A DNA stretch of 64,000 bases from the NCBI GenBank assembly GCA_051294905.1, contig CM119371.1, forward strand, positions 33,482,001-33,546,000, read 5' to 3'. Position numbers and translations under genes: made by a program. The notes under the pieces were generated by a model that worked only from the letters and a program-made list of their open reading frames with translations, was not told where the DNA came from and searched no databases. The stretch is from Botryllus schlosseri. Its lineage: Eukaryota. This document shows positions 1 to 64,000 of this stretch, one piece after another; the stretch's first letter is position 1; each line of letters opens with the position of its first letter.

Positions 1-173
1 TTAGGGTTAGAGCAGAAATAAGTGACAATTTATCGTTATTCAAGTTACCGACACTGACGGTCTAATATTCGTTACTTATTAAATCTTACGAGTAAAATCA
101 AGTTCTGTGACAAACTGCTTACGAAAATTTCAACGTTTGAGCGATCGATGCCTGTAGCGCCAAGTCGCAAAAG

Positions 174-719
174 ATGGGTATGACCGAGACATTATGTTGT
201 CAGCGATTGCGGGGTTTTGCAAACTATTTCACACCTATTTGGAGTGTTAGCATGTTGTTGGTATTGGAATCGCCGTCTACGCCGGCTCTGTCTGAGATTA
301 ATGATATTCTCTATAACCACCCTGACACACAAAGTCTATATCTAGGGACTTATCCGATAGACCAGTTACCAAATAAACCAATTAGCGGAAAATTCGCTAT
401 CACCATTAATTACGACGAGTCGAGTTTGCCTCGGTCTCACTGGGTGTACAGAGATGACGATACTCATTTTCATGATTCGCTAGGTTTCGGACCGCTAAAA
501 CCTCAGATAATCGAATTCCTGGAGCCGGATGAATTTTCTGTGACTGGGAAACACCTACAGAGTAAAAATTCGGATGTGTGTGGAGATCATGCTATCGCAT
601 TCTTGATAAAAAGAGCTCAAGGGTTTTCCGCCGAGGAATACTTGGATAATTTTGGCGATGATAAAAAAGTGAATGATACGATTGTACGTGCTTTTGTGAA
701 GAGTTTGATTTCAGAGTAA
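174..719 (+). CDS. Adenovirus-type (adenain) cysteine protease, Polinton PRO-like; true start probably downstream of 174; possibly decayed
   Basis: Motifs GTYPIDQLP, INYDESSLPRSHWV (His), FHDSLG (Asp) and LQSKNSDVCG (Gln, Cys) occur in adenain order. AATAAA overlaps the stop codon. Confidence 0.8.
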   Translation: MGMTETLCCQRLRGFANYFTPIWSVSMLLVLESPSTPALSEINDILYNHPDTQSLYLGTYPIDQLPNKPISGKFAITINYDESSLPRSHWVYRDDDTHFHDSLGFGPLKPQIIEFLEPDEFSVTGKHLQSKNSDVCGDHAIAFLIKRAQGFSAEEYLDNFGDDKKVNDTIVRAFVKSLISE

Positions 720-892
720 TAAACGAATGTGTAAATGTGTATACTTGTGATTCTTGTTGCGAATGTGAACAGCAGACTATTCTGTAGGCGCGAAACAGCG
801 GTATGGAAGGTGCGAATAATCCGATCTGAAAGTCGGCGTGATATTCAGGTTACGTAGGAATCAATAGGCACAGTGCGAAAAGACGCCACGGT

Positions 893-1063
893 CTATATCC
901 ACAACGTTAGTTCACTACCAAACAAGCTATGGCAGGTCATCGCCGCAGCCTATATCCACAACGTTAGTTCACTACCAAACAAGCCATGGCAGGTCATCGC
1001 CGCAGCCTATATCCACAACGTTAGTTCACTACCAAACAAGCCATGGCAGGTCATCGCCGCAGC
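893..1063. repeat. Three tandem copies of a 57-bp unit in the Polinton subterminal region
   Basis: Unit CTATATCCACAACGTTAGTTCACTACCAAACAAGCCATGGCAGGTCATCGCCGCAGC. Shorter ACGTTAGTTCGCCACCCCGCCATAAG repeats follow at ~1210-1325. Confidence 0.95.
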
Positions 1064-1367
1064 CATAAGAACACATGGCACCTCACCAGCGGAAGGGGGG
1101 GGGTCAAAAGGGTGGGGTCATCACCCCGGGTTTTCAGGCACCTCACCAGCGGGCCCTATACTACCCCATGTTAAAAACACCAAGTCACGAGCGATCATAT
1201 ATACTACTAACGTTAGTTCGCCACCCCGCCATAAGACGAAAACGTTAGTTCGCCACCCCGCCATAAGACGAAAACGTTAGTTCGCCACCCCCGGTTTCTC
1301 GTTAGCTCGCCACCCCGCCATAAGCGCCCCAGGCACACCACGAGCGATCATAATAACTACTCCCACC

Positions 1368-1531
1368 TCTAGGCTTTTGTAAGACACCGCTGACGCGGAT
1401 GAGGTGGCGAGGAGGAGCCTAGGTAAACCTCCAACACTTGGGTATCGGAATTCGGAAGTCGACCTCGGTCGGACTCGAACCCACGCCCATTGGTGTTGAA
1501 GCCGCGGATTATACCACTGCGCTATCTCGCC
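1368..1531 (-). mobile_element. tRNA-derived SINE
   Basis: The minus strand has A box TAGCGCAGTGG and B box GGTTCGAGTCC, followed by a non-tRNA body. A diverged copy lies at ~61497-61660. Confidence 0.85.
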
Positions 1532-2791
1532 ACTGGACGACACGTTCGTTCATAATTGCGAATATAGTCAGACTCAATTCTATAAACTCGGCCCATTTTA
1601 AATTTTCAGGAAGGGGGACCAATACTGAAGCAAGCAATCGCGCGAAGTGCTAAGAAAAATGTCAAGTCTACTAAATCTGCCACGAAATATTCTACTTTAT
1701 CATCATATACAGAGATCTACAACAATTGTGACTGGCTCCTGGCTACGACAATGAGTCGAAACTGATAATTTAGTTATCAACATCCGAAATATTGTGGTCA
1801 GGCTAATCAAATTTTTGGTTTGTTTCGGAAGTTCACAATAGATCACCCCGGTAATTTATTTTTGATAATATCACTAATATATAATAGACTAATTTCAAGA
1901 ATGACCTTGCGGGACACTCAAAACCTTCTCGCGGGCCACGGGTTGGCCAACTCTGATGTATAACGTGCCTAGAATTGTATCGATGATTTTATATTATTGA
2001 ATATCATAAGAGAGGTAATTAGAAGCCAATGTTGTCTTCAGGAAACTCCTTTACGCTAAGGTTATCATATTTTGGAATCGGGAAAGGAATACACTTTTGG
2101 CAAATCGTGAAAGTTACTTAGTCGAAACCGATTTTGCAATATTTACAGGAAATGTTGTTGAGTTGACTAAAAAGGTCATCACTTTCATTCGACTCCTAAT
2201 TTGCCCACTTTTTACCTAAATTTAGTGGTGTTGACTGACAAAAAGGTCGTCACATTCGTTCGACTCGCGAATGGCCCGCTAGACGATTAGCAGTTGAACC
2301 CGACCATTATCCTAGCTGTAAATGAGGGCGAAATATCAAAAATGAAGACATTAGGTGTCCCCGATGACATTTTGAAAAAAAATGGAAAAAGGAGGGCGTG
2401 TGGTAACCCTACTTTGCGCCCCACATCATGTCAAAGTCTCAGGGGATAATTTTCTCATATGCCACTGGCTGCTTCCACACTTTAACCGAGTCTGCAGAAA
2501 GCAGCTGCCAATATCCGAGACATTAAGTAGGCTGAAACTAGGTTAACACACCAACGTAGGTACGCAAATAAGAGACAGCCTAATATGTTACGAAGTGAAA
2601 TAATATTAGTATCATAAAATATGCATACATTTGTCCACTGGTCTTTATCGCGGGAAGTGTTAAGAAAAATATCAACTCAAATCAACTTGGTTCAGGTCGA
2701 GAACCACTGCACCAAGGTATAAATGAAACGCAACATTTTAATGCAAATGAGGCTTGCACGTAGGCTCACATAGGATTCATAACCACTATGG

Positions 2792-3487
2792 CAGTGGTTC
2801 CCAACCTTTTTCGTCTCGTGCCCCCCTTGGCCGATATTTGAGGTAAAATTTCCCCCATATGAAAAAGTGGCCTGTGACTAAAAAATGGGCTTTTTAACGC
2901 TCAACCATTTGTTGACTGACCAATTGGTAGCCAAACAAATTTAGATATGTCTGAACTATGGCGAATGCGGACCGCACTAAACTTTGGTAAAGTACAGTCA
3001 AATTTGACCTGTTTTTTACCGGTCGGCTGACGAAAAATAAATTACCAAGTTCGCTTGCTATGGACTTTAGTTAAATCGATGAATTTGGTACGGTATATTT
3101 TTCACGTTAGCTCATATGTCGGCTTTAAAAGTTAAACAATTTCACTAGTGGCCTTGTGCTGAATTCGGCTTGACGTTTTCCTACTTAGTAGCAATTTGGT
3201 CGAGAGGCTGTCGCGGACCCAACGAAATCGTCTCGTGTAATATATAGGCTACGGAAGGCATTTGAACATACACCTAGCTTGAAATCCGCCAATGAAACAT
3301 ACAATTGTAAAGAACTAACTTCTACTTAACAGTTTGATACCATAAAAATCTAAAAACCTCGTGAACCCAGTGTGTCTTCCTATACAATGCCAAAGCCTGA
3401 TTTCCCCTAAAAAAATTAAGCCAGATTTCCCCCTAAAAGTTTCAAAATTCACCCAAGGGAGGAATTTACCCCGGTTGGGAACCACTG
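2792..3487. mobile_element. Non-autonomous hAT element
   Basis: TIR CAGTGGTTCCCAACC; 8-bp TSD CACTATGG/CACTACGG. Confidence 0.9.
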
Positions 3488-3784
3488 CACTACGGTATTC
3501 TGATTCAGATCCTGCTGTCGCGTGCTACCTTTAGGGTGTGAGTGCACACTCTTATTGCTGAGTGTGTACGACTCTATCACTGCGAAGAGTGATACGAACT
3601 TATTCCGGAACTACATTCTACTCTTCAAAATCCAAAGTGTAAAACCAAGTAATTTTACATAGAAACCTGTCCCAGCAGTACTGGAATTACTCCAACGAAA
3701 TAACTGCATACGTAAATAATGGGGCGTCTGGCAGAATATACTCGAGTTGGAAAACCAGAAAATTTTCAACTTTTACATATTGGA

Positions 3785-4360
3785 TCAGAATTAGACTTAC
3801 AGCTATACAGTTCTTCCAAACTAGACTAGAATTGAAATTATAACTACACAGTTTTTCCTAATTAGGCTAGAACTGAAATTATGACTACACAGTTTTCCCA
3901 AATTAGACTAAAATTAGAATTACAGCCATACAGTTTTTCGAAATTAGACTAGAATTGAAATTATAGCTACACATTTTCTCCAAATTAGACTAGAATTATA
4001 ATTATCACTACAGAGTTTTTACAAATCAGACTAGAATTAGAACATTCGCTACACAGTTTTTCCAAATTAAACTATAATTGAAATTATAACTACACAGGTT
4101 TTCCAAATTAGACAAGAATTGAAATTGTGACAACACAATATTTCCGAATTACACTCGAATTAAACTATCGCCACACATTAGACTGGAATTGAAATTATAG
4201 CTACACAATTTCTCCAACTTAGACTATAATTTGAATTATCGCTACACACTTTTTCCAAATTAGACTAGAATCCGAATTATCGCTACTCATGTTTCCAAAT
4301 TCCGCTATAATTGAAATTATGCCTGCAGATTTTTTTCCAAATTAGATTAGAATTAGAGTT
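3785..4360. repeat. Minisatellite, ~41-bp unit, roughly 14 diverged copies
   Basis: Consensus is approximately AAATTAGACTAGAATTGAAATTATAGCTACACAGTTTTTCC. There are no unique spacers. Confidence 0.9.
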
Positions 4361-4944
4361 ACTGAATTCACTAAAACGTGGAAATCGAATCAAATTCAGC
4401 TCATATCAAATCATTGTTCATACTCATCGGCGCGAGAATGGCAAATATGTACAGCAAGCTTGACTCGTCTCGCACTATGCAGTTCCTCTGTATCGTTTTG
4501 GGGAAAACGAGATGTTTGATTAGAATCATAATTAGCGCAAAGAAACATTTCACAAATTATATTAAAATTAGATTGCCTGCATTTATCTCTAATTAGTGTA
4601 ATTAGACAACAAGAATTATCTAATTGTCCATGTCTGTACTTGAGTACTCCGAAAAGTAGCAGCACATGGCTACTGATATTATCTGGATTTTGCAGTATAT
4701 GCATGAAGGTCGCGTATCCTTGGAATATCACTAATATATATCACTAAACAGAACTAGTCGTTTGGTATAGGCAAGCATACCAAAGCGCCACACACCTATA
4801 AATGCGTATCGAGGCAAATCGACTTCGCTGTATATTTAAATTAATCCAGGTATGCGTGTGTTGGTAATGCTTGGTATATTACTCACAACGATACCGCATC
4901 ACGGAAAAGTGAACTGCTTCCTTAAACTCAGCAATGGATCATAA

Positions 4945-5107
4945 TATAAGTTACGTCATTCGTCTGCGTGCGTGTGTGTGTACGCTCGGTTGCGCCGATG
5001 AAACTCGATACCGCCGACGCGAAGCCCTTTAAATCCAAACGGAAGTAAACAGCGAAGCTTATTATGTGGATTCACGCTCGAGACTAGGATATCACTACGA
5101 GGTAAAT
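4945..5107 (+). promoter_or_regulatory. Putative promoter/5' region of the SMUG1-like gene
   Basis: A CpG-rich stretch lies just upstream of the ATG, with CRE-like TTACGTCA (~4951) and ETS-like ACGGAAGT (~5039). Motif-level evidence only. Confidence 0.3.
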
Positions 5108-5190
5108 ATGGCGAAAGCTAGTTATGATGAGGCTGACAGTCTACTACAGTCTGCAGCTGACAAGCTACAAGTGTCCGGCGGAGAAAAAAG
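5108..5190 (+). CDS. SMUG1: SMUG1-like DNA glycosylase, coding exon 1 (MAKASYDEADSLLQSAADKLQVSGGEK)
   Basis: ATG at 5108, donor AG|GTGAAT. Phase 2 matches the acceptor at 7962. This exon has no homology support of its own. Confidence 0.65.
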
Positions 5191-7962
5191 GTGAATACGT
5201 GTTGTAATAAACTTGACACGGTTCATGGTTGTCTCATTAGAAGACTGTATCATATAGTCTAGGGATGCGAACAGGACGAAGTAGTTTTGGTAGTCACAAC
5301 CTGATTCATATGCCTAAATCCGAAGCAAATCGGCAAAAATGTTGACTGTTTTTGACTGCAATCACTCTCCATTCCCGGACAGTAGGGCTGGGTCGAGCAG
5401 TGAAAGATAATTTTGTCGAGTGCTTAAATTATCCGCCAATACGAGTCAATACATCACTAACAATTAGTTTCGATAGAATTCGATAGAATTTTCCAATAAG
5501 GAAGCTATATAAAGCCATGGTTGCTCGTACGTATTTATATTTTTTCTGCTCCCATATTCGAAGTTATTTGACCATGAGATTAGTAGCCTACTGTCAAATT
5601 CAAAATGTCCATAGTAGCTGCAAAAGTATAACCCGATAGCTTTTATGATGCCATCATACATTTGTCCGTGCATATGGTGTCTATATCTTATATTTGATAT
5701 ATATATATATATATATCTATATACATGCATGCTTGCATTCAGGCGATTTCTACTGAATGAGTACTAGTCAGCCTGCAATACTACCTGACCATGATCTAAT
5801 ACAGTGGTTCTCAGCCTTTTCCGACTCAGTCTCAATATCTCAATCAATCTCGATATACATATACGAATCCGAAAATGAGATCGATATTTCCCTTGCATCG
5901 CAATCTTGTGATGTTTTGATCCGATGAAAATTTCCATAAGCCGACCATGAGGCAATGATAAGACATGATACCAAGCAAATTCAAGACCAGGGTTCTTGAA
6001 CTTTTTTGATCGTGGGCCCCTTCAAGTTTTGGTAGTTTCAGAAGCTGATGTCTAGAATACACGAAACCGTCATCAAATGAAACTCAACTCTATTCAGGTT
6101 ATTCCCTGTCTAAAATAAGCTAAGTACTTGACAAGGCAGTCAGAGTCCCTGTCAAGGCGTCATTACCCAAGGATAATAATATGAATTTGTAGTTTCTTAG
6201 TGATGTAGTTTAACATTGCCCTCTCACAGACCCCGAACTCTAACGCAGTCCGTGGACGTCAGTTCAATAAACCCTGCACTAGACAGATTAATTGCCAGAA
6301 TTTCACCAGTCAATCTCGCATCGCGATTACGATAGGACTGTATTACTGGAAGGTCAAGACCAGCAATAGTCCTGTATCTCGACTAGCAATATTTTCCCAT
6401 TAAGCCGAAATTTATATTGCAGCATATATAAAAAATACGATATGTAGCCTATGTCTATTGAAGGTCATTCATTTATACATATTTCGTATTTAAGTCGTTT
6501 AAATACATATTATATTCAAACTCATTGATATCACAAGCAGCCAAATAATTCTCGACAATTAACATTTAAAAGTTGAAATATAAGATCGACAAGAAAGGAT
6601 TTAATTCGCGGAAGGTTAGCGCCGACGGACTTTTGTGGAAGATTTTGCGCTCCAGTACCCTCGTAACATTGTGCTTGTTAATCGGACGACTTTTCATAAT
6701 TGAGAGACTTCGGTTGATCGTAGCCGGTAGTGCGGTCAAGGCAAGGATAATATTGAAAGACATGACCTATGTATAGTATATGTACGGCATATTTGAAAGT
6801 ATGTGCAAATTAGGACCTTTTCTCCAAACAGCGGTCCAGGCCCGGATCGGGATTCGAGTCGTAGGACCACACCTTTCGAACATGATTGCAGTATCGAAAT
6901 ATTATTTATTTCGTCTTTCAGTTTGTTATCGAATGGAGCATAACGACGAAGAACATTAACTTATTTCATAAAACGTTCTTGTTACCGATTATCGAATTGC
7001 AAAGCCATAGTTAACAAAATATCGTCGGTGCTTGGTTTGAACAGCCATTGAAAATATGGCACAACGTGATCCTGTTGCAGACATTTCCGTTCAATTTGGA
7101 GGACTTGGTATAAGAAGGTGATTATTGCACTGTATTGTTTATGCATGAAATTTACACTAGGGATGCGCTTATCGCCCACTGGTAACTATTGCACCATACG
7201 TATTCATTTATGACAGTATATTTCCCAATATTAGATAAAATGCCAATTAAAGTTCATAAGGGGTCTCTGATCGCCTATATGTATCGCCTGATTCCGTCTC
7301 ACGTAGCCCAAGTCTAAAAGTTATGGATTTCAGCCTACGCTACATTGTCCCGTTTACCGTCGAATATATTAACCGATTGTGACATAATTACATCGTTTTA
7401 AAAAAGGCTGAATGTCTCTGGGGCATTTATTTAAAGAATTTTTAAAACAGGTGTGATTCAAAACACGGCCCACTTATAATTCAATTCTATACAGGCCCCT
7501 ACAACCGTTTTGCTCCCGACATCATGCATATGAAAAATGAGTATTTACTGCAAAAGAGTCAATCGTGTGGCAACGTCACATATATAACAAGTGGTGTGTG
7601 ACAATTTGTATCGAAGTTTCGACTTCGAGTATACAGGGACAGAAATTGATTTGAAATCACTCTGAGTTGAATTCATTTCCTGGTACAATTTACATGCTCA
7701 TACTGTGATGCTGCGTTGCATACCTTCACGAAAATGAGTGGTGAGTCAGATGAATAAGGTTTGCGATAGGCAGGTTATGCAAGCACGTCTCCGAAATTAT
7801 TAAAATAATTTAGAAAAATTCAATGAAAAAGAATCATTAATACAAATATCCATGAACCTCCGGGTGGATCCATGGAATGTCACCGTAGCGGATTAAACGT
7901 AAATTCAGATTCAGAATAGCATCCACCTTCAGAGATTTATGATGGATATGTCATTTCAACAG

Positions 7963-8218
7963 TTACAGTGTCAAAAACGAGTACAAGAAAATTATGAAGC
8001 AGCTCAAGGATGACTTCGAAGAAATATTACGAGATCAGCGCAATCAGGCGGATGGAAGTTTAAAACAAGAAATCTCCGGTCAAAAAATTCCTCTCATGTA
8101 CATCGTTAACACTTTAAAGTACGCTTGGCGACAACACGAACTGTACATCGAGCAGATGCCTTCTGACGTAACCGTTCTATTTGTTGGAATGAATCCTGCG
8201 CCGGATACCCCTTCTGGC
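7963..8218 (+). CDS. SMUG1: SMUG1-like exon 2 (...YIVNTLKYAWRQHELYIEQMPSDVTVLFVGMNPAPDTPSG)
   Basis: Acceptor TTTCAACAG, donor GTAAGT. The sequence aligns with SMUG1 IYNPVEYAWEPH...VLFLGMNPGP. Confidence 0.92.
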
Positions 8219-8990
8219 GTAAGTACACCATAATTACAGAGCATCAATATGAAAAAAGACTCTCGTCCATGCGGAGTATATCTCACAAGAATCATTTGCT
8301 CTTGCCCGAGCTTTAATGACAGTATATAGATTAGGGCAGATTGTCTCATTTTTAGCCGGAGCCGGTTCGTATCCAAATCAGTACTTTTTTGTGATACGAC
8401 CGGAGTCGGATCGGAGCCGGATCAGTCCTTTTCACTGAGAATAGGGCAGCGCTACCCTCTATCACTCTCGACTCAATAGTTAAAGTAAAACGTTCACGAA
8501 AAAAAAACATGCTAAGTCCAAGTTGGCATATTTATTTCAGAATAGTGTTGGCTTTATCTTTGAGTTTTTAATTTCGTGTTTGCATTATTTCAATCAATAT
8601 TTAATGTCATCCTGTGAGTAGATATATATTATCGGAGTTTTTCGGACCGGATCTTATAGTCATTTCTAGAATCCGACCTAGGAGTCGTACCAGAGCTTCA
8701 AAAAACAGGAGCGGGTAGGACCAGACAGTTTGTCGATCCGCTCCGGACTTGATCATAGCCGACGGCCTTGTTTGAATTCAGTTTGTGGATGGCTACTGCT
8801 ATTTCGAAGTGATTCGTAGGCTCGAGCATAACAGAAGGAGATCTTACCTCCGACATGACCGACGCAGGTTTCCTAATAGAAAAGGCAATAGTAGGACCTA
8901 CGTTAAAAAATATTCATTGAAGTGATTCGCGATGACAGTACGGTCTGAAAGTTTTTATTTGCGGATCTGATGTAAGTGAGAGTTGAGTGT

Positions 8991-11350
8991 AGTAGTATTG
9001 ATCGCTCTAGACCAGCCTAGGCGAGACTCGTGTTAGTGAAGGTACCCTTTTACACCCCCATGTGGTGGTGACCTGTCATGTGTTCTTATGGGTGCGGCTG
9101 TGATGCCTTCCTGTAAGGCAGTGGTTCCCAACCTTTTTCCACCCACGTACCATTTTGACGTTTTATGCAGTGCTCGCGTACCACCTATATAAGTTACTCG
9201 CGTTTCCACCATTTATGACGTCATATTCACGTATTTGGCCTATGCGAGGTGTATTAGGCCAGGGATGTCAAACATACGGCCCGTGGGCCGGAACCAGCCC
9301 CCCCAGACGATTTTATCCGGCCCGCATAGCAATTCTGAGTACATTGAAAAATGATTATATCATCCATCACATCCACATTAATAAACCAAATTACAACGTC
9401 CGCGTTGACAGTTAAATATCTTGTATTCATCACAACGCATACGCAGGGCTAACGCCAGATTATGACTAACGCAGGGGTGACCAACCTTTTTGCCATTCAC
9501 GGCCGCATTCCGACCACTGGTGTAGCCTACGGCCGTATTCCAGGACATAGTCGTAATGATCGAGCTGGACGCCAAATACCCGGGTCAAAGTGTCTATGTC
9601 CATTTCTGGTGAACTCCGGACTAATCTATTTAATAATAGGCTTACTATGCGCACCAAAATCGCGAGTGGTCACTGGTAATGTTAAGGAAGTAAGTGCTCA
9701 TAGCCGCGCGAGGCGCGAGAAAAATTCAGATTCACCAATGAATTTCGTCATTGATATTAGTAGTTTTACATATTACCATGAAACATTTATCCTTTCTCAT
9801 CCCGTGTGATCAGATTCACTGGTATAGAGTTGAGGTAGGGGTGTTTTCGAAAATTTCAAGCAAGTTATAAATTATGATGCATCTTTGGGTGGGCCAATAG
9901 GTATTAGTCACTTTGTAGCATGCTGTTATTTCTGGGCCTCCCATCATGATTGTTAGTATAGTGAGGAGCACACGATTCCGAGCTGATATTTCTATGTGAG
10001 GCGCATCATTTTCACTGATGTTTGCATCTGTATTGTGGGGCTCTGATTGCACAGGGTGCTACTATATTACAATCGAAAAACGTTGTTGCATTGAATCGCG
10101 CCCAGCGCGAAGAAAATTTCAAGATTAATTAAAATCTTTCAAGAAATCGGGATTCAGTTCGTAAATTCGAATTGCATGTCGACGGCCACCAACACATACT
10201 AATTGAATTCCGTGTCTACGGCCGCAGGTTGGCCACTCCTGGACCAAAGCAAAGGGAACACTGAAATATGACTACTTGTATCGCCGGTAATGCCATTGTT
10301 TTAGCGGTTCTTAACTGTATTCAACCGGACAAACATCGTATTTTCGACAATTTCATTGCTCGCAAATAATGGTGTTGCGACTCGCTAGAATGAAACCCCT
10401 ACGGTCCGTGTATTATCTATATATGCTTGATAATAAAGTATTCCAGCGAGAAGCAATGGCACGAGGCAACATTTTGGATTCCGTTGACTGGTCCGGCCCG
10501 CGAGCGATTTCATGACTTCGATCCGACCCGCGATGCAATTTGAGTTTGACACCTCCGAACTAGGCATTATCAGCCAGGGTTGAGGGAATGTATTGAGATG
10601 TAATTGTTTTTTTTCACCACCAGTCACAATAAGAACAACATAATGAAATAAAAACACACAACAAAAGTCAATTTATTAATTTCGATGACTGCATTTGCTT
10701 ATTTTCCACTATAGCATGTCGATGCGTGGCATATGTTTGCTTACAGCGCATCGAAAGTCATGTATGGGCGCAACAAGTCGGTTTCGTTTTTTCGACTTGG
10801 TAGTCATCAGGGATGAAAATCCTTGCTCGCATTCCCACGTATAAGGGAAAATTAGCAGCTGGGGAATAGCGTGAGACGACGGCTTCAAAAAACTCAAAAT
10901 CAACCTCACCTGAACTAATTACTCCCTTCGGTCGAAAAAAGCAGAATCTACTCGCGTACCACCTGGAAGACCTTCGCGTACCACTAGTGGTACGCGTACC
11001 ACAGGTTGGGAACCACTGCTGTAAGGTATAGGTTGTGGTGATGAGATACTGTGAAAACCCGTGTTGGTGACCTCACCCTTTCGGCAGAGGCTGTGGTGAT
11101 GACCTGCCATGGATGCTTGTGTGGTAGTGAACTAACGTATCAGGTATAGCGATCTCTGCTGAAGTGGTGCTGTAAATTTATCAAGTTTAGAAACAGTGAC
11201 GTCATTACCATGATTGTTCAAAATCATTATATATGAACGGTTAGAGTTAATCCTAACGCTTACGGTGAGTGTGATACCAATATTCATATTCTTATGGTTG
11301 CAGTCGCGAACTAACGCTTATTCAAATAGGTGTGAAATAGTTTGCAAAAT
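8991..11350 (-). mobile_element. Inverted non-coding relic of the Polinton-like end, interrupted by nested hATs
   Basis: Starts AGTAGTATTGATCGCTC. The segments CATGTGTTCTTATGG, GATGACCTGCCATGG...GGTAGTGAACTAACGT and CAAATAGGTGTGAAATAGTTTGCAAAA are reverse complements of sequence within 215-1361. Confidence 0.75.
9119..11018 (-). mobile_element. Deleted hAT (Charlie/Buster-type) element carrying two nested hATs (9260-10557, 9472-10241)
   Basis: TIR CAGTGGTTCCCAACCT, perfect TSD CTGTAAGG. A C-terminal dimerisation remnant, FPYTWECEQGFSSLMTTKSKKRNRL, lies at 10709-10909 on the minus strand. Confidence 0.9.
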
Positions 11351-11419
11351 CTCATGTGGTTTGGTGTTACACCCCCCCCCGCACTTATCGTCATTTAAAA
11401 AAGAGCACATCATCTAATG

Positions 11420-11867
11420 CAGTTGTGGGCAACCTTTTTGCTAATCACGGCCGCATTTCGACGACTTATGTAGCCTAAGGCCGCATTCCAGACCATAGCC
11501 GTTATGGGCTAACTGGTCGCAAAATAGCTATGTATGTATGCATGTATGTATCGGTAGTGGAAATAGTGGAAATACATTGAAATCGCCGAAATATACCATA
11601 AACAAATTTCTTTCGTGAGGAGCACACGATTCCGATTCCGGCTCAGATTGAGAAGGACGCTACTATATTTAAAATCGAAAAAATCAAATAATGTTAAATT
11701 AAGCGGAGCGCGAAAAAAAAATTCAAGATTATTTAAAATCTCTCCAAAATTCGGGAGGGAATTCGTGATTTCAATTTGCATGTCGACGGCCGCCAATACA
11801 TACTAATTGAATTAGGTGTTGATGACCGCATAAATTCCCTTTTGCGGCCGCAGGTTGCCCATCCCTG
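11420..11867. mobile_element. Non-autonomous hAT, same family as 9472-10241 and ~48099-49271
   Basis: TIR CAG..(G/A)TGGGCAACC, TSD ATCTAATG/ATCTAATA, shared internal GGCCGCATTCCAG motif. Confidence 0.8.
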
Positions 11868-13108
11868 ATCTAATATTATACTTATGGCATATCTGACGCC
11901 AAGTTTGAATCCGCATTCCAGTTATAGAGTCTTTAACATTTCTGACGAATTTCCTCAAACTTGTTTGAAAATAACAAAAAACATTGAACAGGACATCAAT
12001 TTAGTTCAAGGTAGGTTGCACTGAGACTAATCCTAATGCTAGTAGTGACTATAGATAGCACGGTGTCGTTCTGTACTGCCATGCTTAATTTGATCAGATT
12101 TGGAATTAAATTGTCTTGATTTAGGGTATCCTAATCGAGAGCGAAACCGGGTAAACTATGTTGCATCTAAGTCTGTCTTAAGCAGTGCAGTTCGCCAGCT
12201 ATTAACAACAGCTACCCCTCAAACCGATCTTTAGGCTACTGCCAAAGATATGAAGTAATTAAATCTTCAAAGAACATCAAACATTTGCTCACATAAACCA
12301 ATGATGATGAAGTTGAAATTAAGTTGAAATCCGTTGAGCGCGATTGCTGGAGTTTCAATTTGGCGAGCTTTCTCGAACACGAAATAAGTTTCATCTTCAA
12401 CAATCGTCTTCTCAGAATGGTTGTGAAACATATGTTTAGTAAAAATTCATACAGACTTTGTCAATTTTTCACGCCCCCTCCTGAGAGCCTCATGTGCCCC
12501 CCCCCCCCGCTCCAAGGGGGACGCGCCCCCCAGGTTGAGAACCACTGCTCAAAAGAGTCAATCACAAAAAACATTCACAATTAATAAATCCGATTTCACT
12601 TACCTGATTATATCACTACAACTTGTAAATTTGAATAAAACACTCTCATCGTAATCATATGACCGATCTTTTGTTTATATATTTTTTATTCACCTGTAAA
12701 ATTCGTTACTCTTCAGAAAGACAAAATAATTACTACTCGGTATATTCTGTAAGACAAAGTAATGACTACTCGATTCACGCGACTTGACATAAACATGTTA
12801 TGTTTTGAGTACATGAGATTTAAATACCCGGTCAAATATTGGCTGAGAATTAATTTATCACAAATGAATCCGTATATTAATCACAGTGTACAAGACATAA
12901 TAATGTCAGCATGTGGCGACACCATGCGGCACCACCACTGCGGTCATCGAAGCGTACAGTGCGTTCGTTTATTTTCATGTCGCTTTATATATAAAGCCGT
13001 TGATTGTGCTTTTGTTCAGTTCGCTCAAGTGCTGCTTACAATAAACTTGTTGCCCACTTAACTGGTGACCCCGCGATCCAGAGAATTCTGGATAGTTCAC
13101 GCAGCAAA

Positions 13109-13798
13109 ATGAATCCAGAGAATGAGGCAGGTTTAGATACACCAGCGGAGAACGCAGTGGCTATCAAGCTTCCTGCCTTTTAAGCCGCTCAGCCGCGCAC
13201 CTGGTTTTGCCAGGCCGAGGCCCAATTCCAGATTCGACGAATCACAACAGACAGCACAAAGTTCTACTACGTGGTCTCAGCATTAGACCAGGAAACAGCA
13301 AGTCGACTCGTCGATATTTTAGAGCAGCCTCCACAGGAGAACAAATACACAGCAATATAACAACGCCTTCTTGACACTTTCGACATTCCACGACAAGAGC
13401 GCGCAGCGAGACTAATTAGCATCCCGCGTTCGAGCAATCGTAAGCCTTCCACACTCATGGACGAGATGCTCTCTTTACTGGGTGATCATCAACCGTGTTT
13501 ACTATTCGAACACCTTTTCTTGCAGCATATGCACGAGGATATTCGCCTCGCACTCGTCGAGCAAGATATCACAAATCCTAGGGAGTTGGCCAAGCGAGCC
13601 GACTTGCTATGGCACGCACGTAGCACACACGCGGAATATGCGATTGACATATCAAAAAAGCGCCCAAAACAAGTTGATACCGATAGCAGCAGTACTTATG
13701 CGGACATGTGCTACTATCACAAGACTTTCGGCGACAAAGCACGCAAATGCTCTCCTCCTTGTTCCCATCAGGGAAACACCATGGCCGGTTGCCCTTGA
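13109..13798 (+). pseudogene. Gypsy gag with two in-frame stops (13181, 13358)
   Basis: Reads KLPAF*...TWFCQAEAQF...KFYYVVSALD, with the C-terminal knuckle [18 protein letters not shown]. Confidence 0.9.
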
Positions 13799-16700
13799 TG
13801 GCTGGAGCAACCGGTCAACATTCTAGCCCTTTTTTAGTGCACGATCTCGTCTCCCGGAAAAATTTCCTCATAGACACCGGCGCGGAAGTTAGTGCACTAC
13901 CGCCTACAAACTACGAACGCCAATTCAACGAGAAACGCGCTCCGTTGCAAGCAGCTAACGGCAGCATAATAACCACATACGTGACGCTCAACATCCCCGC
14001 GGGGACATTCACATGGAAGTTTATCCTGGCCGACGTCTCTGGACCACTCATCGGAGCCGACTTCCTGCGCGCCCATCATTTGCTGATCGACATGCACAAG
14101 CAGCTTCTTATCAACCCAAATCAGCGAAAAACCTACCCAGTAAGCAGGTACGCTCAGCCTGCACCACAGCTGAACACGATAGCTTCTCCGTATGACAAGC
14201 TCCTTGCCACGCATCCCCAACTGTCGGTACCCAAGTTCTCTTCGTCGTCAACGAGACATGGAGTAGAACACCACATAGTGACTTCAGGACAGCCAGTACA
14301 CGCACAGGCAAGACGTCTTCCACCAGACAGATTAGCTATTGCCAAAGCGGAGTTTCAACGAATGATGAGTTTGGGAATTGTCCGGAGATCATCCAGTCCT
14401 TGGTCGTCACCTTTACACATGGTTCCGAAATCATCCGGGGGCTGGCGACCCTGCGGGGACTATCGGCGTCTAAACGCTGCAACAACGCCAGAACGTTACT
14501 CCATTCCGCATATCCACGACTTCCCCGCTAAGCTAGCGGGGATTCGCATATTTTCGAAAGTTGACCTCGTCAGAGGATACCACCAAGTCCCGGTAGCACC
14601 CGCCGACATTCCCAAAACCGCGGTTATCACACCTTTTGGACTATTCGAGTTCCTTCGCATGCCATTTGGTCTAAAGAACGCTGCCCAGACGTTTCAACGA
14701 CTAATGGACACCGTCTGTCCAGATTTGCCATTCGTGTACGTTTATCTTGATGACATTTTGGTGGGTAGCCCGAACTTCGAGACGCATCTCGAGCATCTTC
14801 GCACTCTCTTTCAGAGACTGTGCGATCACGGCTTAGTGATCAACAAAGAGAAGTGCCAATTTGGGAAGGACAAGCTTGAGTTCTTGGGTCACATCGTGGA
14901 CCACCGAGGAATCGAACCCTTGCCCACCAAAGTAGACGCAATCACGCAATTTCCGCCGCCCAAAACCCTCAAGGCTCTTCAAGAATTTAACGGGATGATT
15001 AATTTCTATCACAGATTCATCCCTGCAATTGCCGACATCATGAGACCCCTTTATCGTGCGCTGGCCTGGCCGGCAAGCCACGAAACTTGGTCTGGGGCCC
15101 CGAGATAGACAAAGCTTTCAATGCAGCGAAGGAAGCGTTAGCCAACGCAACAATGTTGCACCATCCAAGATGCGCTGCTAACACCGCCCTCACTGTCGAT
15201 GCTTCACAAACGGCAGTTGGGGGAGTCCTTGAACAACTGGTCGACGGGGAATGGTGTCCCCTTGCTTTTTCCAGTCGGCAGCTTCGTAAGCCGGAGACAA
15301 AATACAGCGCTTTCGACCGAGAACTTTTGGCGCTACATTTGTGCATCAGGCATTTCCTATATTTCCTAGAGGGACGCGCTTTCACAGCTTTTACCGACCA
15401 CAAGCCACTCACCTACGCATTCACAAAACCTTCGGAGCCTTGGTCAGCACGACAACAGCGGCACTTTTGCGCGATTTCCGAATATACCACTGATGTCAAG
15501 CATATGAAAGGAAAAATAAACACGGTCGCGGACGCACTTTCGAGACCAACGATTGCTACTACCGGCCAACCGCCGACGCTTTTGAACCTAAACCTCGAAA
15601 ACTTAGCTAAAGCCCAAGAAACCGACGAGGTACGGGCTTATCGCACTGCGGTTACAAACCTACAGCTCAGAGACATTCCTATCGGAAACTCGGCAGTCAC
15701 GCTGCTATGCGATATCTCATGCGGACAACCTCGTCCCGTGGTTCCCAAACCTTGGAGAAGGAAAGTTTTCGAAACAATCCACGGTTTGTCACATCCGTCC
15801 ATTCGCATAACGAAAAAACTCGTGAGCTCGAAATTCGTTTGGCACGGTATGCAGAAAGAAGTGGGGTTGTGGGCCAAGCAATGCCTGGCGTGCCAGCGTT
15901 CAAAAATACATCAGCATGTTTCTTCGCCGGTTCAAGATTACCCTTCGCCGGTTCAAGATTACCCAACACCCTCAGCCCGCTTCAGCCATATAAACATTGA
16001 TCTGGTAGGCCCTTTGCCTCAATGCCAAGGCAAAACCTATTTACTTACAATAGTCGACCGATACACTCGTTGGCCAGAAGCGATCCCAATTGAAAACTCC
16101 ACAACCATCACGTGCGCCAAGGCGTTCATATTCCATTGGATTTCTAGGTTTGGTGTCTTCCGATCGTGGGCCCCAATTTACATCGGAATTGTGGTCAGCA
16201 ATCAATCAACTTTTGGGTATCGAACTTCACCGCACTACATCTTTCCATCCACAAGCAAACGGTTTGGTGGAACGGTTTCATCGACATCTGAAAAGTGCGT
16301 TAATGGCTCGTTTGACCGATGCAAACTGGGTCGACCACCTTCCGTGGGTTCTGCTCGGGAACCGCGCCCAACGAAGATCTAAAGACTACATCAGCCGAAC
16401 TAGTTTACGGAACTACACTCAACGTACCTGGCCAGTTTATCTCCCCGGAAGCCACACAAGAAGCAGAAAAGTTTATGCCGTCACTGCGAGAAACGCTTCG
16501 CAAGTTACTGCCTACGTCAATGTCCAGGCACGGCAATACACGAGTATTAATTCCAAATTGTTTGACAGATTGCAGTTACGTGTTCGTGCGGCGTGATACA
16601 CACAGACCTCCACTGACGAAACCGTACGACGGTCCCTTCAAGGTCCTCGAAAGGACCACAAAGACATTCAAGCTTCAAGTTAGGGGAAGGGAAGAGACGA

Positions 16701-16822
16701 TTTCTATCGACCGTTTGAAACCGGCGCACGTGGACCTCTGCATGCCAGTTCCGGTAGCTCAACCGAAGCCACGAGGAAGACCACGACGTCACACTCGGCC
16801 TCCGCAACGTTACCAGGCCTGA
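13771..16822 (+). pseudogene. Gypsy pol (protease, RT, RNase H, integrase) with frameshifts near 15087, 16160 and 16365
   Basis: Motifs [36 protein letters not shown] zinc finger, DLVGPL, SDRGPQF, QANGLVER and PYDGPF. Confidence 0.95.
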
Positions 16823-17599
16823 ACTGCCCGCTTCTGGAGGGGGCTATGTGGCGACACCATGCGGCACCACCACTGCGGTCATCGAAGCGTACAGTGCTTT
16901 CGTGTATTTTCATGTCGCTTTATATATAAAGCCGTTGATTGTGCTTTTGTTCAGTTCGCTCAAGTGCTGCTTACAATAAACTTGTTGCCCGCTTAAAGCA
17001 ACTCTTTACGGCCATAGGTATTACGATATTGACTCACTAACTTACCGAGTAACTCATCATGATCATTCTTGACCTTAAGTCTAAACGAAAACTAGAGCAA
17101 TGGACTCATCAACAACTCTATTTTAACCAAAGTAATTCATGCATTGTCGCGTTGAAAATACTTGAGTTCTTTTATCAATCATGTTATAGTGTAGTTGCAG
17201 AATACGTACTATAGTCAAATTGAGATAACTCGAACATGGTTTATAAAAAAGAACTCAAGTATTTTCAACGCGACAATGCATGAATTACTTTGGTTATAAT
17301 CGAGTTTTTCATGAGCCCATTGTTCGAGTTTTTGTTGAGACTTGATTTCAAGAATGATCATGATGAGTTATTTCCGTAAGTTAGTGAGTCAATATCGTAA
17401 TACCTATGACCGTAAAGAGTTGCTGGCATTATGATGTCTTTTACACTGTAATATGCGGATTCACTTGTAATAAATTAATCCTCAGCCAATAATTAACTGG
17501 GTATTCAAATCTCATATACTCAAAACATAATACGTTTATGTCGAGTCGCGTATATCCAGTAGTAATTACTTTGTCTTACAGAATATACCGAATTAAATA

Positions 17600-17843
17600 G
17601 TATATTCATATTGAAATGAACCCGAATATTTTCGGCTGACACTCGTCAGCAACTAGTAGAGAATTGGAAAGAACATTGCATATCAACAATCGTATCACAA
17701 AATATGACGTCACCAGCATGAAAGAGAGAGCGTTCAATGTACTATTTTTAGGTGGTACACGAACCCTTTTGTTGACAGAGTTTTGGTTGGTGTATTTTGA
17801 TAAAAGTTGATTCCAAGGCACACAAATGGAATTGTGAACGGCC
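17600..17843 (-). mobile_element. Penelope-like element 3' fragment (second copy)
   Basis: Reverse complement of ~52056-52322. Flanked by a ~30-bp duplication (AGTA.TAATTACTTTGTCTTAC.GAATA). Confidence 0.8.
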
Positions 17844-18349
17844 GAGTAATAATTACTTTGTCTTACGGAATAAAACGAGTAGTAATTACTTTGCTTTTCA
17901 GAATAGTAACGACTTTTACAGTTGAATAAAAAATAAAAAATATCGGTCATATGAATACGATCAAGGTGAATTATTCAAGTTTACAAGTTGTAGTGATATA
18001 ATCAGGTAAGTGAAATCCGATTTATTACTTGTGAATGTTTTTTTTGTGATTGAATCTTTTGAGTATGGTAAGGTGTTTGTTTCAAATCAATGTGTGAATA
18101 ATCCGACAAACACGCGATCAACATTCTCAATATTGTTGATATAAGACATTACCATGTTTACAGACTTTGAATAATATTATATTGATGTCAAGTTACAAAT
18201 TAACGCGCTCAGATACGATTCAATTTGAATTGTGTAGTGAGTTTCATCTCAAGTTAATAAATTAACACCTTGATTGAGTATTCCCATGATTCTTATCACA
18301 CAGATAATGTCAACCACTATTCCAAAGGTGTGAAAACACTGACAGCGAT

Positions 18350-18570
18350 CGCCGGAAAGTGTCAAATTGTTGGTTTTCCAATCACTGTCTGCGACGTTTC
18401 TGTTATTCATTACTTATTACTCAATAGTTATTATTCTTATTATATCTCACCCGTGAAATCCAGTTTCGCTACAAACTAATTACCAAAATATTACCTTGTG
18501 AGCGATCGGCCTGTCTGTAACACCAAGTCATGAGAGATGGCTATGTCTGAGACGTTATCTTGTCAGCGAC
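18350..18570 (+). repeat. Diverged copy of window positions ~15-207 (Polinton-associated non-coding sequence)
   Basis: Colinear matches including TATTC.TTACTTATT, TGAGCGATCG, CCAAGTC, GAGAC.TTAT.TTGTCAGCGA. Confidence 0.65.
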
Positions 18571-18574
18571 CGCC

Positions 18575-18995
18575 AAGAAATAACTCGGAAGTCACTGCCG
18601 CCGCAAAACGCTGTTTTTATCAAGTAGCGGGTATTCCTGGCGTAATCGGCTGCGTCGATGGATCTCATATCCCCATAAGTGCTCCGCATGATGATGAGGT
18701 TGCTTAAGTCAATAGAAAAAGAGTTCACTCTATTAATATCCAGGGAATCTGTGATGCAAACCTTTTATTTACCGATGTTGTGGCAAAATGGCCTGGATCA
18801 AATCATGACTCTTTCATACTTCAAAATTCAAGGATTTTTGACGATTTCGAAAGAGGCAAATTCGGAGATTCTTGGCTTCTAGGGGATAGTGGTTACTCGT
18901 TAAAGAACTGGCTGATGAATCCTATAATCGGCGAAAACACGGCAGCAGAGAAAAAATACAATAGGTTACACCGCAAAACATGTTGCTTGATGACG
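18575..18995 (+). pseudogene. PIF/Harbinger DDE transposase fragment
   Basis: Reads GIPGVIGCVDGSHIPI, HSINIQGICDA, KWPGSNHDSFIL, WLLGDSGY, EKKYNRLH; frameshifted. Confidence 0.9.
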
Positions 18996-19391
18996 TGATG
19001 TGCCATGGTAGAGTTGCTTTGGACTGAGTCATATTCATGCTACTACATTACTTCCCTCTGCTTATACTATAAATTATGATATCTATTTTATTTCCCTATT
19101 AGGGCTTTACCTTCATTTATACTTTATCTTCGCATAAGGACTCCTAATCTAAAATATTCCCAGATTTTATGTTACATGATATCCACCCAAAACGTCCAAT
19201 CTTTGAATTCTTGTCGGTAGGGTCAAGCCCGCCTATGACATAGTACTGAGGAAGATCCCATCGTAAAACACCAGAATGTCTTGTTAACCAAATTGTTGCG
19301 CAACATATATACTACATTCTCTTTAAACCCCGACAAGGAATCTGATGGATCCATTCGTCGAAGCCCTAGACTGCGCCCTTGCGGGCGCAGT
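18992..19391 (+). repeat. Dispersed non-coding repeat with a 3' GC hairpin (Helitron/Helentron-like); second copy ~38026-38450
   Basis: ~400 bp are shared. Hairpins are CTGCGCCC-TTGC-GGGCGCAG and CTACGCCC-TTAC-GGGCGTAG. The class assignment is inference. Confidence 0.55.
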
Positions 19392-19439
19392 GTTTCAAGC
19401 TTTTTTGGAACTACTGTAAAAACTTTGATATATATTGAC

Positions 19440-20331
19440 TCTCAATCGAAATTATAATAAACAGGCTGTTGTAATTCTTCCCTGGCTGCTACGTCCTGAG
19501 ATGTTTGAGGGTTCATGCTACGCGCTATGATCTCGTTGTGTCTTTTGAACCCGAGTAGGAAATTTGACAGAATCGTATTAGTTGCACGGAGTTCCTCGTG
19601 GATTTTCTTTATACCATCTTTACGTACAACTATTCAAATTTACTTGAGGAGCCGGTGTTTCAGCAGCTGATGCCAAGTATTCCACATCACAGTTTTGTGT
19701 ATTCGGGATACCTTCTGTGTAAATAGCTCCAATGAAGTTTGCGATTCTGAAATGCAATTCTGAAGGGACGCTTGCTCATTTTCACCACCCCCAGTCTTAA
19801 CTAGTTCTCTTTTGTACTCCGCCGCCGTAGTTCTCTTTTGTACTCCGCCGCCGATTTTGTTGCCAGAGACTTCAAATCGAACCACTTTTTTTTTTACTTT
19901 TTCTGCCTCCAACTTCGATCCATACCCTACGGCGTTCATTGTTACAGTAATTTCCTGCCATCTATCATCAACCATGGCCTTGGTTTTGGAATAGGAGATG
20001 GCTCCAGTAAGAAAGTAGCTCTATTCGCCTTCTCAACGAGCAGATCGACTTCTTCCATACACCAACGCCTCGGCATGTTGCTGACTTTTTACTACGGTAC
20101 CGTAACAGTGTACCAGGTACACTTAACCATGGATTGTCAGGCATGGCATTATGATGTCACTGTTAGGTTTCACACATCCAAATCATCGCGAACAGAAGCC
20201 ACGAGAACGAACAAAACATGTAATAGGTATCCCGAAGATAATTATTCTGTTCGGTTGAGCAAGTCCCGCACACGAACACGATCACGAACGCGATTACGAA
20301 CGCGATCACGAATGAGCATGTAATAGCCCCC
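19440..20331 (-). pseudogene. Harbinger Myb/SANT-like accessory ORF remnant and probable terminus
   Basis: RWQEITVTMNAVG...EKVKKK and YKRELVKTGGG are convergent with the transposase. The end reads GGGGCTATTACATGCTC on the minus strand, with subterminal CACGAACGCGAT repeats. Confidence 0.7.
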
Positions 20332-20654
20332 TGAAGCGGCGAAATCGATGACATTCATCCTCTGAGCAGTTTTTGTTGTCTAGTCTGCTATGTTCGTTTG
20401 CGGGTATATCGTACCAGCTTTGCCACCATACGCAACCTACTCTCGTCGTCGCAATTGTCCAACGCCGCTGCTGAGTTCTCAATAAGTTGTAATAAGCTCA
20501 TTTAGTCACTGCTTGATAATGTCCTGACGAACGTGGCGCACAAGGCCGTAAATGGCGAAAAGCACCAGTCATATTTGTAACAATAACAGGAAGGAATACC
20601 TTGAATGCACCACTGGACTAAAATTACACTTGGGAATCACAGTATATTTTCTGT

Positions 20655-21125
20655 AATTTCGATTCTTCATTTTCAATCATCTCTACCACTGCTCTGTAAC
20701 CTTTGCCAATTCTTCATCTACTGCAGTTCTCTAATCTGACCTCTTCATGGGTGCCTAGGAATAGCAATTTGACTGTATTATTTAAATTTTAAAAATTTAC
20801 TCCAATCACGCCATTTTCCTTTGGGGCAGGTTGCTCCCGGATTATGTGAGTATTTACCAGTTTTACTGTGAATAAAAATATCATAATAAGGATCAATTCG
20901 ATTCTATATTTTCAATCCTCTCTACCCTCTCCTCTCTAACCGTTGCCAATTCTTCATATACCGCAAATCCGTAATCTGACGTTTTCATGTATTGCACAGG
21001 AATACCAATTCGACTGTATTACTGAAATTTTAAAAATTTACTCCAAGCTCGCCATTTTCTTTTGGGGGCAGGATGCTCCCCGGATAATGTGTATACTTAC
21101 CAGTTTGACTGTGAATAAAGAAAAA
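20655..21125. repeat. Diverged tandem dimer of a ~240-bp unit
   Basis: Shared TTGCCAATTCTTCAT, AAATTTTAAAAATTTACTCCAA, GCTCCCCGGAT-like and ACTGTGAATAAA, spaced ~240 bp apart. Confidence 0.85.
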
Positions 21126-21399
21126 TAATAATACAACCAGCTTGGTAGTCCTCCATAGGTTTCGCTTCAACTAGCGTCGACCCCTCGTCATGCGTTGCAA
21201 AGGTGCAAATCGATCTAGCAGCGATATAATGATAGACATAAACACCCCTATTTTATCGTCAAAGTTTTTTTTATGGAGATGGAAGTAAGGGACGATTGTT
21301 GAAATAGATTAAAAGCGGTATTGTCGAGCGCATCTTCATTCATCTACTCGCATTGTCTGATGAGGTTATGAGATGCGCGGGGCATTCTTTGCTGTTCTA

Positions 21400-22060
21400 T
21401 TGATAGGAAACCAATATGGTTATGGTGGCTTATCTTAGACGACATAACAAATGCAGGGAATTACATGTCGTGCAGGTTCGTAAATAAATGATCAATCAAA
21501 GTCCTTGATTTCTGGGCAATTCTAGTTGGCTTACTTATTATTTAGCAAAGACCTACGGATTTTACGGCATTGGAGTATGAATTCCGTTTATTTCTTAAAA
21601 TATCTATATTATTATTTCTTGCAATGAAGCAGATCTTTTTATCGCTGCTGACTTTGTCCATAGATTGCTTCAAGGCTTTTCTGAATTGGGGCATATTATA
21701 CATGGGATGACGATATATTGCAGCGACAACAAAAGATTTGTGAGTTCTAATTTGGTGATCAATTTCCAACCATAGTTCTTCACAATCTTTTACTTTCCGA
21801 TTGCCGTCCGTTCAGCTTTCGTGGGAAATTTCTTTTTCAATTTAAAGTCCAACACATCCATAGGATTTCGTTGATTTCGGTGCCGGAGTATATTGGAAGT
21901 TGTAGACCAGTATATTAACGTTATGAGTGGGTTCATTTGCACAATTTAGTTCCGTGATTACTGTAAAGTCAGGTGAATTCAGAGGTAGGCAAGAAGATTT
22001 GTCAGTTTATCATGATGAGTTCGAGATTGCAACCCACGGATATTTTTATGAAGCAGACTA
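21400..22060 (-). pseudogene. LINE (CR1/L2-like) AP-endonuclease fragment
   Basis: Motifs ITE, LWLEI...VVAAIYRHP and PTRIAQKSRTLIDHLFTN across broken frames. Confidence 0.8.
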
Positions 22061-22292
22061 ATTTGTTTTCTATTTTGTGGCGAGAGGAAGTGATGTCCTC
22101 CAATTGGTCGAGTTCAAGTTACACTTTTTGATCAGTGGAATACTATTTTTATTCGTCATGATTTCAAGTTGATTTAAATATTCATGACAGTGAATCGAGA
22201 TAATTGTATGTTCGCGCTGTTCGCTCCGAATCACGCAATACTGGCTTGTTCCAAGTATACCCGAGTAGAGCGCTACAATAGAGAGTATACGG

Positions 22293-22673
22293 TGGTGCGG
22301 AGCGGATTGGCCAATTCTCTGGCCCGGCTCCGATACGGTTTTCCAATGCTCTGGTCCGGCTCCGATCCGGCTCCGGTCAAATATGAAAAAGTCCTGCCCA
22401 AAATCCGCCCCAACACGGTACGATGGTTCCGTGAATTTAAAAATATGGATTGTTTCTTTTCGCACTGGCTTGGCGGTTACTTGCGTGTTGTTGGTTGGTA
22501 GTTATTTAGTTTCAAACGTCATGCTTATCCATAAGTATTCTGGCATTTACAAAAAAGTACTGATCCGGCTCCGGCCGTATCAGAAAATTACTGATCCGTC
22601 TCCGATCCGGTCCGTCCAAAATTGAAAAGATCCGGCCGGATATCCAATCCGGCTCCGGTCCATGCTCGCACTA
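22293..22673. mobile_element. Non-autonomous hAT-like element rich in CCGGCTCCGATCCGG; relatives at ~8335-8750 and ~42459-44002
   Basis: Termini TGGTGCG...CGCACTA; TSD GTATACGG/GTATATGG. Confidence 0.75.
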
Positions 22674-25600
22674 GTATATGGCAGCAAGTATCAATAAATA
22701 TTAGCACCAAACCTTTGAGATGATTAATGTCCAGCAAGCTTGATATTTATTGTAAAATGATATTTATTGTCGATCGGTTGGCGAAGTTAGGTCCAAACGC
22801 GGAAAAGTTATTTGTAACAACAAAACTTTGTTAATGTCGACTTGGTCAAACTGTGCTATCAACAACATCCATTGTAATAGAAGGCAGCGTACCTTCCTCT
22901 TTCGAGTCATCAATTCTCTGTAATATTACATTTCTAAAGCTCAGCGTGTAACAGGACATGACAATTCATATGTAGGCCTACCGCTAGACCAAGCCGACGT
23001 CTTTATTGATCATACTAAAATACTAGGGTTGAACGAGAGCGAAGGACCTTTGCTCTATTCTACGAGACGGATCTTCGGGAGGAGGGGAGCTAGATCTGGT
23101 TAAATGAATGTTCAGCCAGACCCTCTCGGGGAACGGGTTTTTGCGATTCATGAACTTTTTATTGGCATAAAGAGTAAAAAAGGGTAGATTCGATAAATAT
23201 AATTTTGTTTTCATTTATTACATGGTCAAAATGCCAGAAAATAATTATGGTAAAATGTCAGATGGTGGATGCTTCTGCTGCCAAGTATTTGTATAAGCGC
23301 GTATCACATTTAGGCAAGGATATGACAGGACACCTCTTCTATAATCCATACATTTGCCAATCACAGTAATGTAATGAGTCTCATGTAATCCATCTTGAAA
23401 CAATGTTACGTGGATGTGGCTGTATGCTTTTGGTGAAGAAAAAGAAGTCCCAGTTGAAACTATTGTCAAAAGTTGCTTGAAGCTACCCAGGCCCAGAAGA
23501 AAAACACAGCTTCATGTAGCCACACTTTTCTAAACTATCATCTCGTCGGTAATGATAACGGCGAGATGTCAGTTTAGAGATCGTAGTTGTACAGATGTAT
23601 ATTCAGCCCACTTCAACCCGAGGTAACTGTTTCCTTCAGAAACAACACAAACAAGAAACAAGCGAAGGGTAAACGAAACGTAACCCGGGGCATATTATTG
23701 ATCATGATGTGAGGCAGTATTCTATAAGGGTAACGAAACCCGGGGCATATTATTGACCATGATGTAAGGCAGTATTCTACAAGGGTACCAGCAAGTCGAC
23801 GAAGGTCCATGAATGTTTTCTTAGAATGTGATAGATCCACTACTTGCCGAAAGGCCGATACCATAAAAATTTGCAAATTGAGGATTAGTCGCAAGATTGC
23901 ATTATGCCGATCGTTCTTTTTTCCTCCAGCGCCCTTTCAAAAATTATCGTGCTCTAGCGCCCCCCACGCCATATTGTAAGGACTGTAATAAAGACAATGG
24001 GTAAGAGGGAAGGCGTACCAGGTCAGTCCCCCTAAAACAGCGATTGTCTTGGGTACCCATGACGTCATAAACCAAACTTCTTGGGGCTTCGCCCCAAAGA
24101 ACACCTTAGCGTGATTTCGATAGTCAGCAAAGTTTGTGTGGCCTGGTCGCCCTAGGCGCCAACAATTCGTGTAATGCATGAATGAGTATAGGTGGTAATT
24201 ACATATAGATATCGCTATACACTTTTTATCCTCTCAGCCCACGTAATCAGATTTACCAGTAGCGCTGAGTGAGCTGTTGTCCTGGAAAATTAAGGCCAGG
24301 TTAATAATAATTAAACATATTCGGGCGTGCCCGTTGGTACGACTTACTTCATTACATCTTGCTATTTTGTTACCTGCTCTTGTCCGCTATATAGCTACAA
24401 GATATTGAAACGCATAAACGTATTAAACTAAAGTAAGCACACGGTTCAAAATTGGTATTTCTTCACTGGCGAATAATTGTTCTTGTCCTGTGGGGTGCAG
24501 ACTGCAGATTGAGAAGACATGATATTTCGGCACGAGCGATTCAAGCACATATGGACAATTAGACTTATATACATCGATGCTTACGGTCAACATAAAGGCC
24601 AATCTTCTTCGACCAAGTTTTTCACGTTGACGATTCTTTTGGTACACTTCTCGGAGTCCCATATTGGCCGGAACTTCATAGGTCTTCGTGCATCGTGGCG
24701 TGGTAATGGCCGACGCTGAAATGCCTATTTCTATTTTCTATAATTATCAGTATTTTTCGTGGGGGAGTCGTTAAATCATGATGTGTAATTTTTGTTCCTT
24801 CACCAAACTAATTCAGGACACCCTTCGAGCTCACCCATTATAGGTTTCGGTTGCAGCAATTTTGTTTCTGATAAGAGGTGAAAGTTCAGTCGGTCTTTTT
24901 GGGACTTTAGTATTAGAAATATTTCGCGATTTAATCGCGCTCGAGGACCACTCGACTATAATAAACCATATGATAATTGTATGTGGTATATTCAGGGTCA
25001 TATCAAGGTTGTTATACCAATACAATACGGGGAAATTAATGGTAGGATGGTAGGATTTTGTTTTAGTGCTTTGTGTGACTAAGTAAGTAAACTGCCAATG
25101 GAATGCATTGCACGTTTAATTTAGTACTGAACCCAGTTATCAATTTTAACATGTATGCATCCCGAACAAAGCAACTCATATTATATAACGTTCATGTGAG
25201 TTTGTGGAACACAACACTAGATAGTATCATAATATATGATACGATGAAGAAATAATTTGACGATGTAATTTCGTAGGTCTCAAAAATTTCCACGCGCAGT
25301 TGTCTGTAGGATATAATACCTAGTTCAAAACATTTTGTTGAAAATAACCGTAGCAACCGAAACATTGGTGTTTTAACTGGAAATTGGTGATCGAAAAGTA
25401 CGCGCATTTCATTTTACATGAATTATTATAACCCCCAACATATATGAAAACATATGTAGCAAACTACGCTGCGTAGCGCGACCAAAGATTTCGAGATTTG
25501 ACATGTTTTGTGGAATGTTAATTTGCTCTGAATACTCATTAAGGATATGTCCTTTTTTCATTTTTCTCCAGCTCCTCCCATATCGCCCCCTGAGCCCAGC

Positions 25601-26204
25601 GCCCCCATATCGCCCACTGAGCGTTGCCGCCCCTTTCAAAATAGCCAGCGCTCCTTGGGGGGGCGCTGGAGGCAAGGTTAAGAACCGCTGCATTATGCAA
25701 ATCTTAGCTGATGAGCTTTGTGATATGTCAGTAAGAACCAAGCATGGTGATGTCACTAAAGCGGATCTGGAACCTACTTCAAATTTTTAAAGAACGTGCT
25801 CAAATACCAAATGCGCACCAGAACAACACTGATATGTTACACCAAAAACGGCGATTTGTTCTACGTGTTTCACTAACGTGTGTCTAAAATATTGCAAGTA
25901 GCTGTGAGCGCAATAAACAATGGTTTCTACTGCCGTTTATTTTTCTTTGTGCTGATTTATAGCGCCCTTGAATGCATTTAATCGGAAAAAATTGAACAGG
26001 CGTCAAAAAAGTCACTTGGTAGTTCCAGATAGTACGAAGTTCCGGTCGTTCCAGTGGTAAGTTGCAACAAGGCGCATCTATGGTAGGGTGCCCGGTTCAA
26101 GCCACAATCCGAATCATGTTTCAAAGGATTGAGACGAAGTTCAAGTGACCTTACTCCGTTCAAGACATGGTCACGGCTTTTGTAAGCACGTTTAAATATT
26201 TTAG

Positions 26205-26314
26205 ATACCCTTTGGCCATGAGAAGATGATTCGGAAACTGTTCGGAATTGATATATCGAAGGAGAAATTAGACGGAATTCCCCCAATCCTCAAATCAAAA
26301 CAATATGTCGACAA
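26205..26314 (+). CDS. SMUG1: SMUG1-like exon 3 (IPFGHEKMIRKLFGIDISKEKLDGIPPILKSKQYVD)
   Basis: Acceptor TTTTAG, donor GTAAGT, phase 0 in and phase 2 out. IPFG continues the G|VPFG motif. Confidence 0.92.
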
Positions 26315-27943
26315 GTAAGTTAGAACTTATATTGTTGCCGAGTGCAAATCAGAATAGCTATAATAAAAATGACAGCCTTTTCATTAGAGTAGAAATATGA
26401 ATTACTGAATAGATGTTGGACCATCATCTGATTCAGCATGTCATGGAAATACGGCACGTTATTTGAATGTTCATGCTCCTGAATTTGTAGTGTTTATGTT
26501 TCCGAATTTGTTGTGTAACTACAGATCACTCAAATCTGCTTCTGTAAGCTTCTGCCGATGTTTTTTTCATCTTGCATCCCATTATTTCTTATATGCTAAC
26601 TTTGCGCCGTTGTCAAATGCTTGTGATGTAATGACGCCATGGTTTTAATGGGGAAAGCGTCATAAATTCTTCACGACACAAATTTTCGCCACTCATATTT
26701 ACAGATCCGAAAATGAGGACAGATATTGGGGAAATTTATACACCCACCTTTGATCGCATGTAAAAAAGGTGTCATTTTTTTCAGTATGTGCTCCGAAAAT
26801 CGGTTTCCGCGTCTACTTTTCGTTGAGTTAACCTCATTTTTAACTAAACTTTTGCGTTACATGCAAGATAAGCCACCTTCACGTGCATTTTCTGGCCACG
26901 GTATTTAAATAAATCTCACGGGACGTTCTAAAATTTAAAACATGTTTTAAACAGTGTTTTAAACAAAGACCTTTAAAAAAAATGTGTTTTTTTAAGCTGT
27001 AAAATTATACCATAATTGTGTAAATACTTTCTATAAAACATGTTGTATGGTCCTACGGACAATTAACACCCGATTCAGCCGACGTATATCAATATGGGAT
27101 GGTTAGACCCTCAGAATAGTCAGTTCAACAGATATTGTACAGATCTTTCTTCAAAGGAGCTATATTTACCCTATATTTACAATTGCCAATGCCAATCCAT
27201 TATGACGTCACAATTGAATATTCCTGACGTCGAAGCTTGAGAAAAAAGCGAAAAAAAACAATAACAAAACATGATTTAAATTAGGGACTTGATTTAAACA
27301 TGTTTGTTTTTAATTGACTCTTGTTTTACATGCAACCTTATGTAGGTTAGTTGATATCTAGTAACCTGCTTGATGATTTCAAAAAATGCATTCACATCAA
27401 GCTGAACTTTCTTTAGGCTGTTCCATGCCTCAATCAAGCTGACTTAAGACAAGGCAAGGCAGTCACAGAGCCACTCACGGCGTGAATCCTAGACAATAAT
27501 TTCGTTTGAGAATTTGTTGGTCATGCACTCAACAATACATTTTCACGGACGCCCTAAAAGTAGTTCTCTGCCATTCTTATCGAAAAGAGTGTGTATTCAC
27601 ACCTAAAAGAGTAGCACGAAAATAGAATCTACCACAGAATTATACCACGGCATGAATCAAACACCAACGTCCAATTCAAATGATTCTCGATAAATTAGAA
27701 TAAATAGGAGTACGAATGAACGTATGCATTCACGGTTTATAACAACGGTTTACACGAGGGGTTTCAAACTCAACTTGCGTCACGGGCGGATTCAACCCTT
27801 CAGATCGCTCGCTGGCCCCACTATAGGCAAATTATTTCAAAATATTACCTCTAAATGCATGCCCGTATTTTTTACTCAAATACTTTGCTTTCAAGCCTGT
27901 GTACGTGATAGTATATTACCAATCATTGTGGTTTTGCTGTAAT

Positions 27944-29237
27944 CAGGGCTTTGGAGCAGCCGTAAATTTAAACTGCTCCTGCTCCGGCTCCGGAGCTCTC
28001 TTTTATCATACATTAGCTCCGGCTCCAGCTCCGGAGCTGCATTATTACCACTGCTCCGGCTCCAGCTCCGGCTCCGGCTCTGAAATTATCGAATGGGCAT
28101 GTCTATATCAGGGGTGCCCAACCCGCGGGTCAAATGTGGCCCGCGAGAGGGTTTTGCGTGACCCGCGAGGTAATTTCCTATTATCTTATCGAAAATGAAT
28201 TGCTCAGATTGTGAACTTGCAATGCCAACTAGAAATTACAATTCTGGCTGCGACCCTTGGGATGTTGATGACTAAAATATCAGTTCCGACGCATTGGCAG
28301 AACCAGGGTCCAGTTACATTTTCAGTAAATCGTCGTACATCACAATCAACTAAAATAGTAGCGAAATTTTTCTTCACGCTTCGCATGTTTAATTGTCGCA
28401 CGCTTTCTTGCTTGGTAGCCTACCCCCTACTGAAAATGAAGAAAAAAAACGCCTAATTAACCCGATTCAGTCTAACTGTATTCGCAATTACGGGAGAAAG
28501 TCTTTTCGAGTTTGCGCTCGCATGAAGATCGTCGACGTGAAATGTAGGCGCAACATGATTGTCGCATATTATCGGATACCTTCGATATCGATGTGACCAG
28601 ACGCCAAATAGTCGTGTCCTTGCAAACTGAGCCTAGCGGGCGGTATACAATAGACCCGCAATACTCGAGTAATATTATTATTGACCTAGTTCATTAATAA
28701 ACTTACAAAATTTTACCCGCTTGGCGCAGCTAGTGGACCGCACACTCGTTCGTCAATTGCATGTGCCCTTTAAGCCGAAAAGGTTGGCCATTCCTGGTCT
28801 ATATAGATCACTAATCTACCCATATGTTAGTTATCTATAGTCATCTAGAGTCTGTCATCAGTAACATCCGATGTAGCAACGAAGACATATAGGTGCCGCC
28901 GTGCCGGTTTGTGACGTTATACTGAATACTTGTAAATTGTCGACAACATCGTAGTTGCACTAGAACGCACTTTACTCTATGCCATTGCTGTACACAGCAT
29001 TAAAATTCAGGCCTGCTGTTCAATTATGATAAATCAGCAGATGTGGTTGTTGCATATATATAATGGCATCTTATGAAATAGGTCGGAGCCGGAGCTACTC
29101 CTCAAATAACGGGCTCCAGCTCCGGCTCCGGCTCCGGATGAATTTTATGTAGAGCTCCGGCTCCGGCTCCAGCTCCGGTGAAAATGCACGGCTCCGGGGC
29201 TCCGGCTCCGGGCTCCGGCTCCGGCTCCAAAGCCCTG
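27944..29237. mobile_element. hAT-like element with (GGCTCC)n subterminal arrays; nested hAT at 28109-28796
   Basis: TIR CAGGGCTTTGGAGC, TSD GCTGTAAT. The inner element has TSD GTCTATAT. Confidence 0.9.
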
Positions 29238-29647
29238 GCTGTAATAACACCTTTATTCGCAAACAATCGAATTGGCTGGGGTACAATGATTGGGGTGTTG
29301 AATACAGTTATAAGCTGCTAAAATAGGGGCTCTGGCGACGTTATTAGTTGAACTATTTCTCTGATACCGGTACCTATGTTTTAAAGTCGTAATCTGACGT
29401 TAGCCCTGGGTATGCGTTATGAGGAATACAATTTAACTACAAACGCAGGCGCTGGAATTCGGTTCAACAGTATTTAATCGTGGTTTGGTTTTATGGCGAA
29501 GCCCATGATAACGACGGTTTTACATTTTCGTTTCCGTTTCTGTGAAGAACATTTGTTATAAATCTGCTGGATAATACAAGAATTTTTCCACTTCGCCTAT
29601 AATTGCTCCGCGGGCCGGGTGAAATCGTCTAACGGGCCGTATGCGGC

Positions 29648-29920
29648 CATCATCATCATCATCATTGGTTTATTAGCAGTTTAATCAGTTCAATACACCA
29701 CAAAAATGCGATACAATGAAAAGGCAGGAAGATGTCGAAGCGACTTGAAGTAGTCTATGGAATCAGACACCCACCTTGGCCTATGCGATGTAAAGAGGAG
29801 GCATGCACACTGAATTAAAGTAAAGAAGAGAGTATAGAAAAAGAAAGCGACAAGCAATAGGGCGGCATGTCATGGAAAGCGAGATCGATAGTTCAGGTCC
29901 TGTAATCTTGAGGATGGACT
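29648..29920 (-). mobile_element. 5'-truncated LINE 3' tail ending in (ATG)n; further copies at ~60813-60982 (minus) and ~54425-54580 (plus)
   Basis: Homologous to the 3' UTR of the LINE at 41184-42445 (TTCAGTGTGCATGCCTCCT...AAGGTGGGTGTCTGAT...ATTGTATCGCA). Confidence 0.8.
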
Positions 29921-31826
29921 GTATTTATTTAGTAGTAATTGCTTGTATTTCGACTTGAATGTGGACATGCTCGTCGACTGTCGGATGGCCGGCGGGAGAC
30001 TGTTCCACACATCAGGTCCGGCATATTTGATAGAACGATGATCTTTTCGGTCGATCAGATGATATTTGGACGACGTGGCCAGCGGGCCGCATGTTTGACC
30101 CTAATCATGAATTATTCATGACCGGTGTTGTCTTTGGTTTTAATGGAATTTCGGCAGCTATGCATGGCTGAAACCAATTCCCAAGCTTTTGAGGCACAAG
30201 TCAGACATATTTTTATCATTTTGACTCGAGTTAAGTCGAGTTATTTTTAATTCACCACCAAGTCAAATCCAGAGATGGTCAAAGAAGTCAGGGAAGCTAC
30301 TCAAGTAAAAGTAGCGACGTAAAAACCATACTGAAGTACGAGTAGAAGTAGTCCAGCCTAAAACTACTTGAAGTAGAAGTAGAATTGATTAAATTCAAAT
30401 CTACTCAATTACGTACGTAGTAGTTGTGAAAACGATCGTAATTCGTACTGTCAAAACCTGCAAATTAAGCTATGCGAAAAGTTCAGAGCTTCATTTATAT
30501 TGAAGCATCCCAGAAGCTATAACTTTTTACAGCAAAAGCAGTCGTTCGCATCATGGAATGAAAATGATTGCATTGATATGGAAATGCGACAATAATCCTC
30601 TGTTTACTCGAACATCCCGATTTAGAAAATATCATGGTATAACGTCCACCCTTATGTTATAAGGCCCCATGGTTTGGTTCAGGAACAACACGGAGAATTG
30701 GTGTCGGATACGGTGTTAACACTTTTCGCGATTAGAAAACGGTAATAAAAAATATGGCTGATCGTAAAAATGACATACAGTGTAGGTGTATTTTCAGAAA
30801 ATAGAGGCATTACAAGGGCCGTAACTAACGCACCCCAAACCCCCTAATTAGGGGAGGCCGAGCTCGAAGCGGGCCTAAAATTTCGAGTTGCCAAATATCT
30901 TGATTATCGGGTACACTTCCCCCAAGAAAAAATACGCAAGATTTATAGAAATGGGCATATCGGCGTGGCCATTAGCGAGTCCCGACGCACCAAGACATCT
31001 AAAGTTTTAGGCCATATAATATGCGAATCCAAGAACGATCGGCAGCTAGAAAACCTTGGCCGAAAAGGACTGCACTCATGCTGACCGAAAACTTCGTAAT
31101 ATATACAAAGTACATATAGGTTTGATTGTCCATAGGCGCTTAAATGACTGGCGCCGAATTTTCCTGTCTTGGCGAGCTGAACCTCACAAGAGAAATAGCG
31201 TACCATCCCACAGGGAAAAACTATATGCCAGTGAAGAAATGCCAATCTGAAATCGTGTGATCTCTAAGTTTAGTACGTTTGGGCGATTCTATAATTTTTT
31301 GATACAGCAGGCAGGAGGCCACGGAATAACATCATGTACGGAAGTGATAACAACGGATCCGCCCACCCGAAGATGTTCAATTATTATTTACGGGCTTTAC
31401 AGTTTCAAAGACACCTCGCTCAGCTCTACCGGTAAATCTGATTATGTGAGCAGAAAGAAAAAGAAATTGATAGCAATATATATGCAATTCCCGATCTTAT
31501 TGACCGATGTTATCGTGAATTATCCAAAAATTTGGCGCCTGAACAGTCCCTTTATAATTCCTTGGCTAAAGCGAACAAATTGATGGGGGGGGGTCAGTGT
31601 ATCACCATATGGAAGGCCAAGACTCATTTTTTAGGGGGGTACGAAGTGCTGTTTCGTTCCTGTCAACGGGTATGCAATCGGAGATGTTTAATTATAATAG
31701 AGGGTTCCTACCTTTTCAAACACACCTCACTAATCTCTACCGGTGAATCAGATTACGTGAGCATAGAGAGAGGATAAAAATTAATAGCAATATATATGCA
31801 ATTCCCGATTATATTGCATGATTGAG

Positions 31827-34800
31827 CAGGGTTGTAACCAATGCACATTGTTCCGAGTCACGAGTCAATCTTACTTTTGTGGTTTTGACTCGAGTCAAGT
31901 CGAGTCATTTTCAATTCATCACCGAGTCGAGTTCGAGTCCAAGTCACCGTTTAAAGGGTCAAGTCCGAGTCATAGTGTTATGACTCGAGTCGAGTCCAAG
32001 TCACGATATTGAAGTAATGTTCAACTTATGTTTTCAATCCTGAATTAGCTTGTAGCTTATAGAGAATCACCGAATTCATTCTACATGCTATCTGATATAG
32101 AACCAACGAATTCAGGTCTAGATACCAGCTGGTAGAGAATCAACAGATGCATGTTTATGTAGACGTACAGTTTTTCTTTCACATTATCAGGTGGTTGACT
32201 AAAAAAGGTCAGCTTTCCTGCTCAGCTCCCGAAATAGCCGGCCACCTCATGATATTGTTATATTGTGTAAAAATATGATTCATAGCAAATCTGGCTCAAT
32301 TCCAACTAGAAAAAGCGAATTTATTAGAGTGGAATATTTTGGATATGAAAAAATAGTCGGCTTACTACTAGCATGTAAGTATATTAGGCTATATGAAATA
32401 ATTTCTCACCAAAAACACTCCCTTTATTTTCAAATATAAAATTTTCTCCTCTCATATCATTGAATATACTTTTTAAAATTAAGCCAGATTCATTGTTCTT
32501 TTTATGCAACATAACAACTTTACTAAGTAGCCACCCAGTAAAATAAATAAGAACTTATTTTTGAACAACCCTATTGTACAAACATCACACAACATTAGGC
32601 ATTCATTATTACTCACGTGCACAATGTTCATACCTAACAAAACGTCAAATGGACGGAGTGTATTGTGTGTTTTCACTGACAGCAGATCGAATCAATGATG
32701 ATTTACAATTCAAAAATACTAAAGTCGAAAGGAGATCCTCATATATGTTATAGCGGCATGGCCTTAGAATAAATCCACATCTACTGAAACACGTTCCACT
32801 GGTGCACTAGATACAGGAATTGACAAGGATTTTTGAACCACATTGAAGAGCATCGGATACTCATTATTTCTGGTCGCCCAATAATGCAAAGAATCATCGC
32901 CTTCAAATCTACACATGAGCTTATCAGTCTCTTCCAAGTACTTGACCATCTGAGTCATTTCATTGCCTCTAATTGAACTTTGCTTCGGTTGTTTGCTTGC
33001 ATAATTGAAAAGTCTCGAGTACTTTTGCGGATGATCTATTACCTCTTCATTGCAGGATGATTTTGTATACAATGCATTACTACAACATGTGCCATTGTCT
33101 GTTGTTTTTAAGGCGGCATATCTGATATCAGACGAGTGCAACGAAAGCAGTGGTGCCAAATAGCGATATCGACAGAATTTGTCATTTATGCGTTGATCTA
33201 GCCCAGGGGTCGGCAACCTTTTGCTAATCGCGCGCCAAATTCCGAGTGCACAACTTTTTGGCGGGCCGGAATTTTTCTTGATAATATATTTAACGCTCAC
33301 GTCGGTTTAGTACCCTACATTGCTGCAATCTCAATCATACAAATCACAAAAAGGGCAAAACACATGTATTTACACTTCAACAACGCAGCATAAATGTGAC
33401 ACTTGGCGCAGCATGCTTTGTAAAAGAATTTCAACTTCTAATAACAAGTCAGATGAAGCAACAATCAAACCACATTCTAAATGGACATTAGAATACGTGA
33501 TCTTAGCTTGCTCTTCGTGAATTCCATTGTTTTAAACTATTTTTCACATGCGTACGTGCTATCAAAAGTCGATGCCATTTCTTTTGCATTGTTGGTCAAG
33601 CTGGGATAAAGACCCATTTCACGAACGTACTCTTTGTCAAAGTCAGGCAGCGATATGCTCTTTGTATGAAATTTGTCTTTCAATTCAACTGCATCGCACT
33701 TCAAAAGGGCCCATTTGAAATTTTCAGGCAACGGTATTGGTGCTCACATTAAACCGAGTACTAAGTATTCAGAATTTATTTTGTACAGAACGAATGTTGG
33801 AAAAGGGGTGGAAATTCAGTAATTAAATTTCGTATCACAGTTACAAAGGTATAGTGCTGGTACTAGAGGTTTACTCTCCATCAGTATAGGAAAGTGAGCA
33901 TAATTTTCTTTTTACTGTTGACGTTCCAAGAGTCGCAGTTTTGTTTCGAATGCGCCTCAACATCTCATGTATTCAGTTATTTCCTCCTGAAGTTGCAAAT
34001 TCAATTTGTTAGATGTGACGTTAAATGTACTACGAAAGCAAGATTAGATACCCATATTCGATGACAATATTATGAGTCGGCGATGTTTGTATTTTCAAGG
34101 AAAGTTGCTATATTTCGTTTCTCAGTTCATACACTCGTGCAAGGATAGCGGCTCGACATAATGGACGAACATGGCAGATATACAGGACATCGCCATATTG
34201 ATTCTCTGCTTTTAGTAATATCTGAGGTAGGATAACTGTCGGTGATTCAGTTTGTGAGACAAAATCAGCTTTCCCCACTGTGTCGAAAACACTATTCAGG
34301 TTTGTTGTCTTGGCCTACAATGTCTTCTGGTGAATTAAACTGCAGATGACTAACCTATGGAGGCTGGTTATCTCAAATGAAACGGATAGTTTGAGATTTT
34401 GTCATTGCGTCTGAGATGTTCCAAGCGTTTTTGAAGCAGAGGAACCGCACCTTTAATGTCGCACCCTATCAGAGTGGCAACCCCTTAAAAAGTATGGTAT
34501 ATAGGCCGACCTATGGTTGGGCGATACACACGCTTTATAAGCACTGGTCTAATCAACAGCCTTCGCATCAGTTTTATGGCGTAACAATAGACCAATACGA
34601 CGTAGGATACTTACATCGTAGCAATGTCGCATTCTTACCAAGCAGTGCTGCAGTGCTGCACTGCAGATTGGAACTCATTACGAAACGGCGGGCCGTATTC
34701 TTGTGGTAACTAATTATTTCGTCGCGGGCCGGACGAATTCGCTTGGCGGGCCGGATCCGGCCCGCGGGCCGTAGGTTGCCGGCCCTTGATCTAGCCAGTA

Positions 34801-35032
34801 CGATTCGCAAATTTCTTCATCTTCAAGTGACATAAAATATGCCGAGTCAATGACTTGGGTCGAGTCATGCGTAATGACTCGAGTACATGTCGAGTCAATC
34901 CAAATATTGACTCGAGTCGGGTCGAGTCATTTTCCCTTCTCAAGAAAATGACTCGAGTCAAGTCGAGTCACCAAAAATTCGTGACTCGAGTCTGACTCGA
35001 GTCGAGTCATGACTCGAGTCATTACAACCCTG
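31827..35032 (-). mobile_element. Deleted hAT (Ac/ZBED-like) element with GACTCGAGTC subterminal arrays
   Basis: TIR CAGGGTTGTAA, TSD TGATTGAG, dimerisation-domain remnant DSLHYW...YPML...SIPVSSAPVERV. Confidence 0.92.
33204..34788 (-). mobile_element. Decayed Buster/Charlie-type hAT
   Basis: TIR CA(G/A)GGG(T/C)CGGCAACCT, TSD ATCTAGCC, remnant YPSL...STFDSTYACEK. Confidence 0.9.
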
Positions 35033-35800
35033 TGATTGAGTCATGAATTATAGAAAAATTCTCGTGCCTCGCGCGTTTAGTCGAGAAAAGCTGACTCACT
35101 AAACGGACACCGAATGTAGATGATAAGTAGCGGTACACAGCGTATAGCCGAAGGAGGATCTGGGGGCGAAGCCCGCCAAAAGTTCGGTTTATCACCGTAT
35201 GGGGGACCCAAGACGAACGTTTTTGGGGGGCTGACAAAGTGCTGTTACGGCCCTGGGCATTACTACACTTGCTTTTATACTTCAACATGTATGATCTTCA
35301 GGCAAAAGAAATGAAACCCCATTAGAACCCAAAGTGTGATACTGGGAATTGAAAGAGAAATACAAATACTACTTCTAAAATGCGAAAGAAGGTTTCAGCA
35401 GTGGTCTGCTAAAACAGGTTTAAAGCTAAGAATCAGAGTCAACTTTTCCAGATTAGGACACGCCATGGTCTGCTAGATTACGATATGATAGGTAAATGCT
35501 AGATTGCGAAATTGTAGTTTAAAATGATATGATTGGCCATATATTCTGTGATGAAATATTTCATATGGGTGACAATGTATTTAATTTTTCACAATTTTAT
35601 CGAGCAACTCGCATTCATATTACTTGTGTTTCTTACGCTGACATGCCAGCCCTGGCCGTCTGATACATCACCAATATAAACATACAATAGTTATTAGGCC
35701 TACATTTCCACTCATTTTATTAAATAATCACGCAAAGCTGCAATACAAAAATCCAATATAAATTCACGGTATCGTCCATCGCACAGGTGAGAGTCTACAC

Positions 35801-36582
35801 CAGAGATGAGCATGGATTAGGACAGTGGTTCCCAACGTGGGCGATATCGCCCCCCCAGTGGGCGATTTGGCGATCTAGGGGGGCGAAAATGACGAAGGGG
35901 GCGAGAGGGGGGCGAAAATGGACAAAGGGGGCGACGGGGGCGAAAATAGCGAACGGGGCGATAGGGGGCTATGACGCGTCAAAACAGCTGACTTTTTTTT
36001 TTAGTCAACCGACAGGAATTTAGTTACAAAAGTGTGTTAAATTGGATATCGAGCTGAAAATTTGACCTTATTTTTAGTCAACTGCCGGTGATTACAGTTT
36101 GTATGCCCAATTTTCGGTACACAAAATTTGGGGGCGATGATCGGTGTTGACCTTGAAAAGGGGGCGATGGGTCGAAAAAGGTTGGGAACCACTGGATTAG
36201 GATTAGGTTTTGAAAAACCAGAATTTGTGAAATTTTGTCGGATTTGGATTGGATTTGGATTAGAAATTTTTTTCAGAACGGATTTGGATTTGGATTGGAT
36301 TTACCTATTTTCTGGGAGATTGAAATGTCGTGTGGCGAATGGCGACAAACTTTATTCAGATCAGTTATTAATGTACTTATGGTTATTTAGTTATCTTGAA
36401 TCAAGTAAATCGTTGGTTGTGAAAGAAAATTTTCGAATCCCTCCATTGCATAAATTAGCATTTTTTCTGAATTTCCAGTTGGAATCGGATGAGGATTGGA
36501 CATGGACTTGAATATGAAAAAGTTATGGATTAGGATTTGGATTTGGATTAGGACATAGAAATTTCAAATCCGCTCATCTCTA
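35801..36582. mobile_element. hAT-like element with (GGATTT)n arrays; nested CAGTGG hAT at 35823-36194
   Basis: Outer TIR (C/T)AGAGATGAGC with TSD GTCTACAC. Inner TIR CAGTGGTTCCCAAC with TSD GATTAGGA. Confidence 0.9.
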
Positions 36583-36810
36583 GTCTACACTGGGCTAGAA
36601 CCCGATCTGATAGGTTCCAGACAGCACCATGGAAAGGAAGTTTATTTAACAAATCTAGCCTATTTAGGTGCCGAAAATAGTACAATTTTATGTTCGGTGC
36701 TCTGGAAAAACTGTGTGGTGATTCATTGCAGTGATTGGAAATTATGAGTTGCCATACTTTGTAGGCTGACGAATCAAAGCGACTCTCCGATGTATTCAGT
36801 TATTTTACAG

Positions 36811-36977
36811 ATATGGCAAGTCACGCGATTGTGTCAGTGGAAGACGGTTCTGGAAATTCACGAATAGACCCGTCGCGGATATCGATCAGGTCCGCAAACA
36901 GAGCTTCGTAATGAACTGCAGCCCGTTGCTCTTCACTGGAAGAACCGAAAAATGGAATGGACCAAAAGAAAAAGCGT
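36811..36977 (+). CDS. SMUG1: SMUG1-like exon 4 (YGKSRDCVSGRRFWKF...SFVMNCSPLLF...)
   Basis: Acceptor TTTTACAG, donor GTACGG, phase 2 in and phase 1 out. Matches SMUG1 EVSGARFW and FVHNLCPLLF. Confidence 0.92.
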
Positions 36978-37635
36978 GTACGGGTTTTAAACTAGGCTTT
37001 ATGTTTGGCAATAATGGAAAAGCAATATTAATCATGGGCCAATAATCCTTGTTCAGTTTTAGATATATAACTGAAATCTGACATTACGTTAAAGTTTCTG
37101 AAACTGTATTAGCCTACCGCGCAGTACGAAAAAGGTATTGTACAGTGCATAGGGAATAAAGCAGTGAAAACCCTGGCCTAACAGTGCGCAGGTGGATGTG
37201 GAGAGTTGTATCTGAAAGGCAGACCTAATCGAAATTCTTGACACTTCACCTCCCTCAAACTCGAAATCCTGCATTCAGTGTTCATACGCTAAGGGCTAAG
37301 CAATCAAAACTCGCAGGCGTGTAAGCATATTTTAAAACGTCTTGACGTCTGCTGCGTCTGCGACTTTCAAAAAATATTGCAGCGAATTACAGACAAGTAT
37401 TGCAATCGCAGGCATCCACAGTGTGTTTTATAATTAAATTGAACTCATCAAAAGCATCATTTTAATACACCCCATGACTGCGATACAATGCTACTGCGTC
37501 AGTGCCGCAATCGCCGAATTAAAACTGACCTAATCTTCGGTTCATGCGAAATTTGACTAACACCTCAACTCTTTATTGGTAATGTTGCAATATCTCAATT
37601 TAAATTCCAACTTCTGAACATTGCGCTCATGATTA

Positions 37636-38788
37636 TAGGCTTACCATACGTCCCGTTTTAGGCGGGATAGTCCCGCTTTTTAACGTCTTGTCCCGGCGTC
37701 CCGACCAGTCAGCCAAACGTCCCGCTTTTTAAGGCCGTAAGGTACTGCTGAACTAACAAAATTTTCCAAATTTTTTTTTATTGCAGAATCCTAAAGTATG
37801 AAACTAGTTCTTTTCAAAAATGTATTGCTTTTGTCTGATTTCGCATTAGAAGTATGTTAAAATACGATTTGAAATCAACCATTTTCGGAGAAATTCACCC
37901 CCATACAAGCTCATTCATTTAAACTCACTCAAAATTGTTAAATTCCCTCTGCCGTAAGCATTACCGGTATTTGCTACAGAAAAGGAGAGGCTAATACGCC
38001 CTACCTACATCTTTACCACGCCTGACGACATGAGATGCTATGGTACAGTTGCTTTGGACTGAGTAATATTCATGCTACTATATTATTACCCTCTGCTTAT
38101 ACTATAAATTATTTTGTTAATCTTATTTCCTTATTATGACTTTACCTTTATTTATACTTTACCTTTCCATAAGAACTCTTTATCCTATATACTCCCAGAT
38201 TTTATGTTACATAATATCTACCCAAAACACCTATGCTTTGAATTCTTGTCGGTAGGGTCAAGCCCGCCTGTGACAGCTTACGGATGAAGATCCTTTAGCT
38301 AAAACACCAGAATGTCTTGTTCACTAAATTCCTACCAATATATATATATATCCTAAATGTATATATTATATCATGTCTCAAATCTGAACAAGAACTGTGG
38401 TGGATCCATTGCAGAAACTCTGTACTACGCCCTTACGGGCGTAGCTATTAGTTTTTCTCGCTATGCTGCCTTCGGCAGCTTAATATTGTAAAATTCTGAT
38501 CTGGGCCACGGAACATTTTCAAATTGGAGGCGGAGTCGCCCAGAAGTTACATTGATTACCCCATAGTGTGGGCTCAAAATCATTGTTTATTTTTGGCGGG
38601 AAGGGGCTAAAACATGTGCTTTCGGTCCCGGTTACACAACACACAGCCACATACTCCTGAACCGGACCGTGACCACCTCGGGTCTATAAGCAAAGCGTTG
38701 CTAGTGTGACGTCATAATCCAATTTTGAATCCACTAGTGGGCGCTAAAGAGTGTCCCGAATTTGGGTTGCTGAAATATGGTAACCCTA
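37636..38788. mobile_element. Non-autonomous TIR element (TAGGGTTACCATA type); related left end at ~63066
   Basis: TAGGCTTACCATA...TATGGTAACCCTA with GTCCCG subterminal repeats. The TSD is unclear. Confidence 0.65.
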
Positions 38789-39125
38789 CTCATGAAGGAT
38801 GCACATTTTCCCTCATATTGTGAGAAGACTATGTATTTAGAACTACCATATCCCTCCTGTTCGTGCATATCATAGGCTACTTAATGCTGAATCATTGGAA
38901 ATTTGAGTTAACATATCATCTTTAGTGCGCACATTCCATTTACTGATTACGTAAATTACCGATAGTAATAACTCGGGATTAACGGCCATGTTTTGGATTC
39001 CGAAACTTCGAAGTTTCATGTTCACGGAAACCTTGCTATGTTCGTTGTGTGAAGCTGTGGTGAGGAGTATTTGGTTGTATTAGGCATTAAAGAAATCTAG
39101 GCTATGGATCCATCAAAGAAACAAA

Positions 39126-39786
39126 ATGACAAAGCCTGGAACACATGAAGATGCCATCTTGGCGAGACTGAAAAAGATGGACAGTGAACTGGAAGATACG
39201 CTCATTGAAGTCAAAGGTTTGACAAAGTTGAATATAACATTGCAAAAGCAATATGATATATTGAAATCTGATCTTGATAAGACCAACCCAGAGGTTAGGA
39301 AACTAAAGGGAAAAAACAAGGAACTCCGGAAAGAGATAGAAACTTGCAAGACTGGAATGGAATTCATGAAAGCAGAATTTGAGAGCAATAAAAAATCTAA
39401 ATCTCGCCTCACAAGAAACCATGCTCGAGGACCACGACAAATTTTAATCAACAGTCAAAAGGCCTGTAGCCAAATGGAAATTGTGACGTGTTACAATTTC
39501 ACTGAGGCGTGAGATTTTCCTGTGTCGACACCATATAGGACACTATGGTTTCACTGTGAACATCAATCATAAACAAATCTCCAGATATGACTCAACAAAA
39601 TATCTCGGCGTCATCACTGATGCCAAAATGTCTTGGAAGCAGCATATTGAATGCACAATATCAAAACTAGCCCAGTGTGTGGGAATAATGGCCCGACTGC
39701 AATCTTTGGTTTCCAGATCAATACTACAAACCATCTATTTCTCTCTTTTCCACTCTCACCTGCAATCAGTGATGAGCGGATGTTGA
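39126..39786 (+). pseudogene. Internally deleted LINE: coiled-coil ORF1-like piece joined to the post-RT region
   Basis: A heptad-rich ORF at 39126-39512 is followed by KYLGVITDAKMSWKQHI...IYFSLFHSHL. Confidence 0.65.
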
Positions 39787-40189
39787 TTTTCGAGAATCCT
39801 AATCCGTCCGACAGTTTTTGTGTCTGCAGAACTATCCGTCCGACTCCGAAGAATCTCCTCCAACTATCCGACTTTATCCGAAAATCTCGTAAAAGAATCC
39901 GAAAAATCCTTATCGAATAATGATATCGCAGAATATCAATTGTACAGCTGAGCTTAGATACAGTTCTGCACTAAAAGATCGAGAATTATAGCTATGGAAT
40001 GAACAATAACAAAAAGAACAAAATTGGAATTTTAATTATAGGAACATTAACGCGAAGAAACAACGCTACTAATTTAAAGTATGTGTGCAAATGAAAGTGG
40101 TATCTCGGATCCAAAGAAAATTAAAAATGGCAGATTAATAGGCCATGGCCATATATAACAATCAGACATTTAACCATATTACCCAATAT

Positions 40190-40768
40190 CAGGGTTGTAA
40201 CCAAGTCACAAGGATCCGAGTCACAAGTCAATCTCACTTTTATATTTTTGACTCGAGTCAAGTCGAGTCATTTTCAATTCCCACCGAGTCAAGTCCGAGT
40301 CCAAGTCAGCGATCAGAGGATCGAGTCCGAGTCGTGGTATTATGACTCGAGTCCGAGTCCAAGTCATTGTGTTGACTGCTCAGTTTCCAGTTAAAGTGTT
40401 CCTAAAGCCACTTATTTAACTCTGTTTGGTGATATTAAATGGTTCGCATTTATATTATATCAATTTTCCTCACTTTTAGCAGTTTATGGTCGCATTTTCA
40501 AGCACCAGTACCAACGAACGAAATCCCAATAATGTATTGGCTTCGAAATTACAATGAAATGTCGGTCTTGGCCGTCTGAATCTCGAGTCAATGACTTGCT
40601 TCGAGTCATGCGCAATGACTCGAGTCCAAGTCGAGTCAATACACAGATTGACTCGAGTCGAAACGAGTCATTTCCGAATTTTGAGAAAATGACTCGAGTC
40701 GAGTCATCCGAAAATCGTGACTCGAGTCTGACTCGAGTCGAGTCATGACTCGAGTCATTACAACACTG
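40190..40768. mobile_element. MITE-sized relative of the GACTCGAGTC hAT family
   Basis: TIR CAGGGTTGTAA/TTACAACACTG, TSD CCCAATAT. Confidence 0.92.
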
Positions 40769-41183
40769 CCCAATATCAAGAAGTGATAGTAGAAAGTTCC
40801 ATCCATGGAATTTTACAATCACAGATGGTCAATATTGGATGCAGATAATCTGCATTTTGCCCACAAATGCTGGAATGTGTGAAGGCCTGTTCAGTAGAAA
40901 CTTTCTGATGCTTATAATACCTTTGGTCAACCAGTTCAAAGTTTTGAGCACGACGCTTATAGTCGAGTCACATAAAATGTCAATAATAGAAACATCCTGA
41001 ATGTCCCTCTTTACCTGTCCAAATTTCCTCTCCAGTGACTAATAGCAGGTCAGTAGTTGTCTTGCCGACTTGTATATTGGAAGAGAAGAAACTTATCTCC
41101 AACTGTGCTGTATCCTTGGCCTTTCGGATTTGATTTGTAAGGTGCATTGGTAACTTGCATTCCGTGGTTCACAACTAGAGCTC

Positions 41184-42445
41184 ATGAAAAGCTACCAGAC
41201 TGACAGATATCAAATGGTTTCGATATGCAACACCTTGTCCTCCCCCCACCTTGTTACCTGTGGTGTTCCGCAAGGCTCTGTTCTTGGACATGGCCTTTTT
41301 ACTTTATATGTCAATGATATCTTTGAAACCTCATCATTGAATACCACACTCTTCGCTGACGATATTCACCTCCTATCTCTCGCACCTACTACCGTAAGCT
41401 TAAATGCCGTCACCCGTGATCAAATGCCCAAAGTGCCTGAGTGGATGTCCCATAATAGCCTTCGGGTTAATGCTGCGAAATCCCAATTATTGGTCGTGAC
41501 ATCCTGCGATAACCTAACCGTTGACATCGCTGGCAAACCATTTTCCAACACTAAAAATGCCAAATACCTTGGTGTTTTACTGGATTCGGACATGTCCTGG
41601 AAGAGTCACATACAATCACTCAAACCACAACTATCGAAGGTATGTGGTCTATTTCGCCACCTTAGCTGCACTCTGCCCGTCAGCGTGCTGTTGATACGCT
41701 TCAACAATCTATTCCTATCAAAGTTACAATACGGAATTCTATGTTGGGGTGCTACCTGCAAGAATACAATTGACCCTCTGCAAAAACTTCAACATCGGAT
41801 CATCCGTATCATTGCCTAAGCCCTACGGGGGCCTGGATGTGCAACTGATAATATCGCTTCTCAAAGGATTTAGTGTTCTAAACTTGGAAGATATGAGGAA
41901 GCTAGAAATTGCCAAGCTTATGTATCAGTTCCATTGCGGTCAATGTCCCTCAAATTTCAACGACTACTTCACCTCGGAGACAAAAGCGCACAAGTACAGC
42001 TCACGCGCGTCATCGAAGAACAACTACCATATGATCAAGACTGAATACAAGAAAACGCACTGCTCTATCAAGTATGCCAGACTCCAATTGTGGAACAGCA
42101 TGTCGCCGGCTATCCGACAGTCGTCGAGCATGTCCGCATTCAAGTCGAAATACAAGTAATTTCTTCTAAACCTAAACTAGCCAGTCTTCAGGATTACCGG
42201 ACCAAGACCTAACATCGACCTAGCCCTCCGCCACATGCCACCTCATTTTGTCGCTTGCGTCTTATATTCTCTGCATTACTTTTCATTCAGTGTGCATGCC
42301 TCCTATTTACTTCGCCTAGGCTAAGGTGGGTGTCTGATCTTAATGGCTACTTCAAGTTGTTTCGTCACCTTCCTATCTTGTAATTGTATCGCAGATGTTT
42401 TGAAACGATGAAAATAGTAATAAACCCGATTAATTGATTGATTGA
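41184..42445 (+). mobile_element. 5'-truncated CR1/L2-group LINE (RT C-terminal half, 3' UTR, (ATTG)n tail)
   Basis: Motifs GVPQGSVLG, FADD, KYLGVLLD, LQKLQHRIIR; frameshift near 41815. Confidence 0.92.
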
Positions 42446-44126
42446 AAGGCGATATGCATAGTGCGGAGCATGGACCGGAGCCGGATTAGATATCCGGCAG
42501 GTTATTTTCAATTTTGGCCAGACCGGATCAGTACTTTTTTGATGCGGCCGGAGCCGGATCAGTACTTTTTGATAAGGCCAGGATCTTTAATAATAAGCAT
42601 GACTTGTGTAACTGAATAACTACCAACCACACGTCAGTAACCGCCAAACCAGTGCGAAATAAACGAGCCATATTTATAAATTCACAGAGCCACCGTACCG
42701 TACCGAATTTGTGCCCAGTCTTAACAGCAGTAATTTCTGACTAGACATTTTCCCTCCAATATTCAAGTCTAGTTGTGCAGTGAAATAGCTTGTATTTATC
42801 GAAGAAAGCAATTAAATAACACCTTATGCAGAAGAGAAACCGAAAGTCGAGACATCAAGGGCAATGGAAGTAGAATATGGAACAATGTTACCTTGCTCAA
42901 TCGCACCTGTGAGGGTAACTAATCTGGATGTGTTTCGTGTCAGCAGTGTGATGGCACATTCAAACAAGAGAAGCTCAGTGGCACATCATCATTCATGCAC
43001 CCATATTAACAATAGATGCATGTTATCCAAAAAGAGAACATCAGGCCAATGTTCGATGTCATCATTTTTGAGAAACAAAAAATATCTGTTGCTTCGTTGC
43101 CAAGTAATGCCAAGATCCAATTACCGGTATACTTGAAACTGCCAAATCATATATATATTGAGAAGGAATTTATACCATCGTGTCATCCAGATAATGCTGT
43201 TGAAAGAGGAGTGCTGCTGTAGAGAAGAAAATCCAGCAATTTGAAATAGGCTATCGACGAATATGGAATGATTGTGTGGACTGATATCACTGACTGAAAG
43301 GAAAGGAACCAGGGTACACCGCTTTCTGATCATCTTGCACAAAGAAGCAAGCTCTCAAAGATATGAAAAATGAAGATCCAATACCTTATCAAAAACGAGG
43401 AACTGAAAATCTTGTAATTTCAGTCAGTACAAAGATTACCGGTATTTCGCTTCTTACACCAATCGACATTGACTTTTCCTACAATATCGACATCTAATGC
43501 TGCCAGTGAGTGACTATTTAGGATATGTGGCAATGCCATTACAAAGAATAGGTCGACCGTGTCCTCTTTCAGCCTGGAATCAATAGTTACATAGAATAGT
43601 CCATAAAAATAAACCACTTGCCCAGTCTAAGTTGATATAATTACTTCAGATAAAGGTTGGGCTTGATCTTTTAGTTTTTAATTTCTTGTATGTTTTGTTT
43701 CAATCAATATGCAATACCAACATGTGAACTTGAAACTTATTGGCATGTTGTGTTGTTTCAATTTTCAATAACAACCTGTAAGTTCTTAATGTCATATTTC
43801 TTTTTTTGCAATATAACCTTTACCTGATCGCATAATCCACTGCTTATGTAGTTGAATAGAAATAGGTATCCTCCTGGCAGATGATCATTATCGGAGTTTT
43901 TTGGATCGGATATTGCTCATTTTGAGAATTCGGAGTCGGACCAGAGCATTGAACAACAGGATCGGAGTCGGTACAGAGAATTTGTTGATCCGCTCCGCAC
44001 TAATATGGAGACACATTACGATCTCTTAACAAAGTAGAGTAGCTTGAAGCGTTGAAACGTAGTTTAAATACATGCACATACGCACATTCGAATCTGCTTA
44101 TTGATGTTACTCTGTTCGCATTACAG

Positions 44127-44277
44127 ATCAAAAAAATATTTCACTGAATGATTTAAAATATTACAAACACCAGTTGGTGAGAAATTTGATGGAGAAAAGT
44201 GAGGACGCGTTGAAGAGGGCCATCAACTTGCTGCAGCCGAAACTGATCGTGGCGTTTGGCCAATATGTTGAAGAAAG
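44127..44277 (+). CDS. SMUG1: SMUG1-like exon 5 (QKNISLNDLK...EDALKRAINLLQPKLIVAFGQYVEE)
   Basis: Acceptor ATTACAG, donor GTAGGA, phase 1 in and phase 2 out. Matches SMUG1 NLTPAEL...LLGVRLVVGVG. Confidence 0.9.
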
Positions 44278-47200
44278 GTAGGACTATATTCTAAATAATC
44301 TATATAGACTTCACCACTTTATAAACTGGTTTGGCCTATGAGTCGCACCTACTTTCGTATTCGAGCAGGAAGGATCAGTGTGGCTGCACTGGCGCGTAGC
44401 GCATTGGCTGATGAAACGTACGTTTGTCATTACCACAATACTATATAAATCGGAGGCGAGTACAATCCCGACCTACACATCCACCCTGAGATATCCCAAA
44501 GTTTATCTAAACTTCACAGTTTACATTGTCACCCAAATTTCGAGTATGAGTAATGTAGGCTATTAAGACGCCTTTTGGGAAAGTGGACTGCGTTGTAAGT
44601 GAATCGATAAGAAATTAGTGCAGAGAACCAATTTACCAAATTAAAAAAAAACATTGATGGCTTTTCCCACGAAAATCAAACGAACTGTTAAATATTCTGC
44701 ATCTCGTTCATCATGCCACGATACTCTATTCTGATTCAGAGCATGGATGACAAACGCATGGCCAGAAAGTTCGGTTTTTGTAAACCCTGACATGGGTTTT
44801 ACTTGTAGCAAATTTGTTCCTGTTATTTTAGTCTTTATAAACGGTGTACATGGACATTGTACAATTCATAGTGCCACGAACAGGTGGACGGTAAGACAGG
44901 TATTCGGGATCCGGGTCGCCGTATGAACAGGCCTGTTCATACGGAACCCTAAACCCCCCAATTAGGGAGGCGAGCTCGAAGGAGGCCACAAAATTATTTC
45001 GTAAATTAGCATGAATTATAGAGTCATTTTGTAATTCATGCAACTTTTCTAAAAAAATCCCGATATTGAATGTTGCCAAATGTCTGGATTATTGGGTACT
45101 GCTCCCCCCTCCCCAAAAGAAACAAATACGCAAGATTTATACAAATAGGCATTTCGGCTTCTACCATTACCGAGCCACGACGCACCAAGACATTTACAGT
45201 TTTAGGCCATGTAACATGCGACTTCAAGAAGTGTGCACGGACGATCGGCGGTGAGAAAACCTGGGTCGAACAGGACTGCCCTTATGCTGACCAGAAATTT
45301 CGATATATATACATAGGCCCACTGTTCCCTCATAGCTGCGCGCGTGTGCAATTGCGCAGTGCTGACACGGTCTCTGCGCACAAAAAAAGCCGATGTGATG
45401 CTGATGACCTTTTTTTTATTCAACACCACAAAATTAACGAGAAAAATTGTGTAATTCGGCATTCCAATCAAAGTGATGACTTTTTTTAGTCCTTACGCAC
45501 TGCTGTCCAAGGGACCGCGCAGTGAGTTGGTGACTTTGCGCAGATTCGTGAAAACTTAGACGGAACATTGCATAGGCCTATATGTAATTGTCCAAAGGCG
45601 CCTAAATGGCTAGCGCCAATTGTTCCGTTCCTGGCAATCTGATCCCTGCAAGACAAATGCCTACCCGCAAGGTAATACCAATTTGAAGTCGTGTGCTTCT
45701 TTTAGTTTAGTACGTTTGGGCGATGTCAATATCTCTTGACAGAGCAGAGAAGAGGTCACGAAGCAACATCATGTAACGAAGTTAACATACTGCCCGAACA
45801 TGTTTAATTATAATTTACGGGCACTACAATTTCCAAGACACCTCATTGAGCTCTACCGTGAAACCTGATTACGTGTACAGGGAGGATAAAGAATTGATAG
45901 CAACACATATGCAATTCCTGATGATAATGACCGATTAAATAATGAGTTGTTGAAAATTTTCGCGTTTTGCGCGTTTACACGAAGAAATGCGTCTTACTAA
46001 AATTACTGAAATGTTAGTGATAAGTCGCGGCAAACACACCTGATGGAGGGTTTGCTTTATCGCCTTAATTGAGGCCCAAGATCAACATTTTTTTCTGGGG
46101 GGGCTGACGAAGTGCTGTTACGGTCCTGCGTATGAAGATATTTTGTCTTCAGTCAGCTGAATGTACGATCGGTTAATCAGCGGTATGAATTTGGCATCAT
46201 TTTCTTTTCCACGAAAAAATTCATGATTTTCGTTGACAGTGAGTGAGTCAATGTTTTCGAGTACCGAAATTATATACATATTATTTATACAACGGTGGTT
46301 GTGATACTTCTTGACACTGTGGGGAACATGAGTCCTCGATGCGAGCAAGCATATCATTAAATACATACAGTAAAAGACAATTCTTGACGTACAGTGCTAA
46401 CCATATTATACAGTAACTAAACTTGGACTGGTTTTTACACAAAAGTAGAGCTGGCATTTTTTACTATACGTGATCGAATAAAAGTACGAGGGCTGATTGG
46501 ACACTTCAAATCCCTCTAACTGCTCGGGTCAAGGATCTTTACTTTAATCGGAATCGGAAAATTTATCTGTATTCCGGTACTATTGCGCCGACTAAGATAC
46601 TATAAATCTCAAACGTATATCTGCAAATTGTAAATGTAAGGGATTATTCAACAAGTGTTTGCCCATTGCATAATTTATGACCTTTGATTGTTCCGCATCA
46701 ATCTTGAGCGAATATTGGTTGGAATGAATTCAAATTTGGTGTGCGTCGTTTTTTAAGGCAACCTAACAATTTAGTCACGTATAGCCAACAAGATTCAGGA
46801 AAAAGGTTGATTTTTGAACAGCCCTAGTGTGCAGCCATTGCTTGCTCAGCAGGTGGCTTTTGGGGTCGGAATCTCTCCTGTTCCAAACTCGAAACCTCGT
46901 TCCTTTGCAATGTCGATTCAATGTCTGATATTTCCGATGAAATAGAAATCAGTGTTTTGACTAGGAGAATGAAGTCCAGTTCTGTACGGTTCTTAACCTT
47001 TAATGACTTGGGAAACCCTACGTCACAGATGGGCAACTATTTTCTGAGAATGACAAGCAGGAAATAGCCTCCGGTGGCGAGTTGAGTCAAAATTTTACAC
47101 TATCTTAGGCGGTGTAATAATTTCTAATAAATTATAAATTGAAACCAATGAATTATGTGGTTAACACAAGCTTCTTGGTGGATGTGTTGCTATTGGGAAA

Positions 47201-50089
47201 TTAGGAATTTAGAGTCAAAGTAAAAATATAATATTTATCCCGCGTAATTATTTAAAACAATGGTAATCATTAAATATTGTTAACTCTTTATAATCACACC
47301 AACCCATAGACACCAAAATGTATGGGATGTCACAGATTGGTAACTATCCCGAGCGGTGTGTAGCTTAGTAAAATTGTCGTGTTGTTTTGGTAATTTAGCT
47401 AGCAGGTTTTTTGAATTCGTCTTCTCGCAGCCTCAGCCGAATGACTGCGTGCTTATGTCATAATCTCGACTTAGTTTAATCCATGTTATATCGACTTTAT
47501 TATGAATATAGATTATGCTAGGGATCGACTAGCCCTGGCACGCGTGCCAAAAGTGGCACACATAATGATTTTTCAAGGCACACATAATGATTTGATGTGC
47601 AATAATATGATCATATTTCTTGCAAAAAGTGGAACAAAAGTTTTCAAAATGCAAAAAGCTTGGAGGTGAATTCAAATTACTTCGTAAATCAGCATGAAGT
47701 AGGGTCTTGCTAGACAGATTTTGCTTTTTCTTTTAAATTTTCTCTGCACCTCTCACCTATAGTCCGTATTTGGCCAGTAGGCGGTAAAAGGCACAGGTCT
47801 TCCCTACGCTAATCTACAAGCCTTCAGAGAGCCCCTAATTTTCAGTGAGTCACAAAAAAATTCTTCCACATGCGTCCATACCATATGTGTTGTAATATGT
47901 AGGACTACCAGCAATGCTACCTCTAATTTTTCACCATTCTGTGCGCACTCACCAACTCACTGCGCGGTGAGTGACATTTTTCACTTCGCGGACCGGTAAA
48001 ATTTCAAAATATATTTGGCGGACCGGTAGACCGTACAAAATTGATATCAGCCCAGAATGTAATCTAGGCCGCCGTATTTCTGCAAGTGTGGTACTAGAGC
48101 ACGGTGGCCAACCGTTGTGCTATTCACGGTCGCATTTCGATTACATATTTGGCCGCATTCCAGGACATAGTCATGATGAACGCGAAATGCCAATTTTAAA
48201 CTGACCAGTGACCATGTCCATTTCTGGTGAACTCTTGACTAATCTACTTTTCATATCGCCTTACTATACGCACCGAAATCGCGACATGGTACCGGGAACG
48301 GTTGTGGTCACGCGAGGCGCGAAAACTTTTTACGATTCACGAATGACTTTCGTCATTAATATTCGTAGTTTCACATGTTACTATCAAATCTTTATCCTTT
48401 CTCAGCCAATGCGATCAGATTCATCGGGAGAGTGCATGGAGGGAGTGACTTTTCAAATTTAGGGCACATATAAATGATGATGCATCTTCGGGTGGGACAA
48501 TTGTTATTGTAGTAGGGTTGCCATATTTTGGAATTCTTAAAAGAGGACCCTTTTCCAAAAATTTCAGACTTACAATACCGGAAAAACTTGGTTACTTTAC
48601 TCCGAATTTGTAGGTGGTTGATAAAAAAGGTCATCACTTCCATTGGACTCCAATTTCACCAACTTTTACTTGAGTTTAGTGGTCTTGACTAAAAACTCTC
48701 GAACGACCAGCCGGAGCGTTACTTGAGTACTTATTTCCTATATCTTAGTACAATTATCACATACATTTAATCAACATTTTCAAAAAAGAGGGCATTTGCG
48801 CGCCCTCCGAGGACAATTTCAAAAAAGTCGAAAAGGAGGAGGACGTATGTTAACCCTATTGCCACTTTGTTGCGTGCTGTTATTTCTTGACCTCCCATCA
48901 GGATTGTCGGTATAGTGGAAAAATATTGGAATCTTTCAAACGACCAGAAACAAATTTCTTTCTTGAGGAGTGCACGATTCCAAGTTGGTATATTCCTATA
49001 TCGGGTGCATCATTTTCCTCCGCTGTTCGCATGTGTTTTGTGGTGCTCGGATTGCAAAGGGTGCTACGACTATCGAATCGAAAAAAGAACTCGCATTGAA
49101 TCGTGCGTAGCGTGAAGAAAATTTCAAGATTAAATAAAATATCTTAAAAAGTCGGGAGTTGATTAGTAATTTTAATTTTTTTTTGTCGACGGCCGCCAAC
49201 ACTTACTTATTGAATTGCGTGTCCCCGACCGCAAAAACTTATATTTCTACGATCGCAGGTTACCCCCTCTGTACCAGAGAGCGACATTTGGAGGGTTTTG
49301 GTCGTATTGAAATATGTTAATGATGGTATTCACGTGATTTTACGGTAGTGTCTGCTGAGTGCTGAGTCGAGGTAAAATTGACTTGCCCAAATAAACACAG
49401 GCTAATTACGCGCCGAGTGCCGTGGATTATAACCGACCGCACCAACTCGAATATTATTCTTCTCTACGACAATATCCAGAGATGAAGCGTTTTGGAGCAG
49501 GACCAATCACATTGTCCAGATATCTTGTTCATTTCCCACTACTACCATTCATAGCCTATACTACAAGTGAAATGTCCCACACGAGACCACCTAGCAACAG
49601 CGATACCTGGCCTTCCACAAAATTAATGAATCGAAAACGAATGATCGTATGAATTATGTGGTTTAGCGAGTCACCGGAGACAGCTTGGACTTCAAGTCAA
49701 ATCGATCATGTTTCCGGGCCTATAATCTTACCTCACGAAGTTCTACATCAGTTCGAAGTTTGACGTTTTATTATTTTACCAATGGACAAGCCTTCAACAT
49801 CTTGCATCTTGAAATTAAGGTATAAAATCCTAATATACCTCGCGGACCGGCAGAGAAGTCGTCGCGGACCGGCGGTTCAGAACCACTGCCTTAGACGACA
49901 CTGCGTAATGACTACCGTAAAACAAGAAGGTCATCACTTTGGGCTTTCTTGTGCGTGGCGACTTTGTCCGCGGTGCGCAAGAGCTCACCCGAGCAGCTTA
50001 GCGGGAACATTGACTACCAGTAAAGCTAGTCGGGCAGACTTGTACAAACTATCCATTTAGTTAGTTGGTGGTCAACTAACTAACGGGTT

Positions 50090-50290
50090 TTGAGTAGTTT
50101 TAGTTCTAGTTGCTTATTTTGAAAATCAAGTAGTTTTAATTGTAGTTGTAGTTGCGGATTTTGAAAATTGACTAGTTCTAGTTGCGGATTTCGAAAATCG
50201 GGTAGTTCTAGTTAAAGTTACAGTTGCAAGTTTTAAAAATTGAGTAGTTCTAATTCTAGTTGCGCTTTTTAGAAAATCGAGTAGTTTGTA
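50090..50290. repeat. Degenerate short tandem array (TAGTTCTAGTTGC...GAAAATCGAG)
   Basis: About 5 units of 30-45 bp are visible. Confidence 0.7.
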
Positions 50291-50374
50291 CAAGTCTGTT
50301 TTCACGGTATTTTTTTGTGGCTGGTTCTTGCTTATACGGGAATGTTGGCAATCTATTGTGAATCACTTGGCAAT

Positions 50375-50640
50375 AAAATGACTGCAAAAGAAGTAAGAGC
50401 ATTCAACGCATTTCGAGATGTGGTTGAAAATTTTCTTGGTAAATAAACGAAGCAATGAATGGTAAACAATGACATCGAGATATATGAAAAAATATAGTGG
50501 GGCATGTCCTTAAAAACGCATTGCTTGCACTTTCACCTTGATTTTATTAGTTCAAATTTGGGTGATGTGAGCGAGGAACATATGTGAAGTGTTTCAGCAG
50601 GATATGTATGATGAAAAAAGATATGCCGTCATATACCATG
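50375..50640 (+). pseudogene. DNA transposase C-terminal remnant (probably Chapaev3/CMC-type)
   Basis: Reads AFRDVVENFLG and MSLKTHCLHFHLDFISSNLGDVSEEH. The family assignment is from memory of the motif. Confidence 0.55.
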
Positions 50641-50940
50641 ATACAAAGACGTATATTTCACATTAAAATATCAGGTCAACCAAAATTTAATTTGAAGCCA
50701 TAAAAAGAAAATCTCTGTTGCGGACTCGCGTCGAAGGTAATTGCATGAGAGGAAAGCATTTGTCTGTATGCTATAACATACGAATCCACGAAGTGGAACA
50801 ATTGGATTATCATAGCGAATTGTATAAATATTTCCGAACCCACTGTCTCATCGGTAACACAACTCCGTTATATGGCACATTTTATGGCAGAGATCATGAA
50901 ACTGTCGACTATAGTTTTTAATGCAGCTTTAACTTGACAG

Positions 50941-51139
50941 ACTTGAAAAGCTTGGCTTCAGCACGTCTTATGTGGTGCGTGTTACACATCCTTCTCCAAT
51001 AGTAGATGGACAGGAGGACAATGAAGCCGATCCGGATACGGGAGACGACAAATGGATTGCTAAAGTTAAAGAGGAATTGAAGAAAAATTCGCGATGGAAT
51101 GAACTCATGCGGGCAAATCAAAACAGTATTAGTTATTGA
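50941..51139 (+). CDS. SMUG1: SMUG1-like terminal exon 6 (LEKLGF...VTHPSPIVDGQEDNEADPDTGDDKWIAKVKEEL...ISY*)
   Basis: Acceptor TTGACAG, phase 2. Contains the UDG motif-2 HPSP and the downstream Trp helix; stop TGA at 51137-51139. Confidence 0.92.
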
Positions 51140-52026
51140 AATACATATTTATATTAATATATGGCATAAGAGGGACCGGAAATCATCACATTGCAACAGA
51201 ATCGGAATTTTATCTAATATATCATCACAGATTTGGCGCAGTGAAAATATATATTACGTAGAAATATAAAACTGTTTTATAGAACATATTATTCAAATGT
51301 ATTTCGTAATATACTATCGTCAATTGCATCTTTTAATTCCTTGGTGTCGCCGGAAAGTGGGTATATAGGGCATTTGTTGGAGGAACTTCTAGTATTCGAA
51401 CATTTTATTCGTACACTATTTATTTGAGTTCTTTTCAGTTTGTTTTTTTCCTTTCAAAACACCATAAGATTGGATGCAATGAAAAGTTAGGAAAGTATCG
51501 AAACGACTTGGAGTGATCTTTGAAATCAAAGGCCAATCCGGGTCTAGCTAGACGGCCGCATGAAGATTACAGTTATTGCGTCCGGCCACATTCCAGCTGA
51601 TGGACCACCTGTACGCCAAATATCCTTGATAAATTGTCTGCCGTGGGATTTCTCAGGGCGGACATTCCTAGTGGTTTTCTGTGGCCATCACTGTTTTTTT
51701 CTTTCTGTAAAATACGTTACGCAGAAAGTGTCTAATTTTAGTATCAGGTGGCTTCCGCGGGATTACCATACGCACCTACATCGCGAGTTTTATTGCTTGT
51801 AAGAAAAAAATTATTGGGGTTCGTGGTTTAGTTGAGGGTAATTTTTTTAACTTAATGAATGAAATTACCCGATAATATTGCGATTTGCAGAATAAAGCAC
51901 ATATTACTATCTATTATTTTCCTCTCTCAGCCCACGTGATCAAATTTGTCGGTAGAGCTGTTGGAGAGGCACATATTTAATGATAAAATGCATCTTCGGG
52001 TTAGTATAAATCACTTTCTTGTATGT

Positions 52027-52325
52027 TTGTGAACGGCCTCGAATCGTTGGGCGAGGCCGTTCACAATTCCATTTGTGTGCCTTGGAGTCGACTTTTATTA
52101 AAATACACCAACCAAAACTCTGTCCACAAAAGGAGTTCGTGTACCACCTAAAAATAGTACATTGAACGCTCTCTCATTCACGAAATTTCATGCTGGTGAC
52201 GTAATATTTTGTGATACGATTGTTGATATACAATGTTATTTCCAATTCTCTACTTGTTGCTGACGATTACCCCTGACGAGTGTCAGCCGAAAATATTCGG
52301 GTTCATTTCAATATGAATATACTCT
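52027..52325 (+). mobile_element. Penelope-like retroelement 3' fragment with a short 5' inversion
   Basis: 52043-52165 encodes IVGRGRSQFHLCALESTFIKIHQPKLCPQKEFVYHLKIVH*, a GIY-YIG endonuclease C-terminus. 52027-52041 is a perfect inverted copy of 52052-52066. Confidence 0.85.
52269..52302 (+). ncRNA. Minimal type I hammerhead ribozyme (Penelope pLTR type)
   Basis: ACCC-CTGACGA-GTGTCAGCC-GAAA-ATAT-TC-GGGT: 4-bp stem I, intact core, 1-bp stem II, palindromic AATATT stem III, UUC cleavage triplet. Confidence 0.7.
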
Positions 52326-52458
52326 TCAATTGTATATTGAAACACATCCTACAAAGCTCTCCAACTTACTTTATTGGATTTGATGTATTATTGTCTTAAA
52401 CTACATCTTTCAATGAACAAGCAGGATCTATGAGACCTTGAACATCGACACAATAGAC

Positions 52459-53941
52459 CAGGGGTTCTCAACTTCCCTTGTTTAACGGGCCGCATTTTAA
52501 CAGCAAATGACGCTGCGGGCCGCAGAACATTATTACCATGTATTTGTGGGCTGCTAGTACATTTGGGCTGCTGCAGCCTATCTACCAGTCATTTACGGGC
52601 ATTTATTACATTTTAATGCATTCTATAAAACATTGATGGACAGCGTTTGTAAGTTTGCAGTTTCTGTTTTTTTGTGAGTATATGTATATTCCAGCGGCGC
52701 AAGTAAATCCCTTCATGGCGCGTACATTGCATTCGTTGCCAAGTCGGTATATACACCTTCAAACCCTTCCACCAGAGATCCCAACCCTCTGTTTCAATGC
52801 GTGAGCGAGCAAGTATAAAATTACGGTAACTTTTTCGTTACAGAGGCCATTATCACTTTGAACTTTCAGTGATATGAGAAGAAGTCTGGCGTTCGGAGTC
52901 ATTTCTGAGCAAACCAATCAATTTTTCTCTTTTCCTTCCATGGCTGGTACCATGCACCAATAGTTACAGAAGTCAGCTTTGTCAAGTTTATGTTTTCAGT
53001 TGGTCCCCTCCCCACGTTTGCCCTGTCAGCATTTCCTCCCCAAATATGTCCACTCTGATAGAATGCACCCAGATAATTATCTATGCAATGTCTGTGGAGT
53101 GGGTGGTTTCGTCCAATGCTAGGCTGAAGTATAGTCACGCGACAACGTGTTTCAGAACATGCGATAAAAGATAGACTGACATTGCTGTTACTCTTCTGGT
53201 CACGTTCGAATCAGACAATTGTAGCTTCGAAGTTTGCCATGTGATGTTGTCCTTGCTGATAAATTCCGGAAACCGCAAATATTCGCACACAGTATCTTAA
53301 AGTTCTATTCGTTCTCTAGCAGATTTCTTGGGTTTAGCGTTATTCTAAGTAATTTTGAACGATGCGTCTGTATAACGTCGTCGTTCATTTTAACAATGCC
53401 TCGAAATATGGATTGCTGGGCTTGACACCTAAGTAGCAACGTTTTTTTCCAAGAGGACGATATGTATAACTCCAGAATATCGTGACGTAGTCGTGGTATC
53501 ATTTTAAGTTTCTATGTTTCCTTACGACATCTGTTCTTCGACAAATATGACACATTGATTTTCCATTTATATCTAAAAAGCAAATTCATTGTTCCACGCA
53601 GAGTTATAAACGCAGTTTTCGCCGTTTAATTTCACGATCCTCGTTCTTGTTTCCGTTCCAACCATTCGCGGTAAGTGAAACAGTCTTTAAAAGTGTACTG
53701 CGCAGCGTGGTTCTCTTGAACCAGAGTCCAGCCGAATGCAAATTCAAAACAATAACAATCTAAACTCGAGCATAGAAACCAGAACACCTGAGTAATCAAA
53801 CGAAGCAGTGACGGTGCGATAAGAGAGCTATGTAGCTAAATTAATATGTAAAAATACTGGGCCACGAGCAATGGCGTTCATAATGTAAGACGTCGCGGGC
53901 CGCAAAATAAACGTCTGCGGGCCGCGGGTTGAGAACCCCTG
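52459..53941 (-). mobile_element. Decayed hAT (Buster-type) element
   Basis: TIR CAGGGGTTCTCAAC, perfect TSD CAATAGAC. Broken minus-strand reading frames lie inside. Confidence 0.88.
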
Positions 53942-56900
53942 CAATAGACTAAAGAGGATTCGGAGGCAAAGAAGCGTGTGTATTCACTATCATGATATAT
54001 ATACCAAGCAACAGTGGTAGTAGTGTCAAGCATATGTTCGACTTTCAATCTGGAACCTACAATAAGAGCAGATTAATTTGGCAAATTCAAATTTATGACA
54101 AAGTTATTTAGTTCAGCTTGATTCAACTTTATATAGCTGCTGATCACCATCACGCTCATGCTGAGAACATTCTTCAGACTTCACCGAGAGAATCTTCTTC
54201 AGCTGTTGAAGGCAATGGAATTGTGACATCTGGTCCATGAGGAATCGGTCATATTGTGCAAGTCAAATTGGATATAGAATTTTATGCTGATTTTTGACAT
54301 TGAATGAAAAAAAACATGAGCAAAAGTAACAATCTTTTCCATGTCCATATGGCTCTCTCCAAACCATTGGCACACAAAATGCTAAAGATTTTTCAAATGC
54401 TTTACAGCCTCAATGTCGCTATATTTTTCATTCAGTTTGCAGTGCATTCCTCTTCCTTACATTGACTAGCCCCAGGTGGGTGTCTGATTTCAAGGACTAT
54501 TCCGAGTCGACGCCTTCCTATCTTTTCATTGTATCGCAGTCTTTAAAAGGAAGAAAATATTAATAAATTGATACTGATATCAAAAACTAGACTTAAAATA
54601 CTTACTTTTTACATAATTATAAAATGTCACTTTTACTTCTACTGGAGTAGAGATTGACGCCGTTACTTCTACTTCTACTTGAGTACATATGATAAGTACG
54701 TTGACCACCTGTGATGACGTCACAATGGTCATAGCTTTGACTCAACAGCAAGCAAAATTTTAAATCACAGATTATAAAAAATCTTGACGTGATAGAAAAA
54801 AATGACTTCATATTCGTAATCAGTGGACGAAAATTGACTTAATAGTCATCATTTTGGCCAAAAAACAAAAATCATGTCGACCAGTGTAATTATACTTGGC
54901 AATTTACCATCAATTTTGCATTCAACATAAACAATCGGTGTATGTTCAGGAATTACATGAAGTCAAGGCCTATATGTAAAATAATATTCTTCAACTGACC
55001 AAACCACTCAGTTTAATAGTAATACTTCAGTGGAATAGACTGCAATTGCCGTGACCCAGTGTGGAACGCCCTGCGCCCTCTTACGGCTCATACACCCTAT
55101 AATATAAAACACGCCATTATATCACATTGTACCACGCTGTATATCACGTGACCACGCCCTTCTTCTTGTATCGCGCCATATATAAACGCGCACATTCAGA
55201 TATCCCACATGGGACTCATACGCTACTACTGTTCATATTCATTCGACCAATACATCTATCTGAGGCAATTGTCGTCGCATGCATCGTTGAGCTGTCAGAT
55301 CAAGGAATAACGCAGGGCCAGGCGTTCGCCACCGCTACAGGTTATCCGACAACGCTACGTTCTCTACATGGTGCATCTCGTGAGATGATTTCGGCTTCAA
55401 CGAAAGACGCATCGCCGCCTCAATATGGGATTTAATTCGTCAACCACTATGGACACTCCGGAAACCGAACTCGGACTCCCAAACCTTACGGTACAGTTTT
55501 TTGCATATACGAATTGTCGAACGAAAGCAGTTTTGCATTTACAGTTCCATTTAATTCGTGTGTTATTGTTCGCTACATGTACTATGGTTTATATATCTGC
55601 CGCTGCAATACGTAGCAACGATCCGGTCATGTTTCTGGTTTTAGTAGATCAATATAATTTTCCTAACGTTCGAAACCAACATTCGATTCACTACTTCGAC
55701 GATACCTCGAAATTTCCGCGCTCAAACCGCATATTTGAAGTGCAGGGTTTACTTATGAACGCCGACATAAGCGCGTTTACGGCTATGATGTAAAATCCAC
55801 GTTCGTTCTGCATTTTTTTTAAAACAACCCAACAAAATTTCGAATCATGATTCGTTATTCCACCATTTTGTTTCGGATTCATGACTTTAACATAAGTCCG
55901 CACAGCCTTGATATTACTGGTTGCCACCTTGTTATTGGCCAGGTGATATCTTCTTCATTTTAACATTCGAGTACTCTATAAGTCTATGTACTCGGACTAT
56001 ACATTTATTAACAATCAATCGAATTGCATATTAATTCAAATACGGACTTACGGGATTACTACTCCATCAATTGCTTTGGAGATTTATTCCCCGCGTGCTT
56101 TTGGGATTCGCGCTTAGATTGTCCGCTGCTAATTTCAACAGTCATAGTGCACAACTGTCATTTGCTAACAGACGTGTATTATTCCGTCATGTTGTTCTAA
56201 GGCATTCTCAATTTCTAACAGTAATTTCAACTGTTCTAACGTACCCTCACAATCTGGTTCGTATATGACCCCATTGTCGGCACGGGACAATTTTTAATTT
56301 GCTACGCGTTGCCTAAGCGCTAGTTAGTACTTAATTCGTTACCGTACATGTGTGTCTGTTTCGATAAACAATAGATTCACAACGAAATATCTTCAGCCAT
56401 TTTGTGCGGCAGATTTAATCGCTATTTAAAGCTAATGTCTGTGGTTATTATCGGTCACTCAGCCAAGGTCTAAACTTTGGGTATTAACTACGCATTTCAA
56501 TATAGCAATACTATTCTTTCTGTGTAGCGCAGATAATTTTTTTCAACTCATTCATTTTTCCTTAACGTGAAATAAACTTCAAAGTTAAACGCGTTCTAAT
56601 CACCATGCTTACTTGATATATTTCTACCACAATGGTGATATCATTTTAATTACAATACAGCGTTACTGGAACATATCGTTAAGTATCGTTATTCACCTAA
56701 TCTTACCTCCACATTGAGCTTGAATTTATATGTTGTATACGGAGGTTATTTTCCCCTTTTATAACATCCGAGACATCTTATGCCAGGAGGATTCGATACC
56801 TTTACACTCCTTGTTGCATATTAAAATACAAAACTCGGAAGTTTACCAACAGTTTGTTGAATTTCGGTTCGTTCTTATATATTACGCACTGCTCATTATT

Positions 56901-59900
56901 TCCCATAACGTTCAACAACTTCACTGTTTTACGCGCAAATGCGATTAGCGCGTACATTATGTCCTTACCAAATTGCCTATTCATGGAATGTGATAAATTC
57001 ACGGACACAGCTTTATACTAGGTATTTGACATATTCGCTTACTTCTATTTACCTTTACCTAAATAAGGGCGCTTTAACATTCTTGAATTTTTTTTCCGCA
57101 ATAGGCTACTATGTCCATTTACCCGCGATGCCGTCAACGTAGTCACATGCGATACATATATATTTTATCTGCAATGCAATTCGGACGCAGTAATATCATT
57201 TAAATATCCCGTGATATATTTGATCACGGACATTTCCCCGTTTATATGCTACTCCTACAACTTGGGAAATCGAGAATTGACTCGGTTTGTGCTGTGATCC
57301 AAGGGGCTTATTTCGACCCGGGGATATCCGAGTCTGTTCTCGAGCGTTGACTACGGGATTGCATGAGCTGGCCATGGACGACCGCCCTGATCAAGCGATC
57401 GGTCATTGCTCGATGCTGTAATTAAACTCGTGTCTCCAGCGCCCAGACTCGCGATATTTACGAGATATGTACTGATGTTCACACCACGTCTGGATCATTT
57501 TTTGTGTCTACCGAGAGACCGCATTTACAATGGCGTTACCGTCAATGTATATGATATATATACGTTTTATTTTGACGCACGAGTCTTAATCGCATAGCTC
57601 GGGCACACTGTCGCCGACGTGTTTACCGGTCCACGTCCATCTCCGGAGAATTATTTATATATCTGGATAGCATATGACGCACAAATCCCGCGATATGTGT
57701 GGATTTGTGGTATACTATACATACAGTATACATCGCTTTGGGAACTTTCTCGACCTAACTGCGTGTTCGCTGCACTCAGATAGTATAGTTTGATTGCTTC
57801 TGACACACACATATTTTGGCTACAATTAAAGCAATTATGAATATTATGGACATCTCTTATCTTTATTTTCACGCTGCGACTTCGTAATATTGACGGCACC
57901 AATGTCCCCGCGTTACACGCTTCAATTTCATTCAAATTAACATGACAATATTTCAATACTATACGTTTTTGAGCTTGTCAACACACCCGGCATATCCGGC
58001 ATAACTTCTATCGACTTCTAGATTGGGAACTATATTCAACCCTATTACAAAGTACCGACAACGTACCGTTATCACCAAGAGGTCGTATTACTTTTCTCTT
58101 AATTGACGCTACTCATAACATTATATATACCGCTTCAACGCCTTCTTATAAGCATTAAGCACTGCGCGTCCGGGACTAATATTCATTATTACATGACACG
58201 GCATATTCTACGCGCAATGTCTCTTCTTTGTTCACTCTAATAATTGTTGTCACAAATATCAAAACCTTCGAGTTTGTTAAAATACCCGGAATCTCCGGTA
58301 TAGTTTACATGTCCCAGCCGCATTATAGTATTTCTTATTACGCAATGCACGTGGTCTTTACGTCACGCTAGCGCGTCACGAAACATTTTCAGATACAATT
58401 GGTATTCCCAACCAAAACATATCTGGTCGCGGCTGCGTAAGGCTTCCTTATCGTATTGCATTTGCCTGATTTTACACGTTATGTTATTTCGTGTGTAGGC
58501 TTGCTATTAAATGCATATTTTTTTTCGCAAATACTGCTTTCGTCTCGTTTTAGATTCGTATATTCGAACAAAACGTATCACTCCGCCGGGGATCGCCGAA
58601 TTGCCGAATGCCGACATGCTCATGCTCAGCTCATACAAGGACGATTCACTCTCCGCTCCGGATAAAATATACGCCGGACACGAGGAACTGGTACACTATT
58701 TTTACTGCGCGACCCATAAAGGCCTCACTACTCGGAGAATACATGTACCATGTACTGTACGACATCAGCTACGCCTATCGCGCTTTGGTACGATTAAACC
58801 TGTCGTAATCGTGAAGCACAACGCGAATTTTTCGTTGTTCGCGTATATACCAAATATACCAGTATTCCGCAGCAGAGTCGCTCTGGATAAATTGGCCTTA
58901 TAAAATATATCAAGGAGCTCTAACTTTAACGCTTAACCGGCATTTTCGCGATCCCACGGCTAATTTATATAGCTCTCGCTGTCATACACAGCGGACGAAC
59001 TAATTTTACGTTCGCAACCACATGGCAAAACTGCTAATAATCATTGTTCGGTCTTTGCAAAAGACACATTCGCATTTTACAACGCAGCGAATTTCGTAAT
59101 CCTTGAAATTCTATGATTCATGGACCTTTTCTATATATATCGCTTTGCTGGGATATTATTATATTATTTCTCGGCCATTGCAAGTGGAAAGCAATTCCTC
59201 TTGCTACTTAATTTTGTGTGATGTGATAATCGTTCTCCTAGCTGTTATGGTCATGGGATTTCTAGCGGCAAACAATAACACACATCTGGTTGTCCTATTT
59301 TCGTTCGTAAATAGGGTTACCGGATTCTTCCCACACTAATTATCCCTTCGTCGCAGTGGATAAGTATTGAGAACACAGTGCCGGTTGTTGCCCTATATTA
59401 GATCGATTGGCGGCAATTTGAATCCCTTTGTCGGTCCTCGCAATCCGTTTCTCTTTTTCCTATCTTTTTCTCTTTCATTTTAATAAAGCAATAATACAAT
59501 TGCCTTTTTCTTAACCCTAATGCCGTAATGCAATGGTATCTTGAACCACGTGTTTCGGCTATCACACTTTAAGAATACGGTATTCCCAACATACACATTA
59601 CACACTTGTTACATAGCAATTATTGCCGTTACCTATCCAATTGACCATACGATTACCCATCGTCATACTCCATACATGTACCCAAATCTGCCCGGCATTT
59701 TAGTTCGGTTTCCAATCGGGATGTTGTTTTTACGATATAACGGAGACTGCGTTAAGGCCGTTTCCTTTCTGCGCATTTATTTTTCGTTCTCGTCCGGTAT
59801 TGTCCTTCTAATAAAATACAAAATTTAGCCTCAGATACGCAATTCGCTGTCCTTTTCATTTTGATTAGGTTATATTCAATCCAACCCATTGGGCTCGAAA

Positions 59901-60479
59901 GTCACGTGACTTTTCAGCATAGCAACAACCGTCTGGGGCCAAGCGCGTTTCTGGTATCATCTTCTCTGCGACAGTAATGCATTTGTATGTCGCAATTTCT
60001 GCTACTGCGCTGGTCTTTGCTGTCACATTATGTGTTTGTGTTACAGGATTGATTTTTTTTCGTGCAGATAGATGACAATGTATAGTATTCAATTAACATG
60101 ATGGAGTATAGAGCAGTTTAAGATAGCCTATGTCAAACAAGTAATTCCAAGGTTTAGTACCTTCATCTGGACCTACCAACTATTCATCGTATGGCTGCAG
60201 CATTATTATGCTTGAAGTGTATAGCCTACTTATCGACACGGAGACAGTGATCAGTCAACATCGGAGATTAGTAATATTGTAACATTACCGTACCGTGTTA
60301 AATTTGATTTCAGATGGATTTGGTTAAGCTACTTTTACGATTTGCGAGTTCTTCAAAAATAATCCGAATCTGGTCAGAAGTCAAAATGATTTAGACAACG
60401 ACCATCCAATATCAGCAACGTATGGTGGTGATGGCAGAGAATTGGGAAATATTCAGTTCAGCCATGAGTAGAATGAAAG

Positions 60480-60700
60480 TTTATGACGTAGAGGTTGGTA
60501 ACTGCAAAATTACCTGAAAGATTGGGGAAGCGTTGCAATTGAGTTCGAATTCCACTTGACGCAAGTGAGTCGGAGGCTTATCTGGACTCCCCACTGCTTA
60601 CCTTACTACATGAGCAGCGTCATGTAATCAAGCCCAGATGGCTAAGTAAAGCCGATGAGGCTCTAAAATCGGTACCACTGACGAGGACGTATGGAAGCAA
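60480..60700 (+). mobile_element. Old tRNA-derived SINE related to the 1368-1531 family
   Basis: B-box-like GAGTTCGAATTCC followed by GTCGGAGGCTTATCTGGACTCC, similar to the SINE body. Confidence 0.45.
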
Positions 60701-61165
60701 GCAAGAGAAGAAAGATGGTGAACGAATGGGTGACAGGAACTCAGAAAAAGCTTATCAAAAAGCAAAGAGACCTTTGAACTTTAAAGCATTTATGTTGTGG
60801 TGCAAACAGACGATCATCATCATCATCATTGGTTTATTAGCATCAGTTCAATACACCACAAAATGCAATACAATGAAAAGGCAGGAAGATGTCGAAGCGG
60901 CTTGGAGTAGTCTATGGAATCAGACACCCATCTTGGCCTAGGCGATGTAAAGAGGAGGCATGCACACTGAATGAAAGTAAAGATAGTATTTCCACCTTTT
61001 CAGATTACTATGTAATATTGCATACTTGCCATGGGAGTGTTATATTTTTGAAAGTAGTTTTAGGACATGTTTGCGGCACTTTTGTGATGTGTGTATTGAT
61101 AGATATCAAGTGTCCCTATTCTACCACATCAAATCAAGATCATTAATAGACTTGAGCGTTTAGAA

Positions 61166-61888
61166 CAGGGGCGGGCAACATACGGCCCGCCGACAGTTTC
61201 CAGACTTGCATGATAATGTGACCCGCGGCCCTAGTATGCTGATATTCCCAACTACTTGCTTACTACGTGAAACTTTAGTGACTGTACGTTATACACGTGA
61301 GTGCGCAGCGTGCGAGAGTGGATCTTACGCTTCAGTTCGTCGAAGCGAGAAGACTTGCTTTATCGGCATTTACGATGTACTTAACCCTAAAGTTGTTTGC
61401 TGTAATCATGGTGTTTGACGACTACAATGGTCATCTACACCAGGCCCATATTTTTATTTTTTATTCCGTAACCGCTAACTTGTAGCACGGCACGCTTCTA
61501 GGCTTTTGAAATACACCGCTTATACAGATGACATGGCGAGGAGGAGCCCAGATAAACCTCCGACACTTGGGTAGGAATTCTGGAGTCGACCTCGGTCAGA
61601 CTCGAACCCACAATGCCTTGGTTGTGTAGCTGTGGATTATGCCAGGGCCTACCCTATCTCTTCACCTACTCAACCCTAATGAATTGATATCTTGGTAAAT
61701 TTTGGGTACCGGGCTTATCGAACGCCTTGTCTTCGTCATTATTGACGAGAATTGGCTTTGAAACGACATTACCGTTGTTTAAATACATTCATTAATTACG
61801 ATTTATTCCTTGTATATGCGGATAAATGGGCGAATAATGTATCGATTCAGCTATCCGGCCCGCCGACTGGAGAAGTTGCCCGCCCCTG
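61166..61888. mobile_element. Non-autonomous hAT containing a SINE copy (~61497-61660, minus)
   Basis: TIR CAGGGGCGGGCAAC, TSD GTTTAGAA. Confidence 0.9.
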
Positions 61889-62599
61889 GTTTAGAAGAAA
61901 GTCTTCATTTTGAAATGAGTCGGTGATACTATAGTACTTGCCCAGCATCACAAGTACTTTGACAAGTGCAGGGCAGCTTGTGCATTGCATACTCAAAACG
62001 TATGCCATTTATTTGTTTTGGACCCGATGATACCGCAAGATTCTGAATAGAAGAACTACCTAATTCTGATATATTAATATTTCCACAACAATACTTTCTT
62101 AATCTTGCATGCTGTCGCTTGATTTTACAAAATTCTAAGAGTGCTCTAAGGGTGCTGATGAAATTAATAACTGGCCAATAAATTCGACAAATTCACAACT
62201 TGAGAATGTATTTCCTTTGTACCGAGAATGAGACAAATAGAATGTAGGTATTGGTCACAGATTAGGTATTCCTGATTAATGTTGCCAACTTGCCATAAAC
62301 AGATGCAGTTTTGACTTAAGCTATACACTGCTACTGTGGAGGTAGTCTTAAACTGACGACTCACTTAAACACACAGAGTTGGCTTGAAACTGGGCAGGCA
62401 TAAGCAATACAATCGAGAGGACTGTGTTGGTATATCGAAATTGACGTAAACGAGAATAACAGCAAGCAGTGTAACTGTGAGTTCTCCATGGCAATCTGTA
62501 GTTATTGCGTTGCTGCATCGCGTCGACGTCAGTATCTTCTATTGACAATTGCCACGATCCTGAACGGCGTCTGTGTAAATTTAGGGTGCTCTGGCCCTG

Positions 62600-63060
62600 G
62601 CACTGAGAACGACGGTAAGGGATACAAGTATTGTTGGGTCCGTATGGTTACGAGGCTGGTCTCACACAAATGACCTACTGGTGGCGTTGATGTACCGTAT
62701 GTCGACAACAATGTCAGTTCCTTCCCAGCGTTTTGGGTGGATTTCTACCAAGTTCAGGACATATATGTGGTCCCGACTTTTAAGGCCGGTAGCGTCTTGA
62801 AGTGTTCGCTCCACCTCTCTACGGTGACGTCATTCCATAGACAGTTGAGCTGCATTTTCTCACGATTCAAGGGGTAAATAGCGTGCGTGTGCTTCTCGTT
62901 CTTGCGATGAAGGAGATGGTGTCTTCTGGAGAGCAGTTTTTGGCAGAGATACCAATTGCATCATACAAGATGCCGGGATCAGAGATGCTCCGGATATGGT
63001 TTACGTATAGCGCACAGTGCAACTTCACTAGCACAGCAATCAGGTACAGATTAGTGAGGC
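62600..63060 (-). pseudogene. Decayed Gypsy integrase C-terminal fragment
   Basis: ERWSEHFKTLPALKVG followed, after a frameshift, by HIYVLNLVEIHPKRWEGTDIVVDIR. Confidence 0.55.
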
Positions 63061-64000
63061 TAGCATAGGGTTGCCATTGCCATACGTCCGGAATTTCCCG
63101 GACATGTCCGGAATTTCACTGTTAAAACTGCGTCCGGGAGGAATTTCTAAAATATGCCTAAATGTCCGGAATTTCGAATGCTTGAAGTATGCTCATATCT
63201 TTTTTTCGTAAATCAACCTAAACAAGACTATTTTTGGGCAGATTTTTGCTACATGAAATTTTTCTTCGCGCTGCGCGCGATTTAGTATCATATATATATT
63301 GGTTTTAAGATGGGGACTAGCGCCCTCGCAAAAACTGCGATCAAAAAATAAATAAAAAATAACATTCATTTACAAAAAGAAGTCTAATTGTAATCGCAAT
63401 TACAAGATAGCGGTATTCATAGAGTCGTCGTCTTAGGTCGTTTGGATGCTTTATTCAAAGATATTGGTTCTAAACCTGGGGGTAGTTTGCCTTTATTCTG
63501 GGGTTCGCGAAGATGTTGAACGTAAGTAGCTTCCAAAATTGGCTGTGAGTAAGTCTGGGCAAATGTGCCGACGTTTAATTAGTAATCAGCTCATCAAATT
63601 TTGAGCTGGGCCACGGCACATTTTCAAATTGGAAATGGATTCGCGACCATAAAAGGTTGGAAAACACCGGATGTGCGGTGTTTATATAGCTCAGTGGTGA
63701 AGTGCACACCCGCATTAGGCTGATAAATAATCTTATCGGCGTGACATGACACATGACTTAACGATGTACAATTACGCCCCTTGCATTTTCGAAGTCATCA
63801 TCCTACATCAGATCTATTCTACCGCTGACTTTGATTATGTGGACGGAGAGAGCATTAAAATTATACAGTATTATATGGAAGAGCCAATATTATTGACACA
63901 ATTCATTCAAATCATTTAACGACCAGATACATATAATAAACCCCCAGAAGTTGCATCGAATACCCTACGATGGGCCCAAGATCAGTGTTTATTTGGGTGG

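What the first reader, a model, noticed from the sequence alone, without database searches (positions are those of the whole stretch)
5108..51139. Hidden 46-kb, six-exon SMUG1-family glycosylase with a remodelled specificity pocket
Seen: six exons join in frame into a stop-free 321-aa protein, and about 98% of the gene span is intron. Compared with human SMUG1 as I recall it, catalytic N85, F98, N163 and H239 equivalents are kept (GMNP, IPFG, VMNCSP, THPSP). However, GMNPGPFGMAQTGVPFG becomes GMNPAPDTPSGIPFG: Gly87 is Ala, the loop is two residues shorter, and Met91 is absent. Gly87/Met91 form the pocket that excludes thymine but admits 5-hydroxymethyluracil. Inference: this is a lineage-specific paralogue with a different substrate base, not a plain SMUG1 orthologue.
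Basis: partly seen in the sequence, partly recalled or inferred. Interest (0 to 1): 0.8.

Follow-up and report, generated by a model that had tools for sequence, protein, structure and literature searches.

The report
SMUG1-like glycosylase gene, tandem family member
This is a real, spliced six-exon gene for a SMUG1-type DNA-repair enzyme, but its shortened base-pocket loop is shared by at least eight neighbouring copies, so the loop marks a whole fast-evolving family and not this gene alone.

Summary
Six GT..AG exons (5108-51139, + strand) join into 966 nt, giving 321 aa plus a stop. 97.9% of the span is intron filled with transposons. The product matches a SMUG1 profile end to end (97 bits). 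Contigs from two runs carry the exact exon 2-exon 3 joint that creates the short loop.

The gene is one of at least eight same-strand SMUG1-like loci spread over about 0.88 Mb. Seven of the eight carry the same two-residue-shorter loop with Ala or Ser in place of Gly87; the eighth is degenerate. Three homologues from other datasets carry it too. Bacterial, Daphnia and short-loop queries find no canonical SMUG1 elsewhere in the genome. The loop is therefore a clade trait, not a mark of this copy.

dN/dS against the nearest copy is 0.43, which indicates purifying but relaxed selection.

Any substrate change is untested.

Earlier scan notes on other windows of this genome (e1-7804435, e1-7804442) had already flagged the cluster.

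The parts
5108..5190 (+). Exon 1 (coding part): ATG plus 27 codons and 2 nt. Donor AAAAAG|gtgaat.
   Evidence: The X1 contig carries 200 nt upstream of its exon-2 piece.
7963..8218 (+). Exon 2: N-terminal helix, the NxLKYAW block and motif 1 (catalytic Asn in GMNP at 8186). It ends ...GMNPAPDTPSG. Donor |gtaagt.
   Evidence: 1OE4, E 1e-5; 35.5 bits. RNA contigs X1 and X2 cover 7961-8218 with 0 mismatches.
26205..26314 (+). Exon 3: starts IPFG (Phe98 equivalent). Acceptor tattttag|, donor |gtaagt.
   Evidence: The joint 8218->26205 (GT..AG) is present in X1 and X2, and X1 leaves at 26314.
36811..36977 (+). Exon 4: SGRRFW block and FVMNCSPLLF (Asn163 equivalent at 36911-36925), then the first part of an 11-residue insertion. 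Donor T|gtacgg.
   Evidence: (18.7 bits). There is no GT upstream of this donor within the exon tail. The same donor and phase occur in paralogues at 33.62 and 32.75 Mb.
44127..44277 (+). Exon 5: helix plus strand, ...LQPKLIVAFGQYVEE. Acceptor cattacag|, donor |gtagga.
   Evidence: Found with the SMUG1 profile (11.4 bits) and with P0126/P0127.
50941..51139 (+). Exon 6: THPSP (His239 equivalent, 50984-50998), then an 18-residue stretch before the conserved Trp (19 counting it, 8 acidic and 1 basic, 50999-51055) where canonical SMUG1 has the 8-residue wedge, then the C-terminal helix and TGA.

Best explanation
The locus is an intact, transcribed member of a lineage-specific tandem array of SMUG1-derived (UDG family 3) DNA glycosylase genes. 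The array has at least eight loci, all on the + strand, over about 0.88 Mb of contig C1.

Shown here: the gene structure, one complete splice joint and the boundaries of two exons in RNA-type contigs, SMUG1 homology over the whole core, and retention of the four residues that define SMUG1 chemistry. These are the Asn of GMNP, the stacking Phe of PFG, the base-reading Asn, and the His of HPSP. Also shown: the short Ala/Ser-containing pocket loop predates the duplications, because all non-degenerate copies and three foreign homologues have it. No canonical SMUG1 is detectable elsewhere in the genome.

Inferred: the array descends from the animal SMUG1 gene by accelerated evolution and together stands in for it. 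The window copy still flips out and hydrolyses a uracil-like pyrimidine by the Asn/His mechanism. However, its C5-substituent pocket (the Gly87-Met91 equivalent) and its DNA-intercalating wedge differ from SMUG1, so substrate range and DNA binding probably differ as well. The wedge here is 10 residues longer and has 8 acidic residues against 1 basic.

The 46-kb size is secondary. The introns were inflated by an LTR retrotransposon, a PIF/Harbinger element, a hAT element and a non-LTR element. Two sister copies are much more compact: their matched exons span about 7 kb and 2.5 kb.
For: Gene model: 6 exons, all GT..AG, 321 aa.

Homology: 97.1 bits to a profile of 114 SMUG1 proteins, with collinear exons. 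Exon 2 against 1OE4 gives E 1e-5.

Transcript: the joint 8218->26205 appears in 2 of 4 runs laid (X1, X2, which are from one study). Exon-2 and exon-3 sequence at 100% identity exists only at the window locus in the assembly, so the assembly holds no processed copy that could explain the joint.

Family: 8 exon-2 homologues, 6 exon-4, 8 exon-5, 3 exon-3 and 2 exon-6 homologues, own copy included, all on C1 + strand. The exon-5 count includes one lone fragment at 33,563,990. Seven of the 8 exon-2 copies read FVGMNP[AS]... ending in [SC]G before a GT donor.

No canonical copy: P0009 (bacterial) gave 7 of 7 matches in the cluster. P0197 (Daphnia) gave 5 of 6, the sixth at E 0.8 with 2 stops. P0126 gave 15 of 16, the sixteenth at E 0.23.

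Foreign short-loop homologues: P0126, P0127 and P0004 are at most 53% identical to any copy here. Arthropod and bacterial SMUG1 all have the canonical loop.

Tree: the short-loop clade has SH-aLRT 99, and the three genomic copies group together at 97.

Selection: omega is 0.43 (0.26-0.64) against the nearest copy over 195 codons, and at most 0.25 against a distant copy where dS is saturated.

Conserved splice donor between copies.

Residue roles come from passages of PMC7922111 and PMC6749576.

Fold of a short-loop proxy (P0126, pLDDT 88): the best PDB matches are SMUG1 from Geobacter, human and Xenopus, TM 0.75-0.77 by target.

Transposons in the introns.
Against: Two bulk RNA-seq raw-read runs (X23 and X24, 6% and 13% of each run read) put no read on exon 2 or exon 3. 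Expression is therefore low or restricted.

X1 and X2 are only guessed to be RNA, and both come from one study.

The X2 contig reads through the exon-3 donor to 26381. That form would stop one codon later.

Three of the five joints were not observed.

Omega of 0.43 is high for a housekeeping repair enzyme. It is a pairwise average that cannot say which lineage is relaxed.

An acidic loop at the position of the DNA wedge could weaken DNA binding, so catalytic competence is not assured.

The search for a canonical SMUG1 works exon by exon and scores only the best candidates. A copy cut into many small exons, or lying in an assembly gap, could be missed.

Descent from the animal SMUG1 gene, as opposed to an older side branch, is not shown. 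The tree is unrooted, the stem is long (1.2 changes per column), and no vertebrate or other deuterostome SMUG1 was in the tree.

The Ciona SMUG1 listed by PMC1919486 ranks high in similarity to human SMUG1, which suggests that at least one sea squirt has a more canonical gene. The figure was not available to me.
Confidence: 0.7

Rival explanations
1. One reading: this particular gene is a neofunctionalised side-copy that has switched to a different substrate base through its remodelled Gly87/Met91 pocket, working beside an ordinary SMUG1.
For: The pocket loop really is two residues shorter, with Ala for Gly and no Met. Published mutagenesis assigns C5-substituent recognition to Gly87-Met91 (passages of PMC7922111 and PMC6749576). 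The gene is one of many paralogues.
Against: The loop is not specific to this gene. It occurs in 7 of 8 copies and in 3 foreign homologues. No ordinary SMUG1 was found with three queries. Nothing done here measures substrate.
Confidence: 0.12
2. The gene is a decaying or regulatory, catalytically dead copy. It is one redundant member of the array drifting toward pseudogene status while its frame is still open.
For: The wedge loop is replaced by an acidic insertion (8 acidic, 1 basic). Omega is 0.43. The introns are swollen by transposons, including a young LTR element whose LTRs are 98% identical. Two raw RNA-seq samples show no reads, and one contig retains the intron. An earlier scan note reports a sister copy that has lost catalytic residues (e1-7804435; not checked here). 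One copy has a degenerate motif 1 (RMDPS).
Against: The 321-codon frame is open across six exons. All ten splice signals are intact. All four catalytic or recognition residues are kept. A spliced transcript exists at depth 12-14. Omega lies significantly below 1 (upper bootstrap bound 0.64).
Confidence: 0.15
3. The gene is a plain single-copy SMUG1 orthologue whose odd motifs merely reflect fast sequence evolution in this lineage.
For: There is no canonical SMUG1 elsewhere, and the short loop is clade-wide.
Against: The gene is not single-copy. There are at least eight loci, 27-68% identical in exon 2, with differing wedge loops. The copy at 33.18-33.20 Mb has a basic wedge of canonical length (HPSPKNGKGKTDW), whereas this one carries the acidic insertion.
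Confidence: 0.03

Closest known systems
[quoted passage not shown]
   Same: The order of all core blocks is the same. The catalytic Asn (GMNP), stacking Phe (PFG), base-reading Asn and His of HPSP are kept. Exon 2 hits 1OE4 at E 1e-5. A proxy of the same short-loop clade folds like these structures.
   Different: The pocket loop is 2 residues shorter, has Ala for Gly87 and has no Met91. The block NYCPL reads NCSPL. There is an 11-residue insertion after that strand. The wedge (PRNPQANK in the literature) is replaced by an 18-residue acidic stretch. The N-terminus is about 45 residues longer than in the 239-residue bacterial SMUG1 used in the alignment. The gene is multi-copy, not single-copy.
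Bacterial SMUG1 (Geobacter metallireducens, 5H93/5H98; Planctomycetota proteins P0006-P0125)
   Same: The profile of 114 such proteins aligns to residues 69-277 at 97 bits.
   Different: All 30 bacterial sequences aligned have an invariant G-P-W-G-M-A-Q in the loop and ASP.AN..W after HPSP. The window gene lacks both.
Short-loop homologues P0126 and P0127 (transcript-sized contigs from other, unnamed datasets) and the fragment P0004
   Same: They share the two-residue-shorter loop with Ser at the Gly87 position, followed by IPF. They form one clade with the window gene (SH-aLRT 99).
   Different: They are only 33-47% identical in exon 2. They keep NYCPL and a wedge of canonical length, and they lack both insertions.
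Sister copies in the same array (exon 2 at C1:33,623,267; 33,182,434; 32,746,828 and others)
   Same: They have the same exon structure, the same donor at the E4/E5 joint and the same short loop. The copies at 33.62 and 32.75 Mb also share the E4/E5 insertion. The copy at 32.75 Mb shares the length of the wedge insertion.
   Different: The nearest copy is 60% identical over 195 codons. The copy at 33.18-33.20 Mb keeps a short basic wedge. The matched exons of two sister copies span about 7 kb and 2.5 kb, against 46 kb here.
SMUG2 (Pedobacter heparinus, 5H0J)
   Same: It belongs to the same superfamily branch and is the second-best group of structural matches for the proxy model (E 3e-6).
   Different: It is a much weaker match than SMUG1 (TM 0.58-0.59 against 0.75-0.77). 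Its motifs were not compared here.

Membership tests
SMUG1 (UDG family 3) | Significant full-length similarity to SMUG1 profiles, with blocks in order | tested here: met
   97.1 bits, E 5e-32 (Z=1), HMM positions 24-218 of 239. Exon-wise hits came in the right order among 3358 ORF pieces.
SMUG1 (UDG family 3) | Motif 1 catalytic Asn (human Asn85) in GMNP | tested here: met
   GMNP at 8186-8197 aligns with the invariant G-M-N-P.
SMUG1 (UDG family 3) | Canonical pocket loop G-P-[WFY]-G-M-x-Q-T-G (human Gly87-Met91), full length | tested here: not met
   The window gene has A-P-D-T-P-S-G, two residues shorter, with no Gly and no Met. In canonical sequences the loop is invariant (30 of 30) and is present in all arthropod sequences viewed.
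SMUG1 (UDG family 3) | Stacking Phe (human Phe98) in PFG | tested here: met
   IPFG at the start of exon 3.
SMUG1 (UDG family 3) | Base-reading Asn (human Asn163) in the N-Y-C-P-L strand | tested here: met
   The Asn is kept in MNCSPLLF, while the Y-C that follows it reads C-S.
SMUG1 (UDG family 3) | Motif 3 His (human His239) in HPSP | tested here: met
   THPSP at 50984-50998.
SMUG1 (UDG family 3) | Intercalating wedge loop after HPSP (human 239-249, with Arg243), 8 residues before the conserved Trp | tested here: not met
   There are 18 residues before the Trp, 8 acidic and 1 basic, with no Arg at the wedge position. The role of the loop is taken from passages of PMC6749576 and PMC7922111.
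SMUG1 (UDG family 3) | SMUG1 alpha/beta fold | tested here: inconclusive
   The spliced window protein could not be handed to the folding tool. The proxy P0126 (same short-loop clade, 33% identical in exon 2) has pLDDT 88 and its best PDB matches are SMUG1.
SMUG1 (UDG family 3) | Excision of U, hmU, fU and hoU but not T from DNA | not testable with these tools
   This needs recombinant protein.
SMUG1 orthologue (descent from the single animal SMUG1 gene) | Placement inside animal SMUG1 in a rooted tree, or conserved synteny (SMUG1 flanks Hox clusters, PMC13012124 passage) | tested here: inconclusive
   The tree is unrooted, has a long stem and contains no deuterostome SMUG1. None of the 80 homeodomain matches lies on contig C1.

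The most novel reading that the evidence does not exclude
The array is a diversifying set of SMUG1-derived glycosylases in an animal that has given up the canonical enzyme. In this reading the C5-pocket loop and the DNA wedge have been re-tuned copy by copy: a short basic wedge in one copy, a long neutral one in another, and a long acidic one here. Different copies would then recognise different modified pyrimidines or different nucleic-acid contexts, for instance in defence against viruses or transposons with modified DNA, or in turnover of an epigenetic base. The window copy would be an active enzyme with a specificity unknown for any UDG.
Probability: 0.12. Interest if true: 0.75.

Novelty: new variant of a known kind. 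Interest (0 to 1): 0.42.

Why it matters
SMUG1 is normally a single-copy gene with near-invariant active-site motifs. The loop changed here is the one that published mutagenesis links to telling uracil and 5-hydroxymethyluracil from thymine.

A natural family of eight or more copies, all lacking that loop's Gly and Met and differing from each other in the DNA wedge, offers a ready-made series of variants. It could be used to test how family-3 glycosylases read the C5 substituent and search DNA.

It also raises the question of how this animal removes uracil and oxidised pyrimidines without a canonical SMUG1.

If the copies turn out to have ordinary or no activity, this is simply a lineage-specific gene expansion in a transposon-rich region.

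Tried and rejected
- Pfam on single exons found no UDG hit. PF03167 against the whole genome found 0 matches and missed even this cluster, so it says nothing about UNG or other UDGs.
- The search for homologous proteins with exon 2, longer proteins: 14 candidates, none at E <= 0.001. The product of this gene is therefore not in that collection.
- The search of protein representatives with exon 2 gave 5 hits. Three are spurious repeat proteins (P0001-P0003). Two are useful fragments (P0004, P0005).
- PDB sequence search with exons 4, 6 and 3 alone gave SMUG1 only at E 0.4-1.7, nothing, and nothing respectively.
- The look-up of sequencing runs: no RNA holder listed.
- Own-genome search with an alignment is not accepted by the tool. 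Single proteins were used instead.
- Hox synteny as a test of orthology: none of the 80 homeodomain matches lies on C1.
- The ESM Atlas with P0126 returned only generic bacterial UDG clusters and no taxa for the short-loop clade.
- Other SMUG-like pieces in the window: none beyond the six exons. The best other match is 51596-51664 at E 1.9. The hit at 2599-2760 (E 0.41) was not reproduced.
- Literature: no paper in the library couples SMUG1 with tandem duplication or paralogues in tunicates. This rests on listings from searches and on passages read in PMC13746493, PMC1919486 and PMC13012124. The supplements of PMC13746493 held as text do not mention smug1. Its figure S9 and figure 1 of PMC1919486 (which includes the Ciona motifs) could not be seen and may bear on how widespread the short loop is.
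- The search of earlier findings near the window and for relatives returned nothing.
As a result, full gene models exist only for parts of two sister copies.
Full report
**Observation**

The window is eukaryotic DNA: contig C1:33,482,001-33,546,000 of a 495-Mb assembly. An earlier scan note calls the organism a sea squirt. I did not test that.

This gave six exons:

| Exon | Coordinates |
|---|---|
| E1 | 5108-5190 |
| E2 | 7963-8218 |
| E3 | 26205-26314 |
| E4 | 36811-36977 |
| E5 | 44127-44277 |
| E6 | 50941-51139 |

- All five introns are GT..AG and the phases fit.
- 97.9% of the 46,032-nt span is intron.
- The joined product aligns to a profile of 114 bacterial SMUG1 proteins over profile positions 24-218 of 239 at 97.1 bits.
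- Exon 2 alone finds Xenopus SMUG1 (1OE4) at E 1e-5.

**Transcript evidence**

I laid four runs on window:7800-26450.

- Contigs of X1 (1275 nt, depth 13.8) and X2 (631 nt, depth 11.9) skip 8218->26205 with GT..AG ends and no mismatch. This is the joint that creates the short loop.
- Both start their exon-2 piece at the predicted acceptor. X1 leaves exon 3 at 26314.
- X1 has 200 nt before and 707 nt after these pieces. That is what exon 1 plus a 5' UTR, and exons 4-6 plus about 190 nt of 3' UTR, would need.
- The assembly holds exon 2 and exon 3 at 100% identity only at this locus, so no processed DNA copy in the assembly explains the joint.

Points against:
- X1 and X2 are only guessed to be RNA, and both come from one study.
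- X2 reads through the exon-3 donor.
- Two raw RNA-seq runs (6% and 13% read) gave no read on exons 2 and 3.
- The other three joints were not seen. The odd exon-4 donor (T|GTACGG) recurs at the same place and phase in two sister copies, and there is no earlier GT in the exon tail.

**Motifs**

The canonical consensus is GMNPGPWGMAQTGVPFG, invariant G-P-W-G-M-A-Q in 30 of 30 sequences. Against it, exon 2 ends GMNPAPDTPSG and exon 3 begins IPFG. This confirms Ala for Gly, a loop two residues shorter, and no Met.

The Asn of GMNP, the Phe of PFG, the Asn in MNCSP and the His of HPSP are all kept.

- Asn85 and His239 act in bond cleavage.
- Phe98 stacks on the base.
- Asn163 reads the base.
- Gly87-Met91 reads the C5 substituent.

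The same passages describe the loop after His239 (239-249, with Arg243) as the wedge that enters the DNA. In the window gene that loop is replaced. Eighteen residues, 8 acidic and 1 basic, lie between HPSP and the conserved Trp, where canonical proteins have eight. There is also an 11-residue insertion at the E4/E5 junction, and NYCPL has become NCSPL.

**Family context**

Searching the genome with exon 2 gave 10 matches:
- Eight are exon-2 homologues on C1, + strand, at 32,746,828; 32,898,963; 33,146,226; 33,182,434; 33,252,821; 33,312,178; 33,489,964 (this gene); and 33,623,267.
- One is the upstream half of one of these copies.
- One is noise on C15.

Exons 4, 5, 3 and 6 found 6, 8, 3 and 2 matches respectively, own copy included, all in the same interval.

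Seven of the eight exon-2 copies end FVGMNP[AS]P..PSG, or a close variant, directly before a GT donor. The eighth is degenerate (RMDPS). The short loop is therefore older than the duplications.

The short loop also occurs in P0126, P0127 and P0004 from other datasets. These are at most 53% identical to anything in this genome. Every arthropod and bacterial SMUG1 I viewed has the canonical loop.

In a quick maximum-likelihood tree of 27 rows, the window gene, two sister copies, P0126 and P0127 form one clade (SH-aLRT 99) on a long stem. The three genomic copies group together (97). The tree has no vertebrate or other deuterostome SMUG1 and is unrooted.

**Is there a canonical SMUG1 as well?**

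Three queries were run against the genome:

| Query | Matches in the cluster | Other matches |
|---|---|---|
| P0009 (bacterial SMUG1) | 7 of 7 | none |
| P0197 (Daphnia SMUG1) | 5 of 6 | one at E 0.8 with two stops |
| P0126 (short-loop) | 15 of 16 | one at E 0.23 |

No second SMUG1 locus is detectable. The search works exon by exon and scores only the best candidates, so this is not proof of absence.

**Selection and differences among copies**

- Against the nearest copy (33.62 Mb; 195 aligned codons, 60% identity): dN 0.285, dS 0.668, omega 0.43, bootstrap 95% range 0.26-0.64.
- Against the copy at 32.75 Mb, dS is saturated and omega is at most 0.25.

The wedge differs between copies:
- The copy at 33.18-33.20 Mb has HPSPKNGKGKTDW, which is canonical in length and basic.
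- The copy at 32.75 Mb has the long insertion but with Arg and Lys.
- The window copy has the long, acidic form.

The matched exons of two sister copies span about 7 kb and 2.5 kb. The window gene's introns hold the following transposable elements:

| Element | Position | Evidence |
|---|---|---|
| LTR retrotransposon | LTRs at 12911-13061 and 16846-16996, 98% identical | RT, RNase H, integrase |
| PIF/Harbinger DDE fragment | 18.7-19.0 kb | Pfam DDE domain |
| hAT fragment | 32.8-33.3 kb, - strand | Pfam domain |
| Non-LTR element | 41.2-41.8 kb | RT domain |

**Fold**

The spliced product could not be given to the folding tool. As a proxy I folded P0126 with a 60-row alignment (pLDDT 88). 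Its best PDB matches are SMUG1 from Geobacter, human and Xenopus (E 1e-14 to 2e-12, TM 0.69-0.77 by target), followed by SMUG2. This shows that the short-loop clade keeps the SMUG1 fold. It says nothing about the two insertions of the window gene.

**Verdict**

The gene is an expressed, intact, SMUG1-derived glycosylase gene.

The gene is a lineage-specific paralogue, but the loop change is a trait of the whole clade, there is no canonical SMUG1 beside it, and a new substrate is untested.

The most likely mechanism (inferred) is SMUG1-type base flipping and Asn/His-assisted hydrolysis of a uracil-like base, with altered C5 reading and an altered, possibly weakened, DNA wedge. I put 0.7 on the identity and family reading. 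The rivals are 0.15 on a decaying copy and 0.12 on a copy-specific substrate switch.

Two earlier scan notes on other windows of this genome (e1-7804435, e1-7804442) had already reported the cluster. I confirmed the cluster independently, but I did not check their statements about those other copies.

In the paper library I found no description of a SMUG1 expansion or of this loop variant. PMC1919486 lists a Ciona SMUG1 orthologue, and PMC13746493 says smug1 is missing in thaliaceans and appendicularians (passages).

Noticed in passing
window 12911-16996 (+): An LTR retrotransposon lies inside intron 2. It has 151-nt direct repeats at 12911-13061 and 16846-16996 that are 98% identical, and long open frames with RT, RNase H and integrase domains (13687-16822). 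It looks young.
   Followed up: partly
window 17097-17324 and 17130-17751: A long hairpin-like element matches several plant miRNA-precursor models, all below their gathering scores. The bin 17130-17751 has very high depth in contigs (1363 and 2910) and many loose ends in raw RNA reads at 17591-17649. It is probably an abundant, transcribed MITE- or SINE-like repeat.
   Followed up: partly
window 18708-18998 (+), 32764-33306 (-), 41154-41819 (+): Transposon fragments lie in the introns: PIF/Harbinger DDE_Tnp_4, a hAT dimerisation domain, and a non-LTR reverse transcriptase.
   Followed up: partly
L021 (G000:C1:33,563,990) vs L022 (G000:C1:32,909,936): A lone exon-5-like piece lies 18 kb beyond the window end. 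It encodes the same peptide as exon 5 of the copy at 32.9 Mb over about 50 residues, so it looks like a recent partial duplication within the array.
   Followed up: no
window 26315-26381: The X2 contig continues past the exon-3 donor into the intron. That form would meet a TAA one codon later, so it is either unspliced RNA or a truncating isoform.
   Followed up: no
window 51596-51664 (+): There is a weak exon-4-like match (50% over 24 residues, E 1.9) just downstream of the gene. It may be chance or a relic.
   Followed up: no
window 141-719 (+): A 192-aa open frame has no Pfam match. Its nature is unknown.
   Followed up: partly
P0128 (761 aa, named Musca autumnalis by its source): One predicted fly protein carries several SMUG1-profile domains in a row (four hits; the two strongest are 91 and 150 bits). 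Tandem SMUG1 duplication may therefore also occur in a fly, or neighbouring genes were merged in one gene model.
   Followed up: no
L035 2199-2272 (copy at C1:33.62 Mb): Where the window gene's exon 2 is continuous, the nearest copy has about 75 nt containing a TAG between the two halves. This is either an extra short intron or a disruption.
   Followed up: no
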